From a virus: a DNA stretch of 64,000 bases. The notes below the pieces were generated by a model, which worked only from the letters and a program-made list of their open reading frames with translations, did not search any database and was not told the origin of the DNA. Shown here in pieces: positions 1-64,000 of this stretch (positions within the stretch are counted from its first letter, which is position 1; each line of letters starts with the position of its first letter). The stretch is taken from positions 3,862-67,861 of the IMG/VR virus record IMGVR_UViG_3300047330_000027; one strand, written 5' to 3'. The position numbers were made by a program, and so were the translations under genes.

Positions 1-268
1 CTAGGAAGTGGCCAGAGCCTCTGATCTGGTTTCTCGCAAACTCAAGGATGACGGGATAGTCCGCCGGCAAATACTTGGCCGAGGTGCCGTCGTTGTAGTT
101 GATCTGGATGCCGCCCTGCGAACTGCCGGACGGTTCCTGAATTTCGACGCGGTTCGCGAATCGGGTCGCGGGAATCGGGGTAGCCGAGCCGGTCGACAGC
201 GCGTAGTTTACGGGCCCGCGGACGGCGCTGTTCGGATTGGCGGTGAATGCGATGCTTGAGGAGGCCAT
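1..268 (-). CDS. hypothetical virion-associated protein (partial, runs off window)
   Basis: ATG at 268 directly follows the TAA of the upstream gene; open frame MASSSIAFTANPNSAVRG... to the window edge. Confidence 0.6.
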   Translation of the reverse strand, partial: MASSSIAFTANPNSAVRGPVNYALSTGSATPIPATRFANRVEIQEPSGSSQGGIQINYNDGTSAKYLPADYPVILEFARNQIRGSGHFL

Positions 269-577
269 TTACTTTTTCATACCCCCAAGCGCGAAGCCGC
301 GCTTCTTCGGCATCATCTTCGGCTCTTCCTTTTTCATCGGCATCGAAGGCTTGGCCTTTTTGCCGCGGAAGATGTCGCCCATGCTCTTGCCACTCTTCGA
401 GGGGGAGTAGCTGCTGCCCTGCTTCGGGGGCATGGCTGCGCCCATGGGCGCGGAAGGAGCCATGGGTGCCTTGGGAGGCATCGGAGCGCCAGGAGAGGCC
501 GGAGCGCCTTGCTGTGGCAGTGTCTCGTCGTCTTCTTCGTCGCCGGCCGCTGGAGCCATTGATTTCGGTTGGAACAT
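269..577 (-). CDS. low-complexity Pro/Met/Lys-rich hypothetical protein
   Basis: GAGG SD before the ATG; co-oriented in the late operon; stop-start junction with the next gene. Confidence 0.65.
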   Translation of the reverse strand: MFQPKSMAPAAGDEEDDETLPQQGAPASPGAPMPPKAPMAPSAPMGAAMPPKQGSSYSPSKSGKSMGDIFRGKKAKPSMPMKKEEPKMMPKKRGFALGGMKK

Positions 578-593
578 GGGGTCAACCTCGGGT

Positions 594-632
594 GAAAAAA
601 TCCCGGAGCCGTGTGAACGCGGACTCCGGGTT
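594..632 (-). terminator. intrinsic terminator
   Basis: minus strand CCCGGAG...CTCCGGG stem followed by ATTTTTT. Confidence 0.7.
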
Positions 633-647
633 CAGAAAGGCGAGTGA

Positions 648-1085
648 TTAGCTCGCGGTTGCGGCTGCGGCACCCCCGGGCGCCGCGGTCGACTTCAAGG
701 ACGTTGCCAATGCAGCGAGCTGCGTGAACAGCGCGGGATCGAGATTGAGATACCCGACGATTTGATTGATGATCTGCTGCGCCGTCTGCCCGGCTGCGGC
801 GCTGGTCGTGGCGGCGAGCGCGGAGTTCAGCACCGGACCGATCACTGAAAGCACGGCGGCCGACTTCTGCGCGCCTGTTCCGCTCGACGCGCCGATGGCT
901 GTGAACTGCTGCTCGACCGCGAGCGCGACCTTGGTGGTCGCGGTGATGGCATTGCCGAGTGCCGGGTCGCCTGCCGAGATGACCTGACCGATGAACTCGG
1001 CGATCGGCGCAGCCTTATCGAAAACAGTCTCGATATCCTTGCCGACGGTCTTGAATTCGGCGACTAAACCAGAGAAGAAAGACAT
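648..1085 (-). CDS. Ala-rich helical hypothetical protein (lysis/virion region)
   Basis: MSFFSGLVAEF start with GAGG SD; the longer ORF-track start overlaps the upstream gene. Confidence 0.7.
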   Translation of the reverse strand: MSFFSGLVAEFKTVGKDIETVFDKAAPIAEFIGQVISAGDPALGNAITATTKVALAVEQQFTAIGASSGTGAQKSAAVLSVIGPVLNSALAATTSAAAGQTAQQIINQIVGYLNLDPALFTQLAALATSLKSTAAPGGAAAATAS

Positions 1086-1098
1086 GGTGTGAGCCTCG

Positions 1099-1416
1099 CT
1101 ATTGCTTGGGGTTGGTGACGCTGTTGGGATTGGCGTTAGGGTCGAAAACTTGCCCGGTTGCCCCTGTTTCAGCGGGAGCGGGCTGGTTCCCGGTAAATTG
1201 CTGAGCTTGTCGGAAGCCGAGGAAGCCGATGGCGAGGGAGGGGAGATTGGCGCGGATGTTGAACGCAACGGTCGCAATAGCTTTGATAACCACTCCATAC
1301 GCTTTCTTCGTCCTGGGGTATCCATCAAGGAACCTTTCGTTAGGCAGCACGTTCGCGATGAAGGAGCAGGCGGTCGAGATAAGCGAAAGGTCCTTCACGA
1401 TTTTCAGAAATGTCAT
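1099..1416 (-). CDS. putative holin
   Basis: 105 aa with hydrophobic segments; ATGA overlap with the endolysin; GGAG SD. Confidence 0.5.
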   Translation of the reverse strand: MTFLKIVKDLSLISTACSFIANVLPNERFLDGYPRTKKAYGVVIKAIATVAFNIRANLPSLAIGFLGFRQAQQFTGNQPAPAETGATGQVFDPNANPNSVTNPKQ

Positions 1417-1925
1417 GTCGTCATCTCCTTCGCCTGCGAAGTCGCGATCGCGTTGTAGTTCTTGACCAGATCGGCCACGTATTGCTGGACGCCGGGCGAG
1501 GGATGGCTGGTGGGCGAACCGTGGTTGTAGACCTGCCCAATCTGCTCGACGGTTGAAGCCTTCCAGTGCCCGATCACGTAGCGGTTGAAGAAGCCGACAA
1601 ATGCCTGGGCGCACGCTTCCGGGTCAGCGTACAGCTCCGCGGGCGAATAGCCGGTTGCGTTGCAGGGCATCATCTGCCACGGGCCGTAGGAATAGGCTGC
1701 GGCTTTGCCGTACTGCTCGAGCAGCGGGATCTGCTCGTTCTCGGCATTGACGCCGCCCTCGTCGTAACTGCGCTCGTAGCGCGGCTTGCAGTTGGCGCCG
1801 GTCGTCGATTCGTTGGCAGCGATGGCCTGCATGAGCACGACGCCATCGACGCCAGCCGGCGTTTTTAGGAGCAGCCCGTACTGGGCGCAAAGCGCGATGA
1901 CCGTCGCTGTAGGTACGGTGTCCAT
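1413..1925 (-). CDS. endolysin, lysozyme-like/lytic transglycosylase (SLT-like)
   Basis: motifs AIAANES (catalytic Glu), SYGPWQMM and YNHG. Confidence 0.75.
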   Translation of the reverse strand: MDTVPTATVIALCAQYGLLLKTPAGVDGVVLMQAIAANESTTGANCKPRYERSYDEGGVNAENEQIPLLEQYGKAAAYSYGPWQMMPCNATGYSPAELYADPEACAQAFVGFFNRYVIGHWKASTVEQIGQVYNHGSPTSHPSPGVQQYVADLVKNYNAIATSQAKEMTT

Positions 1926-1970
1926 GACGGTCGCAACTGTTACCAATAAATCGTGATTTTGGGAAGGGGT

Positions 1971-2354
1971 TTAGATCGTGATGTGAAACAAACGCGCGAT
2001 CAGGTGCGCGAAAAGTCCGCCCGTGAGCACCCCGATCCACTTGGCCATGACGTAGGTACCGCGCAACCACTTATCGCGGCGGGCTTCTTCAGAGGCGCGG
2101 ATGGCCGTTTTGACGGCTTCCTGCCTGTCGCGCTCGTCCTGCTTCTGAAGCAGCATGTCGAGTTTGCTTTCGCGAGACCGCTCCCTGTCCCCGACAGCCT
2201 TCTGGAGTGTCTTGTCTTCCGTGCGCCACCCAGTAATCAACTTTTGAAAGTTGTCGAGGCGCGCCGTCATTTCTTCCCTCGTCTCATCCAGGGCTTTCCT
2301 GAACTCCGACCTGGTGACGAATTCGGAGTCGCCTTGCTGGGGGACATGGCTCAT
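1971..2354 (-). CDS. coiled-coil protein with C-terminal TM helix (lysis cassette membrane protein)
   Basis: charged coiled coil followed by a hydrophobic C-terminus; directly upstream of the endolysin. Confidence 0.6.
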   Translation of the reverse strand: MSHVPQQGDSEFVTRSEFRKALDETREEMTARLDNFQKLITGWRTEDKTLQKAVGDRERSRESKLDMLLQKQDERDRQEAVKTAIRASEEARRDKWLRGTYVMAKWIGVLTGGLFAHLIARLFHITI

Positions 2355-2415
2355 GAGCAGGGCTATGCCACCATTTCTCCCCGCTCATGTCAATGTCAAT
2401 GGCGTGTCCCACGCT

Positions 2416-5400
2416 TCAGTGAAGGATCGTGCTCGGCAAAATCGTGACGGTGCCGGAACAGTTCAGGTTGACCCCGGTCATCGTGAAGGTGTACGCGGCA
2501 CTGCCGACCGAGGAATTGGTGTACCCGCTTTTGACCGCGATCGCCTGCACGGTTTGATTCGTAGACACCGCAATCGGGCCCGTGTAAAGGGTGCTTCCGG
2601 TCGTTGGCGTCGAGCCATTGGTGGTGTAGTAGATCGATGTGCCCGAGACGGCATCGCTAATGGCGACACTCTGCGCGGTCGAATAATTCCCTGCGGCCGG
2701 CGAGAAGGTAGGCGTAGGCAGCGTCCCGTTGATGACGTAAGCCGCGTAGGTCACCGTGCTGTTCGAATAGCCGCTCGCCTGCGTGAGCACGCCGATCGTC
2801 TCAGAAGAAGTCACAGAAATAGTCCCCGAGACCGGTGTCGATGGCGTGCAGCCCACCCCAATGCAGGACAGGAACGTAGCGCCTGGGGTCGAGCTTGAGG
2901 GCGTCACCGACTGCGCGGAGGCATAGCTTCCGGCAGCGGGGCTGAGGGTGGGCGCGGCGGCTTGCGGTGTGATCGTGTACGCCGCTGTGCCGACGCTGCT
3001 GGTCGTGTCTCCGCTGAGATAGCCAATCGCGTTAAGGGTCTGCGTGGTCGCGACGCTCACTGTCCCGCCATTCGCCAGGCTGGTGCCGTGCGTGCAGGCC
3101 GTCCCAGACGAGGTAGGCGTGCTGCCATCGGTTGTGTAGCACAGGCCAACACCACCCGAGGTTGAGCTGGTGATCGCGACGGTCTGCGCGCTGGTGTAGG
3201 TGCCGGCGGCCGGGGAAAAGGTAGGGGTGGCGACCTGCGGTGTGCTACCCCCGATTGCCCAGGTCATCGTGACCACTGAGCAAGGCGGCACACTCACCGA
3301 GCTGCCAGTAAAGGTCGTAGGTGTGGCATCGACGACAGAGGGCGCAATTGACCCTTGGAAGTAGGAAGAATTGTTGTTTGCGGTGCAGTTAGCAGCACTG
3401 CCTCCGAAGATTTTCTCCGTCACCGTCCCAGCAAAGGCGTCGGCACCGTTCGTCGTCACGGTGTACGTGGTCGACGGATCATAGTTGGTAATCACGCCGG
3501 TCGCGGACGTATTTGCCGAGTTCGCGTAGGAAGCGAAACGCATGAGGGGAACGTTTGTCTGCGCCGGTACGCTGTCATTGCTGGTTCCCGCATAGCTCGC
3601 GATCACGGGCACGCCGCTAGTCGAGTCGGCCAGCAGGTTTGTGTTTGAGCCGATGTCGGTGTTCACCTGGCGCAGCAGGATCAGCTCTGGAAGGTCGATG
3701 CTGGTGTCCTGCGTATTGACTTGTCCCGGACCGTCCGGGATGGCGGTATTGGCGTTCCAGGCGTTGAAGTAATATGACGTCCCGCTATTGTTCTGGTAGC
3801 CAGAGGTACCGAAATCGGATTCGGCGAAAAGATTCAGTGGACCGCCATAGGAGTCTTCGCGGGCCATGGCGATCAGAGACGAAATCGAGATGATCGCGCC
3901 TCCCACCGAATCGTACTGCTGGTTAATCTGGAGCTGTGTGGGCGAAGCGCTGCCACTTTGCGGGTTGGTGTTCGACTCGTATATTGCGGTGCCCATGCCG
4001 TAGCATGCCGTGTTGAAACTGTTCGAAAAATAGAAAGAATGCGTCGTTTGATAATCGGTGCAGGACCCCTGGGTTGAAACCCGCGTCTGCTGGTAGTTGA
4101 TCTCGCCCAGGCCACCGTTGATGATTGTGTTAGAGGTGTCGTTGTACGCAGTCATCTTGTAGAAAGCGCCGCCGGTCAGGTCGGGGCAGTAGGTCGGCGT
4201 CGAAGAAAGGTTCGTGCAGCCCATCTTTGCCATGGCCTTGTAGTTGAACTGCCCCTGCCCTGTCGCGTCGCCCTGCTGGTTGGTGATGAGCTTGTTTCTG
4301 GAGTTGTAGTTTGGGTCTGTTTTGAACAGATGGACGAAAGGTCCCATGAGCGTCCCATAGGCCGTCCCACTCCCAGAGTTTTCATATATCCCGGCGCCAT
4401 CGTTCCACCCCTCGTTGCCGAGTTCGAAAAAGGGCGTGATGTTCGCCGCGGTGAGCATCGAGTTCCAGCTCTGGGAGGACGTGCCCGGGCAACCGGATAG
4501 GTTGCAGCCCTCGCTCATGAACGTGGAAAGCGTCGCCGCTTCATTGATCCCACTAATGAGGCTGGTCGTGATCAGCAGCTTGGGCAGGGTAATCCAGCAT
4601 TTCGTGATTCCGAGCGCATAGCAGAGGTTGAGGTCGTCCTGGACGCCATAGCTGGGATAAGCAAGCAACTTGCCAGCGCCGCCGCCATAGGGCAGTCCGG
4701 AATTCGAGAAAGTGACCTGGCCGTCCGGCATCAAATAATGCGTGAGCGAAACCGACCACATCTCGGGGTACATGAAACGGATCGAGTTGAGGTTGAGGCT
4801 TTTCAGCTTTTTGAAATCTGCATCACGGAAGGCTGTCGTGTTGCCCGGATAGGCTGTCCCTTCCGTAAAATGGATGCCCCACACATAGGCGGTTGACCCA
4901 GACGCACTGATATTCAAGATGGCGTTGTAGTTCGACTGCGTGCCGTTCTCAGTCAATGCCATCGTGTGTGTGACGTGGGTCCAGGTCGTCCCTGGAGTGT
5001 CCGTCCCGCTTGCGCCCGTGCCGGGCAGATTGGTTCCGTTTCGCTGCACGGACCACGGGATGGAGCAGCCGGCGGTGGGACATTTTTCCCAGAAATCGAG
5101 GACATACGAGCCGTTGAAGTTGACGCCGATGCTGTTGTGACCACCAGCCGGGTCTGTCCAAAATGGAGACCCCTGATCGATGCCGTAATTGATCGATCCA
5201 GCGGTGGTGGGAATGGAATACGCCTGCACTGCGCCCGTCACACTCGGCAGGTCTGTGGTTTCAAATGAAATGGCCGATGGCACATTCGTGTCGTAAACGT
5301 TTGGGGCCAGACTGCCCGCAACCGGCTGCCAGCGCACAAAGAGCATATCGGCGTCGCTTGCTGAACTGCAGGCTGCGCCGGTACTCAAAGGGTTGCTCAG

Positions 5401-5832
5401 AGTAAACGTCATGCCGGTGCTGCTGTTGCTAGTGTTGGCGGTGATCGTTCCTGTGCCGATGACGTTGCCGGTGGAGGCTTGGATCGCGATGTAATTCGCA
5501 GGGTTCGCGCCGACAAGCTGATTGACGCCGAACGGATACACGCCCGAGATTGACTGGGAGTTATACCAGACGGTCGAGGAATTGCTGCTGCTCGAGCTGC
5601 AGGCAGCCGTGAACGTGAACTCTGCCGGCTGCATGGAGCCGCCGAGTTCGAAAGCATAATCCCGGAGCAGGATCGTTTGCCTGTTGCTGCCAGACGGCCC
5701 ATGGACGACGCCGATCTTGCTGACGTTCGTGATTTGCACCGTTGTCGGGATGGTCCAAGTTACTTGAGCCCAGGTGATCCCCGGCGACAACAGCAGCAGC
5801 GTGATAGCGAGGTTTTTAAGAAGCTTTTTCAC
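2416..5832 (-). CDS. secreted-type glycoside hydrolase-like protein (CBM-like + clan GH-A/GH51-like domain + 3 chitobiase/beta-hexosaminidase C-terminal-like repeats)
   Basis: signal peptide MKKLLKNLAITLLLLSPGITWA; FRDADFKKLKSLNLNSIRF and FELGNEGWN motifs; three TPTFSPAAGxY...YTTxGSTPT-type repeats. Confidence 0.7.
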   Translation of the reverse strand: MKKLLKNLAITLLLLSPGITWAQVTWTIPTTVQITNVSKIGVVHGPSGSNRQTILLRDYAFELGGSMQPAEFTFTAACSSSSSNSSTVWYNSQSISGVYPFGVNQLVGANPANYIAIQASTGNVIGTGTITANTSNSSTGMTFTLSNPLSTGAACSSASDADMLFVRWQPVAGSLAPNVYDTNVPSAISFETTDLPSVTGAVQAYSIPTTAGSINYGIDQGSPFWTDPAGGHNSIGVNFNGSYVLDFWEKCPTAGCSIPWSVQRNGTNLPGTGASGTDTPGTTWTHVTHTMALTENGTQSNYNAILNISASGSTAYVWGIHFTEGTAYPGNTTAFRDADFKKLKSLNLNSIRFMYPEMWSVSLTHYLMPDGQVTFSNSGLPYGGGAGKLLAYPSYGVQDDLNLCYALGITKCWITLPKLLITTSLISGINEAATLSTFMSEGCNLSGCPGTSSQSWNSMLTAANITPFFELGNEGWNDGAGIYENSGSGTAYGTLMGPFVHLFKTDPNYNSRNKLITNQQGDATGQGQFNYKAMAKMGCTNLSSTPTYCPDLTGGAFYKMTAYNDTSNTIINGGLGEINYQQTRVSTQGSCTDYQTTHSFYFSNSFNTACYGMGTAIYESNTNPQSGSASPTQLQINQQYDSVGGAIISISSLIAMAREDSYGGPLNLFAESDFGTSGYQNNSGTSYYFNAWNANTAIPDGPGQVNTQDTSIDLPELILLRQVNTDIGSNTNLLADSTSGVPVIASYAGTSNDSVPAQTNVPLMRFASYANSANTSATGVITNYDPSTTYTVTTNGADAFAGTVTEKIFGGSAANCTANNNSSYFQGSIAPSVVDATPTTFTGSSVSVPPCSVVTMTWAIGGSTPQVATPTFSPAAGTYTSAQTVAITSSTSGGVGLCYTTDGSTPTSSGTACTHGTSLANGGTVSVATTQTLNAIGYLSGDTTSSVGTAAYTITPQAAAPTLSPAAGSYASAQSVTPSSSTPGATFLSCIGVGCTPSTPVSGTISVTSSETIGVLTQASGYSNSTVTYAAYVINGTLPTPTFSPAAGNYSTAQSVAISDAVSGTSIYYTTNGSTPTTGSTLYTGPIAVSTNQTVQAIAVKSGYTNSSVGSAAYTFTMTGVNLNCSGTVTILPSTILH

Positions 5833-5840
5833 GGTTTTCC

Positions 5841-8800
5841 TTAGTTGATCGTGTAGAGAATGCAGGCCGGGTTCGTGGTGGGAGCGACGGGCAAGGTGAT
5901 TGTGAAACTCGTGTTCGCGGTGATCGCGCTGACGTATGGAGGCAACAGGCTCGCGATATTAGCCGGCGCCGTGCATCCGACGGTCGTGTAAGTGAATGAG
6001 AACGTGCTTGTGGCCGTCACAATCGTGGTGTTGATCGTGAGGGTGGTTCCTGATGCCGCAACCTGCACCTGTCCGGCGCTGCTTGCGCCGCACACTGCTG
6101 GAGAGGCCGTGCTCGAGCATTTACCGCTCAAGCGCACTGCGGCCGCCTGAATGTTGCCGACCACGCTGTTGCCGGCGCCGGTGCCGAAATCGAACCATCC
6201 CGAGCCAAGCGTCGAGTCCCTGGACCATGCCGTATCGCCGTTGATTTTGTAGGCGTACGAGGTGCCATTCAGGTTGGGACTCCCCGAGATAGTCGCGCCG
6301 TTTGCGGTAAGCACGCCCGTCGAAGAAACGGTAAATTCGCCCGCCCCATTCGTATACCCAGCGAGCAGGTTGCCTGTGAACCCGCTCGGCGCGTTGGCAC
6401 CGATCAGCGTACCGCCGGTTGAGAAGGTCGTCGGCTCGGTGTTTCCAGTGGCGTCCACATAAACGTAAGGGTAGGCCGTGCTCGCCGTGCCCGCCGTGTA
6501 CGGAGAGCCGCGAAGCCAGATGCCGGGGTTCGAAGCCGCTCCGTTGCCAGATTGAATGATCCCGTTCTGGAAGTTAGCCAGGCCGAAGGTCCTGGTCCCG
6601 AACCCTCCGAAGCCTGTGTTGACCTCGAAGTAGTTGCTGCCCGGGGTGCGCACCGCAAAGATGTCGCCGCTCTGCGTGTTGTCCCCGTAGATGGTGACAT
6701 TGGTCGTTTGACCGTTGTCCGCGGTAGCTTGGCCGCCGACGGTCATTTGCGTATTCGAGGTCGCGGTGGTGTTCGCGGTGCCCACATTGAAGTTGGTGAC
6801 CCCTGACGCGGTGTTGTTGTTGACGCCGACCGTGCCTGAGCCGTTGTCGGTCGCGTCCGGAGCTGTAGAGATCGTGGTGCCAGCCGCGCTGTAATAGCCA
6901 AAGTGGTTGGCAGTGCCGCTGCTGACGGTGCCGCTGCCTCCTCCGCTTGCAGGCCCGGCATTGACCACCTGCCAGCGCGAGGTGGTCGAGTCGAACTTGA
7001 GCGAAACGTACTGTCCTTGCGTGCTCAGCGCGTAGGTCCCGACAGATCCCGAAGCCCCGATGTAATTGCCATTGCCCGCGAGAGTGCAGACGTTGGCTGT
7101 CGAATCGACCTTGATGATGGTGTACGTGGTTCCCGAGTAGGGCGCAGCCACCAGGTTATTGCTGAAGGCCCCGGAGGTCGTGTCGCATTCAACGTAACCG
7201 GTGTTGACACTGAAATTCGTGGCCGCGGTGATGTAGGTTGGCGTGTCCACCAGGCCGTTGCTTTGATAGAACGTGGAGTCCGTCGCCACGCCGCCGCCGG
7301 ATGTGCCGAGGTGCAGGATGTTGTCGGCGCCGCCGTTGCCCATCGCGACCCAGTCGAAGCCGTTTGAGTGATCGCGGACTTTGAAGCTGAACCCCGTGGG
7401 CACTTGAATGGTGCCCGTCGTTGCCGTGCCCGTGCCGAGCCGCAGGTAGCCGCTTCCTGTGAACAGGATGTTGCCAGAGGATGAGAGGGTGCCCGCGCTC
7501 ACGGTCCCGCCGAAGGTGCCGGTGTTGGTCGAAATCGTTCCGTCGATCGCTCCCTGCGTGGTTCCCACCTTGAGCACGCCAGGACCGCCATTGGTGAGGA
7601 AGTCATTTCCGGACCAGCTCAGCGCGTTGCCCGAAGCCAGTGGCAGGCCTGTGGTGAACGGGCTGCCCTCCGCGACCAGGGTTCCGCTCGCGTCGTCATC
7701 CCAGCGCTGCGTAGTGCAATATCCGGCGAGCGGCGCGGGCAGACCTCCGACCATGTTGTACGGATAGCTGATGGTGAAGCTGTTGCCGGTCGTCTGGCAA
7801 ACTTGGAGTTTCATCTCCGTATTCGCCGTCTGCGATGTGATGGCGATCGTGGTGTTCTGCGTCAGCGTCAGCGTCTGGTACAAGCCGTTCTGCTCGTTGA
7901 CGGTCACCGTGGCTGCATCCGTCAGTGCGTAGGCCGCGCCTTCGGTCGTCGTCCCGTAGTCCGGCTGATTGCCACGAATGGTGATGTGCTGCGGCATGCC
8001 TGCGCCATACGTGATCGGGATCGTGGTGCTATTGGCGGAAAGCTGACGCCAGTCGTTGCCCATGAAGCTGATGTAGTCGATGCCGGTGCCGACGTTCGCG
8101 AAGTTCGCGCCGCTGGTGCCAGAGCCGTTCGCGAGCATGATCGAATTTGAGATTTTCGATCCGTTCGAAGCGGTCCCGATGTTGAAGCACGTAGAGCTGA
8201 CGCCATCGCACTCGATCCTGTCGAATGTGGCCAGGCCCGTGAGATAAGCGGCATATTGTGGCGCGAAGGTTCCCCAGACGTGAAGGTTCGAGAAGAACGT
8301 TGTCCCGCCGGTGTAGCGGACGCCGATCTGGAAGCTGCGCGAAGTGCCGCCATCGAAGCGGTTATCGGTCGCGGACGTATCAAACAGCCAAGCCGTCTGC
8401 GGACGGTTGGTCGACGTGTAATCAGCCGTCGCCGCCGTCGCATCGAGGTCATACAAATGCGCGCCGGTAAACGTACCGCCCGTCGCAGAGTGACCGAAGT
8501 GGTAAGCGTGCGCTCCGACGCCATAAGTCGGCCTGGTGACATTGATGCGCGCTGAGCGGTCGTCATTGACGCGAGGAATCGCCAGACCATCGGTGGCTTC
8601 CCAGTTGGGATTGATCGTCAAATCTTTCACCGAGCAGCCGTCGGCTTCGGTCGAGGATGTATCCGGCTGACCGACCGCGTAAGGCACCACATAAGAATCA
8701 GAGCCGGTTTCGGTGCCAGAGCCAGCGGTGGTGCTAGACGGCACAGAGAAATGTGTCGCATCGACCACGGTCGCGACCACGGGAGTCGTCGCATTGAGCG

Positions 8801-11800
8801 CAGAGTTGGCTGTGAGCCCGCTGAAGATAAGTTTGGTGGTCCCGGACACCATATTTGCCGTCGACGGGATCGTGAAGGTGGTGGCCGTGCCTGACGCGGT
8901 GTAGGCGGAAATCGTGTCCGTCTGGGTCGAAAGGTTCAGCGTGACCAACCCAACGCCCATGCCCCACAGGTTCGTGCAAACGTTATTCGAGTGGATCGTG
9001 AGACCCGCCGTCGGGGTCCCGATACTGTAACTGCCGGCCGCCAGGTAGATGGTTCCCCCGCCCAGCGCATCGATCAGGTTGACTGTGTTCTGCAGGTTGC
9101 CGGATGGGTAGGCGTAATACACGTTGACGTGCGACTGCTGCTGCGTGGTGACGCCGCCCGTGGTCGTCACCGTGTCGTAAGCGATGCCCGTCTGCGGCGT
9201 CGGATCCGGTGAAATGATGGTCGGGTTAGTGGGCGACGCCAGCGCCTGCCATTGATACGCAGCGCCGGTCGGGGCTGTGGGCGCCGAGCCGGAATACGTA
9301 AAGTTGATGGCTCCGTTCGTCGAGCCGGCCACCGCAAGGCCACCGCTATCGCTGACGGTCACGGTCGTGCCGTTATCGCAAACTGAAGAAGAAGCAGTCG
9401 AGGTGGTCGCTGTTGCCGCTTTCGGGAGACAGGTGGGCGTCTGTCCGGTAAGGCCGCCGCCGCTCCCGCCTGAACCGCCGCCCATCTGATACCAGCGATT
9501 CGATTGATAGGGCCCTTCGTTCACCAGCGTGATCGGCGCGGTTGTGAGCGCGGTCGACGCTCCGGACGTCGGGTAGATATTGCCGCCCGTTGTGATGGTG
9601 GCGGCCACGCTGCCGTACGCAACAACTTCCAGGTGCTGACCCGGGATGCCGTGGGTGATCGTCGTGATCGGGGTCGTGGTGTTGATATTGATCGAGGTCA
9701 GACCGCTGGCGTCCACGTTGTCCGCGGTCGCTCCGATCCCCGGTCCCATGGTCGGGAAAATCACGCGCGAAGACGCATGGTCCCCGTAGAAAGACCCGCA
9801 GTATGCCTGGTCATTCGCGGTGGTGTTTGCAGGCGTGCCGACGTAGGAAAGGCCCGAGTAGACGTTCGGCGAGCCGGACCCGCCATTTTGCAGGTCGCGA
9901 ATTTGGCACTCTTTGTAGGACTGCCCGAAAGTCGCAGCCGAAGTTGCCGGCGCAACGTTTGAGACCGAGTTGGCTTGGCCGATGTCGGTAATATCGGCGC
10001 AGCCGGTGGCCGTGCCTGCGTTGTAGTTCGATTGCAGGGCAGTCGTATCGGTGCAGGAGCTGGTTGGCACAATGCCGGTCATGGTTGTTCCCGTGACCGC
10101 GCCGGTGATGATGACCGCCTCTCGCGACGAGGCGTCGTTACGTAAGTCTTCCCAGCGGCTCTGCGGGGCGCTGTTGACCATGCCAACGTCGCTGAGCTGG
10201 GTGAAGATGTGGTTGCTGTGCCCGTTTGTGTTTTGCGCATAGTACGCAGCGCAGTTCGGATAGCACGGTCCTGCGGCGTGGCTGCTGTTGAAGCCCTGAA
10301 CGGCATCCGTCGCGTAGACCCAATCGACTTCATCATCGACGCTATCGTCTTCGGCAGTGCCGCAAACCCCAGTGGGCGACGAAGTAACTGCGAGCGCCCC
10401 GGTAACGTAGGCCTGGCAGCCCTTGAGCTGGTTCGCCGGATAACCAAGGTTTCGCATGTAGCCGTTGAAGCCCTGATTCAACACAGCTTGGCCGCCGAAT
10501 CCGTTGCCGAAGCCGGAAATGCGATCAATTAACCAGTAATTGCTGCCCAGGTTGTCCCAGATGCCGATGTCGTAGGGTCCCGACGTAATTCCCGAGCCGG
10601 CAATCGCGAAGTCATGGAGGTAGACGTAATCTGCGCCGCCTGAAGCCGGGTGATATGTGGTGCCATTTGAACATGTCAGCCCGTCGGCTGCTACGTGCCC
10701 CTCGATCATGGCCGTGGTCGCATTGGTGTGCTGTAACCCAGGTTTGCTCGAAAACGACTCGCCCCCGAAGTCGACGTCACCCCAAAGCAAAAGTTGGGCG
10801 ATATTGATGGTGATGCCTGAAGGCAGCGGAATACGATAAGCCGCCGGCGCCAGCCCCATCTGGTACTGGCATTCGCCGTAATCGATCGTCGCCTGGATGA
10901 CCTGCTGCGGCGTGTATCCCGAAGTGCCGGCGATGGCTGCTTTGAGGCCGCCGTCGTAGGCGGGGCTCATCGGGTCGTACACCACTTTCGGGCCTGACTC
11001 CATCGCTTGCACAATGAAGTCGCCGGCCGAGCTGAGCGTGAACGTTGTCGGGTTGAACGTCAGGCTGGAGCTGCCCTGAAACGCCGTAACACCGCTGTTG
11101 GCAAAATTGAGGGCGTATGCCGGGCCAGCAGGGTTCGCCGCCGTGCCACCGCCAGAAGGCGTGCCTACGGTCAGTGGCCCTGCCGCCGTGGTGCTTGGGT
11201 TCATGAGCGCCTGCCCGGGCAATGTCCAAGCGGCGTAGGGCGCGAGGCAGTAAGGCGGACCGTACTTCGGGGACGCAATCGCGAGCCCGCCCTGGCAAGT
11301 TCCGGACGCGCTCGGGTTTTGCGTCCACACGATCGTCTTGTCGGTCGTGTTGAGTTGCGAGCAAACCCATTTGGGGGCGCCCGAAACGGCGTCGCTTTGC
11401 GTGTATTGAGCACCAGGAACGCAGGTGACCCGGGGCAATCCGAGGCCGGTGATCGAAGATGTGGCGCTGGCCGAGTAGCTATCGAACGAATAGCTGGACT
11501 GGTTGATTGCCGTCTGCGGCAGGAGCAAATAGATCGTGGCGCCTGTAGGGTCGGTCACGGTGATGGTGAACACCAGGCCGGCGGGCGAGGCCGTTGTTGT
11601 ATTCAGGATCTGCGTTGACGGAAACGCGCCCGCGGTCACCGTCGCGGTGTATGCGGTGCCTGGCCCCTGGAGAGTGCCGCCGAGCGGCGTATAGGCCACA
11701 GGCGTCCCGGAAGCGTTGGTTGGAATGAAATTGATCTTGCCCGAAGCGAGTGGGTTCCCTGTGTTATCGAGGACCTTGGTGCCGGATGCCGGGATGGTGG

Positions 11801-11867
11801 CTGTCTGGGCTGCGGCAAGGCCTGCGGTGGCGAAAAGGATTGCCGAGAGGAAGAGTCGCTTGAGCAT
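5841..11867 (-). CDS. large tail fibre/tailspike-like protein with beta-helix (pectate-lyase-like) regions, ~2008 aa
   Basis: start MLKRLFLSAILFATAGLAAAQ with AGGA/GGA SD; Stf-like N-terminal VLDNTGNPLASGKINF; GGTIYLAAGSY beta-helix cap; G/T/S/N-rich. Confidence 0.75.
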   Translation of the reverse strand: MLKRLFLSAILFATAGLAAAQTATIPASGTKVLDNTGNPLASGKINFIPTNASGTPVAYTPLGGTLQGPGTAYTATVTAGAFPSTQILNTTTASPAGLVFTITVTDPTGATIYLLLPQTAINQSSYSFDSYSASATSSITGLGLPRVTCVPGAQYTQSDAVSGAPKWVCSQLNTTDKTIVWTQNPSASGTCQGGLAIASPKYGPPYCLAPYAAWTLPGQALMNPSTTAAGPLTVGTPSGGGTAANPAGPAYALNFANSGVTAFQGSSSLTFNPTTFTLSSAGDFIVQAMESGPKVVYDPMSPAYDGGLKAAIAGTSGYTPQQVIQATIDYGECQYQMGLAPAAYRIPLPSGITINIAQLLLWGDVDFGGESFSSKPGLQHTNATTAMIEGHVAADGLTCSNGTTYHPASGGADYVYLHDFAIAGSGITSGPYDIGIWDNLGSNYWLIDRISGFGNGFGGQAVLNQGFNGYMRNLGYPANQLKGCQAYVTGALAVTSSPTGVCGTAEDDSVDDEVDWVYATDAVQGFNSSHAAGPCYPNCAAYYAQNTNGHSNHIFTQLSDVGMVNSAPQSRWEDLRNDASSREAVIITGAVTGTTMTGIVPTSSCTDTTALQSNYNAGTATGCADITDIGQANSVSNVAPATSAATFGQSYKECQIRDLQNGGSGSPNVYSGLSYVGTPANTTANDQAYCGSFYGDHASSRVIFPTMGPGIGATADNVDASGLTSININTTTPITTITHGIPGQHLEVVAYGSVAATITTGGNIYPTSGASTALTTAPITLVNEGPYQSNRWYQMGGGSGGSGGGLTGQTPTCLPKAATATTSTASSSVCDNGTTVTVSDSGGLAVAGSTNGAINFTYSGSAPTAPTGAAYQWQALASPTNPTIISPDPTPQTGIAYDTVTTTGGVTTQQQSHVNVYYAYPSGNLQNTVNLIDALGGGTIYLAAGSYSIGTPTAGLTIHSNNVCTNLWGMGVGLVTLNLSTQTDTISAYTASGTATTFTIPSTANMVSGTTKLIFSGLTANSALNATTPVVATVVDATHFSVPSSTTAGSGTETGSDSYVVPYAVGQPDTSSTEADGCSVKDLTINPNWEATDGLAIPRVNDDRSARINVTRPTYGVGAHAYHFGHSATGGTFTGAHLYDLDATAATADYTSTNRPQTAWLFDTSATDNRFDGGTSRSFQIGVRYTGGTTFFSNLHVWGTFAPQYAAYLTGLATFDRIECDGVSSTCFNIGTASNGSKISNSIMLANGSGTSGANFANVGTGIDYISFMGNDWRQLSANSTTIPITYGAGMPQHITIRGNQPDYGTTTEGAAYALTDAATVTVNEQNGLYQTLTLTQNTTIAITSQTANTEMKLQVCQTTGNSFTISYPYNMVGGLPAPLAGYCTTQRWDDDASGTLVAEGSPFTTGLPLASGNALSWSGNDFLTNGGPGVLKVGTTQGAIDGTISTNTGTFGGTVSAGTLSSSGNILFTGSGYLRLGTGTATTGTIQVPTGFSFKVRDHSNGFDWVAMGNGGADNILHLGTSGGGVATDSTFYQSNGLVDTPTYITAATNFSVNTGYVECDTTSGAFSNNLVAAPYSGTTYTIIKVDSTANVCTLAGNGNYIGASGSVGTYALSTQGQYVSLKFDSTTSRWQVVNAGPASGGGSGTVSSGTANHFGYYSAAGTTISTAPDATDNGSGTVGVNNNTASGVTNFNVGTANTTATSNTQMTVGGQATADNGQTTNVTIYGDNTQSGDIFAVRTPGSNYFEVNTGFGGFGTRTFGLANFQNGIIQSGNGAASNPGIWLRGSPYTAGTASTAYPYVYVDATGNTEPTTFSTGGTLIGANAPSGFTGNLLAGYTNGAGEFTVSSTGVLTANGATISGSPNLNGTSYAYKINGDTAWSRDSTLGSGWFDFGTGAGNSVVGNIQAAAVRLSGKCSSTASPAVCGASSAGQVQVAASGTTLTINTTIVTATSTFSFTYTTVGCTAPANIASLLPPYVSAITANTSFTITLPVAPTTNPACILYTIN

Positions 11868-11878
11868 GTATTTCCGTC

Positions 11879-13174
11879 CTATTGGAGAGCGGCGCAGGTG
11901 ATGGTTACCGTGTTCCCAGCGGCCCCGTCGTGAATGTTGGCGATGTAGTAGCCGAAGCCAGTGGAAGAGGTGCTGTTCAACCCGAAGGTGGTCTGGGTCA
12001 TGCCGGTGGAGTCGTTTGTGCCGCCCATGAAAGGAAATTGCAGGGTGCAGACGGGCGTATAACTGCCGCTGATGGTGTTGGACCAGGTTTGTGTTCCAGC
12101 GCAGTTCTGATCGGTGTCGCCGTAGTGAATCAGCGCGCAACTGGTGAAGTTCGCGACCGCAACGACGTTGTGAGGAAAGGTAATCGTGCAGGTCCCACCG
12201 AGCGCGCAGTTTGTCCCGTTAACGGTGGTCGAGGAATGCGCGAGCTGGCCGTTCGTGATCGACCCGGTGATGCCGGCGGCCGGGACCGAAGAAGCTGTCG
12301 TTGCGTTTGTTGCCGTCGCTGCTGTGGTTGCGGAGGTCGCGTTGCCGTTGAGTGCCCCGTAGAAATTGGGCGCCGTCACACTGATTGGCAGGCTGAGCTG
12401 ACCGCTCGCGCTGAGGGTCATGATCGGGCTGCCGGGATTGCCATTGAAGTTCGTGCCGCCGATGGCAAACCAATCGAATCCTCCGCCTCCGGTTCCGTGC
12501 TGGTCGAAGAAGTCGCCTTCTCCCCCGCCGAGTTGGTTCCAGCCCATCTGGGTGATATTTCCGTTGATCGAGTTGTAATAACCCGTCCCCAGGAGCGGGT
12601 TGCCGTACACTTCCCCGCCCAGCACGGAACCGTAGAACGTGCCATCAAACTGATTGGCCGATACGGTCCCGGTGAAATTCGCATTCCCTCCGGAAAGCAG
12701 GCCGCTGACGGTCAGATTGTTCACGGCAGCATCCTGCGGTCCGGTGGGAGGCACGGGCACGGGCAGCGTTGCGCATGGCTGCGCGGTGTCGAGATTGAAG
12801 GGATTGACGGTCGAGAGGATGTCAAAGCAGACCGGCTGTCCGCTCGGAATGTTGTTGTAGAGGAAGGTGACGTTGTAGCGCGTCCCGCCCGTGACGGTGC
12901 CGCACTCGATCACGTCATTCGGCCAGAGTGTGCCGGTGATGAGACCCGTGGTGTCCGGGGTCAAGGTGACCGTCGAGCGCACGGGGGAAAATTGGCCAAC
13001 CACGCGCGGGATGTTGCCGCCACAGTAAGCTAGATCGAACTTTACCTGGACAAGCTGGGTGGGGTTCCCGGCGATATCGCCGACGTGTCCAGTGACCGCA
13101 ACCGTGGTCGCCGCGTGCGCGATCGCAGCAGCGGTGAGGACCAAAATGGACAGCAGGCGGGCAAGTTTTCGCAT
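11879..13174 (-). CDS. tail fibre-like protein
   Basis: signal-peptide-like N-terminus; VTGHVGDIAGNP anchor-like domain; FYGALNGNATSATTA fibre motif. Confidence 0.7.
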   Translation of the reverse strand: MRKLARLLSILVLTAAAIAHAATTVAVTGHVGDIAGNPTQLVQVKFDLAYCGGNIPRVVGQFSPVRSTVTLTPDTTGLITGTLWPNDVIECGTVTGGTRYNVTFLYNNIPSGQPVCFDILSTVNPFNLDTAQPCATLPVPVPPTGPQDAAVNNLTVSGLLSGGNANFTGTVSANQFDGTFYGSVLGGEVYGNPLLGTGYYNSINGNITQMGWNQLGGGEGDFFDQHGTGGGGFDWFAIGGTNFNGNPGSPIMTLSASGQLSLPISVTAPNFYGALNGNATSATTAATATNATTASSVPAAGITGSITNGQLAHSSTTVNGTNCALGGTCTITFPHNVVAVANFTSCALIHYGDTDQNCAGTQTWSNTISGSYTPVCTLQFPFMGGTNDSTGMTQTTFGLNSTSSTGFGYYIANIHDGAAGNTVTITCAALQ

Positions 13175-13237
13175 CGGCGCTTTCGTTGAGCGTCGAGACT
13201 CATACCATTTCCTGTTTCAAAAGTGGGTAAGAAACAC

Positions 13238-13264
13238 AAAAAGCCCTCGGATGTCGAGGGCTTC
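13238..13264 (-). terminator. intrinsic terminator ahead of the first late gene
   Basis: minus strand AAGCCCTCG-acatc-CGAGGGCTT followed by TTTGTGTTTC. Confidence 0.75.
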
Positions 13265-13380
13265 GTGGAGCGTTTCTGCCTCTGCTCTGCGTCAGAAGGT
13301 GGGGCCGACCACACCGTAATCCCTGGAAGGAGATGCGGCCGGCCTGGAGGCAACAGGCTATTCACCCGTCGCACGGGTAG
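13238..13380 (-). ncRNA. candidate antisense regulatory sRNA (two seed loops UUGCCUC and UUCCAG)
   Basis: hairpins gcctg-TTGCCTC-caggc and ggccggccgca..tcc-TTCCAG-gga..tgtggtcggcc, whose G-U pairs work only on the minus strand; ends in a terminator; loops complementary to repeated leader motifs; 5' end uncertain. Confidence 0.6.
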
Positions 13381-13505
13381 TGTCACATTAGCGACCGACG
13401 CAACGCAAGCAGAACACACTCAACAGCATGCCAGCGGTAATTGGTGCTGGTATCCCCCTAGGCAACACTAAAATGCCTCGCGATGCACGCTTTTGTGCAC
13501 AATGG

Positions 13506-13823
13506 TCAGCTTTTGGTAACAAAAATGACAGTTTGAGCGAAACTGACCGGGCGTTTTCGGGGTCTGCCTGTAGACTTTCTGTTCGCCTGGACGCCGCCCC
13601 TGATCCACGAAAATTTATCTTTGACCTTGCGCAAAGGTTGGGTCGTGAATGGAAGTGGCTTCGAAGTAAGTCCGGTGCAGAATTGCTTAAGAAGCGACGC
13701 TTGCCCGCAGCGCGGACAGGTCTCGGTGAGCGATGGTTCGTTGGCGGTAGCGCTTTCGTACTGACCGCAGGTGAAGCAGATCCTTCGCGCGTAGAAATAC
13801 GCGACCAGCATCGGTGGCGACAT
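13506..13823 (-). CDS. putative Zn-ribbon protein
   Basis: CxxC...CxxC (CFTC, CPRC) and a basic C-terminus. Confidence 0.45.
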   Translation of the reverse strand: MSPPMLVAYFYARRICFTCGQYESATANEPSLTETCPRCGQASLLKQFCTGLTSKPLPFTTQPLRKVKDKFSWIRGGVQANRKSTGRPRKRPVSFAQTVIFVTKS

Positions 13824-13964
13824 CTGTAGAGTTGCCCCGTTCCCAATCAGGAATAGGGCATCTGTCCAGCGCTTACCGCCTACAACTCTGCGCCTAAAGC
13901 TCTACAGCGCTCGGCACATGCCCATCGCGAAACTAAGGCCGACTGAGTTGGTGATGCAAGGGCT

Positions 13965-14294
13965 TTAAGCAACCTTTTCTGTTCGAGGTGCTTCAAGTGC
14001 GGGTCCGAGTTTCGCGGCGAGTTTTTGCGCGTGCCGATCTGCGTGGATGGTCATCTCGGCGAGGATGATTTCAACCGAGTGCGCCAGCTCTTCGGCTTTC
14101 GCCTGGTCGAAGTAGACCGAGGTTTCGAAGTGATGACGCCGGCCGCCAAGCTCGTCCTGGCAGGTCCTGCAGAAGTAGCGCGACCCGCACCCCTTTTCGG
14201 GCGAGACCGAAGCAAACTCGCTCTCGAAAACGATGAGGTGCTCGACGCCGTTCACGGTGATGGGTTTCTCGATGATCTTCAGGTCCTGGCTCAT
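13965..14294 (-). CDS. hypothetical protein, possible Zn finger
   Basis: GGAGAA SD; CRTC...HxxxH. Confidence 0.6.
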   Translation of the reverse strand: MSQDLKIIEKPITVNGVEHLIVFESEFASVSPEKGCGSRYFCRTCQDELGGRRHHFETSVYFDQAKAEELAHSVEIILAEMTIHADRHAQKLAAKLGPALEAPRTEKVA

Positions 14295-14388
14295 CGCTTT
14301 CTCCTCCCCTGCTTCCCTACCAGCTTTTGACGCGCATGGCACATTGTCAGCCCTAAAAGCAGCGCGACCGCCAACGCGAGCAAGTCCA

Positions 14389-14799
14389 TCATCCACTCAC
14401 CGCGGGGCGGCTTCCCTGCCCCGTGATGCGCTCGTACAGTAAACACCAGGCTTGTTTGGCCACGCGCTCGAGTTCGTTGAAGTCCTGCTTACCGGTGATG
14501 TCGAAGGAGAATGGCGAGCACAGCCAGCCGTTGCCGATGTCGGTGACCCCTTTGTATGGAAGCGGCGATTCGGCTGGCCACTCCGGATTGGTCTTTCGGC
14601 CGGCTGCGTAGAGCCAAAAACCGCGGCCTTCGATGGATGGCAGTTCCCCGTTCGGCACTTCGAAATACGGCGCGTACCCGGAATTGGACATTAGCCAGAT
14701 GCGCCGGTCCCGCACGCTCATCTCTTGCTCAAGAGCATCAAGCTTGATCGCGATCTCAACTAGGCTCATCTGGGTTTGCGGGTAGTGTTCGTGGTTCAT
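14389..14799 (-). CDS. hypothetical protein
   Basis: 136-aa ORF with globular-looking composition, divergent from parA. Confidence 0.6.
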   Translation of the reverse strand: MNHEHYPQTQMSLVEIAIKLDALEQEMSVRDRRIWLMSNSGYAPYFEVPNGELPSIEGRGFWLYAAGRKTNPEWPAESPLPYKGVTDIGNGWLCSPFSFDITGKQDFNELERVAKQAWCLLYERITGQGSRPAVSG

Positions 14800-14893
14800 G
14801 GCGTCAGTCTAATATGATTCTCTATACAAACTCCATACATTTTGCATGGACTATGGATGAGTAGTCATTACTTTCAGGAGTGGAGGCTTTTCA

Positions 14894-15535
14894 GTGATTT
14901 TAACGGTAGGCAACGTCAAAGGTGGCGTGGGGAAAACCACGCTCGCCATCAACTTCGCCATCACACTCGCGCGCCGCGGCAGGGAAGTGCTGCTGATCGA
15001 CGGGGACGAGCAACAGACGGCGATGCAGTTTACCGATCTGCGCTCGGGCGTGCTCGAAAAGGCCGGTTACACCTGCGCATCGCTGTTCGGTCGCAACATC
15101 CAGACCCAAGTCAAACAGCTCGCGAAGAAGTATGACGACATCGTGATCGACGTGGGCGGCAGGGATACCGGCTCGCTGCGCTCGGCTTTGGTCGTCACAG
15201 ACGTCGTGCTGATGCCCGTGCAGCCGCGCTCTTTTGACCTGTGGGGCACCGATCTGACCATTTCGCTGGTTCAGGAAGCCCGCGAGTGGAACGCGCCGCT
15301 GGTGGCCATCTGCGTCGTCAACGGCGCCGATGCGAAGGGAAGTGACAACCTGGCGACCGCAGAAGAATTGCAGAAGCTGGGTGGAGTGGAGGTGTTGCCG
15401 CCATACATCGTGCGCAGGAAGGCCTTTCCGAACGCAGCCACGGCAGGGAAGGGAATTGTCGAGTGGGACGACGAGAAGGCCGAGGCCGAGTTTATGGCGG
15501 TATTTAAGATGGTGCTCGCACGCTGGAAACGGTGA
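14894..15535 (+). CDS. parA: ParA/ParF-type partition ATPase
   Basis: deviant Walker A KGGVGKTT, IDGDEQ, Walker B DDIVIDVGG; short type Ib form. Confidence 0.92.
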   Translation: MILTVGNVKGGVGKTTLAINFAITLARRGREVLLIDGDEQQTAMQFTDLRSGVLEKAGYTCASLFGRNIQTQVKQLAKKYDDIVIDVGGRDTGSLRSALVVTDVVLMPVQPRSFDLWGTDLTISLVQEAREWNAPLVAICVVNGADAKGSDNLATAEELQKLGGVEVLPPYIVRRKAFPNAATAGKGIVEWDDEKAEAEFMAVFKMVLARWKR

Positions 15536-15600
15536 ACTCAATACAACATGCATAGATATTGTATGCGTTATGCAGTTATTCTGAATTAGAGGTCAATACA

Positions 15601-15858
15601 ATGACAATCGCCAGCACCCCCATCAAGCCGCGGCCGCGTCCGGTCGAGACGTTTACGGAACGCGCGGAAATTCAGCAGGGAAGGGAAGTGGTCGACCGCG
15701 AAAAGCCGGTACTGCTTCAGGCGCGTATCCCGCGTCACGTACTCGCACGCATCGATCAGAACGCTTCGCGGGAAGGAATCTCGCGCAACGCGTTCCTGGT
15801 GTCAGGGATTATGCGCCTGATGGATATTCTTGAGCGCGACCGCAGGGAAGGGAATTGA
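15601..15858 (+). CDS. ParG-like ribbon-helix-helix partition adaptor
   Basis: small gene after parA; LQARIPRHVLARIDQNASREGISRNAFL RHH pattern. Confidence 0.7.
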   Translation: MTIASTPIKPRPRPVETFTERAEIQQGREVVDREKPVLLQARIPRHVLARIDQNASREGISRNAFLVSGIMRLMDILERDRREGN

Positions 15859-15860
15859 CG

Positions 15861-16190
15861 TTACTGCTGCCACGCTTCGCGCCGGTAGCCGTCCTGATCG
15901 GTGCCTTGGTTATCGAGGTTGCTGTCATCCACGTAGCCATGGGCCATGATCGTCATCGTCGCCCTGAGCTGCGTGATCTGTAGTTCCAGGTCCTGAATTT
16001 GCTGTCGGTCGTCTTCGAGCTCCTGCGTCTGGTCGACCACCTCGATGGTGTGGATCGAATTGCTTGAGATTTCACCGAGCGCGAGGACGATGACAAACGG
16101 CAGCGCGATCGCGGCGAATCGGGTGTATATCTGGAGTGCCTTTCTAGCTCTATCCATGCCGTAACTCCTTGATTCTATGTCTGATAACAT
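15861..16190 (-). CDS. membrane-anchored coiled-coil hypothetical protein
   Basis: one TM segment plus a coiled coil. Confidence 0.55.
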   Translation of the reverse strand: MLSDIESRSYGMDRARKALQIYTRFAAIALPFVIVLALGEISSNSIHTIEVVDQTQELEDDRQQIQDLELQITQLRATMTIMAHGYVDDSNLDNQGTDQDGYRREAWQQ

Positions 16191-16208
16191 AGTTTCTGTC
16201 TACTGGAT

Positions 16209-16550
16209 TCAAACGATCAGCGAATGATCCTCGGCAGTGTACAGGTAACCAGGCTCATATTCCGAGAACCGCGAATTGTGGAAGAAGAACCTGTAGCTGT
16301 CCATCGGAACGCCCGGCGGATCAACTGAGAAGACGTGCTTCTCGTAAACGCGCCCGATTTTGTAATCGTGACCGACCAGAATTTCGTTCTCGCGCGCAAC
16401 CCACAGGAACATGGTTTTCTCGGGAACGAAGGGGTTCCAGCGATATATGCGCGGCGGGGCAACGCGAGCCGGATCGATGGCGTCGCTAGACGAGATCCCG
16501 CAGAGATGCGTCCACAGCTTTTTGAACGGCTTGAGAATCGTTTGCCACAT
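16209..16550 (-). CDS. hypothetical protein
   Basis: GAGG SD; co-oriented with the leftward arm. Confidence 0.55.
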   Translation of the reverse strand: MWQTILKPFKKLWTHLCGISSSDAIDPARVAPPRIYRWNPFVPEKTMFLWVARENEILVGHDYKIGRVYEKHVFSVDPPGVPMDSYRFFFHNSRFSEYEPGYLYTAEDHSLIV

Positions 16551-16707
16551 ATGGAGCCTCTTGCTTTTGGGCCGGCGGCGGTTCCGTTGGAAGACCGCAA
16601 GCGCCGCCCCAGTCGCTACAGTCTTTGCAAGGCTGGCAGAGGCCGCCGCTGGTGGCCGGCAGATCGCAGATCACCACGCAGCGGCACTGCTCGGTTACTT
16701 GTTCCAT
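16486..16707 (-). CDS. small Cys-rich hypothetical protein
   Basis: MEQVTEQCRC...CQPCKDC; overlaps the next gene. Confidence 0.35.
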   Translation of the reverse strand: MEQVTEQCRCVVICDLPATSGGLCQPCKDCSDWGGACGLPTEPPPAQKQEAPYVANDSQAVQKAVDASLRDLV

Positions 16708-16964
16708 GGTTTGAAATTGAGCAGACTCACCGGGTCCATGTGGTCTCCCCTTCCAGTTGGAGATTTCACCTGGGGTCGAGCGCACCGACCCCAGGCTTGC
16801 TGCCTCTATAGCGGGTTGTCATCCGGAAGTCTGATACTCGCTGCCGTACGCCTTATGCCTATGGGATGGCTCCCTCGTACTAGCCCCTCGCAGCGTACTT
16901 TGAGGGCGGCAATCCTGACAGTGTTTCTCTCCGGTACAGCGACTTCCCTTTCGCGGTGGAATGT

Positions 16965-17297
16965 CTATTCGAGCCGTTGGATGATGTCGGACAGTCGACC
17001 GTTGAGAGAGTCAGCGTAGCTAGCTAGCTCGGTACTCAAACCCGCAATGTCTCCTGGATGCTGTGCCGTTTCTGGTGATTTAGATGGCTGGATCAGTCCT
17101 TGAGCGAACAGGAGGCTATGAATTCGGTCTAACTGTATGTGTGCCATCTGCACGTAGGCATGAGCACGAGCAAGCTGCTTGCCGACAGATTCAGTCGGAG
17201 CTGACGTTGATACGAAGTTTTGAGCATTGTGGTAGATGGACGGGGCGGGAGTTTGAGGATTTCCCAGATAGCGGGCACCCTCTTCGGGATACGGCAT
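16965..17297 (-). CDS. hypothetical protein
   Basis: GGAGGCAACA SD immediately upstream. Confidence 0.65.
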   Translation of the reverse strand: MPYPEEGARYLGNPQTPAPSIYHNAQNFVSTSAPTESVGKQLARAHAYVQMAHIQLDRIHSLLFAQGLIQPSKSPETAQHPGDIAGLSTELASYADSLNGRLSDIIQRLE

Positions 17298-17430
17298 AGT
17301 GTGTTGCCTCCAGGCGCGTGCGGGGTAGAACTAACGTTGCAGCGAGGCTTCCAGATTCCTCGCGACTGAGACATCATAGACCCTTTTGTAACCGTTTGGG
17401 CAAGTGGAAACTTCACAGTCTCTGAATTAT

Positions 17431-17703
17431 TTACGTGGGCTCGACGATCTCTTTTGCACTTTCGTTTGTTCCATGTGGAACACCCGCGAATCGAGCTTTG
17501 CCGATTGTGAATTCCTTCGGCAACACTTCCGGCTTTGCCACCAGGACCTTGGTTTGCTTCGGCCAGTGCGTTGCCTCATTCTCGCGGTCGCACTGAGCCC
17601 AGCAGGAACAACAGAGCGCATCGTTGGTGCCTGGGCGCACGGGAGCGACGTGGTTATAGCTCGACGTGCACCCGCAGATGCAGTTGCAAACGGAGGTCAA
17701 CAT
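17431..17703 (-). CDS. small Cys-rich hypothetical protein
   Basis: TGATG overlap with the upstream gene; CxCxxxC and CCxC. Confidence 0.5.
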   Translation of the reverse strand: MLTSVCNCICGCTSSYNHVAPVRPGTNDALCCSCWAQCDRENEATHWPKQTKVLVAKPEVLPKEFTIGKARFAGVPHGTNESAKEIVEPT

Positions 17704-18164
17704 CAGTCCCCTGCCCCGAGTTGCTTCGCGTGGCTGCTGACATTCAGCTTGAATTGCTCCCATGCGGTCTGGTTGGTTCCAGGAGCGACTGCGTAAGGCA
17801 TGAACACCTGTGCGGCCTCGACCTGGTTCGATTCCACGATGGCGATCTGCGCGGCAATCCAGTCTTTGACGATGCGCCACGCAATCCACTTCGATTGCTT
17901 CTCGATGCGCGCCATCATGGTCGCCGTCCACCGCCCTCGCTGTTTTTGTTTCTTCATCGCGCGTTCGACGCCGGCCACATTCACCGGCAATGCGAACTCG
18001 ACCGATACATTGTGGATTTGGAGTACGAATGCCACCCCCGATGGCTCCCCATTGGGCGCGTAGTCTGCCCGAATCGAGCGCGCGCCTTTGGACGCGAGCA
18101 GGGCACTGATCTCAGCAACCGTCTGCTGGACCGGGATGGTGGTGGTGTAGTTCTTGATCGGCAT
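17703..18164 (-). CDS. conserved phage hypothetical protein
   Basis: MPIKNYTT...AWRIVKDW...QVFMPY pattern common in phages; AGGA SD. Confidence 0.75.
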   Translation of the reverse strand: MPIKNYTTTIPVQQTVAEISALLASKGARSIRADYAPNGEPSGVAFVLQIHNVSVEFALPVNVAGVERAMKKQKQRGRWTATMMARIEKQSKWIAWRIVKDWIAAQIAIVESNQVEAAQVFMPYAVAPGTNQTAWEQFKLNVSSHAKQLGAGD

Positions 18165-18173
18165 AAGTTCCTT

Positions 18174-18353
18174 TCAGATTTTGTGCGCAGTATGAATCAT
18201 CGGTTGCGCCTTCACGATTCCTGTGCGGCTGGTGCGCGCCGGATGCATGACAACGATCTTCTGACCATGCCGACCTCGGCAGGGCTGGCCAGCAGGCGCG
18301 AGGCAGCGCGGACACTTGCGATCAAGCGCGAACGCGGCTTTCTTCTTGATCAT
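18174..18353 (-). CDS. small phage Zn-finger protein
   Basis: CPRCLAPAGQPC...HPAR; ATGA overlap. Confidence 0.6.
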   Translation of the reverse strand: MIKKKAAFALDRKCPRCLAPAGQPCRGRHGQKIVVMHPARTSRTGIVKAQPMIHTAHKI

Positions 18354-18562
18354 GAGTTCCCTTCTTTCGGCCTATGCCCGATGTGGAAGTTCCCGCACTC
18401 GAAGCATCGGTAGGGCAAGATTTCGGTGCCGGTCGCGAGGGATCGAGCTTCCGCAACCTTCTCGGCCAGCGTGATCGAGTGGTAAGGCTTCTTCCGACCA
18501 CAGCGGCTCATCGATACCTCGGCCAGGGTGCGATGTCCGGTAATGCCGACGGGCCCGATCAT
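18350..18562 (-). CDS. small Zn-finger protein
   Basis: C..KKPY...YRCFECGNFHIGH. Confidence 0.65.
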   Translation of the reverse strand: MIGPVGITGHRTLAEVSMSRCGRKKPYHSITLAEKVAEARSLATGTEILPYRCFECGNFHIGHRPKEGNS

Positions 18563-18744
18563 GAGACGCCCATCTGCGCCTCAAGCACAGCTTTACGTGC
18601 GCGCGCGGCATCGCGTCGCTCTGCGTGAGGTTCTTTCATGGGATTGCCCTTGCCGCGCTTGACACCGCGCTCTAGCGGCCGGCAGGGGTAGCCGCGTCTT
18701 GCTTTGCACTTCGGGCACTGAACGCTCTTCCAGGTAGCGAACAT
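18559..18744 (-). CDS. small phage Zn-finger protein
   Basis: CPKCKARRGYPC...HAERR; GGAGGCAACA SD. Confidence 0.65.
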   Translation of the reverse strand: MFATWKSVQCPKCKARRGYPCRPLERGVKRGKGNPMKEPHAERRDAARARKAVLEAQMGVS

Positions 18745-18765
18745 TGCGTGTTGCCTCCGTCTTGC

Positions 18766-19107
18766 CTACTGCGAATAGTCCTCGTCAGGGGTGTGGAATA
18801 GGATTTTGTTGTCGATGATGGTGGCGACGCCGAGATGCTCACCGCTGCCGCTGTACAGGTCGACCTGTTGGACTCCGGCGCTTTGCTCCATGCTCTTCTT
18901 TTCCGCGAAGTCGCTTTCGCACCACGAGATATAGGCCACGGAGAGACCTATGCCGACGATCGATGCAAACAGCCACGCCAGGCTGAAGTGATGGTCGATT
19001 GCCCAGTTGAGGGTCAGCCAAATGCCGGTGAGCGAAGCGATGAAGAGCAGCAGGTCCAACAGAAAGTGTTTCGCTGTGCGGAGATAGATACTGCGTCTGA
19101 TCACCAT
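18766..19107 (-). CDS. two-TM membrane protein
   Basis: two hydrophobic helices; TAATG overlap. Confidence 0.6.
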   Translation of the reverse strand: MVIRRSIYLRTAKHFLLDLLLFIASLTGIWLTLNWAIDHHFSLAWLFASIVGIGLSVAYISWCESDFAEKKSMEQSAGVQQVDLYSGSGEHLGVATIIDNKILFHTPDEDYSQ

Positions 19108-19400
19108 TAGTTCACCATCACTTTCTTACCGCTGGCTGCGTCATTGAGCAGCGCGGCCGCCTGCTCAGTCTCTTGGAACTTCGCGATATTCTTCACTGCC
19201 TGCTCGATGCGATCGCCGGCGTCACCAGGTCCGTAGATGATCCACTGCATCAGCATCGCGGCTGACTCGTAGAACACGCGCCGGGTCGTCTCATAGCTTT
19301 GGTGGCTAGGGGCGAACGGTAGTTTGGCAGCGAAGTCCTGCCAAGCCATATCGATCGGCTGGATCAGCTTCGCGGCTGCTTCGTCTTCCATGCGGCTCAT
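19107..19400 (-). CDS. hypothetical protein
   Basis: ATGA-coupled; ETTRRVFYESA motif. Confidence 0.65.
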   Translation of the reverse strand: MSRMEDEAAAKLIQPIDMAWQDFAAKLPFAPSHQSYETTRRVFYESAAMLMQWIIYGPGDAGDRIEQAVKNIAKFQETEQAAALLNDAASGKKVMVN

Positions 19401-19774
19401 GGCTTGGGTTCCTGCGGCTCGATGCCGACGTGCCGATTCAATAGCTCGGGCACAGAGGGCGGTTGTGGTCGGCGGGCGCCTTCGGGTATGCCGAGCGACT
19501 GAGTATGGTCCTGCGCCTGGTCGTCATCGCCTTCGCACAGATGCACACTGCCACTATGCAGATGAGCATGCCCGATGCCGCTGATCTCCGCAACCGGCTT
19601 ACCGCGCAGCTTGATGATCAACTGATCATCGTCCTCTCTCTGGGTCGTCTCGTAGGTCCAGTCACTGACCTTTGGCAGATAGTGCAGCGTTGACATCACC
19701 GTCGTTAGCACCAGAGCCATCGTGTGCGGCGTCAGGATCGCTCCGTTGAGGCTGAGCCTGTAGATGGCGCTCAT
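19397..19774 (-). CDS. hypothetical protein
   Basis: ATGA-coupled chain. Confidence 0.6.
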   Translation of the reverse strand: MSAIYRLSLNGAILTPHTMALVLTTVMSTLHYLPKVSDWTYETTQREDDDQLIIKLRGKPVAEISGIGHAHLHSGSVHLCEGDDDQAQDHTQSLGIPEGARRPQPPSVPELLNRHVGIEPQEPKP

Positions 19775-20088
19775 AGCTTCACGGTCCGGGCGATGGATTC
19801 GTCGATCATGCCCTGCTGAAACGCCGCGTATTCGGCCTTGAGCGCAAGCAACACTTCAGCAGCCATGACTGCCATGTTAATGGCCTCCGCCTTATCTTCT
19901 GGCCCATTCAGCACCAAGTATCCCGACACTGCCAGCGCGTAGCCAGCTCCGTTGAAGAAGATCATTCGCAGCCACGCGATAAATTCAGGCGCAAACGCGC
20001 AGCCTTCATCAATCATCTGCGCGCAGCAGATTTGCCACGCATCTTGTATCGAGCGGGGCAGCTCGTGTTCGCTCATCACGAATTCCAT
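19771..20088 (-). CDS. hypothetical protein
   Basis: GGAGGCAAC SD; LRMIFFNGA resembles the motif in the 19107-19400 product. Confidence 0.6.
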   Translation of the reverse strand: MEFVMSEHELPRSIQDAWQICCAQMIDEGCAFAPEFIAWLRMIFFNGAGYALAVSGYLVLNGPEDKAEAINMAVMAAEVLLALKAEYAAFQQGMIDESIARTVKL

Positions 20089-20364
20089 CTAGTTGCCTCC
20101 TGGCCGGGTTGCGGCCATGCTGTCGTTGATTCCCTTGAATCGCCTTGCGAGCTGCTGCGCGCTGACCTTGATCGCCTCTTCAAGCGCATTCATCCCGGCA
20201 TAATCGCGGTTCTGTAGTTGCTGGAACACGAATCCCATGCCCATCAGCAGGCACCGCTCCATGGCGATGCCTGAGAGTGAGCGCCGATTGACGCCGATAA
20301 GCTTGATCGCGTGGTCCGCGAAGGCCTCAAGCGCCTCGGCTGGCGGTGGCACGGCCGGTTTCAT
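20089..20364 (-). CDS. hypothetical protein
   Basis: ATGA-coupled. Confidence 0.6.
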   Translation of the reverse strand: MKPAVPPPAEALEAFADHAIKLIGVNRRSLSGIAMERCLLMGMGFVFQQLQNRDYAGMNALEEAIKVSAQQLARRFKGINDSMAATRPGGN

Positions 20365-20780
20365 TTGTGGCCGGCAGTCGGTTTCGCGATGGTGCGGTCC
20401 TCAGGGTCGCGGCAGTCGTGGCCTTCCCGAAACGGCGTCGAGGTTTCGTTAAGGCCTCTAAATTTGGCCGTACTAACTCCAAGTGCGGTCTTCAAAGTCT
20501 CGCTCGCATACCCTTCCAACACATCGTCTGGCAGGTTTGTCAACATCAGCGATATTGTGCGGCCCTGGTGCTCTGCGCAGCCGATACCGAATGGCATGAG
20601 GTGAATCTCTTCGTTCTCGATCAACGAACAAGACACCCCGATGAATGAATGGACGTCGTACTTTTTGAGGATGGCTACAATCTCTTCGCGCATCTGCTCG
20701 CCGCGCTCGATTGCCTGTTGTGCGGTGGGTAGAATTCCGGCAGAAACGGGCGTTCCTGCGGCTTCGGCTGCATTGCTCAT
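20361..20780 (-). CDS. hypothetical protein
   Basis: CTGGAGGCAAT-ATG start. Confidence 0.65.
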   Translation of the reverse strand: MSNAAEAAGTPVSAGILPTAQQAIERGEQMREEIVAILKKYDVHSFIGVSCSLIENEEIHLMPFGIGCAEHQGRTISLMLTNLPDDVLEGYASETLKTALGVSTAKFRGLNETSTPFREGHDCRDPEDRTIAKPTAGHK

Positions 20781-20900
20781 ATTGCCTCCAGTTTGGTGAT
20801 GTGAGCTTCCAGACTCACAGGTTTTGGTCGAAAACCACGCGCTAGGAGCCTCGTGGTGCAATCCGTAAGACCCCGGTGGGCCTACGGTACCTCCGAATCG

Positions 20901-21605
20901 TCAAACGCTCGCTGCTAGCCCATCTGCGCGCGCTGACTCCCACAATGCTCTCAGCTTTGCACTCATGTCCCGCTGCACATTCTGGGGATCACTGTTGAAC
21001 GGCCAATCCACTCCGCGGTAGAAGAACGGGTGACCGTTTGCTAGCCAGCGTAAACCCTCGCGCAGCTTTCCGTCACCAGCAATTATCAACGCCTGTTCGA
21101 GCGCGGCCGGGATCTCGGGCGCCGGCCAGAGGCCTCCGCCCACCATCGCGCGCTTCTCTTCGTCCCAGGTCGAAGGCTTTGGGCAACCTTTCCAGTCAAT
21201 GCCGTGGCGTTTGAGCGCCGTCAGGAGCCAATCCATCTGCTTGGCCCACTCAACCGTGCGCTGGTATTCGAGTTTTTTCTCGACCGTCTTGAGCAGATCG
21301 AACGGCATCGGCCAATCACGATAGCGGCGCTCGCTTAGGCTGAATGCCTCGACTAGCAATGGGTAAGACAGGTGCTGCAGTGCGTCCGGGTAGACCACTA
21401 GATGCACCGGGACCACCGGTAGCTCGTGCAACGCCCGCAAACGCTGGTAAGCCCGCTGGATGGCCGCCCGGCGCTGGCGCATCGTCGCCTCCGCTGGACT
21501 CAATAGCTCGGCGTATGAGGTCGGGAGATGATGCGGCAGTAACAGCCCCGCTTCGTCGACGTCCCAGGTTCTTTCCGGATTGGACAACTCCACCAGTTCC
21601 CCCAT
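20901..21605 (-). CDS. putative replication accessory/helicase-loader (lambda P position)
   Basis: follows and overlaps the replication gene; AAGGAG SD; function inferred from position only. Confidence 0.5.
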   Translation of the reverse strand: MGELVELSNPERTWDVDEAGLLLPHHLPTSYAELLSPAEATMRQRRAAIQRAYQRLRALHELPVVPVHLVVYPDALQHLSYPLLVEAFSLSERRYRDWPMPFDLLKTVEKKLEYQRTVEWAKQMDWLLTALKRHGIDWKGCPKPSTWDEEKRAMVGGGLWPAPEIPAALEQALIIAGDGKLREGLRWLANGHPFFYRGVDWPFNSDPQNVQRDMSAKLRALWESARADGLAASV

Positions 21606-22665
21606 TGTTGCGCTCCTTCCAGATTTCCGGACTCTCTTTCCAAGTCCCATTTTCGAGCCAGCGATCCAGCCTGGCGATAAATCGATCTTCGCTCGCCGCC
21701 GACACATACACACCCCAGAGATCGAATAGGTTCGTGGCTGCCTGCTGCTGCGTCTGACTCCAGTGCTTCGCTCCCGCCTGGACTGCCTGGAGGAACATCC
21801 GCTCGGTAATCGCGAGTCGACCTGCCTTGCCGATTTTCTCTGCTTGGCCGAACAGATTTTGAAAGACGGAAGTGACGAAAATCCGGCTCGAAGAATCTGG
21901 ATTTACGGGAGTGTTTTGGAGCGGTGTTTTTGAAACAAAATCGTGATCAGAAAAATCGAAATCTTCATGTTCTCTGGGGGAGGATATTTCGGGCTGAATT
22001 TCTGCTGAAGTTTGGTGAGAATTTTCTGTGAGGTTTTCGCTGTCTCGCGCGTGCGTATTGGCTAAACTATCATCCGTAACCCCAGAGTATAAAGCTTTTG
22101 TTTTTAATATATTAAATAGGGTTTTAGTACTACTGTGCGCGCGCGAGGCGCCAGGCGAACCCATGCCCAAACGGGAAGGGGTTGGTGGGGAACCCATGCC
22201 GGATTGGGTAGGGGTTGAATCGGAACCCATGCCCAATCGGGGAGGGGTAAAGCCCTGCCCTTCCTGCTCTTGACCCCTGCCCGTATGGGTAGGGGTTGAC
22301 ACTGTACTACCCCTGCCCATTTCGGTAGGGGTTACATCTTCCTGACCCATGCCCATTTGGGTATGGGTATCAGGTCTAATTCTGGTCACGTCGAGGGCGA
22401 AAAAGTCGCCTTTCGGATGACCAATCTTTCCCACCCGTTTCAAGTACCCTGTGCGGATCAACTGCGCGAGGGCAGCTCTGGTCTGTTTCTGGGCAAAGCC
22501 AATCTCTGCCGCGATCTCTGAAACCCGCGCTTGTATAGCATTTTCCTCGGCATCAAGTCTATGTGCGAAGTAGCCGAGAACCGCCTTCTGATACCCAGGA
22601 TACGGATGGTCTTTCGTTGATTCGATGGTGGTTTTGTACGCCCAATGGCCATGCTTACTGCTCAT
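21316..22665 (-). CDS. replication initiator (lambda O-like), N-terminal winged HTH
   Basis: VSEIAAEIGFAQKQTRAALAQLIRTGYL HTH; internal iteron repeats; C-terminal DRFIARLDRWLENG. Confidence 0.75.
   Translation of the reverse strand: MSSKHGHWAYKTTIESTKDHPYPGYQKAVLGYFAHRLDAEENAIQARVSEIAAEIGFAQKQTRAALAQLIRTGYLKRVGKIGHPKGDFFALDVTRIRPDTHTQMGMGQEDVTPTEMGRGSTVSTPTHTGRGQEQEGQGFTPPRLGMGSDSTPTQSGMGSPPTPSRLGMGSPGASRAHSSTKTLFNILKTKALYSGVTDDSLANTHARDSENLTENSHQTSAEIQPEISSPREHEDFDFSDHDFVSKTPLQNTPVNPDSSSRIFVTSVFQNLFGQAEKIGKAGRLAITERMFLQAVQAGAKHWSQTQQQAATNLFDLWGVYVSAASEDRFIARLDRWLENGTWKESPEIWKERNNGGTGGVVQSGKNLGRRRSGAVTAASSPDLIRRAIESSGGDDAPAPGGHPAGLPAFAGVARATGGPGASSGLPGRTAAPVLPIASRGIQPKRAPLS
22085..22369. repeat. 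putative replication origin: six 26-bp quasi-palindromic iterons plus AT-rich unwinding element
   Basis: ACCC(A/C)TGCC-N6-GG(T/A/G)A(G/T)GGGT units starting at 22158, 22191, 22224, 22272, 22308, 22344; AT-rich tract with palindrome TTTAATATATTAAA at 22103-22116. Confidence 0.8.
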
Positions 22666-23027
22666 AGGACGTGACCCCACACAAATACCTCAAGTGGATC
22701 AGGGTGATGGGAAGGGTCGGGATCGAGACGGCATGGCTGCCGTCGGGTGTTCGCGGCCTTCCAGTTCCGCAAACGTGTTGTCATGGGCGCACAGGCCCGC
22801 GATCGTTCATCAGTGATCCTCAGCTCCTCAGCGGTACTCCGACCTCGATCTCACTGGCAACATGGGCTGAGGGCCATGCGCCAGTCTGTCTGCCTACTCG
22901 CGATCCTCAATCTTGTTTGCGCTGGCCGGCGCTACCGAGGACGGCTTTCAGATCAGAGACTTCACGATACACGCGAGCTGTTTTGCTCGCAAGGTGAGAA
23001 ATGTGGTTCTGTTGAATTGTTGGCATT

Positions 23028-23477
23028 TTACGGGAAATTCGGGTCAGAACAGGCCTCTAGGAGCCTCACCTTGCGATCGCTGGCAGCCCGGACGACCTTA
23101 GATACCACCGAAATCGTCCTGGCCACGCGCGCATCGACTGTAGCCCCAATCTGGGCCTCCAGAGTGTCTACCGTGACCCCCTGAAAGCGGTGCAGGCGGT
23201 TTGCCTTGACCGAGGGATTGCGCCATAAGGTGTCGCGACGCACCACGTAGTAACTGCGGCGCTGCTCGATCTGCGTGATGAGATTGGCCGCGAGCAGAAT
23301 GGGTATCGAGTCCTGAGCGTGCTGGATCCGCATGCGCATGCCGGCCGCGATGTGCTTGGCCGGGGCATACGCAATATCGAGTGAGTTTGCCTGAAGCGCC
23401 ATGTATAACAGTGTGCGGAAAGGTCTCGCGTCGACCGGCGCGCGATCCATGACGAGGTAAACCAGATCGTGCTTCAT
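23028..23477 (-). CDS. HTH DNA-binding protein
   Basis: AKHIAAGMRMRIQHAQDSIPILLAANLI HTH-like; first gene of the leftward arm. Confidence 0.6.
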   Translation of the reverse strand: MKHDLVYLVMDRAPVDARPFRTLLYMALQANSLDIAYAPAKHIAAGMRMRIQHAQDSIPILLAANLITQIEQRRSYYVVRRDTLWRNPSVKANRLHRFQGVTVDTLEAQIGATVDARVARTISVVSKVVRAASDRKVRLLEACSDPNFP

Positions 23478-23635
23478 CTGGTGACGATTGTAATCCGTGA
23501 AAATAATTTGTGTTGCGTTTGTGTCTCATGTGTGTCATTGTTATTTTGTCAGTCTGGAAGCTGACCCGAAAATGGAGGCACTCGAAGCCTAACCCCATTG
23601 CCCCGCCGACAAGGCGGGGCAAGGAGATAAAAAAG
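23478..23635. promoter_or_regulatory. divergent early control region
   Basis: AT-rich; candidate TTGTGT-17-TATTTT promoter (23519-23547); TGTGT repeats; CTGGAAG hairpin 23548-23565; perfect 10-bp hairpin 23598-23622. Confidence 0.55.
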
Positions 23636-23890
23636 ATGACGAAAACAGTACAACTCCCAGAAAGGTTATTCAAGGACGGAGAAATCCCGGTTTGGGTCAC
23701 CTACAGTCTCACCGATGAACACGCGCAAAGTAGCTATGGGCGCCCAGTGCTGGTTGGGCCTGACGGGACGGCATACGGCCCTGATGATCGTTTACCCAAC
23801 GGCGATTGGGCTGCCTTGGCTGTGCAACTGTCCTGTGACGGCATCGACGATCCTGAATATTTCACAGCTGTTAACAGGTTTGTCGGTTAG
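23636..23890 (+). CDS. hypothetical protein
   Basis: AAGGAG SD; LTDEHAQSSYGRPVLV motif. Confidence 0.7.
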   Translation: MTKTVQLPERLFKDGEIPVWVTYSLTDEHAQSSYGRPVLVGPDGTAYGPDDRLPNGDWAALAVQLSCDGIDDPEYFTAVNRFVG

Positions 23891-23892
23891 CC

Positions 23893-24156
23893 ATGAAACA
23901 GCAAACCATCGACGCCGGAAGGGAGATTGTAATGGGAAAGACATTCAAGGTGGGTACGAAGGTCTATTGCTTGCGCGAACACCCCGACGCCATCGGCGAA
24001 GTTATCCGCATCATGCCACGCGGTCTACAAATAGAGTGGACCGCACCACCATCCCCCACGCTGCCATTCGGCTGCATTAACCTAGAGCTTTGGGTTTACG
24101 CAGACCTACATCTTTTACGAGTAATCGGAGAGGAGCGCTTGCCGCATTCATCCTAG
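23893..24156 (+). CDS. hypothetical protein
   Basis: FKVGTKV SH3-like start; co-oriented. Confidence 0.55.
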   Translation: MKQQTIDAGREIVMGKTFKVGTKVYCLREHPDAIGEVIRIMPRGLQIEWTAPPSPTLPFGCINLELWVYADLHLLRVIGEERLPHSS

Positions 24157-24402
24157 ATACACTGGCGAAAAACCGGAACGCTGCCCAATACCTCTACCGC
24201 AATCAGATTGGATCGTACGCTCGCGTTCAGGTTATGGACCTGCTGGACGACATTCGCCGTAATTACCTGAAAGATGACACATACGCTCGCCAGTCGCGGG
24301 CATTGATGCTTCGCTAATCGCCAAGTCGCCGCGCTGCTCCTACAGCGCGCGGATCGTCGTAAGCTCCGCAACAATTTCATCAACCCAACCAGGAGGGAAA
24401 CA

Positions 24403-24543
24403 GTGCAGACGACACTCGAAGCGCTACGCACCATCTGGCGCCACCTTTTCACGCCGCGGTGCTGCTGCGGAAAGTGGGGCGAAGCGCCCTGCTCGCCCGA
24501 ATGCAACGAGGAAATGGCCCACCGTCAGGCTTGGTATGGCTGA
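24403..24543 (+). CDS. small Cys-containing hypothetical protein
   Basis: AGGAGG SD plus GTG; 46 aa. Confidence 0.45.
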   Translation: MQTTLEALRTIWRHLFTPRCCCGKWGEAPCSPECNEEMAHRQAWYG

Positions 24544-24619
24544 TCGTCAGGTCCGGTAGTTCAACCACCAGGCGCGTCTGGAAGCGCGCCTCTTCACCAC
24601 CACAGGAGGCAACAGGCAG

Positions 24620-24898
24620 ATGTACAGATCATTCTCTGGTCGCTTTTATCTTCAGCCGTCCGTCGAGACGCTGCTCAACGACATCCACTCCTTCTCTCAG
24701 CACTCGAAAGAGATGCTGGACTGCTCGCGGCTCCAGGCTAATTGCGGGAACCATTCGCTCGCGCACGCCTACGCAGTCATGGCCGGCAGCTCGGCCAGGT
24801 CCGCTGCGCATCTCGCGGAACAGGTTGAACGAGACTTCCCCGTCACCTATCTCTGTATGACCGTGGCCCACTCTCAACAGAAGACGGTGGCCGCGTGA
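24620..24898 (+). CDS. hypothetical protein
   Basis: GGAGGCAACA SD. Confidence 0.6.
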   Translation: MYRSFSGRFYLQPSVETLLNDIHSFSQHSKEMLDCSRLQANCGNHSLAHAYAVMAGSSARSAAHLAEQVERDFPVTYLCMTVAHSQQKTVAA

Positions 24899-25001
24899 GC
24901 CCGCGCGATCGCGAGGACATCGCGAATGCCGGATGGCTGCTGGTGATCATCGTCGTCACGCTGTTCTCGCTGTTGTTTCTGACCATGCCAGGAGGTCCGA
25001 G

Positions 25002-25142
25002 ATGAAGAACGCTCTCAAGGAATACGCCATCATGCTCGGGATCGGCCTGGTCTACCTGGCCGTGGTCGGTCTTCCTGCGGTGGCTGTGCTGCACGAGTCA
25101 CTGTTCAACCTCGCAAACCACTTTTCCGCATACCACTTCTAG
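25002..25142 (+). CDS. small TM protein
   Basis: AGGAGG SD; one hydrophobic helix. Confidence 0.5.
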   Translation: MKNALKEYAIMLGIGLVYLAVVGLPAVAVLHESLFNLANHFSAYHF

Positions 25143-25150
25143 GAGGCAGC

Positions 25151-25993
25151 ATGACACGTGTACTCGATCTGAAAACGCTTAAACTAAAAGTGGGCAGTCA
25201 CAATCCCTCATCGCATGAAATGTGCGTCATGGAAGCGGTTGCCTTTGTCGCCGGGGAGCCTTGGTCGGATTCGCCGGAATGCGCATCGCCTGTGATCGCA
25301 GCATTCCTGCGGTCTTATAACGACTCGGTGTCGGACGAAGTTCGCCAATCGCTGAAGCAGTACATCCCGCGATTAATTGGCACACGCGGCACTGATGCGC
25401 AGGAAGAAGCACGATCACTGATTGTTGCCGATTGGCTGGTACGCACGCATACCCCGGCATGGCTGCGGTTGGCTGGACTCACTCAGCAAGCAGAAGCGCT
25501 GTCATCTCTGCCGGAAATTACATCGATGGCGCAAATACCGTCGATCAAGCCAGCCATTGAAGCCGCTAGAACAGCCGCAAACGCCGCTGGGGCCGCCGCT
25601 CGGGACGCCGCAAACGCCGCCGCAAGCGCCGCTGGGGACGCCGCTGGGGACGCCGCTGGGGCCGCCGCTGGGGCCGCCGCTTGGGCCGCTTGGGCCGCCG
25701 CTGGGGACGCTGCTCGGGACGCTGCTGGGGCCGCTGCTTGGGACGCTGCTCTGGACGCTGCTCTGGCCGCTGCTCGGGACGCTGCTCTGGCCGCCGCTGG
25801 GGCCGCCGCTGGGGCCGCCGCTGGGGCCGCCGCTGGGGCCGCCGCTGGGGCCGCCGCTGGGGCCGCCGCTCGGGACGCTGCTTGGGACGCTGCTCTGGAC
25901 GCTGCTCGGGCTAAGTTGGATCCTACGGTCGCAGAACTCCAAGCCACGGTTCCAGCGTTGATTGAACGAATGCTCGCAGTAGGTGCTCAATGA
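25151..25993 (+). CDS. phage hypothetical protein with Ala-rich tetrapeptide repeats
   Basis: CVMEAVAFVAGEPWSDSPECASPVI N-domain; (AAxA/AAxD)n repeats. Confidence 0.8.
   Translation: MTRVLDLKTLKLKVGSHNPSSHEMCVMEAVAFVAGEPWSDSPECASPVIAAFLRSYNDSVSDEVRQSLKQYIPRLIGTRGTDAQEEARSLIVADWLVRTHTPAWLRLAGLTQQAEALSSLPEITSMAQIPSIKPAIEAARTAANAAGAAARDAANAAASAAGDAAGDAAGAAAGAAAWAAWAAAGDAARDAAGAAAWDAALDAALAAARDAALAAAGAAAGAAAGAAAGAAAGAAAGAAARDAAWDAALDAARAKLDPTVAELQATVPALIERMLAVGAQ
25583..25908 (+). repeat. 12-bp tandem coding repeat (GCCGCTGGGGCC and variants)
   Basis: directly visible array encoding AAGA/AARD/AAWD. Confidence 0.85.
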
Positions 25994-26039
25994 GCACAAC
26001 TTTTCCGGTCGAGATGCACTGCGGTTCCGGCGGTGACGA

Positions 26040-26225
26040 GTGAACGCGCGCTGGTCGAAGATCCACGCTGATCTTCTAGTGCGCATCCCTGCAACGGGGG
26101 AGATTGCGAGCTATGACGTCTACATCGACTACGACGCGCTGATCGACATGGCGCGTCGTGCGGTCACACGCAAGGGACAGCAGACGCGATATGGCGCGCT
26201 GCTGGTCAGGGTCACACGCAAGTAG
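26040..26225 (+). CDS. hypothetical protein
   Basis: 61-aa co-oriented ORF. Confidence 0.45.
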   Translation: MNARWSKIHADLLVRIPATGEIASYDVYIDYDALIDMARRAVTRKGQQTRYGALLVRVTRK

Positions 26226-26282
26226 CCTGCCCGAATGCTGGCGACTTCGGCAAAAGAAGACGCTAGGCGAAAGGACACACCT

Positions 26283-26477
26283 ATGATACAAACTGAATAC
26301 ATGGCCACTACAGCGAAAAAGAAAGCGCCCACGAAGAAGCAGCCAACCACTGTCTACCACGTCCGCCTTGCCCCCAAGGTGGAAGCGTTGATGGAAAAAG
26401 AAGCCCAGCACCGTCAGAAGGCAAAGGGTACACTGCTGCGAGAGATCATCGAGAACCACTACCTGCTCCCGAATTAG
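26283..26477 (+). CDS. ribbon-helix-helix-like regulator
   Basis: VYHVRLAPKVEALMEKEAQHRQKAKGTLLREIIENHY; AAGGA SD. Confidence 0.6.
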   Translation: MIQTEYMATTAKKKAPTKKQPTTVYHVRLAPKVEALMEKEAQHRQKAKGTLLREIIENHYLLPN

Positions 26478-26538
26478 AGAGCAGCCCTGTAACACACTGC
26501 GCGTCTGGAAGCGTGCAGCCACCTGGAGGCAACACATT

Positions 26539-27117
26539 ATGGCACTCGTACTCGCATTCCCAGCCACTCGGCTGGAGCCTGCTGAATATAAATCTCTCGA
26601 TCCCGTCTATTGCGCTCACTGCCATCAGGAGTGGGACGAAGACGACCACCGCGACGAATTCACCGAAGTCGACGGCGCGATCTACTGCAACGAAACCTGC
26701 CTGCGCATCGCGCGTCTCGAAGCGATCCGCACGGAAGCCAAGCATCGCCTCGCCACCGCGCTCGAAGAGCTGATCGCCCGCGCCTACTCGCTGTCCCGGG
26801 AATATGGAGAGGTCGATGAGGATGAGCACGCGCGACCGATCTCGATTCTTGAAGACGCCGCCGAGCACCTCGACGGATTCATTCACAACTATCCCACCGG
26901 CTATCGCGACGGCGGCATCATGCTCTCGGTCGTCGAGAAAGACAAGATCGAGCGCTCGCTGAAGGAATGCCTGGAGCGCGACTACCGCGAGCTGACCGCC
27001 AAACCGCACCTTGGGTACATGATTGCTCCGCGCATGGCACGTGCCGGCGTTTCTCTGATGATGCTCGACAACCAAACGCGCGAGAGCCAAGGGCAGGAAG
27101 CGAAATGGAGCCTGTGA
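26539..27117 (+). CDS. hypothetical protein with Cys motif
   Basis: GGAGGCAACA SD; CAHC...YCNETC. Confidence 0.7.
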   Translation: MALVLAFPATRLEPAEYKSLDPVYCAHCHQEWDEDDHRDEFTEVDGAIYCNETCLRIARLEAIRTEAKHRLATALEELIARAYSLSREYGEVDEDEHARPISILEDAAEHLDGFIHNYPTGYRDGGIMLSVVEKDKIERSLKECLERDYRELTAKPHLGYMIAPRMARAGVSLMMLDNQTRESQGQEAKWSL

Positions 27118-28019
27118 TGGGACTGACCGAAAACCTCGCACAATACCGGGAAATCAAAGCCGAGGCGCGAGACCGCCGCCAATTCCTCGGCGGAAGCGAC
27201 ATCGCGGCCGTGCTCGGCGTGAGCCGCTGGCAAACGCCGTATGGCCTTTACCACGAGAAGACGGCGCAGGGACCGCCGCAACTCGACCCCGAGAAAGAGA
27301 AGTTCTTCCGCCGGCGCAAGATGCTCGAACCCGTCATCATCGACATCGGGCGCGTGGAATACGGACTCGACATCATCCAGCGCAACCAGGTGCATGCCGA
27401 CCCGCAGTATGACTGGATGCGCGCCGAAATCGACTTCGAGTGGCGCGATGACGACGGCAGTATCCAGAATGCCGACGCCAAGAGCGCCAGCCCGTTCACT
27501 CGCGATAAATGGGGCATCGAGCAAGGCGATGACGAGATCCCGATGGAGTACACGGCGCAGTTTCTCTGGGGCCAGATGGTCACCGGTCGTGAGCTGACGC
27601 TGTGTGTCACCCTCATCGGCACCGACGACGCGCGTATTTATCGCGTGAAGCGGGACGATTCCTTGATCGCACACATGCGCTCCGAAGCCCTGAAGTTCTG
27701 GGAGCGCGTGCAGGAGCGCAGGCCGCCGCCGATCACCACGCTTGCCGATGCGCGGCTGGCTTTCCCCCGCGACGCTGGATCGACAGTTGTCGCGAATCCC
27801 GAGATATGCGAAGCCCTGCAATCGCTGGCGGAGCTGAATCTCGAAATCAAAACTGCCGAGATGAAGGCCGACGAGTTGAAAGCCAAGATCGAGGCACACA
27901 TGGGCACCGCAGCCTACCTGGTCGATGACCAGGGCGACAAGTTAGCAACCTGGAAGACGCAGCAGCGCGCAGCCTACTCGGTGCAAGCCGGCGAATCGCG
28001 CGTATTTAGAACCTACTAA
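27105..28019 (+). CDS. YqaJ-like viral recombinase (lambda-exonuclease fold)
   Basis: RRQFLGGSDIAAVLGVSRWQTPYGLYHEK motif; adjacent to recT. Confidence 0.88.
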   Translation: MEPVMGLTENLAQYREIKAEARDRRQFLGGSDIAAVLGVSRWQTPYGLYHEKTAQGPPQLDPEKEKFFRRRKMLEPVIIDIGRVEYGLDIIQRNQVHADPQYDWMRAEIDFEWRDDDGSIQNADAKSASPFTRDKWGIEQGDDEIPMEYTAQFLWGQMVTGRELTLCVTLIGTDDARIYRVKRDDSLIAHMRSEALKFWERVQERRPPPITTLADARLAFPRDAGSTVVANPEICEALQSLAELNLEIKTAEMKADELKAKIEAHMGTAAYLVDDQGDKLATWKTQQRAAYSVQAGESRVFRTY

Positions 28020-28030
28020 GGAGCCCCACG

Positions 28031-28969
28031 ATGTCCACAGCAGCACTCACGCAAGCAACCGGCGCGCCCCAGGGAGCCATGGAGCGCAAGACGAAACCCT
28101 TAACCTTTCCCGAGATGCTCGAACGCTATAAAGGGCAGATCGCTTTAGCTCTACCGAAACATCTCAACCTCGAACGTATGGCGCGCATTGCGCTTACCGC
28201 GTTCAAACAGAACAAGAAACTGGCCGAATGCACACCCGAGAGCGTCTTCGCTTCGGTCATTCTGGCGTCGCAGCTCGGGTTGGAGCCTGGCGTCCTCGGC
28301 CAGTGCTATCTGATTCCCTACAAGGATCAGTGCACGCTGCAGATCGGCTATCAGGGGCTGCTCGATCTCGCGCAGCGGACCGGCCGCATTCGCTCGATTG
28401 AGGCGCACGTCGTCCATCGCAAGGATGAGTTTCGCTATGAGATCGGAGCCGACCAGCCGCTGTCGCACAAGCCCGAACTGTTCGATGATCCAGGCGAACG
28501 TGTATTGTGCTACGCGATCGCGAAACTCGACAGCGGCACAACCATCGTTGAGGTGATGACGAAACGCGAGATCGAGCGCATTCGCGACCGCTCACAGAAT
28601 GTCATCAACGCGAAGAAGTACGGGAAGGCTACGCCGTGGGACACCGACACCGAAGAGATGTGGCGCAAGACGCTTATCCGGCGCATCTGCAAGTACCTCC
28701 CGAAGTCGATCGAACTCACGATGGCGACAGCGCTTGAAGACACCAGCGACCGCCGCGGTGCGCAGGACCTGTCGCTCGCGAACGCGATCAACATGGACTG
28801 GGCGCCTCCTGCGCTTGGCGACGGCAACGATGAACCAGCAGGCAAAACCATCGAGGCTACTGACAAGGCGAAGGAAGAGACGAAACCGACCGAGACTGAG
28901 ACGAAGGCCGTCGTTGCCGAGACGCAGCAGGTTCAGCAGCAAGAACTGGTCGCGGCAGGCGACTGGTAA
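28031..28969 (+). CDS. recT: RecT-family ssDNA annealing protein
   Basis: LGLEPGVLGQCYLIPY, QIGYQGLLDLA, PWDTDTEEMWRKTLIRRICKYLPKS. Confidence 0.93.
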   Translation: MSTAALTQATGAPQGAMERKTKPLTFPEMLERYKGQIALALPKHLNLERMARIALTAFKQNKKLAECTPESVFASVILASQLGLEPGVLGQCYLIPYKDQCTLQIGYQGLLDLAQRTGRIRSIEAHVVHRKDEFRYEIGADQPLSHKPELFDDPGERVLCYAIAKLDSGTTIVEVMTKREIERIRDRSQNVINAKKYGKATPWDTDTEEMWRKTLIRRICKYLPKSIELTMATALEDTSDRRGAQDLSLANAINMDWAPPALGDGNDEPAGKTIEATDKAKEETKPTETETKAVVAETQQVQQQELVAAGDW

Positions 28970-29056
28970 GACACTCGGCAAAAAGAACCGTGGACTAGTT
29001 CGCAACCTGGAAGGCCGAACTAGTCCAGTGACACACCAAGAAATCGGAGGCAACAA

Positions 29057-30904
29057 GTGAAGATTGACCGTATCGCCCTTACGAATTTCCGCAGCCACGC
29101 CGCCACCAACCTTAACCTCACGCGCATCAATGTGATTCGCGGCGCGAACGGCGTCGGCAAGTCGTCAATCGAACAGGCTATTCAACTCGCGCTTTCTGGC
29201 ACCTGCGAAGGGTTGACTGCGAGCGGCGCGGGTTCGGCCAACCTGATCCGCACCGGAGCAGAGAAAGCCGAAATCATCCTCGCGACGTCGCACGGGGACC
29301 GTAAGGTGACCATAACGCCTGCCGGGAAAGCCACCAAGGATCGCGAGTGGACGGCGAAGCACCGCGACTTGGTGTTCGCGTGCGTCACCAACACGCGCTA
29401 CTTCCTGTCGCTCACCCAGGCGAAACAGTCCGAAGTACTCGCTTCGCTGATCCTGCCACCGAGCATGACGCTGGAGCCAAAGGTTGCCGAAGCTATGGAT
29501 GCTGTCGGCATCGTTTGCGACCTGACGATACCGCCGTTTCAGTTCATCGAGCAGGCATACAAGGCCGCATTCGAGGCCCGGCGCGACGTGAACCGCGACC
29601 TGAAGAACTGGCGCCCGATCGCCTACACCGCGCCGGCGGAGGGCGGAACGGTTGCCGAGATCCGCGCGCGGCTCAAAGAACGGCAGGACGAACTGGCGAG
29701 CCTGAAGGCCAAACGCCACACCGCCGTCGAGTCGTCGAACGCCAACGCGGATCGCAAGGCGCGCGCAGGAGCGGCATACGACATCAAGAAGCAGCGCCTT
29801 GAGACCGAACAGCGCATCCTCAACGACGCGAACAAGCAGGTACTGCCGAAGGCGAAGGTGGCCGAACTTAAGAAGGTCGCCGCAAACAAGGCGCGCGCCG
29901 TCGAACTCGATGCCATCATCCTCGAACAGCAGGCCGAGGTGCGGCGCCTCCAGGCGCACGCAAAGCAGCTTACCGACAAACTCGAAGATGCCACAAACTG
30001 CCCGACCTGCAATCAGCTCATCACCGAGGAAGTGGCGCAGGCGCTGGTGGCTCCCCTGGCCATGAACATCGATAAGGCGATCGAGATCGAACGCGGCTCG
30101 ATTGACGCGCGCAAGGCATTGGGTGACCCGGAAGCCGCATCGCGGGAGTTGCGCGTCCACGAGCAGGCACTACAGGACGCGGACCGCAGCCGTGCGCGCA
30201 TTGCGGAACTCGAAAAGGACATCGCCGAACTCGAACACGATCGCAACCTGGTGATCGAGATCGTCGATACCTCGTCGATTGATCAGCAGATAGCCGACCT
30301 GGAGCGTCGCCTTGAGAAGGGCAACCAAGCCTATGGGGAAGCACTCAACAACGAAAACCGCAAGAAGGAGTACACCGAGAACCAGAAGCTGAAGGCTGAG
30401 CTGGAACGGTCGAAACAGCATCTCGAATTTCTGGTGGAGCGGTTTTCCCCGACCGGCATCAAGGCCGAGATGCTCAACGAATCCATCGGTGGATTCGAGC
30501 AGCGGGTCAACCAGGTGCTTCACGCCTTCGGGTACGAGGCGCACCTCAGGTTCGAGCCGTATGAGTTTCGCGTTACCCGCGACGGCATGAAGGGCGATCT
30601 CGAACTGTTGATGCTCTCGAAGTCGCAGCAGATGCGCTTTGCCGTGGCGTTCCAGGTGGCGCTCGCGCTGTGGTCGGGCGTGAAGATGGTCGTCATCGAC
30701 GAGACGGACATGCTCGATGCTGCCGGCCGCTCGGCGCTCATGCGCACGCTGGTGGGACTCCAGGGACTCGACCAGGCCATCTGCATCGGCACCGACGAGC
30801 GCACGAATGTGCCCGACGCGCCCGGGCTGAGCGTGTTCTACATCTCTACCGGCGACGATCTCGTGAGCGAAGTGAACCTGCTCGGAAGGCCGGTTGCGGC
30901 ATGA
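29057..30904 (+). CDS. SbcC/Rad50-like ABC ATPase
   Basis: NFRSH; Walker A GANGVGKSS; coiled coil with CPTC zinc hook; LSKSQ signature; Walker B VVIDE. Confidence 0.85.
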   Translation: MKIDRIALTNFRSHAATNLNLTRINVIRGANGVGKSSIEQAIQLALSGTCEGLTASGAGSANLIRTGAEKAEIILATSHGDRKVTITPAGKATKDREWTAKHRDLVFACVTNTRYFLSLTQAKQSEVLASLILPPSMTLEPKVAEAMDAVGIVCDLTIPPFQFIEQAYKAAFEARRDVNRDLKNWRPIAYTAPAEGGTVAEIRARLKERQDELASLKAKRHTAVESSNANADRKARAGAAYDIKKQRLETEQRILNDANKQVLPKAKVAELKKVAANKARAVELDAIILEQQAEVRRLQAHAKQLTDKLEDATNCPTCNQLITEEVAQALVAPLAMNIDKAIEIERGSIDARKALGDPEAASRELRVHEQALQDADRSRARIAELEKDIAELEHDRNLVIEIVDTSSIDQQIADLERRLEKGNQAYGEALNNENRKKEYTENQKLKAELERSKQHLEFLVERFSPTGIKAEMLNESIGGFEQRVNQVLHAFGYEAHLRFEPYEFRVTRDGMKGDLELLMLSKSQQMRFAVAFQVALALWSGVKMVVIDETDMLDAAGRSALMRTLVGLQGLDQAICIGTDERTNVPDAPGLSVFYISTGDDLVSEVNLLGRPVAA

Positions 30905-31188
30905 CTGAATTCGAGAAAGAACTCGCTTCTCTCATCAACCGTCACAGCAAGGAAAACGGAAGCATGACGCCCGATTTCATCCTTGCCTCTTACCTGACGG
31001 AGTGTTTGGCCAACTTCGACCGCATCATGCTGTGGCGCCAGAAGTGGTATTCGCCTGAAGGCGTGCCGGCAGCCGAAAGGATCAACGGGCCCAAGCCTAC
31101 CCAGGCTCGCCGCGAGCCCTGTTTCGATTGCGACACTGACGGCAGATGCACGATGAACTGCGGACCGCGAATTGAGGCCAAGCCATGA
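30901..31188 (+). CDS. conserved phage hypothetical protein
   Basis: LINRHSKENGSMTPDFILASYL motif. Confidence 0.7.
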   Translation: MTEFEKELASLINRHSKENGSMTPDFILASYLTECLANFDRIMLWRQKWYSPEGVPAAERINGPKPTQARREPCFDCDTDGRCTMNCGPRIEAKP

Positions 31189-31505
31189 GCATGCAGGTGT
31201 ACCTGGTGACCGCGAGCGGCAGCACGACCGGGCAAAGCATTTTCGCGTATGACCCGGATGTGCCCATCGGCAACACGGGCAGTTCGCTCTCGCTTTCGGG
31301 CAACCTGATCCAGTTCGATAACGACGACAGCGACAACGTGAACCTCATGGTCACGCTCTACGCGAACCAGGACCAGGCGGTTTTTACCGGCATGATTCCC
31401 TACTCGGCCTTCGCGCCCGGCAAGAGCCCGAGCATGCGCGTGAACCTTGCGACTGCCGACAAGTGGTGCACCGTGCTGTTTCAGCTCTTGGAGGCAGCGG
31501 CATGA
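31185..31505 (+). CDS. hypothetical protein
   Basis: ATGA-coupled. Confidence 0.6.
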   Translation: MSMQVYLVTASGSTTGQSIFAYDPDVPIGNTGSSLSLSGNLIQFDNDDSDNVNLMVTLYANQDQAVFTGMIPYSAFAPGKSPSMRVNLATADKWCTVLFQLLEAAA

Positions 31506-31798
31506 ATGGAACCCTCTACATCAACGAAAGCGATGAGTGGATCTGGACACTCGCGCGCAAGTACGCCGGCAACCGGCTTTCGCGGGTGGTTCTCGACATC
31601 TTGCGGGATTACGTGGCGGATCGGATGCTGATCAATGCCCAGCGCCATCTTCTCGAACGCGGGGAAGTGTTCTTCGACCCCGTTGCGTTCGTCGTGATCG
31701 ACCAGGCGCGTGGCCGGCTTAGGGGCACGATGGCCGCGAAGGAGCGCCCAGATGCCGCGGCCCTGGAGCATCTGATCGACGAAAGCGGGATGGTCTAG
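31502..31798 (+). CDS. hypothetical protein, possible RHH
   Basis: ATGA-coupled; TLYINESDEWIW...LSRVVLDILRDYV. Confidence 0.55.
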   Translation: MNGTLYINESDEWIWTLARKYAGNRLSRVVLDILRDYVADRMLINAQRHLLERGEVFFDPVAFVVIDQARGRLRGTMAAKERPDAAALEHLIDESGMV

Positions 31799-31799
31799 G

Positions 31800-33662
31800 A
31801 TGCCTTACACAATACTGCACGGCGATGTGCTCGACATGCTGGCGACCCTGCCAGACGCGAGCGTGCATTGCTGCGTGACGTCGCCCCCGTACTGGGGTTT
31901 GCGCAACTACGGCGTGGCTGGCCAGATCGGTTTAGAGCCGACGATAGCAGAATACGTCGCGAAGATGGTTGCAGTGTTTGCCGAGGTTCGGCGCGTTCTT
32001 CGGGATGACGGCACATGCTGGGTGAATCTGGGCGATAGCTATGCAACCGGAACGCAGCAGCGAAGCACTGGGCGTAATGATACACAGCGAATCACACCTG
32101 GTGGTCGCGGGGGATCATTTCGCGGTGGTAGTCGCCAGCAAACTTATCAACGCGACGGATGTAAGTCAAAGGACTTGATTGGAATTCCGTGGCGCGTTGC
32201 CTTCGCTCTGCAGGATGACGGCTGGTATCTCCGCCAGGACATCATCTGGGCCAAGCCGAACCCGATGCCCGAAAGTGTGACGGGCTCGCATTATTCCCGG
32301 CATCTAGTTACAGTAAAAGAGTATGAGAGATTGTCAGGTTTGCCGTACGTCGATGAGCGTGCCGGGGATGCGTGGGCCGGCGACATGCCCCTCCTGTCGG
32401 AGAGAGAAAGCATTAGCCGTAAAGCGCCGTTATCAGCAGAGCGCCAAGGGCATTGCGACAGCCCAAGCAAGGGAGGCGCGGGAGGACGTAAAGGAAAAGC
32501 GCAGACAGTTCAGCCGGTCTCAATACGGTGCACGCAACAAAGCCAAGTACGAGGCGACTCTCAAGGGCCAGCAAACACGGAAGAAAGCGATCGCGAAGTA
32601 CCGCAAGAGCGACAGCGGAAAGATAGCAGCAGCTACTCTTCATCAGCAGACGAGGGATCGTCCAAAGCGGAAGGAACAGAGGGACAAGGCGAACAGCCGC
32701 TATGTCAGAACGGAAAAAGGGAAAGCCCGATCTCGCCGTCAACATGCACGGCGCAAGGGAGCCATCCTGGCGACAAGCAATCCGTTGACGGCCGCAGATT
32801 GGGCGGAGATTCAAAAGGCACACAAGTACCTTTGCTATTACTGCAAGAAGAAGACCAAGCTAACGATGGATCACGTAATCCCGCTCAGCAAGAAAGGCCA
32901 GCACGCGAAGGAGAACGTGGTTCCGGCATGCCAGCCCTGCAACAGCAGGAAACGGGACCGGCTGATACTCCTCTGCTAGTCGGTTGCCCTGGCTGCCCAA
33001 AGTGCATTCAGCACCACGGGTACACGTTCCATCTATCCGCGGGCCGCTGCACAAAGGCGCATGAGTACGTGTTTCTGCTGTCGAAGCGTCCGCGTTACTA
33101 CTTCGATCAAGACGCCATCCGCACACCTTTCTCGGAAGAGAACAAGGGTACATCTGCGTACGAATCAGGGGATACTCGCCACCGGACTAAGGCTGGACTT
33201 GTTGAGTATGCGACAAAGATGCGAAGCAAGGTCAAAGTGCCTGGCGGTTGGGACCAAGGCGAAGGTGCACACGGCACGATTCACCGCGATGGAAGAACAT
33301 CCGCTACCTATGCGGAGTACGAAGCAAAGGGCGCAAATAAGCGCAGCGTGTGGAATGTGGCCACTGAAGCTTATGCAGAAGCCCACTTCGCCACTTTCCC
33401 GACTGCGCTTGTACGTCCTTGCATCCTGGCTGGCTGCCCCGAAGGCGGCACTGTACTCGACCCGTTCTCCGGATCGGGCACGACTGGCGTGGTCGCGCTG
33501 CGCCACCAGCGCAACTACATCGGCATTGAACTCAATCCGGAATACGTCGAGATGAGCCACAAGCGGATCAAGGAAGATGCTCCGCTATTCAACTCTTCCT
33601 CTGCGGACGATGATTTTCTCGACCCCCACGAACCCGACACGATGAAGGATGGTCACGCATGA
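31800..33662 (+). CDS. N4/N6 DNA methyltransferase (beta class) with ~250-aa in-frame insertion
   Basis: TSPPY, KPNPMPESV, RCTKAHEYVF, HFATFP, DPFSGSGTT, GIELN. Confidence 0.9.
   Translation: MPYTILHGDVLDMLATLPDASVHCCVTSPPYWGLRNYGVAGQIGLEPTIAEYVAKMVAVFAEVRRVLRDDGTCWVNLGDSYATGTQQRSTGRNDTQRITPGGRGGSFRGGSRQQTYQRDGCKSKDLIGIPWRVAFALQDDGWYLRQDIIWAKPNPMPESVTGSHYSRHLVTVKEYERLSGLPYVDERAGDAWAGDMPLLSERESISRKAPLSAERQGHCDSPSKGGAGGRKGKAQTVQPVSIRCTQQSQVRGDSQGPANTEESDREVPQERQRKDSSSYSSSADEGSSKAEGTEGQGEQPLCQNGKRESPISPSTCTAQGSHPGDKQSVDGRRLGGDSKGTQVPLLLLQEEDQANDGSRNPAQQERPAREGERGSGMPALQQQETGPADTPLLVGCPGCPKCIQHHGYTFHLSAGRCTKAHEYVFLLSKRPRYYFDQDAIRTPFSEENKGTSAYESGDTRHRTKAGLVEYATKMRSKVKVPGGWDQGEGAHGTIHRDGRTSATYAEYEAKGANKRSVWNVATEAYAEAHFATFPTALVRPCILAGCPEGGTVLDPFSGSGTTGVVALRHQRNYIGIELNPEYVEMSHKRIKEDAPLFNSSSADDDFLDPHEPDTMKDGHA
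32323..32979 (+). CDS. HNH endonuclease nested in the +1 frame of the MTase
   Basis: CYYC...TMDHVIPLSKKGQHAKENVVPACQPCNSRK; N-terminal CxxC pair; basic helical linker. Confidence 0.88.
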   Translation: MRDCQVCRTSMSVPGMRGPATCPSCRREKALAVKRRYQQSAKGIATAQAREAREDVKEKRRQFSRSQYGARNKAKYEATLKGQQTRKKAIAKYRKSDSGKIAAATLHQQTRDRPKRKEQRDKANSRYVRTEKGKARSRRQHARRKGAILATSNPLTAADWAEIQKAHKYLCYYCKKKTKLTMDHVIPLSKKGQHAKENVVPACQPCNSRKRDRLILLC

Positions 33663-33871
33663 CGCTTGATCCGAACAAACTAAAAGCTGATACCGAGCAG
33701 TTTCTTAAAGACATGGCAGGGAGCCGGGAACGCAGTTCTGCCGCTATAGACGTGCATGAAGATCATGCAACACTTCCAGGGCTTGATGAACTTCGTGGGA
33801 CATCCCCAAAATTCGAGGAAGGAATGAGCTCCGAAGAATTTGTTCGCTCAATTCGAGATGCCAACTGGTAG
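33659..33871 (+). CDS. hypothetical protein
   Basis: ATGA-coupled to the MTase; LDELRG...SSEEFVRSIRDANW. Confidence 0.55.
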   Translation: MTLDPNKLKADTEQFLKDMAGSRERSSAAIDVHEDHATLPGLDELRGTSPKFEEGMSSEEFVRSIRDANW

Positions 33872-34132
33872 AGATCACATTGTCTATTGGGATACAGCCA
33901 TCACGCAGCGTGCGCAATCAAAGCAGCGAAAGCGATGGGCAAATGGGTTCATGTTGGCCGAGTTAATACGCCAAGTCGATTTGAATATTTCGAGAAACTG
34001 GGCGCCGATTCGATTGACGGCAGCGGCCTAGCACGCTTTTCGTGGATGAGACAGCGGTTGCACGGCGAGTATGCGCAGCCAGGGTTGTATCCGGACGAGA
34101 ACACGACTATAGAACAGGATGGTTACGCATGA
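33872..34132 (+). pseudogene. C-terminal remnant of a TGT/DpdA-like phage protein
   Basis: AKAMGKWVHVGRVNT...GADSIDGSG; in-frame TAG immediately upstream, N-terminal part missing. Confidence 0.5.
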
Positions 34133-34887
34133 GTGAAGGAGCGCCACTCGTCATCGATTTGTTCTGCGGCTTAGGCGGATGGGCCGATGGATTTCTTGCG
34201 GAAGGATATGAAGTGCACGGATACGACATTGAAGCACATGACTACGGTACTGGCGGCTATCCCGGAACGCTGATCCTCAGAGATGTCCGCACCATTCACG
34301 GCTCCGAACTAAAAGACGCTACCTGCATTGTTGGATCGTCGCCCTGCCAGGAATTCAGCTACCGCGCCATGCCGTGGAAACGGGCCAAGGCGCTTCCGCC
34401 GCCATACCTCGGCATGGAACTCTTTCAGCACCAGTTCCGCATTCAGCGCGAGGCATCAGAAGCGGCAGGCAGGCATATTCCGATGGTGGTTGAAAATGTC
34501 AAGGGCGCGCAGCCTTGGGTCGGTAAGGCGGCTTGGCATTACGGCAGCTTCTACCTTTGGGGAGATGTGCCGGCGTTGATGCCAAAGGTTGCACATCGCA
34601 AGTTAAAGACAGTCGGGCCGGTGACGGTTCATCAAGCCGTGAATCACAATTGCCACATAAACGAGACGCGAGATGCATTCAAAGAGGGCGTCAAATTCTG
34701 CCAATCCGGTGCGGCTTGGTTCGACGGCAAGCCCCGAAACAAGATGCTTGGTCATTTTGGCCCAGCTGCCTTCGGATCAAAGAGTAATGCGCGCAAAGCA
34801 GCATCGGCCATGATTGCAAAGATTCCGTTTGATTTGGCTGTGTGGATTGCGCGGGCCTACAAACCAGCGGAAAAGAAAACGGCATGA
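34129..34887 (+). CDS. C5 cytosine DNA methyltransferase-like protein (short phage type)
   Basis: IDLFCGLGG (motif I), SSPCQEFS (IV), VENV (VI). Confidence 0.82.
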   Translation: MSEGAPLVIDLFCGLGGWADGFLAEGYEVHGYDIEAHDYGTGGYPGTLILRDVRTIHGSELKDATCIVGSSPCQEFSYRAMPWKRAKALPPPYLGMELFQHQFRIQREASEAAGRHIPMVVENVKGAQPWVGKAAWHYGSFYLWGDVPALMPKVAHRKLKTVGPVTVHQAVNHNCHINETRDAFKEGVKFCQSGAAWFDGKPRNKMLGHFGPAAFGSKSNARKAASAMIAKIPFDLAVWIARAYKPAEKKTA

Positions 34888-35177
34888 GTGAAGGAGCAGC
34901 AATGAAGAGAAAGATAAGGCACCCCCGCCGCTGGAAAGTCGTTCTGCACGTGACTGACCGGCCCAAAAAAGATGAGGCGTATATGTCCGCACAGGAGATA
35001 TTCCAGATATTCAAAAAGATGGGCGATCTACCGGCTGGCATAAAGATTCACATGATAAAGCCGGAATTCGTGCCTGAAGCGGTGGCCAAGAATGAAGGTG
35101 CGAGATGGCCGACGACAGTGCCGAAATACCAGTCACGAGTCATTACCTTTGTTGAGAAGAGAGGAGAGCAGCAATGA
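34884..35177 (+). CDS. hypothetical protein
   Basis: ATGA-coupled. Confidence 0.5.
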   Translation: MSEGAAMKRKIRHPRRWKVVLHVTDRPKKDEAYMSAQEIFQIFKKMGDLPAGIKIHMIKPEFVPEAVAKNEGARWPTTVPKYQSRVITFVEKRGEQQ

Positions 35178-35223
35178 GCGAGACAACCAAACCAGATGAG
35201 GTGGCAAAAGCGAAGGAGATGAA

Positions 35224-35535
35224 ATGAGTTACGGATTCGGACAACAGAACGACATGGTTCACGAAGTAGGAACGTGGGGCACGAAGGTATTCACTACAGC
35301 CACACCTGATTCAATTTGCGCTCACCTACGGAAAGAAGTCTTAGAGCTTTCCGCGAAACCCGATGATGAAGAAGAGGGCGCAGACTGTATTCTTCTCATC
35401 TACCACTTAGCACATCGGCAAGGCTGGAACCTTGAGCAGGCAGTGCGCAATAAGTTCGAGAAAAACAAAAAACGAAAGTGGGGTGCGCCAGATGCGGATG
35501 GTGTGTGTGAACACGTTCGCGAGGAGCAGCCCTGA
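35224..35535 (+). CDS. DUF550-type dATP/dGTP pyrophosphohydrolase (all-alpha NTP-PPase)
   Basis: HLRKEVLEL...EEGADCILL...KFEKNKKRKW..PDADGVCEHV. Confidence 0.78.
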   Translation: MSYGFGQQNDMVHEVGTWGTKVFTTATPDSICAHLRKEVLELSAKPDDEEEGADCILLIYHLAHRQGWNLEQAVRNKFEKNKKRKWGAPDADGVCEHVREEQP

Positions 35536-35554
35536 ACCCCTCGGAGGAGCAGAA

Positions 35555-35713
35555 ATGACGGCCACGCGTGAGGCGGTATGCCGGTGGTGCGGCGGCACGA
35601 TCATAAAAGATGACGTCTTCGAAAATGAGTGGTTGCACATGCGTTCTCGCGATTTTTGGAATTGTCACGGTGACTGCCCCGAGCCAGCCCCCGAAAAGCG
35701 CGAGAACGAATAA
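35555..35713 (+). CDS. small Cys/His hypothetical protein
   Basis: GGAGGAG SD; CRWC...WLH. Confidence 0.5.
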   Translation: MTATREAVCRWCGGTIIKDDVFENEWLHMRSRDFWNCHGDCPEPAPEKRENE

Positions 35714-35717
35714 TTAC

Positions 35718-36242
35718 ATGTTGACCGCAGACCAATTCGATGAGCGCGTGAAGGACCTCTATCGGTACCAGCGCGACCGCCTCAAGCGTTTCCAGAAAAA
35801 GAAGCGCTGGAAGTGGTTTCGTCCGACCGAACTGAGCTTCACCCTGGACGACTTCGCGCTCAAGGTTTGGAAGACAGTCGGACTCTTCGCCATTCCCTGC
35901 CGCTTCTGCTCGCGGCCGGTGGACGTGTTGGAGATCAGCCCCGACCACCACCATCCGCTTAAGTACGGCGGAACTTGGGATCTCGATAACCTCGATTGCG
36001 ACGTATGCGATCAATGCAACCGAATGAAAGGAGCTCTCCACCACGATGACTACGTAAAACTGCGCACCTGCCGGCAACAGCTTTCACCCGCAGGGCAAAG
36101 CGAACTCGACTCCATTCTCCAAAACGCAGGACCAGGCATGCAGGCGCGCTGGAAGGCGCATGCGGACCGGGCGGCCAAAACGAAAACCCCGAAGAACCCT
36201 CCCCGCGCGAAGCAGGAAGAGTTCTTGAGCAAGATGTGGTAA
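35718..36242 (+). CDS. HNH endonuclease
   Basis: CRFC...DHHHPLKYGGTWDLDNL...CDQCNRMKG. Confidence 0.8.
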   Translation: MLTADQFDERVKDLYRYQRDRLKRFQKKKRWKWFRPTELSFTLDDFALKVWKTVGLFAIPCRFCSRPVDVLEISPDHHHPLKYGGTWDLDNLDCDVCDQCNRMKGALHHDDYVKLRTCRQQLSPAGQSELDSILQNAGPGMQARWKAHADRAAKTKTPKNPPRAKQEEFLSKMW

Positions 36243-36258
36243 CCGGAGGCAACACACG

Positions 36259-36984
36259 ATGGATTCACTCGGCAGCAAATTCTTTCCTGGGCAGCGAAAG
36301 CGCCTGACCCTCAACGATTACGCGCAGCTCGAAGCCAACGATGAACAGCGCTCGAAGCGCAAGAAACTAACGGTCTCGATGGAGATCGACGGCACCAATA
36401 ACCTGGCCGGCATGCCTGAATGGGTCCATGAGGCCTACGTCTACATCGCCAAAGACGGCAACTACGCCAAGCGTGTGCAGTACAGCGACGAGACCGCGAT
36501 GAAGGGCATCACGTTCACGATCTACTCGACGCCCGAAGGCCAGCAGTGTTTCTCTCCGCTGACCCGCTGCGTCCTCAAGAAGCTCCAGATGGTGCGCAAA
36601 GGCAAGGAAGACAAAGCACGCTTCCACCTGCAATTTGTGATCTACACCCCCGATACTCTCGACCTTCACCAGTGGCTCGATGACCACTTCGCAAAAGAGT
36701 TCTGGGCCAGCTTCGACCAGGGCCAGATGGAACTCGAGCTGCAGAAGGGCGACGTTGTGGAACTCGTGGCTGATGGCGGCGACGACGATGACGACTACGA
36801 AGACGACGACATCGATCCTGAAGACGAGGACGAGGACGAAAATGACGAAACCGAAGTACAAGAGGTCACTGTGCACGAGCCGAACTATCTAGGCAAAGAA
36901 CACGATGACAGCTTTCGGTCGACACCACTTGTCTCGGCTGCTGCGCGCAACAAGCGCAACAGCGCCGTCACCGCCCGCCGCTAG
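36259..36984 (+). CDS. hypothetical protein with acidic tract
   Basis: GGAGGCAACA SD; D/E-rich stretch near the C-terminus. Confidence 0.75.
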   Translation: MDSLGSKFFPGQRKRLTLNDYAQLEANDEQRSKRKKLTVSMEIDGTNNLAGMPEWVHEAYVYIAKDGNYAKRVQYSDETAMKGITFTIYSTPEGQQCFSPLTRCVLKKLQMVRKGKEDKARFHLQFVIYTPDTLDLHQWLDDHFAKEFWASFDQGQMELELQKGDVVELVADGGDDDDDYEDDDIDPEDEDEDENDETEVQEVTVHEPNYLGKEHDDSFRSTPLVSAAARNKRNSAVTARR

Positions 36985-37006
36985 ATAAGTCTCCGGGGAA
37001 CCACCC

Positions 37007-38380
37007 ATGCACGATGATCGACAGGCTCCCGCCTCTGGTGGGGCGGGGGAGTCTGCTGTCCTTGAACGGGGACTGCCAGCGTCCCCTGACGCCGAGCGCT
37101 CCATTCTCGGCGCCATCCTTCTCGACGACAAACACTACGCTGAAGCTGCATCGCAGATCGAGCCATACCACTTTGCGCTCGACGGGCACCGGCGCATATT
37201 CCGAGCCTTTGAACGGCTGCACGGTAAGCAGAGTGCGATCGACATCATCACCGTGATCGAAGAACTGTCGCTCAAGAAGGAGGTCGAGGCCGTGGGCGGC
37301 GTCGCTTACCTCGCATCGCTTACCGAAGGCCTGCCGCGGCGCATCTCGATCACGGAATATATCGACATCGTGAAGCAGAAGTCTGCCCTCCGCGACATCA
37401 TTCGAGCAGCCTACGCCACACTCGATCAAGCCGCCGACCAGACGGACGAACCGGCGCAGATCATGGCCGAACTGCAGGCGAGGATGCGCGAGATTGCCAG
37501 CGACCACGATTCTGCGGTTGTGGTTGAAAGCACCAGGGCGTTCTTTATCCGGCGCTACGGCAACGTCGACGCGTTCCTCAAGCCTCCGGAGCGTGCCGCC
37601 GGCATCCTCACGCCATGGAAGCAGTACAACGAACTCACAGATGGCGGCATTAAGCGCCAGGAGCTCACCATTGCGGCCGCGCGGCCTTCGATGGGGAAAA
37701 CAGCCTGGGCGATGAACGTGGCCGTCTACGCGGCTGTAAAGCTCGGCATGAAGGTCCTCTTCTTCTCTGCGGAACAGTCGAAAGAGCAAATTTTCGACCG
37801 AGCCGTCTGCTCAATCGCGCGCGTGACCATGCGCGAGCTGCGCGACACCCAGGCGCGCTTCACCCAAACCTCGTACGTAAACGACGCTATTCAGGACCTG
37901 GTATCGAGTTTTCTCTGGTTTGACGACACCGGGGACCTGACCGTAGACCAGATCGATGCGCGCGCGGAACTGAAAAGCCGCACCGACGGGCTCGACCTAA
38001 TGGTCACCGATTTTTTGCAGTACCTTGACCCTGGGCGCTTCGCACGGAAAAACGACACGCGCAGCATTCAGATCGGCAATATGACCAAGAGTTTGCGGAA
38101 TACTGGGAAACGGCTCCACGTGGGAAACCTCGTTCTTGCACAAACGGGACGAAAAGACTCGAGTTCTGCGCCGTCATTGTCAGACCTAAGAGAGTCCGGC
38201 GACATAGAACAGAACGCCGATCAGGTTACCTTTCTCCATCGGCCTGAGTACTACGACAAGGTTGACCCGGATAAGAAGGGCGTCGCAGAATTCATCATCG
38301 CCAAACAACGCAACGGTCCAACCGATACAGCCCGAACCCAGTTCATGGGTAAATACTTTTCATTTGTCGACCAACAATAA
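37007..38380 (+). CDS. dnaB: replicative DNA helicase
   Basis: AERSILGAILLD, Walker A ARPSMGKT, LSDLRESGDIEQNAD, IAKQRNGP. Confidence 0.95.
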   Translation: MHDDRQAPASGGAGESAVLERGLPASPDAERSILGAILLDDKHYAEAASQIEPYHFALDGHRRIFRAFERLHGKQSAIDIITVIEELSLKKEVEAVGGVAYLASLTEGLPRRISITEYIDIVKQKSALRDIIRAAYATLDQAADQTDEPAQIMAELQARMREIASDHDSAVVVESTRAFFIRRYGNVDAFLKPPERAAGILTPWKQYNELTDGGIKRQELTIAAARPSMGKTAWAMNVAVYAAVKLGMKVLFFSAEQSKEQIFDRAVCSIARVTMRELRDTQARFTQTSYVNDAIQDLVSSFLWFDDTGDLTVDQIDARAELKSRTDGLDLMVTDFLQYLDPGRFARKNDTRSIQIGNMTKSLRNTGKRLHVGNLVLAQTGRKDSSSAPSLSDLRESGDIEQNADQVTFLHRPEYYDKVDPDKKGVAEFIIAKQRNGPTDTARTQFMGKYFSFVDQQ

Positions 38381-38422
38381 CTCATCTAATCGGGAGTATC
38401 TTGATGCGAGGGAGACTAATCA

Positions 38423-39229
38423 ATGGCTACAGCTACTGAATCACCCGCTGGCGTGACCGACGAAACCAGCAAGACGGCGAAGGCAGCGGTCTATAAGACG
38501 CCTGGCTCGCTCCAACCCTCATCCCTTCAACCCGCAGCAACAACCCCGGTAATCTCGACCACCAGCGCGAGCGCCCCGATCCACATCAAGACCGGGACGT
38601 TGGTGCGGCTGGTCTCGAACGTGGGCGGAGTCCTCGGCTTCCTGTACGGCTTCGTGACCTCTGCCGCAACCCACGTGCAAGAGTTACTTGGTGAGAACGG
38701 CGAGCCATTCCTCTCCGTCTTCGCCATGACCAGCAAGGATCTGCGCACCATCGCCGCCGATCCTGGCAAAGCCTTTACCCTTTACACGGCTGTGCCTCAC
38801 GTCTCGCAGAACGTATCGCAGGACCTGGCAGCCGGCATTTACTGGATTGACCTGCTCCCTGACGCTGGCGAGGAAGTCGATCTGCCCGGGTTTGATATCT
38901 CGGACGTGCAGAACACGCTCGACAAGGGCGAGATCCAGCGGAAGAAACACGATAACGTCGGCATCGGTCCTGTGGCTGATCCGGACGTGGCGCAGGCGTC
39001 CGGGACTGCAACCTCCGTTGCACTCGGTCTCCCGCCCGCCGCGGTTACCCCTGTATCCACCGAAGTGGTGATTCCCCCTTCAGCGACGGTGGCCAATACT
39101 GAACTCCATGAACCATCCCAAACCGAGCCTATGGGTGCTGGAACCCCAGAGGCGGCAACAAGCACGTCGGCCCCGGAAGACACCTCTAAGACCGGCGTGT
39201 ACGCAACGACGACCGGCCTGGAGAAGTAG
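38423..39229 (+). CDS. hypothetical protein, T/A/P-rich termini
   Basis: GAGGGAG SD; last gene of the rightward arm. Confidence 0.65.
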   Translation: MATATESPAGVTDETSKTAKAAVYKTPGSLQPSSLQPAATTPVISTTSASAPIHIKTGTLVRLVSNVGGVLGFLYGFVTSAATHVQELLGENGEPFLSVFAMTSKDLRTIAADPGKAFTLYTAVPHVSQNVSQDLAAGIYWIDLLPDAGEEVDLPGFDISDVQNTLDKGEIQRKKHDNVGIGPVADPDVAQASGTATSVALGLPPAAVTPVSTEVVIPPSATVANTELHEPSQTEPMGAGTPEAATSTSAPEDTSKTGVYATTTGLEK

Positions 39230-39264
39230 TAGAGTTAAGAACGTAACAGTTTATAGCCCATTTC

Positions 39265-39303
39265 AGGCACCCTCCCTCAGACCGGAAGGTGCCTTCTTTT
39301 TTT
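39265..39303 (+). terminator. intrinsic terminator at the convergence of early and late units
   Basis: AGGCACC...GGTGCCT stem followed by TCTTTTTTT. Confidence 0.75.
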
Positions 39304-39304
39304 G

Positions 39305-40447
39305 CTACATGCGCCCCTTGCGCCGCATCGGGATCATCGTCTTCCTTCTTCCCATGCCTGGGTGATCCATCAAAAAGCGCTGTGCCGCGAACTGCTGAGA
39401 CATCGGGTTCAGCGGCTGACCGATCTTTTGCTCGACGCCTTGGATCATGGCGTGGAACTGCTCGACCAGCGGGATCGCCGTAGGACGCGGCAGGTTGAGC
39501 ACGACGTACTTGCACGCGTCGCGCGCGTGGTTGTCCTTGTCCTGAATGGTCTCGGTCGGATTGCGCGTCGTGAGCTGGCGGTCGCTCAGTTCATTGCGCT
39601 TGGTGCGGTACAACTCCCAGAGCAGATTGGGGCAGTCGTAAGGGTGCAGCCCTGGTTGACGGCGCCCGGTGTAGTTTCTGCACACGATTCTGCACATCGG
39701 CTTGAACTCATCGAGCTTCGCCCAGCGCTCCATCAGCCGCGTCACGAAAGTAAGGTCGCTGCGCTCACCGTCGTACTGTTGCAGAAACTTGACGCCGCTC
39801 TTTCGGTAAGAGTCGTTGATCGCCGCGAATGTGCCGTCTTTCTGCGCCTGGCTTTCGTAGAAGATGGACGGGTCAGCCATGCACCACCGCGGCTTGCCGA
39901 TAGAGTGCAGCGCATTCAGCTCCGCTGCGTTCTGCCAGATTTCATTCTCCCATGGTTCCTGACCCGGCTTCAGGTCGCGGCGGTAGTTATAGTACTCACC
40001 GCAAAAGTAGATGCAGCCCTCGAAGTCGATGTAGGCCTTGATGAGCGCCGTGGCATTGGTCTTGCCGTGATCGAATCCTTCCACGCAATCCCACCGCGGG
40101 TCGGGCATCCAGTCAGGGTCAGTAATGATGATCTGTTCTTTATGCTTGTTCAGTGTTGGGGCGAGAAGCAGTTCGCCGCCGCCGGCGTTGTAGTTGATTT
40201 CCTGCTCTCGGTCCCATGCCCCTTGCGAAGAGTAGTTCGCCTTCTGTTCCTTGTACCAGAGCGCACCCGCTTCCGTGTCCGGATCTCGATTCGGGTCGGC
40301 AGAGTAATGAATCGAGACTACGGGTATCCCTGTGGCCTTGAAGCGAAGGCCGACACCGCGACTGATCTCCAGACGCTGTTGAGCGGGTAGTTGTCGCAAC
40401 TCCGCATACGCGCGGTCGACCAGTTCCCTGACTTCCTGCTCTGTCAC
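39305..40447 (-). CDS. terminase large subunit, C-terminal part (RNase H-like nuclease)
   Basis: IHYSADP, GFDHG, ADPS, KDNHARDA. Confidence 0.82.
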   Translation of the reverse strand: MTEQEVRELVDRAYAELRQLPAQQRLEISRGVGLRFKATGIPVVSIHYSADPNRDPDTEAGALWYKEQKANYSSQGAWDREQEINYNAGGGELLLAPTLNKHKEQIIITDPDWMPDPRWDCVEGFDHGKTNATALIKAYIDFEGCIYFCGEYYNYRRDLKPGQEPWENEIWQNAAELNALHSIGKPRWCMADPSIFYESQAQKDGTFAAINDSYRKSGVKFLQQYDGERSDLTFVTRLMERWAKLDEFKPMCRIVCRNYTGRRQPGLHPYDCPNLLWELYRTKRNELSDRQLTTRNPTETIQDKDNHARDACKYVVLNLPRPTAIPLVEQFHAMIQGVEQKIGQPLNPMSQQFAAQRFLMDHPGMGRRKTMIPMRRKGRM

Positions 40448-41185
40448 CTAGGCCACCGCGTCTTGGCAGAAGTCGCCGTACCAGGATGCGCTCGCAGTCG
40501 AATTGAGCACGATCTTCATGGCCGAGGCCTGCGCGTTGTCATAGCTCGCACCTGCTTCAGCCTGAAAGCAACTCTCGTCCTGGATGTAACCCCATGGGTG
40601 AAATGATCGAATCTGATCCTTGCCGGCCGGGATGCCCCACATCACCGATCCGTTACGAAACCCAAGTTCACCCTCGGCAAACTGTTCGATCGGCTTCACC
40701 AGCGGAAATGCCTCCTGCAGCCAGTCCGGTTGCGAGCGGTAGAGCTGCTTCGCGTAGCCGATCATCTCTTTGCTCTTGTCTTCGGTCATCGACTGGAACA
40801 CGATCTCGCGCGCGGGTGTCAGCATGGCCTCGAAAATGAAGTAACCGACGATCGCCCAGCTCATCATCATGTCGCGCGACTTCTCAAACGCCGTCACCTT
40901 CTGCCGGCGAATCAGTTCGTGCGCGATCTGGAAGTAGTCATTGTCCGGAAAGGGCTCGTATGGCGATGCGCAACCTTCTTCTTTCCAGTGCGGGTTGAAG
41001 GTGCGCGTGTGGTTCCTCATCCAGTGCCAAGCGTTGCGCGTGGCTTCGCGGACGCGCGGCTCGTCGCCTGTGTGCGTGCGCTCGGTCTCTTCACCTTTTG
41101 CGCGCGCCAGACTTTCTTCCATGGAGTTGCTCTCCATGCGGGCCCACGCGCGGGCGAGCGGCGTCGGGGCAATCGGCGCGGGCAT
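40448..41185 (-). CDS. terminase large subunit, N-terminal ATPase part
   Basis: EKSRDMMMSW Walker A variant, Walker B YIQDE, coupling motif STA. Confidence 0.8.
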   Translation of the reverse strand: MPAPIAPTPLARAWARMESNSMEESLARAKGEETERTHTGDEPRVREATRNAWHWMRNHTRTFNPHWKEEGCASPYEPFPDNDYFQIAHELIRRQKVTAFEKSRDMMMSWAIVGYFIFEAMLTPAREIVFQSMTEDKSKEMIGYAKQLYRSQPDWLQEAFPLVKPIEQFAEGELGFRNGSVMWGIPAGKDQIRSFHPWGYIQDESCFQAEAGASYDNAQASAMKIVLNSTASASWYGDFCQDAVA

Positions 41186-41691
41186 TAGTTGACCTTGGCG
41201 GGTGAGGTCGCGGGCGGTTTATCGAACGTGCCGTACTTGGCGAAGTTATCGAGCTGTTCCTGCGTCTTGCCCTTCAGACCGGAAGGAATGTCGCCTAAAG
41301 CATGCAGCGCTTCAAGGATCACGCGCGATGCCTCGACCTGGCCGGTGATCGTGCCCTTGGTCAAGTGTGCCGGCGTCTTTGAAAGGGCGTACAGGTTCAT
41401 CACTACCGACTCTGGCGTGATGTCCACTTTCTTCAGGTCAGCAGCCGTGCGGCGTGCCATCTCCTGCGCGACCAGCGAAGAATACTCGTTGCAGTAGCGG
41501 CGGACGCGGTTGCTGTTCCACACCGCTTGCGCATTCTCTTTCGGGATGCCCGCCAGTTCTGCCGCCATGTCGAGCGTGGTTCCTTCCCCCGACATCATCT
41601 CGTGGGCAAAGGCCATCTCGCGGCCGGTGATCGGTTTGAGCGCAACAGGGACGCGCTCGGGCTTCTTTGCTGCTTTCTTCTTGGTCGGCAT
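41185..41691 (-). CDS. terminase small subunit
   Basis: ITGREMAFAHEM...AAELAGI HTH; ITPESVVMNL; directly upstream of TerL. Confidence 0.7.
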   Translation of the reverse strand: MPTKKKAAKKPERVPVALKPITGREMAFAHEMMSGEGTTLDMAAELAGIPKENAQAVWNSNRVRRYCNEYSSLVAQEMARRTAADLKKVDITPESVVMNLYALSKTPAHLTKGTITGQVEASRVILEALHALGDIPSGLKGKTQEQLDNFAKYGTFDKPPATSPAKVN

Positions 41692-41699
41692 GGTGGCTC

Positions 41700-44600
41700 C
41701 TACTGTACGGCGGATGCGCCCTGACGACGGATCAGGCTCGCCCGCTTCTTCGCGAGGATCGGGGCAAGCTCGGCCTTTTCCCGCGGCGTCGCATATTTCT
41801 CTACCATTTCCCGGAGCTGGATGTAGCTGAAATCGGGGCTGAGCGCCAATTTTTCGACGTAATCCATGTTGCGTTCCCGCATCGCGGTGCGCAGTTGCGC
41901 AAGCGAGCGGTGGCCGATGGTGCGGTCCCGGTCATAAAGCGCCACTTGGTCAGGGGTCAGCGGGTCGTGCCTGTCGCGCTTCATCTTGAGCATGCGCTGC
42001 AGCAATGGCGACTGATCGAGGGACTTCGAGGCGCCACCAAGACCAGCCACGCGCAGCGTCTTTGACACGGCATCCTGCGAGCCGTAGTTGTTCTGCAGGC
42101 TGGATAGCGCAATCGGCTCTGGGATCGCGTACTTGGCTGCCTGCGCGACCTGCTGATACAAAGGCGCGTTCGGGTCGTACACGTAGTTGCCGAAGAAATC
42201 ACGGTTGTTCGCGAGGTCTAAAAAGCGGCTGGAAACCTGGGACAGCGAACCCTTCATATAGCCCGCAGGATCTCGGTAAGCGTGCTCGAAGTCGCGCAGG
42301 CCGCTAGGCAGGTTCACGCGATCAGGAATGCCTGTGCGCGCATCCATGCGCCCGGTCCGGGGATGGATCGACTCAAGCAGGAAGGCGCCCGCCGCCGAGT
42401 AGCCGTTGCGCTCGTCCTGCGTCAGCCACTCCCATGGATACTTGCCCGAGAAAATCTTCGAGATGAGCGTGCCAGTAATGACGGAGGTGATCGCCATGCT
42501 CAACAGCCACGCCTGGTTCATGCCCAGGCGAGGGATGTAGTCGGCATTCGTGCGACCTTCGGGACGCTTCCAGTTCTTCGCGTCATTGAACATCGCGGCC
42601 AGAGGATCGCGGAAGGCCTCGGCGGTCTCAGAACCCGCAGCGGTCACCAATCCGCGCCAGTTCCCGAGCTTCCAGGTAACCGAGCGGAACAGAAACTGCA
42701 TGGCGCTCTTGAACGTATTGTTCCAGACAACGTTGTCGAAGTTCATTTCGCCGAAACGGTTCTCGGTGGTGTCGTTGACCTTGCGCGCGATCTCGAGTCT
42801 GGTCGTCTTACCGTCGATCAGGTCCTGTGCGCGCTCATCCATCTGCTCGGCAAACTGCTTGAGGAAGAAGCCGAGTTTCAGCCTGGGGATGAATACATCG
42901 AACAGCGGTTTCATCATCCACGACTCGGCGGCTGGCAGCAGGCGCAGCGCAGCGCCCACGTAGTTGCCTTCCTTCGCGGCTTCCTTGATGCCCTTGACCG
43001 GATCGAATTTGTAGTCCGGGTTCATGTTGAACTGCGCACCACCCTTGAAAACGATGCCGTCGAGGACATCCGGATATTTCTGAAAGAACCTTGTCCCGCG
43101 CTTGGTCTGCGCAAACTGCTCTGCATTCGAGATTGCTTTCAGGTAGCTACCGCCGTCGCGCGCGAGCATAAAAGGCGCCGCGATCGAAGTCGACGCCTCG
43201 GTCATGCCCTTGATGAACTGATTGAAGTTGCCGGAGCGCACGCCGATGTTCCAAGCGCGCATTATGCCGGTCGCGAGCTGCGAACCGATCGCCTCGTTCG
43301 ACTCGAACAGTAGATGGAAAGGCGATAAACCCATCTCGACACCGGTGGCGAAGTTCTTCAGCATCAGCATGCCCTTGCCGATCGCCTGATCGCGGATATG
43401 GTCGCGGCTGAGGTAGTTGTTCAGGATGCGCGCGCTTCCCTGCTCCACGTACCACTCGCCGGCATCGATCCTGCCTTCGCCGGACGCGGCTGGGAAATAG
43501 ACTTTGGCGATGCGGTCATCGACCTTTGTCCATCCCTCTGGGGGCTTGGTGCCGGTCTTCACGAATTTACGCAGGCCGAGTTCCTTGAGCGACGCCCAGT
43601 ACTTTTGCGCTGCGATGTAGTGCATCTTCGAGGCTTCGACCATCGAGAACAGCTTCCAGGCATTGAGCGTGGGCAACTCGCCGCCGTTCTCCAGGCCTTC
43701 CGAGATGGTCGCCAGCGTCTGTTGCTTGAAGAATTGCTTCGCGCCCTCGAACGGTCGTTTGCCGCTGGTGCCTCCGCCCTTCACCTTGCCGGACCCGGGG
43801 ATCACCTTCCAGATCGCGCCATAGTAGTTCTCTTTCGCTTCGAGCGACGGGCGATAGGTCTGCACCATAGCGAAGCTGCGGTTGCCGATTTCGTCCATCA
43901 GGTCGGAAATTTGCTGCAGTTCCGGCGTCTGCTGGCGCATGCCCTGGCGCTTGCGGTCCATGAACTCGATGTTCGCGGCGTCGCCGATCTTGTCCATAAA
44001 CTTCTCAAGGCCGCCGTTGACGTGCTCAAGCAGGAAGCGATGTTCTTCTCTCATACCCTTGGCATCGAAGAACGCATCGAGTGAGTCCGCGTTTACGCCG
44101 ATGCGGGGGTAGAGCAGGTTTGTGATCTGCTTGCCAGCCGCGACCACGCCCGTGCCCAGCTTCTCGAGCGCGGGCGCGACGTCCGCCTTATAAAAGGCGG
44201 AGGCGACCTTGTAACCAGCCTCGGCCGCGATGTCCAGGCCGAAGACCGAGGCGCGCATGGTGGTTGATGTCTTCGGATTCGGCTTCGATTCGAGTGCTTT
44301 CTTGCCTTCGTCCTTGGGCTCGAACTGCCGAGCGATCTCAACCTGGGACGGCGGAGCGTAGAGCGCCTTTTTATTCTGGACAGCGGTGATCGCCTCGTTC
44401 AGTTTGTTCTTCGGGATCTCCGCACGCATGGTGTTGCCGTGCGACACGAAGTCGCCCACGATTGAGCGGAGTTTCTCATCGAGAAAGAACTGCGCGCCGC
44501 GCGCCTTCGACTTGTGCGTGACGATCAGAAGGTCGCCAGTGTTGCCGTTTCGCACGATGCGCACATCTCCGTCACGGCTGGCCACGCCCATCGTGGCTGC

Positions 44601-47600
44601 TTCCTGGGAAGGTACCGCGTTCAGGTACTTCGCAATCTGCTGCGGTGTGCGCATGCGGTAATCGCCGCGCGTGTTCTCCTTGATCTCGAATTTCTTCGGG
44701 AGCAGGATGCCCATCTCGGTTGAACCGTCGGCCTTGGTGAAATTGATGATTGAGCCTTTGGTTCCCTGCAGTTCGCTGTACGCCGCGAGCAGATTGCCAG
44801 TGATGATCTTTGCCGTCTCCCGTCCCTGCGGCTGCAGGTTGCGGAAAATCTCTTCGGGCCGATAGTGCAGGTAGCCAGTCTGGATGCGCGAGAGCTGCGT
44901 AGCCGGCACCTTCTGAAAGCGCAGCGAACCGTCGGTCGCTAGCGTGACATTGATCTTTGAGAAGCTGTAAGGGTTGCCGCTGCCCTTGTGCGTCGACTCG
45001 ACATTCACGATCGCTGCCCGGTAGCCATCGCCATTGATCTCGACCCGCATGGTCGAGCCGATGGGATGCTGCTTCAGGAACTGGCGCGTCATGTTGGCGA
45101 CGCCATCGGCGCGCTGGAAGGTGGTCGACTCGGGATCGAGTGTGGCCTTCCAGTCCGCATATTGCTTGTCGAGGTCGGCCTGCATTCTCTGCGCGTGCTG
45201 CTGGCCGCTGGCCGCACCGTCCAAGCTCTTCTTGATCTTCTCCGCTACCTCGTCGGCCGTAAGCGGCTTTCCCTGGCTCTTGATCGAGTACTCGCCATAG
45301 ACCGACTCTTGGCCAAAAGGCGAACTGCGATCGGTAGCTTCGGTGAGCTGCTGAGATTTCGTTTCCTTGGCATCGAAATCCATGGTGCGCGGTTCAAGCT
45401 CATTCTGGTTGGTCTCATTCAGGTAGTCGATGTAGTCGTTGTAGGCCTGCTCTACGTCGTTGTAGAACGCCGTCTGATCTTTCACAGGCAGCAGCGCCAG
45501 TTTACCTGTGACCTTGCGCGCAAGATCGTCTTCAGGCGCGTTGTGGTCCCCGCTGCCCTCGATGCCGAGCTTCTTTTCGAGCTCCGGATTATCGTTCAGG
45601 TAGGTATTGACGATCTCATCGCCGTACTTATTGAGAATGTCGGCAGCCTTGACCGACGTCGCGGACTCGGTATTTGAGGAAGTATTCGCGTTGAGCGACT
45701 TCATCTTCTTCGAGAGCAGCGCCGTCGGCCGTTTTTCTGCGGGCAGGTCGACAGAAAGGATGGTGTAGCTCGGCAGCCTGACCTGGCCCGTGCGGTGAAT
45801 GCGCCCGAGCATCTGCATGAAGATGTTGATGTCCTGCGCCGGCTGCGCCACAACCATGTGCCGCGGGCGCTGATCTTTGAATTTCTCGGAAGCGTGCAAC
45901 GAAATGCCGGTCGATCCCGCAACATTGACGACCAGAGCGTCCAAGCGGCCGTCATTGAAACGCCTGGTTGTCAGCACGCGGTCGAGTTCCTGCTCGGGGA
46001 TCGAAGCCAGTCTCGGAATGTCTTCCGTGTAATCGACCATCAGCGATCGACCCGTGACTTCTGAAACTGAGTGGCCGGCCTGCTCGATACGCCAGCGCAT
46101 CCAGTCGATCGGGCTGACCGGGATGTCGAGCTTCAGTTTGTCGATCACCGCTTGCGCCTTGTCGTATTCGGCGCGCGTTTCTGCGTCTAGATCGTTGAGC
46201 GAGATGTATTTCTTGGTCTCGTTTCCCTTCTGGTCCTTGATCGTGATGTAGCGCGTTTTCTTGAGCGAGTTCGAGAGCACGGTGCGGTAGTCGTAGTTAG
46301 TGAGCGGGTCGCCTTCCTTGAGGCCATTGTCCTCGACGTACCGCTGAAGGAAGGAGCCCATGGTGTTTTCAACCGCAATGATCGGTTTTTCTCCGCGTTT
46401 GATGGCTTCAATCGCGCGGTCGGCAGCGGAATCGGCTTTGAGCCCAAGCAGCATCTGGCGCACAAAGTTGTGGACGATCGACGAGAACTCGGAGTGCTGC
46501 ACGGTATTGGCGGCCTTGTTCCCACCGCCCTCCACTGCTTGCCCCGTCTTCGCGGCTTCCTTCTGCATCTGATTCACAAAGCCGTTATGGAAGGCCTTGT
46601 CTGCTTTCACGATCGCGCGAAGGGCTTCGGTTGCTTTGTCCGACATTTGCGTGTGCTCGGCGCGTCGTTCGGAATCGGTCTCCGTGCGCATCTCGACGCC
46701 ATCGTAGGAACGTTCGCGCCGGAAAAACTGACCTGCCTTCACCAGATTGTTCGAAACAACCGTCTGGAGTGGGAGACCGCCCGCAGCCATCGCATCGCTG
46801 AGCGCTTCACGATCCTTTGACACCAGCCCAATATCCGTTTTGAAGTAAACCGGCATATTGTCCGGGCGCTTCGCATATGTCGCCGAGAGGTAGGTCACGC
46901 CCTTCGCGTTGGCGAGCAGCCCCTGCACGAACTCGCCGGTCTCCGATTCGCCGCCAGCATTGTGGCTTTCGTCGAGCACGAAGACTGCGCGGTGAGCGAT
47001 TGAGGAAAGAACCTGTTGCTGCGTGTTGGCCTTATTGATCTGCGAATAGGTCAGGAACATCGCATTCGAGCCGGCTGGCAACTGGCCCGAATCTCTGATC
47101 TTTTCAAGCGTCTTGGTGTGCGTCGATTGCTTGTTTGCAAAGGCCTTCGACCCGTCCGGCAGGGTGATCGATTCCTCGCGGTTCATCAGGAACGGATTGA
47201 TGTCGTCGGTGCCGATGTCGGCCAGATCGCCATACATATCCGTGAAGAGTTGCGGTTTGACAGTGACAAACGTCGGGATGTGGCCATTCCGCGCTGCCCA
47301 GCGGATGATGGCGGCCGCCTGGCGCCCTTTGCCGATGCCTGTCTGGTCTCCGATGATGACTGCCTTGCCGCGCTTGATCTGGTGGATTGCGGCCGCAACC
47401 GAATCGACCTGGAGGCCCATCAGGACATCGTGCATCTCGTCCTTGGTCGAGTATCCAAGTTCCGAGCGCACGAATTCATCGATGTCCCCGACTTCATCTT
47501 CAAGCCGGTTCATGGCCTGCTTAAGAGGGCCACGCATATTGGTGGGGATCAGGACGCCTTCGTCTTTTTTCGAAGAGGCGGGGGTGTACTTTACCTGGTA

Positions 47601-50600
47601 TTCGTTGTCCGCACTTACGAGGGGATCGTTTCGCTGATCTCCGAGAGCGACGGGAGGTCGTTCTTGTCTAGGCTCAGGATCTGGCCTTCCTCGTTCCAGC
47701 TTATTTGATCGAGCAACGTCTGCATCGGGTCGCAGTTCAGGATCAGTGATGGGTACGCTTGGGGATCGTTCTCCGTCGCTATTGCGTACTGCGTCGGCTG
47801 GTGCTCCTCGCTCGCTGACAGCACCTGCTTTGCCTGCTTCGGGTCCGCTTCCACCAATTCGGTCAGCCGACTTTCCAGCATCGGCTCGTACTGCTGGCGG
47901 CTCAGAACTTTCTCCGGACCGCTGTACGGCACCACCAGGCTGTTGGTCTCGATTTTCTGGCTTGGCGGCTGCCAGACGGTCACTGAGTTGCCCATAAACA
48001 TCCTCCCAGCTCTTGACTCGCTGGATCGTGCCTTCCTGTGGAGAGTGTGCATCCGATTCCTGCCGCCCGTCAATGGTGATGACCCTGACCGGCCAGCCAG
48101 CTCCTTGGCGCGCGTACAGGTCCCCATCGACCTCGAAATGGGAAACTACGTTGTAGTGCGAGTACAGCCAGTTGAAGAAAATGCGGTCATCGGTGTTCAT
48201 GCCGCCAGCGACTTTGCTTGCCCCGAGGATCAGGACCGCGCGGCCATCCTGCCGCATAGCATCGAGCGCCCGTGCCGCAATCAGGTGGTCGATCTGGCCG
48301 ATCTTGTAACCGTCGACGGCTACTTTTGCAGTGCTTCCGTTCTCCTTGATGGAACCGAATGGCGGGTTCGCAATGACCACATCGGACTGTTTCGCGGGCG
48401 CGACGTTGGTTGCGGTCGCGTCCTTTCCGGTGACCTGGAAGCCCTGCTGTTTGAGCGCTGCGGCGCGATCCGGGTTGAGTTCATTTGCCTGCGTGTGCTC
48501 CGGGTTGGCGGCAATCAGCAGCATACCGTTGCCGGCGGTCGGCTCGTAGACTTCGCTGTTCGGAGTGATGCCGGCCAACTGGCTCGCCACATACGCGAGC
48601 GGCGCAGGTGTCGAGTAGGCCTGGTTTGCCATCGAGGTTGAAGTGCGGATGTTGAGGTTCGGCTGGGCTTCGTAGAGCTTCAACAGTTTGCTGAAGGTCG
48701 CGCGCGGGGATGCGCCCTGCGCCACAATATCGCGTGCGTGGAGCACGATCGCGTGCTCGAGCGCTTCCTGCGCTTCTTTCATCCGTTTGTCGGTGACGAT
48801 CCTCTTGTCATACTCGAAAACGATTTTCTTGAGCTGGTTGTTGTTCTCAGGCATCTGGCCTGCGCGCAGACGCTCCAGCAGGTGACCGGCTAACCCTTCA
48901 GGCGAAGCCCCTTGCGAGACTTCGCCCGGCTCTGGCGGGTTCTCCATCATCTCCTTCTTACCGCTGGATTGAACAACCTCGGGAAGGACCTTCTCGTTCT
49001 TGACCGTGATCTCGCTGCCGTCATCGGTCTTGATGCGTGTGATCCGCTGATCCTGATACGCAACGGTGCCGGCACGTTCCTCGCCCTTATTGTCGACAGC
49101 CGTTACACGGTCGCCCTTCTTGGAAGCAGCCACCGCAGAAGATTCTGGTTTTTCTTCGACTCGACCAATGTCGCTGATGTGCATCCCATGATGCTTCTCA
49201 GCGAACAGAGTCTCCGCTTGTCGCCTGTTTAATGCGGTCACCACAGATCGGACTGGTTTTGGATCGCCGGCGTATTTTCTGACCTGTGCCTCGTATTCGC
49301 GGGGCATGGTGTTTTCATTGCTGGCTTCCGGGATAACCGTCTTCCCGCCAGTGCGCGGCTCGTGAACGATCAGTCGGCCTTCACCGCCCTCGATGGTGGC
49401 GTTGACCTCGGGATCGGAAATCGTGTGCTGCGTCGAACCGAAGCTGTACTTGTGCTCCTGCTCAGCGGGCTTTTCCAGCGTCTCGTCCATCTGGATCGAC
49501 GGCACGCCCGACTCTTCTTCCCTTTGCTGCGCTGCCCGTTCGCGCAATACATCGTCGGCCTGCCCGACGTGCATATTGGCGCCTGGATGCCGTTCCTGAA
49601 GTACCTGCGCTTGCGTTTCGACGGCGCCGGGCTTCGAGGCGTCGACCGCAGAATCCTGAATGGCCACGCCCGTATTTGGATCACGCGCCGTGACGATGGC
49701 CGGCTGCGCGGCTTGCTCGACTTCCTCTTTGGTCTGGATATGGCCCATCAAGTCGCCGTGTGTCCCGGCTTTCGCTGCTTCCTTGATCGTGGCGGCACGG
49801 ATGCGGGTTGGATCGTAGATGTACGTTCCAGCTCCAGGAATATCGCCCTTCAACTCGATTGACTTGAAACCGTTCGGGATCGCTGGCTTATAGGTCGAGC
49901 CTTCGGGCAGCATGACCACCTTGGTCGTGCCGTTCTGGAGCGCCTGCATCTGCGCATCGACCGTCGAGCGCGGCTCTTCGAGTACTTCGTGTCCAGGGCC
50001 ACCCACCGTTGGCTCGGTCGGGTTGTCGTAGTTCTGAACAAGATCGTTCGCCATGTCGCGCGGGACGCCGAGCTGACGCTGCACCAGGTTCACGCGATCC
50101 TCGCCCTGGACCTCCTGATTCGAGTCGAGGATCGTCTTCGTTCGCATCTCAGGCGAAGTGTCGATGCCGGCCTTTTCTTCGTCGGCCGCTTTCTTCTCCG
50201 CGGCTTTCTGTTGCTCGGCAGCCTGCTTTTCAGCAGCCTTTTGCTGCTCATCGATCTGGCGCTGACGCTCGTCCTTCATCGCCTGGATGTTGTTCTGGTG
50301 CTCCTGAATGGTGTCGTTGATGAACTTCTCGGCCAAGGCCTGCGCCTTCTTCGGCGAATCGATGGTGTGCACCATGTCGTCCGGTCCGATGATCGTGCCA
50401 CCCTGCTTCCAGATCCACGCAGCGAGGTTCTGGTGCGCTTCGAGCAGCATCTGCGAGCGCGCTTCAGGAGGTGCGAGCTGCACCACTTTGGCCGCAGTCA
50501 TCAGCGTCTGCTTGGTGAGCGTCTTCTGATCCATGCCGTCGGGCATCGGCGGTTTCGGAGGCTGCGGTGGAGGGATGCCAGCGGCCATCCTCGATGCCGC

Positions 50601-51794
50601 CTGATCGAGCGCTGAAGATGCCGCTGCGGTCGACACTGCGTTCGACTGTTGCTCGGTCGCCGTAATTTCCTGTGGGCTGGGTAGCTGCGCCGGCGCTTCG
50701 GGCTGTGGGCCGCGCGCGATGTTTACCGAGACCTGCTTCCCCGCGACGCGCACGCCAGCGCTATACGCCTCAGGCGTTCGCCCGACGCCCGCCTGAACGC
50801 GCCCGCCAAGCGCAGAAACAGCAGCGCCTTCGCCCTCTACGCCGGGCAGCGCACCCTTGCTGGCCTGAAGGCCCGAGAGCGTCGCCAATGCCGCGGGGAA
50901 AAAGAAGCCAGCCGTCTTCGCGAACTCCTGTACCTCGGGAGGCGCGCCAGCAAGTTGGGCCGCCTTTTGCGCCGTCCATCCACCTGCGTAACCGGCCGCG
51001 ACGCCCATGGCGAGTTTCAATGGCTGCTGCAGCACGGCAGAGCCGAAAGCAGGAAGGCCGGCATCCATGATGCCCTTCATCGTCTCGGTAGCGCCCTGCG
51101 CGGCCTGGCGCACGCGCTGGCCTGGGGCTGCTTCGTCGAGATTGTCGATCGCGTTCGCGATCTCGCCCGTGCCGCGATAGAACTCGCCGGGACCGCCTGC
51201 GACCTGCGCGCCCAACTTCAACAACTTTTCGTCCGGCGTTTCGCCTACGATGCCCCGCAACCTGCCGGCGAACTGCTGATCTTTCGCGAGTTCACTGCGT
51301 GTAACGTCTCTCGCCCCGGGAAGCGCGCTTACCCAAGTATTAAAATCAGCATTCTCGACGGGCTCATCCGGCATCGCGCTGCCAGCCGGTAAGTCGGTCG
51401 ATACGGGATGAAGTACAGCGTGTCGGCGCGAAACTTCATCGCCGATCGTCAATGGACCAGGTTGTCTGGGCTTTAGCGTGTCGTCGAGAACATAGCCACC
51501 AGCGCCTTGTTCTCTTTCCATTTCTTCGCCGCCGGCTGACTGAACGTGGGGCACGGGGCCGAGCGAAACGGGTTTCCGGTCGAAATATGGGCGAACGGCA
51601 GTATTGTTTAGACCACCGCTGGTTAAGTCGTCGATCTGATCGGACGCACTCGCTCTCGAAGAGGGTTCTTCAAACGGATTATTGCGCGTGCCATCGTCAA
51701 GCGTTTCGTCCATCTGGATGGCCGGGCCCGAGGGTGCGGCCTGCGGCGCAGCAGACGAAAGTGTTTCGTCGAGCTGGATCGGAGAGGTTGCCAT
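41700..51794 (-). CDS. giant DarB-like polyvalent ejection protein: N6-adenine MTase + strawberry-notch SF2 helicase
   Basis: AYSTPAPLA, YEPTAGNGML, NPPF; DQTGIGKGR, DESH, SATYAKRPDN, GISLH, QMLGRIHRTGQ; located after ejection genes. Confidence 0.88.
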   Translation of the reverse strand: MATSPIQLDETLSSAAPQAAPSGPAIQMDETLDDGTRNNPFEEPSSRASASDQIDDLTSGGLNNTAVRPYFDRKPVSLGPVPHVQSAGGEEMEREQGAGGYVLDDTLKPRQPGPLTIGDEVSRRHAVLHPVSTDLPAGSAMPDEPVENADFNTWVSALPGARDVTRSELAKDQQFAGRLRGIVGETPDEKLLKLGAQVAGGPGEFYRGTGEIANAIDNLDEAAPGQRVRQAAQGATETMKGIMDAGLPAFGSAVLQQPLKLAMGVAAGYAGGWTAQKAAQLAGAPPEVQEFAKTAGFFFPAALATLSGLQASKGALPGVEGEGAAVSALGGRVQAGVGRTPEAYSAGVRVAGKQVSVNIARGPQPEAPAQLPSPQEITATEQQSNAVSTAAASSALDQAASRMAAGIPPPQPPKPPMPDGMDQKTLTKQTLMTAAKVVQLAPPEARSQMLLEAHQNLAAWIWKQGGTIIGPDDMVHTIDSPKKAQALAEKFINDTIQEHQNNIQAMKDERQRQIDEQQKAAEKQAAEQQKAAEKKAADEEKAGIDTSPEMRTKTILDSNQEVQGEDRVNLVQRQLGVPRDMANDLVQNYDNPTEPTVGGPGHEVLEEPRSTVDAQMQALQNGTTKVVMLPEGSTYKPAIPNGFKSIELKGDIPGAGTYIYDPTRIRAATIKEAAKAGTHGDLMGHIQTKEEVEQAAQPAIVTARDPNTGVAIQDSAVDASKPGAVETQAQVLQERHPGANMHVGQADDVLRERAAQQREEESGVPSIQMDETLEKPAEQEHKYSFGSTQHTISDPEVNATIEGGEGRLIVHEPRTGGKTVIPEASNENTMPREYEAQVRKYAGDPKPVRSVVTALNRRQAETLFAEKHHGMHISDIGRVEEKPESSAVAASKKGDRVTAVDNKGEERAGTVAYQDQRITRIKTDDGSEITVKNEKVLPEVVQSSGKKEMMENPPEPGEVSQGASPEGLAGHLLERLRAGQMPENNNQLKKIVFEYDKRIVTDKRMKEAQEALEHAIVLHARDIVAQGASPRATFSKLLKLYEAQPNLNIRTSTSMANQAYSTPAPLAYVASQLAGITPNSEVYEPTAGNGMLLIAANPEHTQANELNPDRAAALKQQGFQVTGKDATATNVAPAKQSDVVIANPPFGSIKENGSTAKVAVDGYKIGQIDHLIAARALDAMRQDGRAVLILGASKVAGGMNTDDRIFFNWLYSHYNVVSHFEVDGDLYARQGAGWPVRVITIDGRQESDAHSPQEGTIQRVKSWEDVYGQLSDRLAAAKPENRDQQPGGAVQRSGESSEPPAVRADAGKSADRIGGSGPEAGKAGAVSERGAPADAVRNSDGERSPSVPITDPELRPDADVARSNKLERGRPDPEPRQERPPVALGDQRNDPLVSADNEYQVKYTPASSKKDEGVLIPTNMRGPLKQAMNRLEDEVGDIDEFVRSELGYSTKDEMHDVLMGLQVDSVAAAIHQIKRGKAVIIGDQTGIGKGRQAAAIIRWAARNGHIPTFVTVKPQLFTDMYGDLADIGTDDINPFLMNREESITLPDGSKAFANKQSTHTKTLEKIRDSGQLPAGSNAMFLTYSQINKANTQQQVLSSIAHRAVFVLDESHNAGGESETGEFVQGLLANAKGVTYLSATYAKRPDNMPVYFKTDIGLVSKDREALSDAMAAGGLPLQTVVSNNLVKAGQFFRRERSYDGVEMRTETDSERRAEHTQMSDKATEALRAIVKADKAFHNGFVNQMQKEAAKTGQAVEGGGNKAANTVQHSEFSSIVHNFVRQMLLGLKADSAADRAIEAIKRGEKPIIAVENTMGSFLQRYVEDNGLKEGDPLTNYDYRTVLSNSLKKTRYITIKDQKGNETKKYISLNDLDAETRAEYDKAQAVIDKLKLDIPVSPIDWMRWRIEQAGHSVSEVTGRSLMVDYTEDIPRLASIPEQELDRVLTTRRFNDGRLDALVVNVAGSTGISLHASEKFKDQRPRHMVVAQPAQDINIFMQMLGRIHRTGQVRLPSYTILSVDLPAEKRPTALLSKKMKSLNANTSSNTESATSVKAADILNKYGDEIVNTYLNDNPELEKKLGIEGSGDHNAPEDDLARKVTGKLALLPVKDQTAFYNDVEQAYNDYIDYLNETNQNELEPRTMDFDAKETKSQQLTEATDRSSPFGQESVYGEYSIKSQGKPLTADEVAEKIKKSLDGAASGQQHAQRMQADLDKQYADWKATLDPESTTFQRADGVANMTRQFLKQHPIGSTMRVEINGDGYRAAIVNVESTHKGSGNPYSFSKINVTLATDGSLRFQKVPATQLSRIQTGYLHYRPEEIFRNLQPQGRETAKIITGNLLAAYSELQGTKGSIINFTKADGSTEMGILLPKKFEIKENTRGDYRMRTPQQIAKYLNAVPSQEAATMGVASRDGDVRIVRNGNTGDLLIVTHKSKARGAQFFLDEKLRSIVGDFVSHGNTMRAEIPKNKLNEAITAVQNKKALYAPPSQVEIARQFEPKDEGKKALESKPNPKTSTTMRASVFGLDIAAEAGYKVASAFYKADVAPALEKLGTGVVAAGKQITNLLYPRIGVNADSLDAFFDAKGMREEHRFLLEHVNGGLEKFMDKIGDAANIEFMDRKRQGMRQQTPELQQISDLMDEIGNRSFAMVQTYRPSLEAKENYYGAIWKVIPGSGKVKGGGTSGKRPFEGAKQFFKQQTLATISEGLENGGELPTLNAWKLFSMVEASKMHYIAAQKYWASLKELGLRKFVKTGTKPPEGWTKVDDRIAKVYFPAASGEGRIDAGEWYVEQGSARILNNYLSRDHIRDQAIGKGMLMLKNFATGVEMGLSPFHLLFESNEAIGSQLATGIMRAWNIGVRSGNFNQFIKGMTEASTSIAAPFMLARDGGSYLKAISNAEQFAQTKRGTRFFQKYPDVLDGIVFKGGAQFNMNPDYKFDPVKGIKEAAKEGNYVGAALRLLPAAESWMMKPLFDVFIPRLKLGFFLKQFAEQMDERAQDLIDGKTTRLEIARKVNDTTENRFGEMNFDNVVWNNTFKSAMQFLFRSVTWKLGNWRGLVTAAGSETAEAFRDPLAAMFNDAKNWKRPEGRTNADYIPRLGMNQAWLLSMAITSVITGTLISKIFSGKYPWEWLTQDERNGYSAAGAFLLESIHPRTGRMDARTGIPDRVNLPSGLRDFEHAYRDPAGYMKGSLSQVSSRFLDLANNRDFFGNYVYDPNAPLYQQVAQAAKYAIPEPIALSSLQNNYGSQDAVSKTLRVAGLGGASKSLDQSPLLQRMLKMKRDRHDPLTPDQVALYDRDRTIGHRSLAQLRTAMRERNMDYVEKLALSPDFSYIQLREMVEKYATPREKAELAPILAKKRASLIRRQGASAVQ
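47615..47995 (-). CDS. candidate nested gene (126 aa) in an alternate frame of the giant protein linker
   Basis: GGGAGGA SD 5 nt before the ATG; globular acidic composition while the host frame is low-complexity. Confidence 0.5.
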   Translation of the reverse strand: MGNSVTVWQPPSQKIETNSLVVPYSGPEKVLSRQQYEPMLESRLTELVEADPKQAKQVLSASEEHQPTQYAIATENDPQAYPSLILNCDPMQTLLDQISWNEEGQILSLDKNDLPSLSEISETIPS

Positions 51795-53576
51795 TTAGGG
51801 AGCGGTCTGTTGCTGTTGCGGTGGCTTTCCGACAAGTGCTCGGTTGTTCGTAAGAAGGATTTTCCCGTCAGGGAAAACGAACCGCACGAACGCGTGCCGC
51901 CCGTCAGGTGTCATTGCGGGATCGCCTAGCGAGTAGGGCTTCTTGGTCGCGGGATTCATGACCTTCGATACGGTGAGCGGCTGTGGTGGCCGCTGCTGGG
52001 GCGCTACGGGCGCTTGCCGGGGCGCGGAGGCCTGCGGCGGTGGTGTTGGAGCGCCAGACGGTTCAAGGTCGGTCTGGCCGTTCAGAACGCCGGGCTGCGC
52101 CTGCGTGACGGCCTGCTGGCCAGATCCCGGCTGTGCTGGCTGGCCCTGTTGCTGCGGTACCAGCGGCTTACCGGACGAGTCATTCAGCGCGACACCATTT
52201 TCGTCATGTTGAACGGGAACCGTCTGGAAGCCGAGCGTATTCATCGACTGCGAGTACTGCCCTTCGGCGTCGTCGAGCTGCGCCTTGTGCTGCATTTTCA
52301 GTTGCGCGATGTACTCGTCTTTTTCCTTCGGGTTGTTGAACGGTTCGTTGGTTTCCGGGTTGGTGCCATTCTGCGCGATCTGCAGATTCTGCGCGAAGCC
52401 CCGCGTGCCCTTCGTGGGGTCGCCATTCTGGATCGTGGAGATCACCTGATTGCGCTGCTGCAGAAGCTTGTTCGCGTCCTCCTGCCTCTTGCGCTGGTTG
52501 GCCGGCGAGCCTGGAGTGTTGACCGCATCTCGCGCTTCGGTGTCGTCCAATTCGCGACGGCGCAGGCTCAGCTCGCCGCGCTGGTACGCGCCCGTCTGCC
52601 CCAGTTCCTGCTTTCGCAGATTCAGGTCATCGGTGTGATACAGCTCTTCGTCTGAGAGCTTCTTCTGCTCGCGTGCGTCGCCTGTCGTTTCGCGGCCTTC
52701 CTCGAAGGCCTGGTGGCGCTGGTTATTGGCGTCCTGCGTGTCCTGCCGCTGGTTCTCTCGCGCCCTCTGCGCGCCGGTAGCTGCGGTGTTGAACTGTGTG
52801 TCCTGATCAGCGAACTGCTGACGCTGGTGCTCATAGAGCGCGTCCTCATCGCTCATGTCGCTGCGATCGTTGGCGATGCGTCCCTTGTCGCCCTCAAGCG
52901 ACTTCTGCCGATTAGCTTCAGCCGCGTTATAGCGACGGTTGGTAACGGCCGCGCCACCAGCGGCATCCTGGCTGAGAAACCCTGCAAGGCCACCGAGTAA
53001 CCTATCTTTCCAGCCAACCTTTACGCTGGGATCGTTACGGTCAATCGCCTTGGAATCTTTTGCGTACAGGTCCTCGTCCTGCTGGAGCTTGGTGCGGTCA
53101 GGTGCCTTGTAGGTCGGGGCGGTCGGGGCGGATGCCGCCATCTGGCCAGGGCTGCCCATCGCTGGTGTGCCGCCAGGTCCAGGCGTCTCGATGTGCGAAT
53201 TGGTGCCATCAGCGCCGCCACCGGAAGAAGACGTTCCACTCGGCTTTGTCACCGCGGCGGGCTTCGAACCGCCATCGGCGCCGGGTTTCGACGTATCGTA
53301 ACTTGGTGTCGAATTCTTGCCTGGGGCTGTCCCATCGGTTGATGGAGTGCCTAGGCGCGAGTTTGAGTCGCCCGTCTTGTTGTTGCTTTCCTTGTCGACC
53401 GAAGAGGTAGACCCGCCTGACGCGGATGTGGTGGCTACCGATGGATTCGGTGTTCCCGTGTGCGAGTCAGAGCCGCCGTCACCCGTGCCAGAGGCCGCAG
53501 AGTCGCCTTCGGACGGCGCAGTGCCGCCTTCCGGGGAGTCGTAGAGTGTTTCGTCGTCTTCCGGATCACCGGCCAT
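51795..53576 (-). CDS. putative internal virion/DNA ejection protein
   Basis: disordered G/S/Q-rich plus coiled coil; podovirus ejection-gene position. Confidence 0.6.
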   Translation of the reverse strand: MAGDPEDDETLYDSPEGGTAPSEGDSAASGTGDGGSDSHTGTPNPSVATTSASGGSTSSVDKESNNKTGDSNSRLGTPSTDGTAPGKNSTPSYDTSKPGADGGSKPAAVTKPSGTSSSGGGADGTNSHIETPGPGGTPAMGSPGQMAASAPTAPTYKAPDRTKLQQDEDLYAKDSKAIDRNDPSVKVGWKDRLLGGLAGFLSQDAAGGAAVTNRRYNAAEANRQKSLEGDKGRIANDRSDMSDEDALYEHQRQQFADQDTQFNTAATGAQRARENQRQDTQDANNQRHQAFEEGRETTGDAREQKKLSDEELYHTDDLNLRKQELGQTGAYQRGELSLRRRELDDTEARDAVNTPGSPANQRKRQEDANKLLQQRNQVISTIQNGDPTKGTRGFAQNLQIAQNGTNPETNEPFNNPKEKDEYIAQLKMQHKAQLDDAEGQYSQSMNTLGFQTVPVQHDENGVALNDSSGKPLVPQQQGQPAQPGSGQQAVTQAQPGVLNGQTDLEPSGAPTPPPQASAPRQAPVAPQQRPPQPLTVSKVMNPATKKPYSLGDPAMTPDGRHAFVRFVFPDGKILLTNNRALVGKPPQQQQTAP

Positions 53577-53585
53577 GTCTGTCCT

Positions 53586-54152
53586 TTAAGCAAACGCCGC
53601 TGTCAAGCCTGCGCCGGCACCCTTCATCGCGGTTTCGCCAAGGCCTGCCCACATGTTGTCTTCGTCTTCCTGCTGCTGAATGAGCTGACCCGAGGTGGCG
53701 TCGGCCTCGCCGATCTGCTCGCCTTCGTTCGAGTTCTCGGAATTTGCGCCCGCGAGTTGGTCATTCGTGAGCTGATCCTGCTGCTTGAGCCACGTATCCT
53801 CGTTCGCCGTATCACGGCTGGCGTCGTAAGCGTCGGTCGTCATCTGGCCCTGCTGCGCGTTCTGAGCAACGGCGCCAGGGATGGCGTTCGCGTTCTGTCC
53901 GGTGCGCAACGCGGTCGCGCGCAGGTTCTGCGCTGCCGCATCGTTGGTCGAGTGCTGGGCTGCGGAGGTTGTCAGATTCTGGTCGGTTTTATAGGCTGTC
54001 GTCTGAAAGGGATTGCCGGCCGCCAACTGGGAGTTGACGTTCGACATGTACATATCCATGTCGCTGTTGTAAGCGCCCTGATCCTGCTTCGCATTCGTCT
54101 GCGCCATCGTATTTTGCGATGTCGCGTCGCCGACCCCACCGTTGCTGCTCAT
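53586..54152 (-). CDS. putative internal virion/pilot protein
   Basis: Q/N/A-rich helical protein with Gly-rich hydrophobic C-terminus. Confidence 0.6.
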   Translation of the reverse strand: MSSNGGVGDATSQNTMAQTNAKQDQGAYNSDMDMYMSNVNSQLAAGNPFQTTAYKTDQNLTTSAAQHSTNDAAAQNLRATALRTGQNANAIPGAVAQNAQQGQMTTDAYDASRDTANEDTWLKQQDQLTNDQLAGANSENSNEGEQIGEADATSGQLIQQQEDEDNMWAGLGETAMKGAGAGLTAAFA

Positions 54153-54181
54153 GAGTGGGGACTTTTACCATTACCGCAGCT

Positions 54182-54670
54182 CTAAATGCGACCCTGAAAG
54201 AAAGAAAAACGCTCCATCGCCTTGAATCCGATACGGTCGTAGATCGGCGCCAGAAAGCCGGCAATGCGTTTTCGCGCGTGCACCTGGGCTACGCGAATCT
54301 TTTTCGCACGCATAAAACCGACCAGACTGGGCTTCAGATCGAGGAAGTCTTCAACACCTTCCTTGGTAAATCCCAGCTTGGCGATTTCGGCGATCATCTC
54401 GATATAGCAGCCGTCGACGATCTCACCCTGCTCATCGCGCGCCACCAGCGACAGGATTACCGGCCACTGAAACAGAGACGGCACGCCCTGCGGTCCGCAG
54501 TAGCGCTCCAGGAAGCGCACGCATTTCATCAGTTCGGGGATGTCCTCGGGCGTTGTGGCTGTCCAGGTGAGACCGTTTTTCGTTTTCAGTACGAAATCGC
54601 GCCAGTACTCGACCCAAGGATCGAGCGGCCGCTCATTGCCAGGCGAAGCAGAACCATCCAACGTTGCCAT
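54182..54670 (-). CDS. GNAT-like protein
   Basis: ATTPEDIPEL...IYDRIGFK; typical podovirus position between tail and ejection genes. Confidence 0.55.
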   Translation of the reverse strand: MATLDGSASPGNERPLDPWVEYWRDFVLKTKNGLTWTATTPEDIPELMKCVRFLERYCGPQGVPSLFQWPVILSLVARDEQGEIVDGCYIEMIAEIAKLGFTKEGVEDFLDLKPSLVGFMRAKKIRVAQVHARKRIAGFLAPIYDRIGFKAMERFSFFQGRI

Positions 54671-56108
54671 CCCACGTATCTCCCTGCCCATCCTGATACC
54701 GCAGCAGCGCGCGCCCAAGGTCCGCGCCGCAGACGGCGACGCCATGCATCGGGTTGCCAGTATCGTTGTAACTGGACGGGGCCGCAAATACCAGCGAGTT
54801 GGTGAAATTAAATCCGGCCGGCAGGGTAAAACCCGAAGAACTCGCCACGTTGCCCGAGCCGATCGCAATCTTCGAGCCGCCCGGCGTGTTCAGCACCACG
54901 AAACTTCCGCCGGTCACTGCCGTCACCGGCATGCCCGCCAAATACGCAACAGCAAACCAAGTCGCGGTCGCGGACCACACGTTTCCCGAGCCGTCGTGAA
55001 ATTCCGAGGTCACCGTGGTCCCAGCCACGCTGCACACCACACCATGCGCATGGTTGCCAGACGAAAAGCCGCTATTCGCGGACGCTACCACCTGCCAGTT
55101 CGCGGAGCTGAACCCTGGCGGGAGTTCGATATTGCCACCATCGTTGACCACGCCTGACCCGATGGCGATCTGCGCGCCGCCGCCCAAGGTGAAAATGCCC
55201 CACCCGCCTTGCGTTACCCGGTAATAGCTCCAGTTGGTGCCGAGCGGGTTCCACGCGAAAGCGAAGATATTCGCTGACCCGGACCAAGTATCGTGTGATC
55301 CATCGCTATATTCCATCAGCACCACGGGGGGCGAGGTCTGCGCGCCTGATGGTGGCGTCCCGTTGTAACCGATCGAGCAGTTCCAGCCATGCGCGTCGTT
55401 GCCTGTTTCCTGGTAGCCGTTCGGCGAACTGATGGCCGCCATCGACCCGGTAAACAAATACTCGGGCAGCGAGAACGTCCCCTGATCGGCAACCAGCCCT
55501 GCCACAAACGCCACCGTCTCTGAACCAGGCAACTGAAACACCGCGGCGACCCCGTTTGTCACAGGTTCCACAGTCACGCTTTCGGCCGTACCGTTGAGCG
55601 CTTTGCCTCCGTTCGCGTTCTTCCATTGGTTCCAGTTCACGCCGTCGTAGCTCGACCGGAAACGGAAATACCACTGGCCCGCCGCGAGATCGGCAATCGT
55701 CCAATAGGTCATCGTCGAGCCGGTATTCCCGCCGTAGAGGGTCACATTCGACGACTCCGAAAAGCTGGGGCTGGTGGCTGCCTGAATCTGGTTGTAGATC
55801 GGCGTAACGTTGGTCTGGGGCGAAAGCGAAGAAGCAATCTGCTGCGCCTGGAGTACGGAGGTCGGCGACTGTGCGCCGGGCAGCGTGAGTTCAATAATGT
55901 AATTCGGCGTCAGATACGAGACTTGACCTTTGAGCTGCGGCGGTGCGTTCTTGGTGCCCGTGTTCGACACCGAGGCCTGCTGCTGCTGCACCTGCGCAAT
56001 CGATGTCAAAATCTGCCGCAGGCTGTTGTTGCCGCCCGACGCATCGATGATCTTCTGAACCGGAAGCGAGACCTTCTGGCTGCTGGGCCCGCCATTTACC
56101 CTTGCCAT
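54633..56108 (-). CDS. tail appendage protein with three C-terminal repeated beta domains
   Basis: three ~90-aa repeats ending (Y/F)xDGxxxxW...F.FAW. Confidence 0.65.
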   Translation of the reverse strand: MARVNGGPSSQKVSLPVQKIIDASGGNNSLRQILTSIAQVQQQQASVSNTGTKNAPPQLKGQVSYLTPNYIIELTLPGAQSPTSVLQAQQIASSLSPQTNVTPIYNQIQAATSPSFSESSNVTLYGGNTGSTMTYWTIADLAAGQWYFRFRSSYDGVNWNQWKNANGGKALNGTAESVTVEPVTNGVAAVFQLPGSETVAFVAGLVADQGTFSLPEYLFTGSMAAISSPNGYQETGNDAHGWNCSIGYNGTPPSGAQTSPPVVLMEYSDGSHDTWSGSANIFAFAWNPLGTNWSYYRVTQGGWGIFTLGGGAQIAIGSGVVNDGGNIELPPGFSSANWQVVASANSGFSSGNHAHGVVCSVAGTTVTSEFHDGSGNVWSATATWFAVAYLAGMPVTAVTGGSFVVLNTPGGSKIAIGSGNVASSSGFTLPAGFNFTNSLVFAAPSSYNDTGNPMHGVAVCGADLGRALLRYQDGQGDTWDGNVGWFCFAWQ

Positions 56109-58826
56109 CTAGCCGAGCACTCCTGTCGAGAACTTGCGCACGTACAGCGCCGCAGTGTGCACTTCCCACCAGTTTCCGGCAACCCCGCCGTTGTCCCAGC
56201 CGATGCCGAAGCTGGTCGAATAGCGCCCGTTGACCCCGAAGTCTTGCTCCAGTTCCACATTCGGCTGAAGCACCATCTGACGATTATCTTTCGATAACGG
56301 AATGAAATTCCCTGCCGTATCGAATGCATGCACGTTGATCGGGCCATTGCCCTTGGCTGACAGGCGCGCACCGTTCAGTTGCAGGTTGACGTTCGATGTC
56401 CTCGGTCCAGGCACGCTGATCCAGGTCGAGAAGTATCCCTTCTCGTTCGAGTCGTAGTCGTGGTCGAAGTACTGGCCCTCGTTCAGCGAATAGAACGCTC
56501 CGTCATACCCGCCATAGAACAACTCATTCGACAGATCGACGCCGACGTCTGCCACGTTCGAGAGATAGCGCTGCGGGACATACAGCATCTGCGGGATGGC
56601 TAGGTCATCGACAGACCACTTGCGCCCTTGGACGTTCGGAATCAGGACGCCGCGGCGCGCGGAGAAGATCACGGGATCTTCAAAGCCGTAATGATAGTTG
56701 AAGGTCAGCCGCACGTTATTGGTCAGCGAGGCGCCGGTCGGGATGCAGATCGTGACCTCTTCGCGGTACCCATCGATCGTGACCGAAATCTCCTGTGCCG
56801 CGTTCCAGTTGATCGTTTTCCAGATTTGCTCGATTTCTCGATTAATGCGCATCGCAAACTTGCCGGCCACCTTGAACACGCCGTCACGGTGCGCAAAGAT
56901 CAGGATGTCTTCGTCGTCCGTTGACCAGATGTCGACAGCTTTCGGTCCGCAAGGACCGCGGCCTTTCCATAGTGGGTTGACCTCCCAGTCCTGCGGATCG
57001 CCATCGTTCGGGGTCACGACGTAGCCGCCGTTCTCCTTCATCGATATTTGCACTTCCCCGATCTCGCGCCAGCATACGGCGCGATCGCCATTCGACTCAG
57101 CTACCTGGATCAGCGAGTTTGGAATCCGCACGGCTTCAGGGTCGTCGAGGTCGGAGACCAGGTGACCGCTGGGGAAGCCAGTGCAGCCGGTGTAGATGAC
57201 CTGGCTTAATTGCTCCGAGAAGAAGACATCGGAAGCCGGCGGCACCTCGATCCTTTGTGCGTAGTTCGTCACCTCGTTTGCGCCTGGCAGGAAGGTGTCG
57301 GTGAAATTGAAGGTCGCCGAAGTCGTAACGTTATCGTTGATGATCGTGGCCGTGATCGGCACATTGGGCTGGCCAAAGCCGGGACTCTCGACATCGTTCT
57401 GAGCAATCCAGTAATACGGGCCTGCCGCGCTCTGCCCTGCGACCGTAAAGGCACAGATGCGCGCCATGGTGTTGTACGGTCCAATCGGGATTTTGCCTGC
57501 GTAACACTGGTATCCAGTCGCCGTGACCTCAAGCAGCACGGGGGTCGAGGTGGTCCAGCCCGTGATATAGCCGTTCCGATTCATGAACAGAACGATCATG
57601 TAGCGGTCGCCGACATCCACATTGCCGGCAGGCGTCACCGGCGCGCTTGAGATGGTTGGCAGTGCCTTCCCTACCGGGTACGCGCTGATGGTCACATTGG
57701 CGCCCGGCGCGTAGGGGCCACCGATCTGCGCATAGTAGGTCGGGTCGATGTACTGGGCGAGCACGGGCGCACCGGGCACGATGTAGCAATAAGCGTTGTA
57801 GCTGACCGCTGCCTGTCCTGCCGGAAAGTCGCCGCCGGCTGCGATATACGCAGGGATCGCTGGCAGCGTGAATCTGAGATCGACCGGCCCGCCCGTCGTG
57901 TTTTGCCATTGGAGCACAGTCGTGGTGTCAAAAGTGCCGTCCGGGTTGGTGACATCGGTCGAACTTTCACCGGCAGCCGAGTTATACGTCAGCACCAGAA
58001 AGACAGTCGCGCCGTTAACGATCGGCGAGCCAGCGTCGGCAATCGGAGTCGGGTTGAGCGCGAGGCCAGCGTTCGGAAGCCCTGAGAGCGCGAAGGGTGT
58101 CGCTTCGACCCACTCGATCCCGTTATCGGCAATCATGCCGCCAGCGCCCGGCCAGACAGGTTGCACGGCGCCGCTGGTCCCGGCCACGGTGCAACGGTAG
58201 ATGTACTGGTTCGGGGTATTTGGCACCCAGCTCCCGCCGCCGTCTCCCGTGCCGTTGCTGAGGAAGTTCGATGGCGAGACGATTTGACCCACGCGATACG
58301 CAGTCGCAGGGTTCCATGGCGCAGCGACGGGCTTGTCTGATACCGGGTCGAGGTTCCCCGTTTGCGGCGCATAGACCAGGTTCGGGGCGATGCCGCGGCC
58401 GAGGTTGCCCATCGCGAGATATCCGCGGTTGAATGCCTGCCGGATGACTGGATTCAGACCAGGCGTTAGTGGGATATTCGCATTGGCGATGAAAGCGCCC
58501 GTCGACAGAAGGGCTTTGGTGGCTTGAAGAAACGGGGTGGCAGAGTAGATGTTGCCGCTGTTCGAGTCATACGCGAGCAGCTTGATGTACTCGCCTTGTG
58601 TGGTGTCTTCCGCGATATAGCGAATCAGGCCGGCGCCGGTGATCTTCGCGTTCGCAGCGATCTGAAGACGATTCTCAAATCCCCAGCGCGTCGCAACGCT
58701 TTCCGCCCGGTACCTGCTGTTGCGAACAACGCTGGCAAGCCCGAGCGGAAGCAATACGCCATCGTCCCATTGGGCCAGTGAGCCCATGCGAGGAATGGTT
58801 TGCGGAGTGGAGCCGTCGAAGTTCAA
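56109..58826 (-). CDS. putative tail nozzle/tubular protein B (P22 gp10-like position)
   Basis: 905 aa beta-rich; WNPATAYRVGQIV CBM-like insert; position after the adaptor. Confidence 0.6.
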   Translation of the reverse strand: MNFDGSTPQTIPRMGSLAQWDDGVLLPLGLASVVRNSRYRAESVATRWGFENRLQIAANAKITGAGLIRYIAEDTTQGEYIKLLAYDSNSGNIYSATPFLQATKALLSTGAFIANANIPLTPGLNPVIRQAFNRGYLAMGNLGRGIAPNLVYAPQTGNLDPVSDKPVAAPWNPATAYRVGQIVSPSNFLSNGTGDGGGSWVPNTPNQYIYRCTVAGTSGAVQPVWPGAGGMIADNGIEWVEATPFALSGLPNAGLALNPTPIADAGSPIVNGATVFLVLTYNSAAGESSTDVTNPDGTFDTTTVLQWQNTTGGPVDLRFTLPAIPAYIAAGGDFPAGQAAVSYNAYCYIVPGAPVLAQYIDPTYYAQIGGPYAPGANVTISAYPVGKALPTISSAPVTPAGNVDVGDRYMIVLFMNRNGYITGWTTSTPVLLEVTATGYQCYAGKIPIGPYNTMARICAFTVAGQSAAGPYYWIAQNDVESPGFGQPNVPITATIINDNVTTSATFNFTDTFLPGANEVTNYAQRIEVPPASDVFFSEQLSQVIYTGCTGFPSGHLVSDLDDPEAVRIPNSLIQVAESNGDRAVCWREIGEVQISMKENGGYVVTPNDGDPQDWEVNPLWKGRGPCGPKAVDIWSTDDEDILIFAHRDGVFKVAGKFAMRINREIEQIWKTINWNAAQEISVTIDGYREEVTICIPTGASLTNNVRLTFNYHYGFEDPVIFSARRGVLIPNVQGRKWSVDDLAIPQMLYVPQRYLSNVADVGVDLSNELFYGGYDGAFYSLNEGQYFDHDYDSNEKGYFSTWISVPGPRTSNVNLQLNGARLSAKGNGPINVHAFDTAGNFIPLSKDNRQMVLQPNVELEQDFGVNGRYSTSFGIGWDNGGVAGNWWEVHTAALYVRKFSTGVLG

Positions 58827-58833
58827 CCTTCGG

Positions 58834-59265
58834 TTAGCCCGTCATCCTGGAGGGCGCGACCAATTCGAGGATGGCGAAGTCGGCCAGATCCTGCGCGCTG
58901 TACGCAGTACCGGTCGCTATTTCGGTTGCTTCGGCATTCACGGCGCTGGTCTCAAGCAGCATCATCTGGATCGCGTTCGCCCAAGATGTTGCGGTCGGAT
59001 TCCAATTAAACACTGTCGTATAACCCGTAAATTCACGGGTGCATTTGAGGATGTACTTGCCCTGGGTCACATAACTCGGGTCGAAAAGACCGCCGATGAT
59101 GTTGCCCGTGGGCGTGGGCAATGAGGCAGTGGTGAGGTTGATGGTCTCGCCACCGGCGCCATTTGCGTTGCGGGCGTAGGTTCCGGCCGTGACAGTCACC
59201 TTGTACTGGCGAGTTGTCTGGCGGCGGGATTGCTGCTCTCCGTAAGACTTAACGGCGTTGGGCAT
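58834..59265 (-). CDS. virion structural protein
   Basis: GGAGG SD; late operon. Confidence 0.6.
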   Translation of the reverse strand: MPNAVKSYGEQQSRRQTTRQYKVTVTAGTYARNANGAGGETINLTTASLPTPTGNIIGGLFDPSYVTQGKYILKCTREFTGYTTVFNWNPTATSWANAIQMMLLETSAVNAEATEIATGTAYSAQDLADFAILELVAPSRMTG

Positions 59266-59327
59266 CGTTCGTTCCTCCAGCGCTCCGGTTTTGGAGCGGG
59301 TTCAGAATCGTGGTGGTTGACCCGGCG

Positions 59328-60008
59328 CTAAATGTAGCCAGCGGGTGAGGTCCTGCGGATCGTGGAATGAATCCGCGGGATGAGAGGTCGTTTGCCCTGA
59401 CGCTGTTTCACCAGCACGCCCGCAAAGGCGTCCCAGGCTTTCATGCGCTTCATTTCGAGGCTTGCGGCAATCGACATGCCTTTGATCGTCGCCACCTCTT
59501 TGGCTACCTGCAGCGCGAGGATGTGGGCGGTGCCACGAATCACGTTTTGCTGCGGGTCGTAAATGTTGGTCGAGACCTGATCGAAGTAAATCCTCAAGGT
59601 CACAGGAACAGCCGAGGGAGTGACTGCAATCGCGCCATCGATAAACGTCCACTGGTACGCGCCGATCGATTGCGGGGTCACGGCATCGAGTTCATCGGTC
59701 GGGATGGATTCGGAGAAGGTGTACTCGGGCTGCGAGGTCAGCCACCATCTGATTTTCTTCGGCACCTTCATCGTGGCCAGCGCCTGCCCATCCGCAAGCA
59801 GCGGCGTCAGGTCGGTCTGGCCGGCTGTCAGGTTCACCAGCGCGTTCGACTCGATGTACTGCATGCCGAGCAACTCAAGGTCAACGTCAAGGATGTCGTA
59901 CTCCTGGTCGATCCACGGCATCAGGTAATCCGTGTCGTACTGGGAGTTCGAGGGGTCGTCGAGCAGGACACCCACGCGCTTTACGATGTCGGCTGCGTCC
60001 TGCAGCAT
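59328..60008 (-). CDS. putative head-tail adaptor (tail tubular protein A-like)
   Basis: IVKRVGVLLDD...WIDQEY N-terminal pattern; size and position. Confidence 0.6.
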   Translation of the reverse strand: MLQDAADIVKRVGVLLDDPSNSQYDTDYLMPWIDQEYDILDVDLELLGMQYIESNALVNLTAGQTDLTPLLADGQALATMKVPKKIRWWLTSQPEYTFSESIPTDELDAVTPQSIGAYQWTFIDGAIAVTPSAVPVTLRIYFDQVSTNIYDPQQNVIRGTAHILALQVAKEVATIKGMSIAASLEMKRMKAWDAFAGVLVKQRQGKRPLIPRIHSTIRRTSPAGYI

Positions 60009-60020
60009 GGGTGCCTCCTT

Positions 60021-61073
60021 TTAGGCTGTCGCCTGGTCTCGCTTGCGTGCCGCTTCTTCCGCCTGCAGTTCGCGAATAGCGAATGCCGAAAGCGGCTTGC
60101 GCCGGCCTGCCTTGATACGCTCGGGGCGCTCATCTTTCGACTCGGCCACATAATCGCTGATGCCCATCTCGATCAGAGTCGCGCGGTCAAGTTGCTCAAG
60201 CCGCAGGTCGAACTCATCGATCTCCTGGCTCTCGAAAGCGCCGCGCACATCCAGCACCTTGCCGCAGCCGGGGTTGGTGCAGACAATCTGGTGAGGCTTC
60301 ACTTCGCTGCGGCAGGACGGGCAGAGTTGCAGCACTTCGTCCTGCGAGCGAACCAGCTCCATCCAGGTCGGTTTCGTGTTGCCCAAGCGCCCGTTGTCGA
60401 ACAGGATCTGCGCGCATGTGCGGTGGATGTCGGTGATGTTGCCGCTCGAGCCATGGTTCGGCGTGTTCCAGTAGTTCCAGGCTTCGGACACCATCTTCGA
60501 CATCCAGGTGAAGGCCTGCTCCTGGGTGTCTTCGACCAGTTTTGCGACCTTGGGGTCGTCCATGTTGAGGTCTTTGATCGTGCCCTGGATGACCATCACG
60601 CCGCCGGCCTTGTACTCACGCATGAACTCTTCGCCGAGTTGCGCTGGCACGAAGTCGGTGGGGATGATGGTGCGCTCATCTACGCGGTCCGTCTGGATGA
60701 TGGGCTCATGCCAGGTGTAATACGTAAACGGCTCAATGCGCGTCGCGGGTGGAACGGCGATCGACAACTCCGGAATCGGCGAGTTGACCTTTAGCTGCAC
60801 GGGAAGGAAATTGAGGATCGTGCAGGCCGGGATGTTCGAGAAGGCATGGCGCCGTTTGATGATCGAGATGCGCTGCTCGAATTGGTAGTCGCGTGCGCGC
60901 CCCTGCGCTTTGCCTGGGTCCATGCGCCCGATCTGCGCCGTCTTGCCGGTGTTCGGGTCGCGGTACTGGGTCGATGCGTTTTCGACCGCTGCTGCGAGCG
61001 GGCTGATGCTCGACGCCATCTCGCGCTGATCTTCGATGTCCATCACTGCTGCGTTGCCGCGATTCTTCGCCAT
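60021..61073 (-). CDS. hypothetical protein with Zn ribbon
   Basis: AAGGAG SD; CPSC...CTNPGC. Confidence 0.7.
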   Translation of the reverse strand: MAKNRGNAAVMDIEDQREMASSISPLAAAVENASTQYRDPNTGKTAQIGRMDPGKAQGRARDYQFEQRISIIKRRHAFSNIPACTILNFLPVQLKVNSPIPELSIAVPPATRIEPFTYYTWHEPIIQTDRVDERTIIPTDFVPAQLGEEFMREYKAGGVMVIQGTIKDLNMDDPKVAKLVEDTQEQAFTWMSKMVSEAWNYWNTPNHGSSGNITDIHRTCAQILFDNGRLGNTKPTWMELVRSQDEVLQLCPSCRSEVKPHQIVCTNPGCGKVLDVRGAFESQEIDEFDLRLEQLDRATLIEMGISDYVAESKDERPERIKAGRRKPLSAFAIRELQAEEAARKRDQATA

Positions 61074-61084
61074 GGTGGTTCTCC

Positions 61085-61795
61085 TTAGTTGCCGACGTGC
61101 GACCGGAATCCGGCCCGTTCAAACATCTCTGTGCGCCACCTGCCGGCAGCGAGTGAATTCGAGAGCATCGGCTTCATGGCATCTCTGAGCCGCGCCGCGT
61201 TCTCTTCCGTGAGCTTGCGATCCTTTTCGGCTGCTTCCCTGCGCGCGTCGTCATAGCGCTGGCGCACGATCTTCGCGAGGTCGCTGTCGATGTTCTGGCG
61301 CACTGTCTCGCAATGCGTGATGTAGTCGAGCAGGAAACCTACCTCGGGAACTTGAGCGAAGGGACCGATGGCCCACTCATAGTTGCCCTCGTAGGGATAG
61401 GGGCCAAGCCGGTTGATCTGCGTACCGCCAACCATGTGCGAGGCGTCATCCCAGGCTTCAGGCGAACCGTAAACATGCCGCGGTGTCCAGCGCTCGAGCA
61501 CCCATCCCTGCTTGGTGTCCTCGTCGTACTTCCGGACCTCGCGATACTCGATCGCGGTGCGCAGCGGACGGTAGGGCGCAGAACGTTCTCCGGTCAGCGG
61601 GTCGACCATCGGAGTGCCACGGTCTTCGATCGGCGTGTCTTTGTGCCAGTCGTTGTATTCGCCGCCCTTGATCTCGGTGACGCACTCGGCCAGCACAAAA
61701 CGATAGTTCGGCCGCCCATAGGGGTTCATGCCGAACTTCGCGATCTGCTTATCGATCGACTCGATCTCAGGGCCGTGGTAGTCCTTGTATTTCAC
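61085..61795 (-). CDS. hypothetical protein
   Basis: FGMNPYGRPNYR...WVLERW; TAGTG-coupled. Confidence 0.7.
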   Translation of the reverse strand: MKYKDYHGPEIESIDKQIAKFGMNPYGRPNYRFVLAECVTEIKGGEYNDWHKDTPIEDRGTPMVDPLTGERSAPYRPLRTAIEYREVRKYDEDTKQGWVLERWTPRHVYGSPEAWDDASHMVGGTQINRLGPYPYEGNYEWAIGPFAQVPEVGFLLDYITHCETVRQNIDSDLAKIVRQRYDDARREAAEKDRKLTEENAARLRDAMKPMLSNSLAAGRWRTEMFERAGFRSHVGN

Positions 61796-61977
61796 TAGTT
61801 CCAGTTCTTCCCGGCAGCCGTTGCCTCGGCGAGATGAGCTTCCGCATCTGCCTTGGTCGTGAAGCTATACACGGCCAATTTGGGATCAGACGACACGCCG
61901 AACTTGCCGTCTTTTTCAAACACCTGCAGTACGGGAACCGCGGGCGCCGCCTTCTTTTTGAAAAGTCCGAAAAGCAT
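61795..61977 (-). CDS. small hypothetical protein
   Basis: AAGGAG SD. Confidence 0.55.
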   Translation of the reverse strand: MLFGLFKKKAAPAVPVLQVFEKDGKFGVSSDPKLAVYSFTTKADAEAHLAEATAAGKNWN

Positions 61978-61994
61978 CACTGCTCCTTTTGTCA

Positions 61995-62021
61995 CGAAAA
62001 GGCGGCCCCGAGAGGCCGCCC
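61995..62021 (-). terminator. terminator after the capsid gene
   Basis: GGCGGCC-tctcgg-GGCCGCC followed by TTTT. Confidence 0.65.
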
Positions 62022-62034
62022 GTCCGGTTGGTTC

Positions 62035-63318
62035 CTAGTAGCCGACAGGCTGCTGGATGTTGTAGAGCGTGGACTGCGCGCGGGGATTGTCGACGTAGTA
62101 CTGAATTGTGTCGATCATGAAGGACGCTGCGCCCGAGGTGATCTGTCCGTTGGTGCCGACCTGCTGGAACACAGTCCTGCCTTCGGACGAGAACCAGAAC
62201 GGCGGGTTGCCCCACTTGATCTTGCCCCAACGCTCGAGGTTCAAGTAGTCGATACGCTGTGCGTGCGCATGGATGTTCTCGATGATCGGCGAACCGGACA
62301 CCGTGGCATCGCCGCGGAACAGCAGATCGAAGCTATCGAACTTGCCCGACTGCGACTGGATAACGGTCGACTGACCGGCCAGGTTCTCATACGCTGCGCG
62401 CTGACCGAGCGGCATCTGGATTTTGAACTTGCCCGTCTTCACCGCTTCCGTGCCCAGAGCCTGCTTGATCTGGTCATAGGGAAGGCGAAGCAGAGCGGGG
62501 GTGACCGAGCTGTTCTGCGCGTTCACACCGTTCGAAATCAGGAAGCTGTTGGCAGCGAGGGACCGATCAAGACCGACCGTCAAACCCGTCTGTGCGTTGT
62601 TCAGCCAGTAGGGAATGCCGTAGGTAAAGGTCGGGGCGCCGGAAATCAGGCCGTTAAAGCGGACGACGTTTCCAGCGGCGGCGCCGGCAGGAACCACGTC
62701 TACGTGAACGGTCTGCGTCGAACCGAGCGAGTTCTGGACAGCGGTGACGTTGCTCGTGCCGAGCAGCGCTGTGCCGTTGTAGATATCGATCGGCTGACCA
62801 ATGACCAGGAGGCGGGCTCCGAAGTCATTGTTGTTGAGCGTGTAGATGTTGTTGACGTTATCGACGGCAGTGATATTGCCGAAGAAACCAGTACCGTCAC
62901 CCGAGCACAGGATCATATCGCGCAACTGCTTCATGCGCGTGATCGTGTCGGACATCTGGGTCGCGACGGCGTTGACAACCGTGAGGTTGTTCTGACCCTT
63001 CGCGGTCAGCTCAAGCAACTTGGTCCAGCCAACCGGGACTCCCCACGAAGAGGGAGCGAGCGTGCCCGCAAGCCAGTTTGAGGAAGTCGGCGTCGGGAAG
63101 TTGACGGCCGGGTTATCGAGGTAAATCGCCGAACCACCACCAGGGATGTTCGTCTGGAAGGTAAGGCGGAAATTCATTGCCGAAACCATCTCGGCGCGTC
63201 CCGTATCGGCGATCAGCCGATCGAGTTCGGAATCGGTTTCGACCATGAGCTGCGGCTGGTCGTAAACCTGCTGGATGGCGATAGCGATGGCGCCAACGCC
63301 GGCTTGTAAGTCGGGCAT
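62035..63318 (-). CDS. major capsid protein
   Basis: 427 aa; MILCSGDGTG (GDG motif), GLDRS; follows the scaffold-like gene and precedes a terminator. Confidence 0.7.
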   Translation of the reverse strand: MPDLQAGVGAIAIAIQQVYDQPQLMVETDSELDRLIADTGRAEMVSAMNFRLTFQTNIPGGGSAIYLDNPAVNFPTPTSSNWLAGTLAPSSWGVPVGWTKLLELTAKGQNNLTVVNAVATQMSDTITRMKQLRDMILCSGDGTGFFGNITAVDNVNNIYTLNNNDFGARLLVIGQPIDIYNGTALLGTSNVTAVQNSLGSTQTVHVDVVPAGAAAGNVVRFNGLISGAPTFTYGIPYWLNNAQTGLTVGLDRSLAANSFLISNGVNAQNSSVTPALLRLPYDQIKQALGTEAVKTGKFKIQMPLGQRAAYENLAGQSTVIQSQSGKFDSFDLLFRGDATVSGSPIIENIHAHAQRIDYLNLERWGKIKWGNPPFWFSSEGRTVFQQVGTNGQITSGAASFMIDTIQYYVDNPRAQSTLYNIQQPVGY

Positions 63319-63365
63319 CTTAGTGAATCCTCTCGGTTAAAAGGGTTCGCATTTCGCTATCGGCT

Positions 63366-64000
63366 CTAGCTGGCTTGGCGACGCAGCATGACGCCCGTCA
63401 GGATCTCGGTCTCACTCGGCCTGCGGCCCAGTTTGGTTTGCAACTCGGTCGTGACGGCGTTGCGCAATTGCGCTCCATCCATCGGGGCCGGGGCTGCTTT
63501 TGAGGTCCCTGTTGAGGCGGTGCGTGCTTCGCTACGGCTTGCATCTGCGCGAGCGGCTTGTTTCAATTGGCGGTTTTGCTGAGCTTCGATTTCGGTGGTG
63601 CCTTCGGATGCCAGGACATCGGCCAGAATTTTGCCGAGGTGATCATGCATGAACCGTTTGTTCAGCGCGACCAGCTCTTTCTTGACCGCTTCCGTCTGCG
63701 GCCTGCGCAACAGTTGATCGCGTTGATCGGTGAACACCGGGTTCGAGTTGATTACCTCGGCCAGGCGCTGTTTGATCTTTTCAACCGTTGCTTCCGGTGC
63801 CGATAAACCATCGGCCACCTTCAGGCGCTTATTGATTTCGGCTTCGAAGGCCTCACCGGTAGCCATGTCTACGGAGTTCAGAAAATTCTCTGTGCGCTCC
63901 GCGGCTTCTGCTTTCTTCCGCGAGTCGAGCTCGGCTCGCTCTGCGGCAATGGCTTCCTTCTGCTGCTTCAGTTCCGCAGATAGACCCTCTTCGTTCGGCG
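63366..64000 (-). CDS. putative scaffolding protein (partial, start outside window)
   Basis: frame open to the window end; charged coiled coil directly upstream of the capsid gene. Confidence 0.55.
   Translation of the reverse strand, partial: PNEEGLSAELKQQKEAIAAERAELDSRKKAEAAERTENFLNSVDMATGEAFEAEINKRLKVADGLSAPEATVEKIKQRLAEVINSNPVFTDQRDQLLRRPQTEAVKKELVALNKRFMHDHLGKILADVLASEGTTEIEAQQNRQLKQAARADASRSEARTASTGTSKAAPAPMDGAQLRNAVTTELQTKLGRRPSETEILTGVMLRRQAS

What the first reader, a model, noticed from the sequence alone, without database searches (positions are those of the whole stretch)
16744..29027. Dispersed CUGGAAG-loop hairpins with different stems and a fixed loop
Seen, each in the sense of the downstream gene: tctcc-aaCTGGAAGg-ggaga (16744-16763, -); gcgagg-aatCTGGAAG-cctcgc (17342-17363, -); cgct-acCTGGAAG-agcg (18723-18739, -, just after the ATG); tgtgag-tCTGGAAG-ctcaca (20800-20819, -); gtttgcgg-aaCTGGAAGg-ccgcgaac (~22749-22774, -, leader of the replication gene); gtcag-tCTGGAAG-ctgac (23548-23565, +); aggcgcg-tCTGGAAG-cgcgcct (24570-24591, +); ctgcgcg-tCTGGAAG-cgtgcag (26497-26518, +); tggactagttcg-caacCTGGAAGgc-cgaactagtcca (28991-29027, +). 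CTGGAAGGAG also overlaps the SD of the loader gene (21613-21622, -), a 10-nt match to the sRNA. Unrelated stems around a constant loop indicate selection on RNA structure. Inference: these are sRNA docking loops; the alternative is boxB-like or CsrA-like (GGA-loop) protein sites.
Basis: seen in the sequence. Interest (0 to 1): 0.85.

Follow-up and report, generated by a model that had tools for sequence, protein, structure and literature searches.

The report
Tagged hairpins on phage early genes
An uncultured phage from moss samples marks about ten of its early genes with small RNA hairpins that all show the same seven letters at their tip, and the phage also encodes one RNA carrying the exact mirror of that tag, so the hairpins are most likely landing sites through which that RNA shuts the early genes off.

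Summary
All nine hairpins and the 10-nt CTGGAAGGAG site are at the stated coordinates. CTGGAAG occurs 31 times in the window against 7.8±2.6 in shuffles. Six of 32 genome copies sit in perfect stems of 5 bp or more, against a 2.3% background. All 8 intergenic sense copies in the early region are stem-enclosed.

The minus-strand tail at 13240-13505 lies behind a small zinc-ribbon gene and ends in the region's only strong terminator. It carries GUUGCCUCC-N16-CUUCCAG, with the anti-loop at the tip of a long hairpin. The loop tag co-occurs with the extended Shine-Dalgarno tag GGAGGCAAC in the same leaders.

Nothing here shows the tail RNA is made. No RNA run was listed, and five relatives lack the whole early module and both tags. 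The partner therefore rests on one genome.

The scan had already proposed this tail RNA on the same genome (e1-6195857). It also noted similar tag/anti-tag designs on other DNA (e1-6143553, e1-5708417), which I did not check.

Verdict: a new variant of antisense control. Interest 0.6.

The parts
16744..16763 (-). Hairpin tctcc-aaCTGGAAGg-ggaga. Its 3' arm GGAGA is the Shine-Dalgarno of a mini-ORF whose ATG is at 16739.
17342..17363 (-). Hairpin gcgagg-aatCTGGAAG-cctcgc, 36 nt upstream of the SD tag at 17302-17315, in the leader of gene 16965-17297.
18723..18739 (-). Weak 4-bp hairpin cgct-acCTGGAAG-agcg inside codons 2-7 of zinc-finger gene 18559-18744. Here the SD tag (18750-18758) lies upstream of the loop tag.
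20800..20819 (-). Hairpin tgtgag-tCTGGAAG-ctcaca, 16 nt upstream of GGAGGCAAT, in the leader of gene 20361-20780.
21613..21622 (-). CTGGAAGGAG, not stem-enclosed: a 10-nt complement to the tail RNA that serves as Shine-Dalgarno of ORF 20901-21605.
22749..22774 (-). Hairpin gtttgcgg-aaCTGGAAGg-ccgcgaac (7 Watson-Crick pairs plus 1 G-U) in the 347-nt leader of the replication-initiator gene 21316-22680.
23548..23565 (+). Hairpin gtcag-tCTGGAAG-ctgac, first element of the rightward leader, 13 nt before GGAGGCA (23574-23580).
24570..24591 (+). Hairpin aggcgcg-tCTGGAAG-cgcgcct, 20 nt before the SD tag at 24605-24617, in the leader of gene 24620-24898.
26497..26518 (+). Hairpin ctgcgcg-tCTGGAAG-cgtgcag (one G-U), 13 nt before the SD tag at 26525-26533, in the leader of gene 26539-27117.
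28991..29027 (+). 12-bp hairpin with loop caacCTGGAAGgc between the RecT gene and the SMC-like ATPase gene, 32 nt before the SD tag at 29046-29054.
13303..13344 (-). Long hairpin of the tail RNA with CUUCCAG (13323-13329) at its tip: the proposed partner of the loops.
13342..13359 (-). Anti-SD block of the tail RNA (GUUGCCUCC and flanks), complementary over 8-14 nt to the leader SD tags.
13240..13264 (-). Intrinsic terminator that ends the tail RNA: 10-bp stem followed by a T run.
13506..13823 (-). Small zinc-ribbon gene whose 3' untranslated tail carries the two anti-tags. It has a homologue in relative G004.

Best explanation
The hairpins are docking loops for an RNA. Each early or middle cistron that carries one shows CUGGAAG at the tip of its own stem. 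Most also carry, 13-36 nt downstream, the extended Shine-Dalgarno tag GGAGGCAAC.

The minus-strand untranslated tail behind the small zinc-ribbon gene (about 13240-13505) carries both complements in matching antiparallel order: GUUGCCUCC, 16 nt, then CUUCCAG. The anti-loop sits at a hairpin tip, and the tail ends in a strong terminator just before a late-promoter-like word and the virion genes.

The proposed steps are these.
1. The tail RNA first touches a leader by loop-loop pairing. The CUGG start of the loop is a YUNR U-turn word.
2. Its anti-SD block then pairs over 8-14 nt with the ribosome-binding site and blocks translation of that cistron.
3. The effect is a common shut-off of the tagged early genes, or their silencing in a plasmid-prophage state.

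Shown: the hairpins, their enrichment, strand, location and accessibility, the two tags and their co-occurrence, and the complementary tail with its fold and terminator. Inferred: that the tail is transcribed, that it pairs with the leaders, and that pairing represses.
For: Structure and placement.
- All 8 intergenic sense copies of the motif in the early region are stem-enclosed.
- Within-genome covariation on the 6 of 9 hairpins that share a register: 85.7% of cells paired, with 0 of 500 shuffles as high, and 6 of 7 pairs changed on both sides.
- The motif is more accessible at the 10 early sites than at the 20 other window copies (the copy at 13323 left out): 0.61 against 0.36, P=0.003.

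Regulon pattern, from my own gene calls with a -110..+30 window.
- Loop tag: 11 of 44 early/middle genes against 0 of 24 late genes (P=0.005).
- SD tag: 8 of 44 against 0 of 24 (P=0.024).
- Both tags in one leader: 7 both, 4 loop only, 1 SD only, 32 neither (P=6e-5).
- Two of the 11 loop-tag hits are coding copies, not clean hairpins (27950 and 36149).

The partner.
- 13323-13354 holds both tags in antisense orientation with a 16-nt gap. Leader gaps are 13, 13, 16, 20, 32 and 36 nt.
- The central UCCA of the anti-loop has an unpaired probability above 0.95, at the tip of a hairpin in a fold with z=-7.6.
- That terminator is the strongest of the 12 terminator-like hits in 13000-32000: a 10-bp stem directly followed by a T run.
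- Complementarity at the SD tag runs 8-14 nt. The CAAC(A) extension does not, by my recollection, fit the 16S anti-SD, and so needs another reader.
- Duplex energies: -8.8 kcal/mol for the 7-mer and -15.6 to -28.1 for the SD blocks.

Loop form.
- Loops vary from 8 to 13 nt and the 7-mer sits 0-4 nt from the stem. This fits read-out by pairing better than a shape-specific protein site (inference).
- CUGG fits the YUNR motif as defined in passages of PMC6562991.

No known RNA-binding domain in the phage.
- Pfam scans of 40 proteins from 13506-38380 found none.
- No CsrA or ProQ match in the six frames of the record.
Against: - There is no evidence of transcription. No σ70-like promoter was found near the tail.
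- Nothing comparative supports it. Five relatives share the virion and middle modules, but none has a hit to any of my called genes in 13965-28969, a CTGGAAG hairpin family or a repeated leader tag.
- Contigs of four other moss-metagenome runs carry identical pieces, with no variant listed in a hairpin or in the tail (17 further differences were not shown).
- In a blind scan of all loop 7-mers, the count of 6 lies within the maxima of shuffles, 3-7.
- In the predicted tail fold, the first five anti-SD bases and the flanks of the anti-loop are paired.
- The 16744, 22749 and 21613 sites have no SD tag nearby. At 18723 the two tags are in reversed order.
- If the tail is read through from the leftward early operon, it sits on the same molecule as some of its targets.
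- The ORFan early proteins could hide an RNA-binding protein.
Confidence: 0.55

Rival explanations
1. The loops are sites for a sequence-specific RNA-binding protein of the phage or the host. This could be a translational repressor or activator, an antiterminator, or an endoribonuclease that marks early mRNAs. On this reading the antisense copy in the tail is unrelated, or acts only on the SD tag.
For: The constant 7-nt loop on varied stems, next to ribosome-binding sites, resembles translational operators (recalled: MS2/PP7 coat, T4 RegA; T4 RegB cuts early mRNAs at GGAG). Nearly all early proteins are ORFans: 24 of the 40 proteins scanned had no Pfam family at all.
Against: Loop size (8-13 nt) and the position of the motif in the loop vary, which shape-specific hairpin binders rarely tolerate (recalled). 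No known RNA-binding domain was found. It leaves unexplained why both tags occur once in antisense order and spacing inside a terminator-ended tail.
Confidence: 0.2
2. The loops are CsrA/RsmA-type sites. On this reading a host CsrA dimer bridges the GGA in the hairpin loop and the GGA of the Shine-Dalgarno tag and represses translation.
For: GGA is central in every loop, and a second GGA lies in the SD 13-36 nt downstream. That is within the spacing I recall for dual-site CsrA binding.
Against: Seven loop positions are invariant, not only GGA. The core here is CUGGA, not A(N)GGA (core recalled). The CAAC extension of the SD tag is not explained. No CsrA gene is in the phage, and the host is unknown.
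Confidence: 0.07
3. The hairpins act only in cis, with no trans partner. They would be intercistronic modules that stabilise or process the polycistronic early mRNA or set translation efficiency.
For: At three rightward sites the hairpin starts 19-26 nt after the upstream stop and ends 20-29 nt before the start codon, a regular layout. At 16744 the stem sequesters a Shine-Dalgarno. At 20800 the minimum-energy fold offers an alternative pairing of the 3' arm with the start region.
Against: A purely structural role needs no invariant 7-nt loop and no complementary copy elsewhere.
Confidence: 0.1
4. The hairpins act at the DNA level. On this reading they form on the lagging-strand template on both sides of an origin near 23000, for example as primase or single-strand initiation signals containing CTG.
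For: The motif switches strand at the divergent region next to the replication-initiator gene. This is also the orientation expected of a lagging-strand template if the origin lies there (inference). The phage has a DnaB-like helicase.
Against: Sites are confined to 16.7-29 kb and lie 19-70 nt before start codons at seven sites, with one inside a gene's first codons and one 193 nt upstream. They are coupled to an SD tag and mirrored in an RNA-like tail. No origin has been mapped.
Confidence: 0.03

Closest known systems
c4 antisense RNA of phages P1/P7 (immI operon; Rfam family C4)
   Same: A short phage RNA with two separate short blocks complementary to its target, one covering a ribosome-binding site (mechanism recalled). 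I saw only the title of Citron & Schuster 1992, in the reference list of PMC8546580.
   Different: No match to any Rfam family, C4 included, at gathering score in the window or at E up to 5 in 13000-30000. Here about ten dispersed targets in two divergent operons are tagged, not one operon. One block is shown in hairpin loops. The RNA is a 3' tail of a protein gene beside the late genes.
Kissing-loop antisense pairs with a YUNR U-turn (hok/Sok, RNAII/RNAIII of pIP501, CopA/CopT)
   Same: The target loop begins with YUNR (CUGG) and the complementary bases sit at the tip of a hairpin in the partner. YUNR and its role are taken from passages of PMC6562991.
   Different: Those pairs are encoded opposite each other and are fully complementary with one target. 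Here the partner is encoded 3-16 kb away, pairs over only 7-10 plus 8-14 nt, and has many targets.
OxyS-fhlA two-site kissing complex (recalled, not read here)
   Same: Two short, separated pairings, one at the ribosome-binding site, that act together.
   Different: OxyS is a host stress sRNA with unrelated targets. There is no shared address tag written into many leaders of one genome.
CsrA/RsmA binding sites
   Same: GGA in a hairpin loop plus GGA in the Shine-Dalgarno at a bridging distance.
   Different: Seven invariant loop letters, a CUGGA core, and an exact antisense copy in the genome. No phage CsrA.
Lambda-type boxB/N nut sites
   Same: A hairpin with a constant loop and a free stem sequence in early transcripts.
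   Different: Four or five hairpins per operon in front of individual cistrons, instead of one per operon near the promoter. Loops are 8-13 nt instead of the GNRA-like pentaloop (recalled). No N-like protein was found.

Membership tests
P1/P7 c4 antisense RNA (Rfam C4) | Sequence and structure match to the Rfam covariance model | tested here: not met
   No Rfam family reached gathering score in the window. None relevant at E up to 5 in 13000-30000.
P1/P7 c4 antisense RNA (Rfam C4) | Two short blocks complementary to the target, one over the ribosome-binding site (feature recalled) | tested here: met
   CUUCCAG and GUUGCCUCC lie 16 nt apart in the tail. The targets carry CTGGAAG and GGAGGCAAC.
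P1/P7 c4 antisense RNA (Rfam C4) | Encoded upstream in the same operon as its single target and cut out of the transcript (feature recalled) | not testable with these tools
   The layout differs: a 3' tail and many targets. Processing needs RNA data, and no RNA run was listed.
Kissing-loop antisense systems with U-turn | YUNR word at the 5' side of the recognition loop | tested here: met
   CUGG occurs in all nine loops. The definition is in PMC6562991.
Kissing-loop antisense systems with U-turn | Complementary bases exposed in a loop of the partner RNA | tested here: met
   The UCCA of CUUCCAG has unpaired probability 0.95-1.0 at a hairpin tip. This is a prediction only.
Kissing-loop antisense systems with U-turn | Partner transcribed from the opposite strand of the target (full complementarity) | tested here: not met
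   The partner lies 3-16 kb away. Exact matches are 7-10 nt at the loop and 8-14 nt at the SD.
CsrA/RsmA binding site | GGA in the loop of a short hairpin | tested here: met
CsrA/RsmA binding site | A(N)GGA core (feature recalled) | tested here: not met
   The core is CUGGA in all copies.
CsrA/RsmA binding site | A CsrA protein available | tested here: inconclusive
   None in the phage record. The host is unknown.
Lambda boxB/N nut site | One site per early operon close to the promoter, with a pentaloop of GNRA-like fold (feature recalled) | tested here: not met
   Five hairpins leftward and four rightward, spread over 12 kb, with loops of 8-13 nt.
Lambda boxB/N nut site | An N-like arginine-rich antiterminator gene | tested here: inconclusive
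   No Pfam family of that kind in the 40 proteins scanned. Most are ORFans.

The most novel reading that the evidence does not exclude
The phage runs an RNA-only address code. A two-part tag, made of a U-turn kissing loop plus an extended Shine-Dalgarno, has been written in front of about ten early and middle cistrons of different origin. These include the SMC-like ATPase gene, whose homologues in four relatives lack the tag. One RNA reads all the tags. That RNA is the 3' tail of a small zinc-ribbon gene sitting directly before the late promoter-like word, so making that transcript would at once silence the early set. This would be a global early-to-late, or immunity, switch made of one RNA and many docking hairpins.
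Probability: 0.35. Interest if true: 0.75.

Novelty: new variant of a known kind. Interest (0 to 1): 0.6.

Why it matters
Known phage antisense RNAs, as far as I recall (c4, CI, sar, OOP), each act on one operon or gene. A single phage RNA that recognises many of its own cistrons through a displayed loop tag plus an anti-SD block would show how a virus can build a translational regulon by writing a short address into unrelated leaders. It would also give a compact, portable design for multiplex RNA control.

It is directly testable with reporter fusions and compensatory loop mutations.

The scan's notes on other phages (e1-6143553, e1-5708417, unchecked) hint that tag/anti-tag designs may be widespread in uncultured phages.

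Tried and rejected
Relatives by sequence.
- Megablast of 16000-30000 against cultured phages gave no match.
- The replication protein has no relative in viral contigs or genome contigs, nor among 5.8 billion proteins, where it hit itself only.
- The 192-aa protein has no relative either, nor does the 109-aa protein.
A script over all 119 loci found none with a hairpin family.
- The RecT relative L120 has the words only inside genes.
- Relatives found through the SMC-like and virion proteins are G001, G003, G004, G005 and fragment G002. They lack the early module and the tags.

The one early protein with relatives.
- ORF 20901-21605 has two 45%-identical homologues on 65-68-kb contigs (P0006, P0007).
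- Scans of metagenome contigs, viral contigs and genome contigs found nothing, nor did tblastn against phages and plasmids.

Sequencing runs.
- No RNA holder was listed.
- Contigs of four moss-metagenome runs were laid. All the pieces listed lie on the stretch with 0-1 differences and give no variant in a hairpin or in the tail, so there is no strain-level covariation.

Methods that did not work.
- duplexfold of 110-nt leaders against the tail did not separate tagged from untagged genes and was dropped.
- No covariance model was built. MAFFT anchors on the motif, and 3 of the 9 hairpins fall out of register. I counted pairs on the 6 that share one register.
- The σ70 scan gave no promoter for the tail: 5 sites found against 6.3 expected in the region.

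Ideas considered and left.
- A sigma-54 or operator reading was rejected because the arms vary while the asymmetric centre is constant.
- Mobile-repeat origin was rejected because the stems differ.
- A tRNA-anticodon-loop mimicry idea was left as an untested recollection. The loop would read as CU-GGA-AG and the tail tip would resemble a tRNA-Gly(UCC) loop.

Full report
Setting. The window is bases 3862-67861 of a 67,861-base IMG/VR virus record rated 99% complete. Pieces identical to it, with 0-1 differences, lie in contigs of four further moss-metagenome runs from four studies. By my own codon-usage gene calls, 90.4% of the record is coding.

The region has two divergent early/middle operons.
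- The leftward operon runs from about 22,700 down to about 13,240. It includes a replication initiator (phrog_270, E=4e-7).
- The rightward operon runs from about 23,550 to about 39,200. It includes YqaJ, RecT, an SMC-like ATPase and a DnaB-like helicase.
- Virion genes on the minus strand flank both operons.

The observation. CTGGAAG occurs 31 times in the window against 7.80±2.61 in dinucleotide shuffles, and 0 of 100 shuffles reach 31. It occurs 32 times in the whole record, against 16 for the pattern read backwards. Watson-Crick stems run from 4 to 12 bp, and two of the 4-bp stems extend to 7 and 8 bp with one G-U.

Tests against chance:
- Six of 32 copies lie in perfect stems of 5 bp or more, against 2.27% of background positions (P=7e-5). 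Ten of 32 lie in stems of 4 bp or more, against 7.7% (P=1e-4).
- The same scan on 40 letter permutations of the motif gave 0-2 exact enclosed copies. The one permutation with many intergenic hits is the motif shifted by one base.
- Ten of 32 copies are intergenic, where 9.6% of the genome is (P=6e-4). Eight of these are in the early region, and all eight are sense to the local genes (P=0.004 by strand alone) and stem-enclosed.
- Of the 13 coding copies in gene sense, 12 sit in the frame nnC-TGG-AAG, an ordinary Trp-Lys word.
- A blind count of k-mers over 40 leaders ranks GGAGGCA (8 leaders) and CTGGAAG (7) on top.

One result weakens this. In a blind scan of all loop 7-mers, CTGGAAG is first with 6, but the best 7-mer of 30 shuffles reaches 3-7. 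Enclosure alone would therefore not be convincing.

Structure. On the 6 of 9 hairpins that share one register:
- 85.7% of cells pair, against 54.7% in shuffles (0 of 500 reach it).
- Six of 7 pairs change on both sides.
- Slid controls pair 21-50%.

The three hairpins left out (17342, 18723, 28991) have other spacer lengths and could not be put in register by MAFFT. In partition-function folds of ±60 nt, the motif is more open at the 10 early sites (mean 0.61) than at the 20 other window copies, the copy at 13323 left out (0.36; P=0.003).

A second tag. GGAGGCAAC occurs exactly at nine places.
- Seven are Shine-Dalgarno sites of early or middle genes.
- The gap from loop tag to SD tag is 13, 13, 16, 20, 32 and 36 nt in six leaders. 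At 18723 the order is reversed.
- The loop tag is in 11 of 44 early/middle start regions and 0 of 24 late ones. The SD tag is in 8 of 44 and 0 of 24.
- The two tags share leaders: 7 both, 4 loop only, 1 SD only, 32 neither (P=6e-5).
- Two of the 11 loop-tag hits are coding copies (27950 and 36149).

The partner. The only place with both tags in antisense orientation is 13323-13354. On the minus strand this reads GUUGCCUCC, 16 nt, then CUUCCAG. It lies in the 265-nt stretch between the stop of a small zinc-ribbon gene and a terminator.
- The gene is 13506-13823. It is real, being 30% identical to a G004 protein at E=1e-13.
- The terminator has a 10-bp stem and a T run at 13264-13240. It is the strongest terminator-like hit in 13000-32000.
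- The stretch folds far better than shuffles (z=-7.6), and CUUCCAG sits at the tip of a long hairpin. Its central UCCA is open with probability above 0.95, while most of the anti-SD is predicted paired.
- Exact complementarity to the leaders is 7-10 nt at the loop and 8-14 nt at the SD.
- The loop begins with CUGG, a YUNR word. Passages of PMC6562991 describe YUNR as a U-turn scaffold for fast RNA-RNA contact, first shown for the hok target loop.
- Just below the terminator lies AAATGGTATGAGT. It resembles the word repeated before late genes in the relatives, so late transcription probably starts afresh there.

Mechanism proposed. Loop-loop contact comes first, then pairing over the ribosome-binding site, then a translational block of every tagged cistron. 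Only the sequence features are shown. Transcription of the tail, the pairing and its effect are all inferred.

Rivals. A protein reader remains possible, because nearly all early proteins are ORFans.
- Pfam found no RNA-binding domain in the 40 proteins scanned.
- The record has no CsrA or ProQ match.
- A CsrA-type reading fits the GGA and the spacing. It does not fit the seven invariant letters, the CUGGA core or the CAAC extension.
- A boxB/N reading fails on the number of sites and on loop form.
- A cis-only structural role does not explain an invariant loop or the mirror copy.
- A DNA-level reading, with hairpins on the lagging-strand template around an origin at the divergent region, fits the strand switch. 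It does not fit the coupling to start codons and SD tags.

Comparison. No Rfam family matches. Five relatives share the virion module, the SMC-like ATPase and middle genes at 19-81% amino-acid identity. They are G001, G003, G004, partial G005 and fragment G002.
- None has a hit to any of my called genes in 13965-28969.
- None has a CTGGAAG hairpin family or a repeated leader tag.
- The leaders of their SMC-like genes have no such hairpin.

So the tags were written into leaders of genes of different ancestry within this one genome. This fits a regulon built around one reader, but it leaves the case without independent lineages.

The scan's earlier follow-up on this genome (e1-6195857) reached the same tail-RNA reading. 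I re-derived its core facts here. Its notes on other phages with tag/anti-tag designs were not checked.

Verdict. The hairpin family is real and unusual. RNA docking is the best-supported function (0.55). It is a new variant of phage antisense control, and it needs RNA data or the two unfetched relatives for proof.

Noticed in passing
window 5937-5951 (+), inside minus-strand virion gene 5841-11867: A 15-nt exact copy of the tail locus 13345-13359 (TGGAGGCAACAGGCT). The late mRNA of the 2008-aa gene therefore also carries the anti-SD block AGCCUGUUGCCUCCA. My rough estimate puts a chance match at a few per cent.
   Followed up: no
window 13198-13210 (-); G001, G003, G004, G005 late regions: A late-promoter-like word AAATGGTA(G/T)... 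is repeated before late genes in the relatives, for example 5 copies of AAAAATGGTAGGGTACGC in G001. It occurs once in this phage, just below the tail terminator.
   Followed up: partly
window 21316-21605 (-): The replication-initiator ORF overlaps the next ORF by 290 nt, and its last ~95 residues are low-complexity. The long form of the next ORF (234 aa) is backed by two homologues of 236 and 243 aa, while the source called only 135 aa. This may be a frameshift or a true overlap.
   Followed up: partly
window 25580-25860 (+), gene 25151-25993: A run of short in-frame repeats (TGGGGCCG and CTGCTCTG words at 12-nt steps). Between metagenome runs it shows 3-nt deletions and much higher contig depth, which suggests a variable repeat protein or cross-matching to other organisms.
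   Followed up: no
window 21629-21647 (-): A second hairpin, ggact-tggaaagag-agtcc, lies just upstream of the unenclosed CTGGAAGGAG site. Its loop, UGGAAAG, differs from the tag by one extra A.
   Followed up: no
window 17520-17540 (-): A possible degenerate member, ggcaa-agCCGGAAGtg-ttgcc, with one mismatch to the tag. It lies in a stretch my gene caller left non-coding.
   Followed up: no
window 13506-13823 (-) and L135:15221-15592: A small CxxC...CxxC zinc-ribbon protein with a GRPRK tail is conserved in relative G004 near the first late promoter-like word. It could be a late-gene activator of the Ogr/Delta style, a resemblance I recall and did not test.
   Followed up: partly

Follow-up and report, generated by a model that had tools for sequence, protein, structure and literature searches.

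A ten-letter extended ribosome-binding sequence repeated before early genes of a phage from moss metagenomes, and a candidate antisense RNA

A repeated extension of the Shine-Dalgarno core

In a phage recovered from moss metagenomes, a ten-letter ribosome-binding sequence, GGAGGCAACA, is repeated before a subset of the early genes. Its second half, the tail CAACA, has no pairing partner in the canonical 16S 3′ end (the host's own end may differ), in agreement with the initial annotation, which had considered the tail unnecessary for 16S pairing. In the window, that is, the whole stretch of 64,000 nucleotides analysed, eight copies are present versus 0.15 expected, a number reached in none of 100 shuffles, and the sequence is the commonest 10-mer once the overlapping words from a single GC-rich repeat are set aside. 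The unit of this GC-rich repeat also occurs in a 12-bp tandem array.

Six copies lie 1–5 nt 5′ of an ATG or GTG, all before unrelated, non-structural genes. Two are on the minus strand, at 17302–17311 (ORF 16965–17297, ATG 4 nt on) and 18749–18758 (ORF 18559–18744, a phage zinc-finger domain protein). Four are on the plus strand, at 24605–24614 (ORF 24620–24898), 26525–26534 (ORF 26539–27117), 29046–29055 (the SbcC-like gene 29057–30904, GTG 1 nt on) and 36245–36254 (ORF 36259–36984, kept in relatives and located 5′ of a DnaB-like helicase gene). The likeness between copies extends to the start codon; the sequence extends to CCTGGAGGCAACACAC at the first copy and to CCTGGAGGCAACACA at the copy of 26525, and the longer pairing proposed at 17302 and 26522 has its counterpart in CCTGGAGGCAACA, found at 17302–17314 and 26522–26534. 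Less complete versions are GGAGGCAAC, a 9/10 match at 20092–20100(−), which serves ORF 19771–20088 from within the final codons of the preceding ORF; GGAGGCAA at 20782–20789(−), immediately 5′ of the ATG of ORF 20361–20780; and GGAGGCA 5′ of the ATG of ORFs 25151–25993 (25142–25148(+), followed by GC) and 31502–31798 (31490–31496(+), followed by GCGGC). GGAGGCA also precedes one late gene (60018, GGAGGCACCC), and at the head of the rightward arm it is found at 23574–23580(+) with no start codon. Every copy listed initially, exact or partial, is where it had been placed, including a gene-less one at 13346–13355(+), the complement of UGUUGCCUCC; the list had missed an eighth exact copy at 5938–5947(+) and a partial one, AGGCAACAC, at 13460–13468(+).

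The 16 sites with a GGAGG core have a bimodal distribution: six carry the exact motif, one matches it at 9/10 positions, and the remainder have other tails. This supports the motif as a discrete, non-random extension of the Shine-Dalgarno core. The observation of a repeated extended ribosome-binding site is confirmed, and we consider it very probable that GGAGGCAACA(C) is a discrete start-associated module. Such a module would consist of the core GGAGG, the tail CAACA(C), 3–4 free bases and the start codon, and would serve 6 to 10 of about 47 non-structural genes in both divergent arms.

For 47 early and 27 late genes, as called and classed in this analysis, the exact motif was found before 6 early and no late genes (Fisher p=0.08), a match of at least 9/10 before 7 and none (p=0.043), and GGAGGCAA before 8 and none (p=0.024). 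The full motif is thus missing from late genes, as had been noticed; its restriction to early and middle genes is borne out by the counts, but the statistics are modest (p=0.02–0.08) and depend on our own gene calls. Neither is the composition of the tail an early feature, as spacers are G-poor in both classes, with 68% A+C in early and 67% in late genes (genome 48%), and A/C-rich, G-poor spacers are also typical of early and late genes in relatives. The tail's composition therefore needs no small RNA; only its exact repetition does.

These observations would suit a purely cis-acting reading, in which selection converged on, or recombination copied, one best leader (CCUGGAGGCAACACAYUAUG), with a full GGAGG core and a G-poor spacer unable to fold back on it. 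Late genes have related leaders (AAGGAGAACCACC, GGAGGCACCC, AGGAGCCACC), relatives favour contexts of their own in early and late genes (AGGAGCC and, twice, the leader AAAGGAGCCCCACC in G003; AGGAGCAACAC in G001, once early and once late), and the similarity between copies reaches the start codon. However, of 14 early sites with a GGAGG core, six have the exact tail. This would need each position to be about 84% conserved, and the tails of the other GGAGG sites are unrelated. Moreover, GGAGG and ATG are 9–10 nt apart in five of the six copies, above the usual optimum in E. coli. We regard this reading as rather unlikely, in part for reasons given below.

No motif, hairpin tip or RNA stretch of the kind described below was found in four distant relatives, where GGAGGCAAC occurs in 0–3 copies, versus 0–3 for a control pattern. 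Nor was the motif enriched in 151 sampled bacterial genomes (at most 21 copies in 4.7 Mb, versus 8 in 64 kb here). It is specific to this phage, and neither a family nor a general bacterial feature. The best matches of the phage ParA are alphaproteobacterial, and the host is probably proteobacterial.

Hairpins with a constant tip upstream of the motif

The coupling of the motif to hairpins tipped with CUGGAAG, also noticed initially, is borne out: CTGGAAG is present 5–52 nt upstream, on the same strand, at 8 of 22 GGAGGCA sites, with 0.01 expected per site (binomial p=2e-11). One of these eight, 43775, is within a coding region. Seven sites lie 13–36 nt 3′ of a hairpin with this tip. On the minus strand, the hairpins have stems of 6 bp at 17342–17363 (loop AAUCUGGAAG, 36 nt 5′ of the motif), 6 bp at 20800–20819 (loop UCUGGAAG, 16 nt 5′ of GGAGGCAA), 8 bp at 22749–22774 (loop AACUGGAAGG, 5′ of a Rep-like ORF) and 5 bp at 16744–16763 (loop AACUGGAAGG). 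On the plus strand, three have the loop UCUGGAAG, with stems of 5 bp at 23548–23565, 7 bp at 24570–24591 (20 nt 5′ of the motif) and 7 bp, one of them a G-T pair, at 26497–26518 (13 nt 5′ of the motif); a 12-bp stem at 28991–29027 presents the tip CCUGGAAGG 32 nt 5′ of the motif, and a short GC hairpin at 36144–36159 (loop GCUGGAAG) is in the HNH gene, 90 nt 5′ of the motif. The stems are entirely different from site to site and the tip is constant. The copies at 18758, 20100 and 36245 have no hairpin close by and are placed at stop/start junctions.

On the cis-acting reading, the hairpins would have roles of their own, for instance in processing the mRNA or in stabilising its 5′ or 3′ end, and the tail would have no trans-acting partner; duplication, however, cannot explain a tip kept constant over unrelated stems. 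Alternatively, hairpin and motif could form a DNA-level promoter or recombination cassette, along the lines of the N4 hairpin promoters, the promoters embedded in the extended start-associated sequences (ESAS) of Cluster K phages or the mobile promoter-stem-loop cassettes of T4 type, the Shine-Dalgarno part being incidental to the repetition. One site fits: at 23548–23580 the hairpin falls exactly within the spacer of a sigma-70-like promoter match, TTGTCA-16-GAAAAT (23546–23573), directly followed by GGAGGCA. In addition, a terminator-like hairpin with a T-run at 20812 ends 10 nt before a CTGGAAG hairpin, where a normal promoter cannot fit, and each Adephagia ESAS is reported to contain a putative promoter (PMC11373665). 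At the other hairpins, however, no −35/−10 match was seen by eye, and a scan of 12800–25200 lists none there; no RNA polymerase was found in the phage, and the three copies at stop/start junctions resemble ribosome sites. A DNA-level element is therefore very improbable. For the phage's 3364-aa protein, the domain matches are to Strawberry-notch-type helicases, and by sequence it has no match among solved structures.

The same arrangement could be an operator for a phage or host RNA-binding protein. In T4, the RegA protein represses translation of many early genes through a sequence of their initiation regions; as proposed here, one factor would act on many early genes, with a recognition sequence overlapping the initiation regions, but RegA is a protein with A/U-rich operators. 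Dual-site targets of CsrA/RsmA have one GGA in a short hairpin loop and another in the Shine-Dalgarno core, some tens of nucleotides downstream. A protein binding both would link the two and keep the ribosome out. This layout recurs here, the distance between the two GGAs being 20–43 nt, with one in the loop and the next in the Shine-Dalgarno sequence, and four ribosome-binding copies read CUGGAGG, one letter off CUGGAAG. However, the loop is UGGAA rather than A(N)GGA, and a six-frame search of the phage found no homologue of CsrA (PF02599) or RegA (PF01818), nor did a Pfam scan of 67 ORFs find an RNA-binding domain. To our knowledge, alphaproteobacteria, to which the ParA matches point, mostly lack CsrA. 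As a protein would also not explain the reverse-complement copy described next, we judge this reading improbable.

Gene-less copies and a candidate antisense RNA

Both elements recur once without a gene, CTGGAAG at 13323–13329(+) and the motif 16 nt further on at 13346–13355(+), flanked by an inverted repeat GCCTG/CAGGC, in a gap bounded by minus-strand genes. Read on the minus strand, the motif copy is UGUUGCCUCC and lies 82–106 nt upstream of a strong intrinsic terminator (13240–13264(−), 10-bp stem with 6 G-C pairs, T-run). The initial annotation had seen here a small RNA; the exact complement, the structured stretch and the terminator are there, but the candidate, 13235–13505(−), is the 3′ untranslated stretch, up to the terminator, of a zinc-ribbon protein gene (13506–13823(−), CxxC...CxxC, GKSTGRPRK) kept in relatives G001, G003 and G004. 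The partial copy at 13460–13468 is in the same stretch and reads GUGUUGCCU on the minus strand. In a promoter scan, no match was convincing as the origin of a separate small RNA, no homologue of the plus-strand ORF across the region was found, and Rfam gave no match to C4 or any other family.

The predicted structure is stronger on the minus strand. The whole stretch folds at −96.1 kcal/mol (z −6.9) on this strand versus −76.4 (z −3.4) on the plus strand, and a 46-nt hairpin, 13301–13346, at −27.9 (z −4.3) versus −17.6 (z −0.7), with CUUCCAG at its minus-strand tip. A local fold exposes UUGCCUC in a 7-nt loop; in the global fold, 6 of the 10 seed bases are predicted paired (unpaired probability ~0, opening cost ~5 kcal/mol). 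A 25-nt segment around the seed reaches −27 kcal/mol or lower on six initiation regions, all early, whereas none of 500 random 25-mers did so on at least six, a figure that is circular with the motif count.

Under the cis-acting reading the gene-less copies would be relics of lost or moved cassettes. This one could have been left behind when a cassette was duplicated, its spacer being similar to that of the 26525 cassette, but its minus-strand context and minus-strand-specific structure argue against it. The other gene-less copy (5938–5947), antisense within a 2008-aa late ORF (5841–11867(−)), shares the 14-mer GGAGGCAACAGGCT with that of 13346, and the antisense model leaves it unaccounted for.

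Known systems and a possible mechanism

In phages P1 and P7, the antisense RNA c4 (immI region) is small and structured, and exposes two short sequences that pair with two short targets, one of them covering a ribosome-binding site; it derives from a longer transcript of the same strand. The candidate RNA would likewise be structured and part of a longer transcript, with two short exposed sequences and a ribosome-binding target, but c4 acts within its own operon on one target downstream, whereas here 6–10 targets would be spread over both arms.

The closest known analogue of the motif is the start-associated sequence (SAS), with its extended form ESAS, of Cluster K mycobacteriophages; papers of 2024–2025 still call its function unknown (PMC12699233; PMC11373665). 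Going by PMC3203893, the two have much in common: both are asymmetric repeats around a Shine-Dalgarno core with conserved positions unable to pair with 16S, found a few bases 5′ of the starts of genes that are unrelated. Both stay within the non-structural region, are scarce in or missing from host genomes, and have an inverted repeat upstream of about half of the copies; each also includes a single gene-less copy in opposite orientation. In Anaya, this sole reverse copy occupies the 10-nt loop of a local hairpin within a strongly structured noncoding gap (z −6.2), an independent parallel to the copy at 13346. The sequences differ (GGGATAGGAGCCC in SAS versus GGAGGCAACA here), as do the phage lineages, which are unrelated, the host here being probably proteobacterial. 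Copies number 6–10 here versus 11–19 in SAS phages, and SAS are maintained across subclusters, whereas our motif is not common to known relatives. The upstream element also differs: here a fixed loop on freely compensating stems is RNA-like, whereas the ESAS arms are conserved without compensation and are interpreted as a DNA site with a promoter. For the SAS partner, the Cluster K papers allow either RNA or protein (PMC3203893; PMC11373665).

In cis, the module would simply be a ribosome-binding site whose A/C-rich tail leaves the core unpaired. As tail and hairpin tip are repeated exactly, we infer that they are handles for one trans-acting partner, and tentatively propose the minus-strand antisense RNA, a possibility to which we give somewhat less than an even chance. 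The likeliest such partner, transcribed from 13505 to 13235, would carry UGUUGCCUCC(AGG), a second complement GUGUUGCCU and CUUCCAG, in the order required to pair with both hairpin tip and ribosome-binding site. At the seven coupled sites the CUGGAAG tip is fixed and the stem sequence free. Pairing would cover the Shine-Dalgarno core and block 30S binding across the gene set simultaneously. If this is true, one structured RNA could shut off the motif-bearing early genes together.

Gene layout and occurrence of the motif

The virus record, whose bases 3862-67861 form the window, is 67,861 bp long with 59% G+C; IMG/VR lists it as linear, with a completeness of 99%. An ORF at window 63366-64000(-) leaves the record end and resumes at genome position 2-853(-), for a total of about 494 aa. 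The linear record is therefore broken within a gene, so that the genome is either circular or circularly permuted. We built the gene list ourselves, using open frames, codon-position G+C, a self-trained periodic Markov score and start-site inspection, and retained 74 starts. The rightward arm (23.6-39.2 kb) contains RecE-, RecT- and SbcC-like genes, methyltransferases, an HNH gene and a DnaB-like helicase gene. The leftward arm (23.5 down to 13.5 kb) contains small genes and a weak replication-initiator match, with a ParA gene on the opposite strand. Beyond a terminator at 13264-13240, through the record ends and up to 39305, the minus strand carries a block of long genes with hardly any family matches, common to four distant relatives from other virus records (G001, G003, G004 and G005) at 29-81% protein identity. 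We call this block “late” and the remainder “early”, the classes being assigned from position and content.

Within the ORF that matches replication initiators weakly (21316..22680(-), a call that may be too long), two adjoining tandem arrays were found at 22157-22368, made of 33-36-bp units in about 5.5 copies, each unit with a palindrome-like ACCCCTGCCCA..TGGGTAGGGGT. Together with the ParA gene (14894..15535(+)), they resemble a plasmid module for iteron-type replication and partition, here carried by a virus record. The best matches of ParA are in alphaproteobacterial plasmids (58-61%), and one RecT match is in Luteibacter (60%); both are hints as to the host.

The sequence GGAGGCAACA, a GGAGG core followed by a CAACA tail, is present in 8 copies in the window for 0.15 expected. 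It is asymmetric, contains the Shine-Dalgarno core, and is the commonest 10-mer of the genome once the overlapping words of one GC-rich repeat, a 12-bp tandem-array unit, are left aside. At window 25582-25894, within ORF 25151..25993(+), a 12-bp unit, CGCCGCTGGGGC, is repeated 26.6 times; contigs from other runs pile up and differ at this array. Six of the eight exact motif copies lie 1-5 nt ahead of an ATG or GTG, in front of six unrelated genes on both arms, all six falling within the 17302..36254 range of the initial annotation. Partial copies stand directly ahead of four more early starts (GGAGGCAAC, GGAGGCAA, and GGAGGCA twice), and one late start, at 60018, has GGAGGCACCC.

The initial annotation had proposed that the motif is restricted to early and middle genes. 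With our own gene calls and self-assigned classes, the 10/10 match was found before 6 of 47 early and 0 of 27 late starts (Fisher p=0.08), and a match of at least 9/10 before 7/47 and 0/27 (p=0.043). For GGAGGCAA the counts were 8/47 and 0/27 (p=0.024), and for the GGAGG core 14/47 and 2/27 (p=0.038). The restriction thus stands as a count and is statistically modest, while the more limited statement, that late genes lack the full motif, was borne out over all 27.

The tails have a bimodal distribution: of the 16 GGAGG-core starts, six carry it exactly, one matches at 9/10, and the remainder have unrelated tails. Likeness extends further between some copies, those at 17311 and 26525 both carrying CCTGGAGGCAACACA, and those at 17311 and 36245 both carrying GGAGGCAACACAC. 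The CAACA tail agrees at 1/5 positions with UGAUC, the canonical continuation of 16S pairing, which may differ in the host.

A second element, CTGGAAG, occurs 31 times for 7.8 expected. A flanking stem of at least 5 pairs was found at 14 of the 32 genome copies, compared with 11% of random positions, and the six copies with at least 6 stem pairs all lie between 17.3 and 29.0 kb. No sequence is common to the stems, of which one includes a G-T pair; what stays constant is the tip, in most cases UCUGGAAG. The two elements are coupled: 8 of 22 GGAGGCA sites have CTGGAAG 5-52 nt upstream (p=2e-11), and at the 7 of these 8 that are intergenic, 13-36 nt separate GGAGGCA from the CTGGAAG hairpin. Among the genomes compared, the motif is private to this phage; it serves as the ribosome-binding site for a discrete group of its non-structural genes and is coupled to a hairpin whose loop is conserved.

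One GGAGGCA without a gene, at 23574, lies directly 3′ of a promoter-like match, with a CTGGAAG hairpin within the spacer of that match. Such an arrangement is what a promoter or recombination cassette acting at the DNA level might look like. The position of the exact copies a few nucleotides ahead of start codons points to translation, and we regard the DNA-level explanation as improbable. Hairpin promoters of the N4 type, read by a giant virion polymerase, were also considered and rejected, the 3364-aa protein matching helicase families only. This protein (41700-51794(-)) has Strawberry-notch-type helicase domains (AAA_34 and Helicase_C_4) in its middle, is kept in the relatives, and gave no match to solved structures in a sequence search.

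Distribution in relatives and in bacteria

The motif is absent from all four relatives (G001 and G003-G005), and G001 has no excess of CTGGAAG. The partial form GGAGGCAAC occurs in 0-3 copies in each, not above a control pattern. These relatives use repeated leaders of their own before early and late genes: G003 has AAGGAGCC(C/T), for instance, and in G001 AGGAGCAACAC precedes one early gene and one late gene. A conserved 427-aa protein is 63-81% identical in them. Megablast and tblastn gave no match in phages or plasmids, and some scans of viral_contigs and metagenomes were empty. Contigs of four DNA runs are near-identical to the window, with 0 differences at the motif sites and few elsewhere, and are hence uninformative.

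Whether the extended motif could be a general ribosome-binding feature of the host, a possibility raised in the initial annotation, was examined on a sample of 151 genomes from one phylum, because the host is known by hints only; this sample may not include it. At most 21 copies per genome were counted (21 in 4.7 Mb), compared with 8 in the 64-kb window, and a Luteibacter genome has 7. No comparable density was found in these genomes, an answer that applies to the sample rather than to the host itself.

The spacers between core and start are rich in A and C in both classes (68% early, 67% late, 48% for the genome), as they would be if the cassette were simply optimised in cis, the copies without genes being relics. 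Since both classes share this richness and the exact motif is found in this phage only, it is the exact repetition that needs explaining, and not the A/C content. Anti-Shine-Dalgarno sequences in the 3′ arms of the hairpins, which could form a switch acting in cis, were seen by eye in 2 of 7 cassettes, too few to retain this model. We consider a purely cis-acting cassette rather unlikely, if still a serious competitor.

Copies without a gene and a candidate antisense RNA

CTGGAAG and the motif both recur at 13323-13355(+), separated by 16 nt and not followed by a start codon. The stretch belongs to a 330-nt gap whose two flanking genes lie on the minus strand. A plus-strand gene behind the motif copy at 13346 was considered and rejected, a start codon being out of reach; the plus-strand ORF 13473..13829 has no homologue, and its GC3 is below GC1. 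On the other strand, ORF 13506..13823(-) encodes a zinc-ribbon protein, with two CxxC pairs followed by TSKPLPF and GKSTGRPRK, which is kept in G001, G003 and G004, there too ahead of the large-gene block. With a conserved ORF on one strand, and on the other an ORF without homologue and with the wrong codon-position G+C, the gap is best read as the 3′ untranslated end of the minus-strand message. The position of the zinc-ribbon gene suggests that its product may be a late-gene activator.

A canonical intrinsic terminator, with a 10-bp stem and a T-run, lies at 13264-13240(-), at the 3′ end of the candidate RNA (13505 to 13235, minus strand). The minus strand of the gap reads GUGUUGCCU (13468-13460), UGUUGCCUCCAGG (13355-13343) and CUUCCAG (13329-13323), and is the more structured strand. 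Over 189 nt (13232-13420) it folds at -96.1 kcal/mol (z -6.9), compared with -76.4 kcal/mol (z -3.4) for the plus strand, and the hairpin 13301-13346 at -27.9 kcal/mol (z -4.3), compared with -17.6 kcal/mol (z -0.7). In the predicted fold, CUUCCAG is at the tip of this hairpin, and in the local minus-strand fold a GCCUG/CAGGC stem closes a 7-nt loop formed by UUGCCUC.

Tail and loop, both fixed, would be handles for one and the same partner. Because a structured minus-strand RNA with a terminator would carry reverse copies of both motifs in the order needed for pairing, we infer that an antisense RNA is the most economical partner. It would pair with the hairpin loop, then across the Shine-Dalgarno core, so that 30S binding would be blocked on all tagged genes. 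The seed complementarity to initiation regions noticed in the initial annotation was confirmed, with 10-14 nt perfect to 7 sites. Six initiation regions are predicted to pair with the seed at -27 kcal/mol or better; this is the only threshold that discriminates, and its outcome is circular with respect to the number of motif copies. At -17 kcal/mol, 25-mers drawn at random match 13 leaders on average. Duplex energies of the full-length RNA with leaders do not discriminate (median -44.0 for early versus -43.05 kcal/mol for late genes).

Several observations go against an antisense RNA. No promoter-like match was found on the minus strand from 13264 to 13560, where only weak hexamers were seen by eye. 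The seed is partly buried in the global ensemble, its first six bases being paired and CUCC free (4/10), for an opening cost of about 5 kcal/mol. Moreover, G001 and G003-G005 share no early small genes and are too distant, so that no relative permits a covariation test, and G001 has no stretch similar to the candidate RNA. Searches for RNA sequencing runs containing the sequence found none. Rfam gave no match at the gathering score, with sub-threshold terminator-like matches only; neither C4 nor another described family was found, and a known RNA family was therefore rejected as partner. Regulation of the motif by an antisense RNA is nevertheless the reading that we tentatively favour, while judging it somewhat short of an even chance. 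The mechanism of the initial annotation, direct blocking of initiation by such an RNA, is plausible and testable; the motif itself is real.

A protein bound to the motif as an operator is another candidate partner. Homologues of CsrA (searched in six frames) and of RegA were not found in the phage, so that a phage-encoded version of either was not retained as its regulator. A protein operator appears distinctly unlikely.

Boxes of sequence AATGGTA/G were observed upstream of late genes, at window positions 13209, 54172 and 2375 (all minus) and at genome position 854(-). They resemble AAAAATGGTAGGGTACGC, a promoter-like motif with five copies on the strand of G001 that carries its late genes; at one of these copies TTGACG lies upstream of TAGGGT at a distance of 16 nt. 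The boxes are candidate late promoters of this phage group. As the candidate RNA would be carried by the zinc-ribbon message just upstream of the late block, with these boxes past its terminator, its co-expression with the late switch is conceivable, as a speculation.

A second copy without a gene, at 5938-5951(+), is antisense within the last 40 codons of a 2008-aa late ORF. The 14-mer GGAGGCAACAGGCT is common to it and the copy at 13346, the likeness ending at 14 bases; translated in frame on the coding strand, the copy at 5938 gives Ser-Leu-Leu-Pro-Pro.

Relation to the start-associated sequences of Cluster K phages

The start-associated sequences (SAS) of Cluster K mycobacteriophages are described as an asymmetric motif of 13 bp, with an AGGAG core and flanks that are conserved although they do not pair. 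The 11-19 copies are placed 3-7 bp ahead of starts in the non-structural half only, about half with an upstream inverted repeat (PMC3203893). Four of these phages have one SAS copy in opposite orientation without a gene, and the authors leave undecided whether the partner is RNA or protein (PMC3203893). The role of SAS is still called unknown in passages from 2024 (PMC11373665) and 2025 (PMC12699233). A search for RNA data on ZoeJ or SAS returned unrelated literature only, a result that does not extend to the ZoeJ paper or to the PDF supplements of PMC3203893.

The likeness lies in a repeated motif with a Shine-Dalgarno core next to starts, restricted by count to non-structural genes, with an upstream hairpin at 7 sites. 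However, GGAGGCAACA bears no likeness to the Cluster K consensus GGGATAGGAGCCC, and the motif is not kept in relatives. Unlike in the extended sequences (ESAS), the upstream element conserves its loop and not its arms. The motif functions in the manner of an SAS without belonging to the SAS family.

In phage Anaya, the right 49 kb contains 17 SAS matches (at most 2 mismatches), of which 16 are on the gene strand. The single reverse copy, at 59870-59882 of the record, occupies a 10-nt loop in a local hairpin; the noncoding gap around it, 385 nt long and strongly structured (z -6.2), separates genes 96 and 97. This placement, in a structured gap and in a hairpin loop, is the layout predicted by the local fold for the copy at 13346. 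The Anaya gap (59690-60065 of its record, L024:47691-48066 in our coordinates) opens with a terminator-like hairpin followed by a U-run.

The P1 c4 antisense RNA, T4 RegA and the targets of CsrA are functional analogues only; no family match or homologue was found here. A more ambitious version of the antisense reading can be formulated. One structured RNA, the 3′ end of the mRNA of a putative late-gene activator, would silence an early regulon, its two loops first kissing the hairpin tip, then zipping along an extended Shine-Dalgarno tag that is private to the phage. With many tagged ribosome sites and one reverse copy in a hairpin loop, the SAS of Cluster K would be explained in the same way. 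We hold this joint proposal to be doubtful, more so than an antisense RNA in the present phage taken by itself.

The motif is real, and is a variant of a known but unexplained start-associated type. If its tail were only an optimised spacer, it would be an ordinary strong consensus for ribosome binding. SAS have been known since 2011 without a mechanism. That an uncultured and unrelated lineage of phages shares their architecture marks it as a convergent solution and not as a peculiarity of one cluster. This architecture points to a testable partner, an antisense RNA with the reverse copy in its loop. The tag might also be used as a handle for orthogonal translation. If the antisense RNA is real, it would be an RNA counterpart of T4 RegA, a single molecule turning off the translation of a private set of early genes at the late switch.
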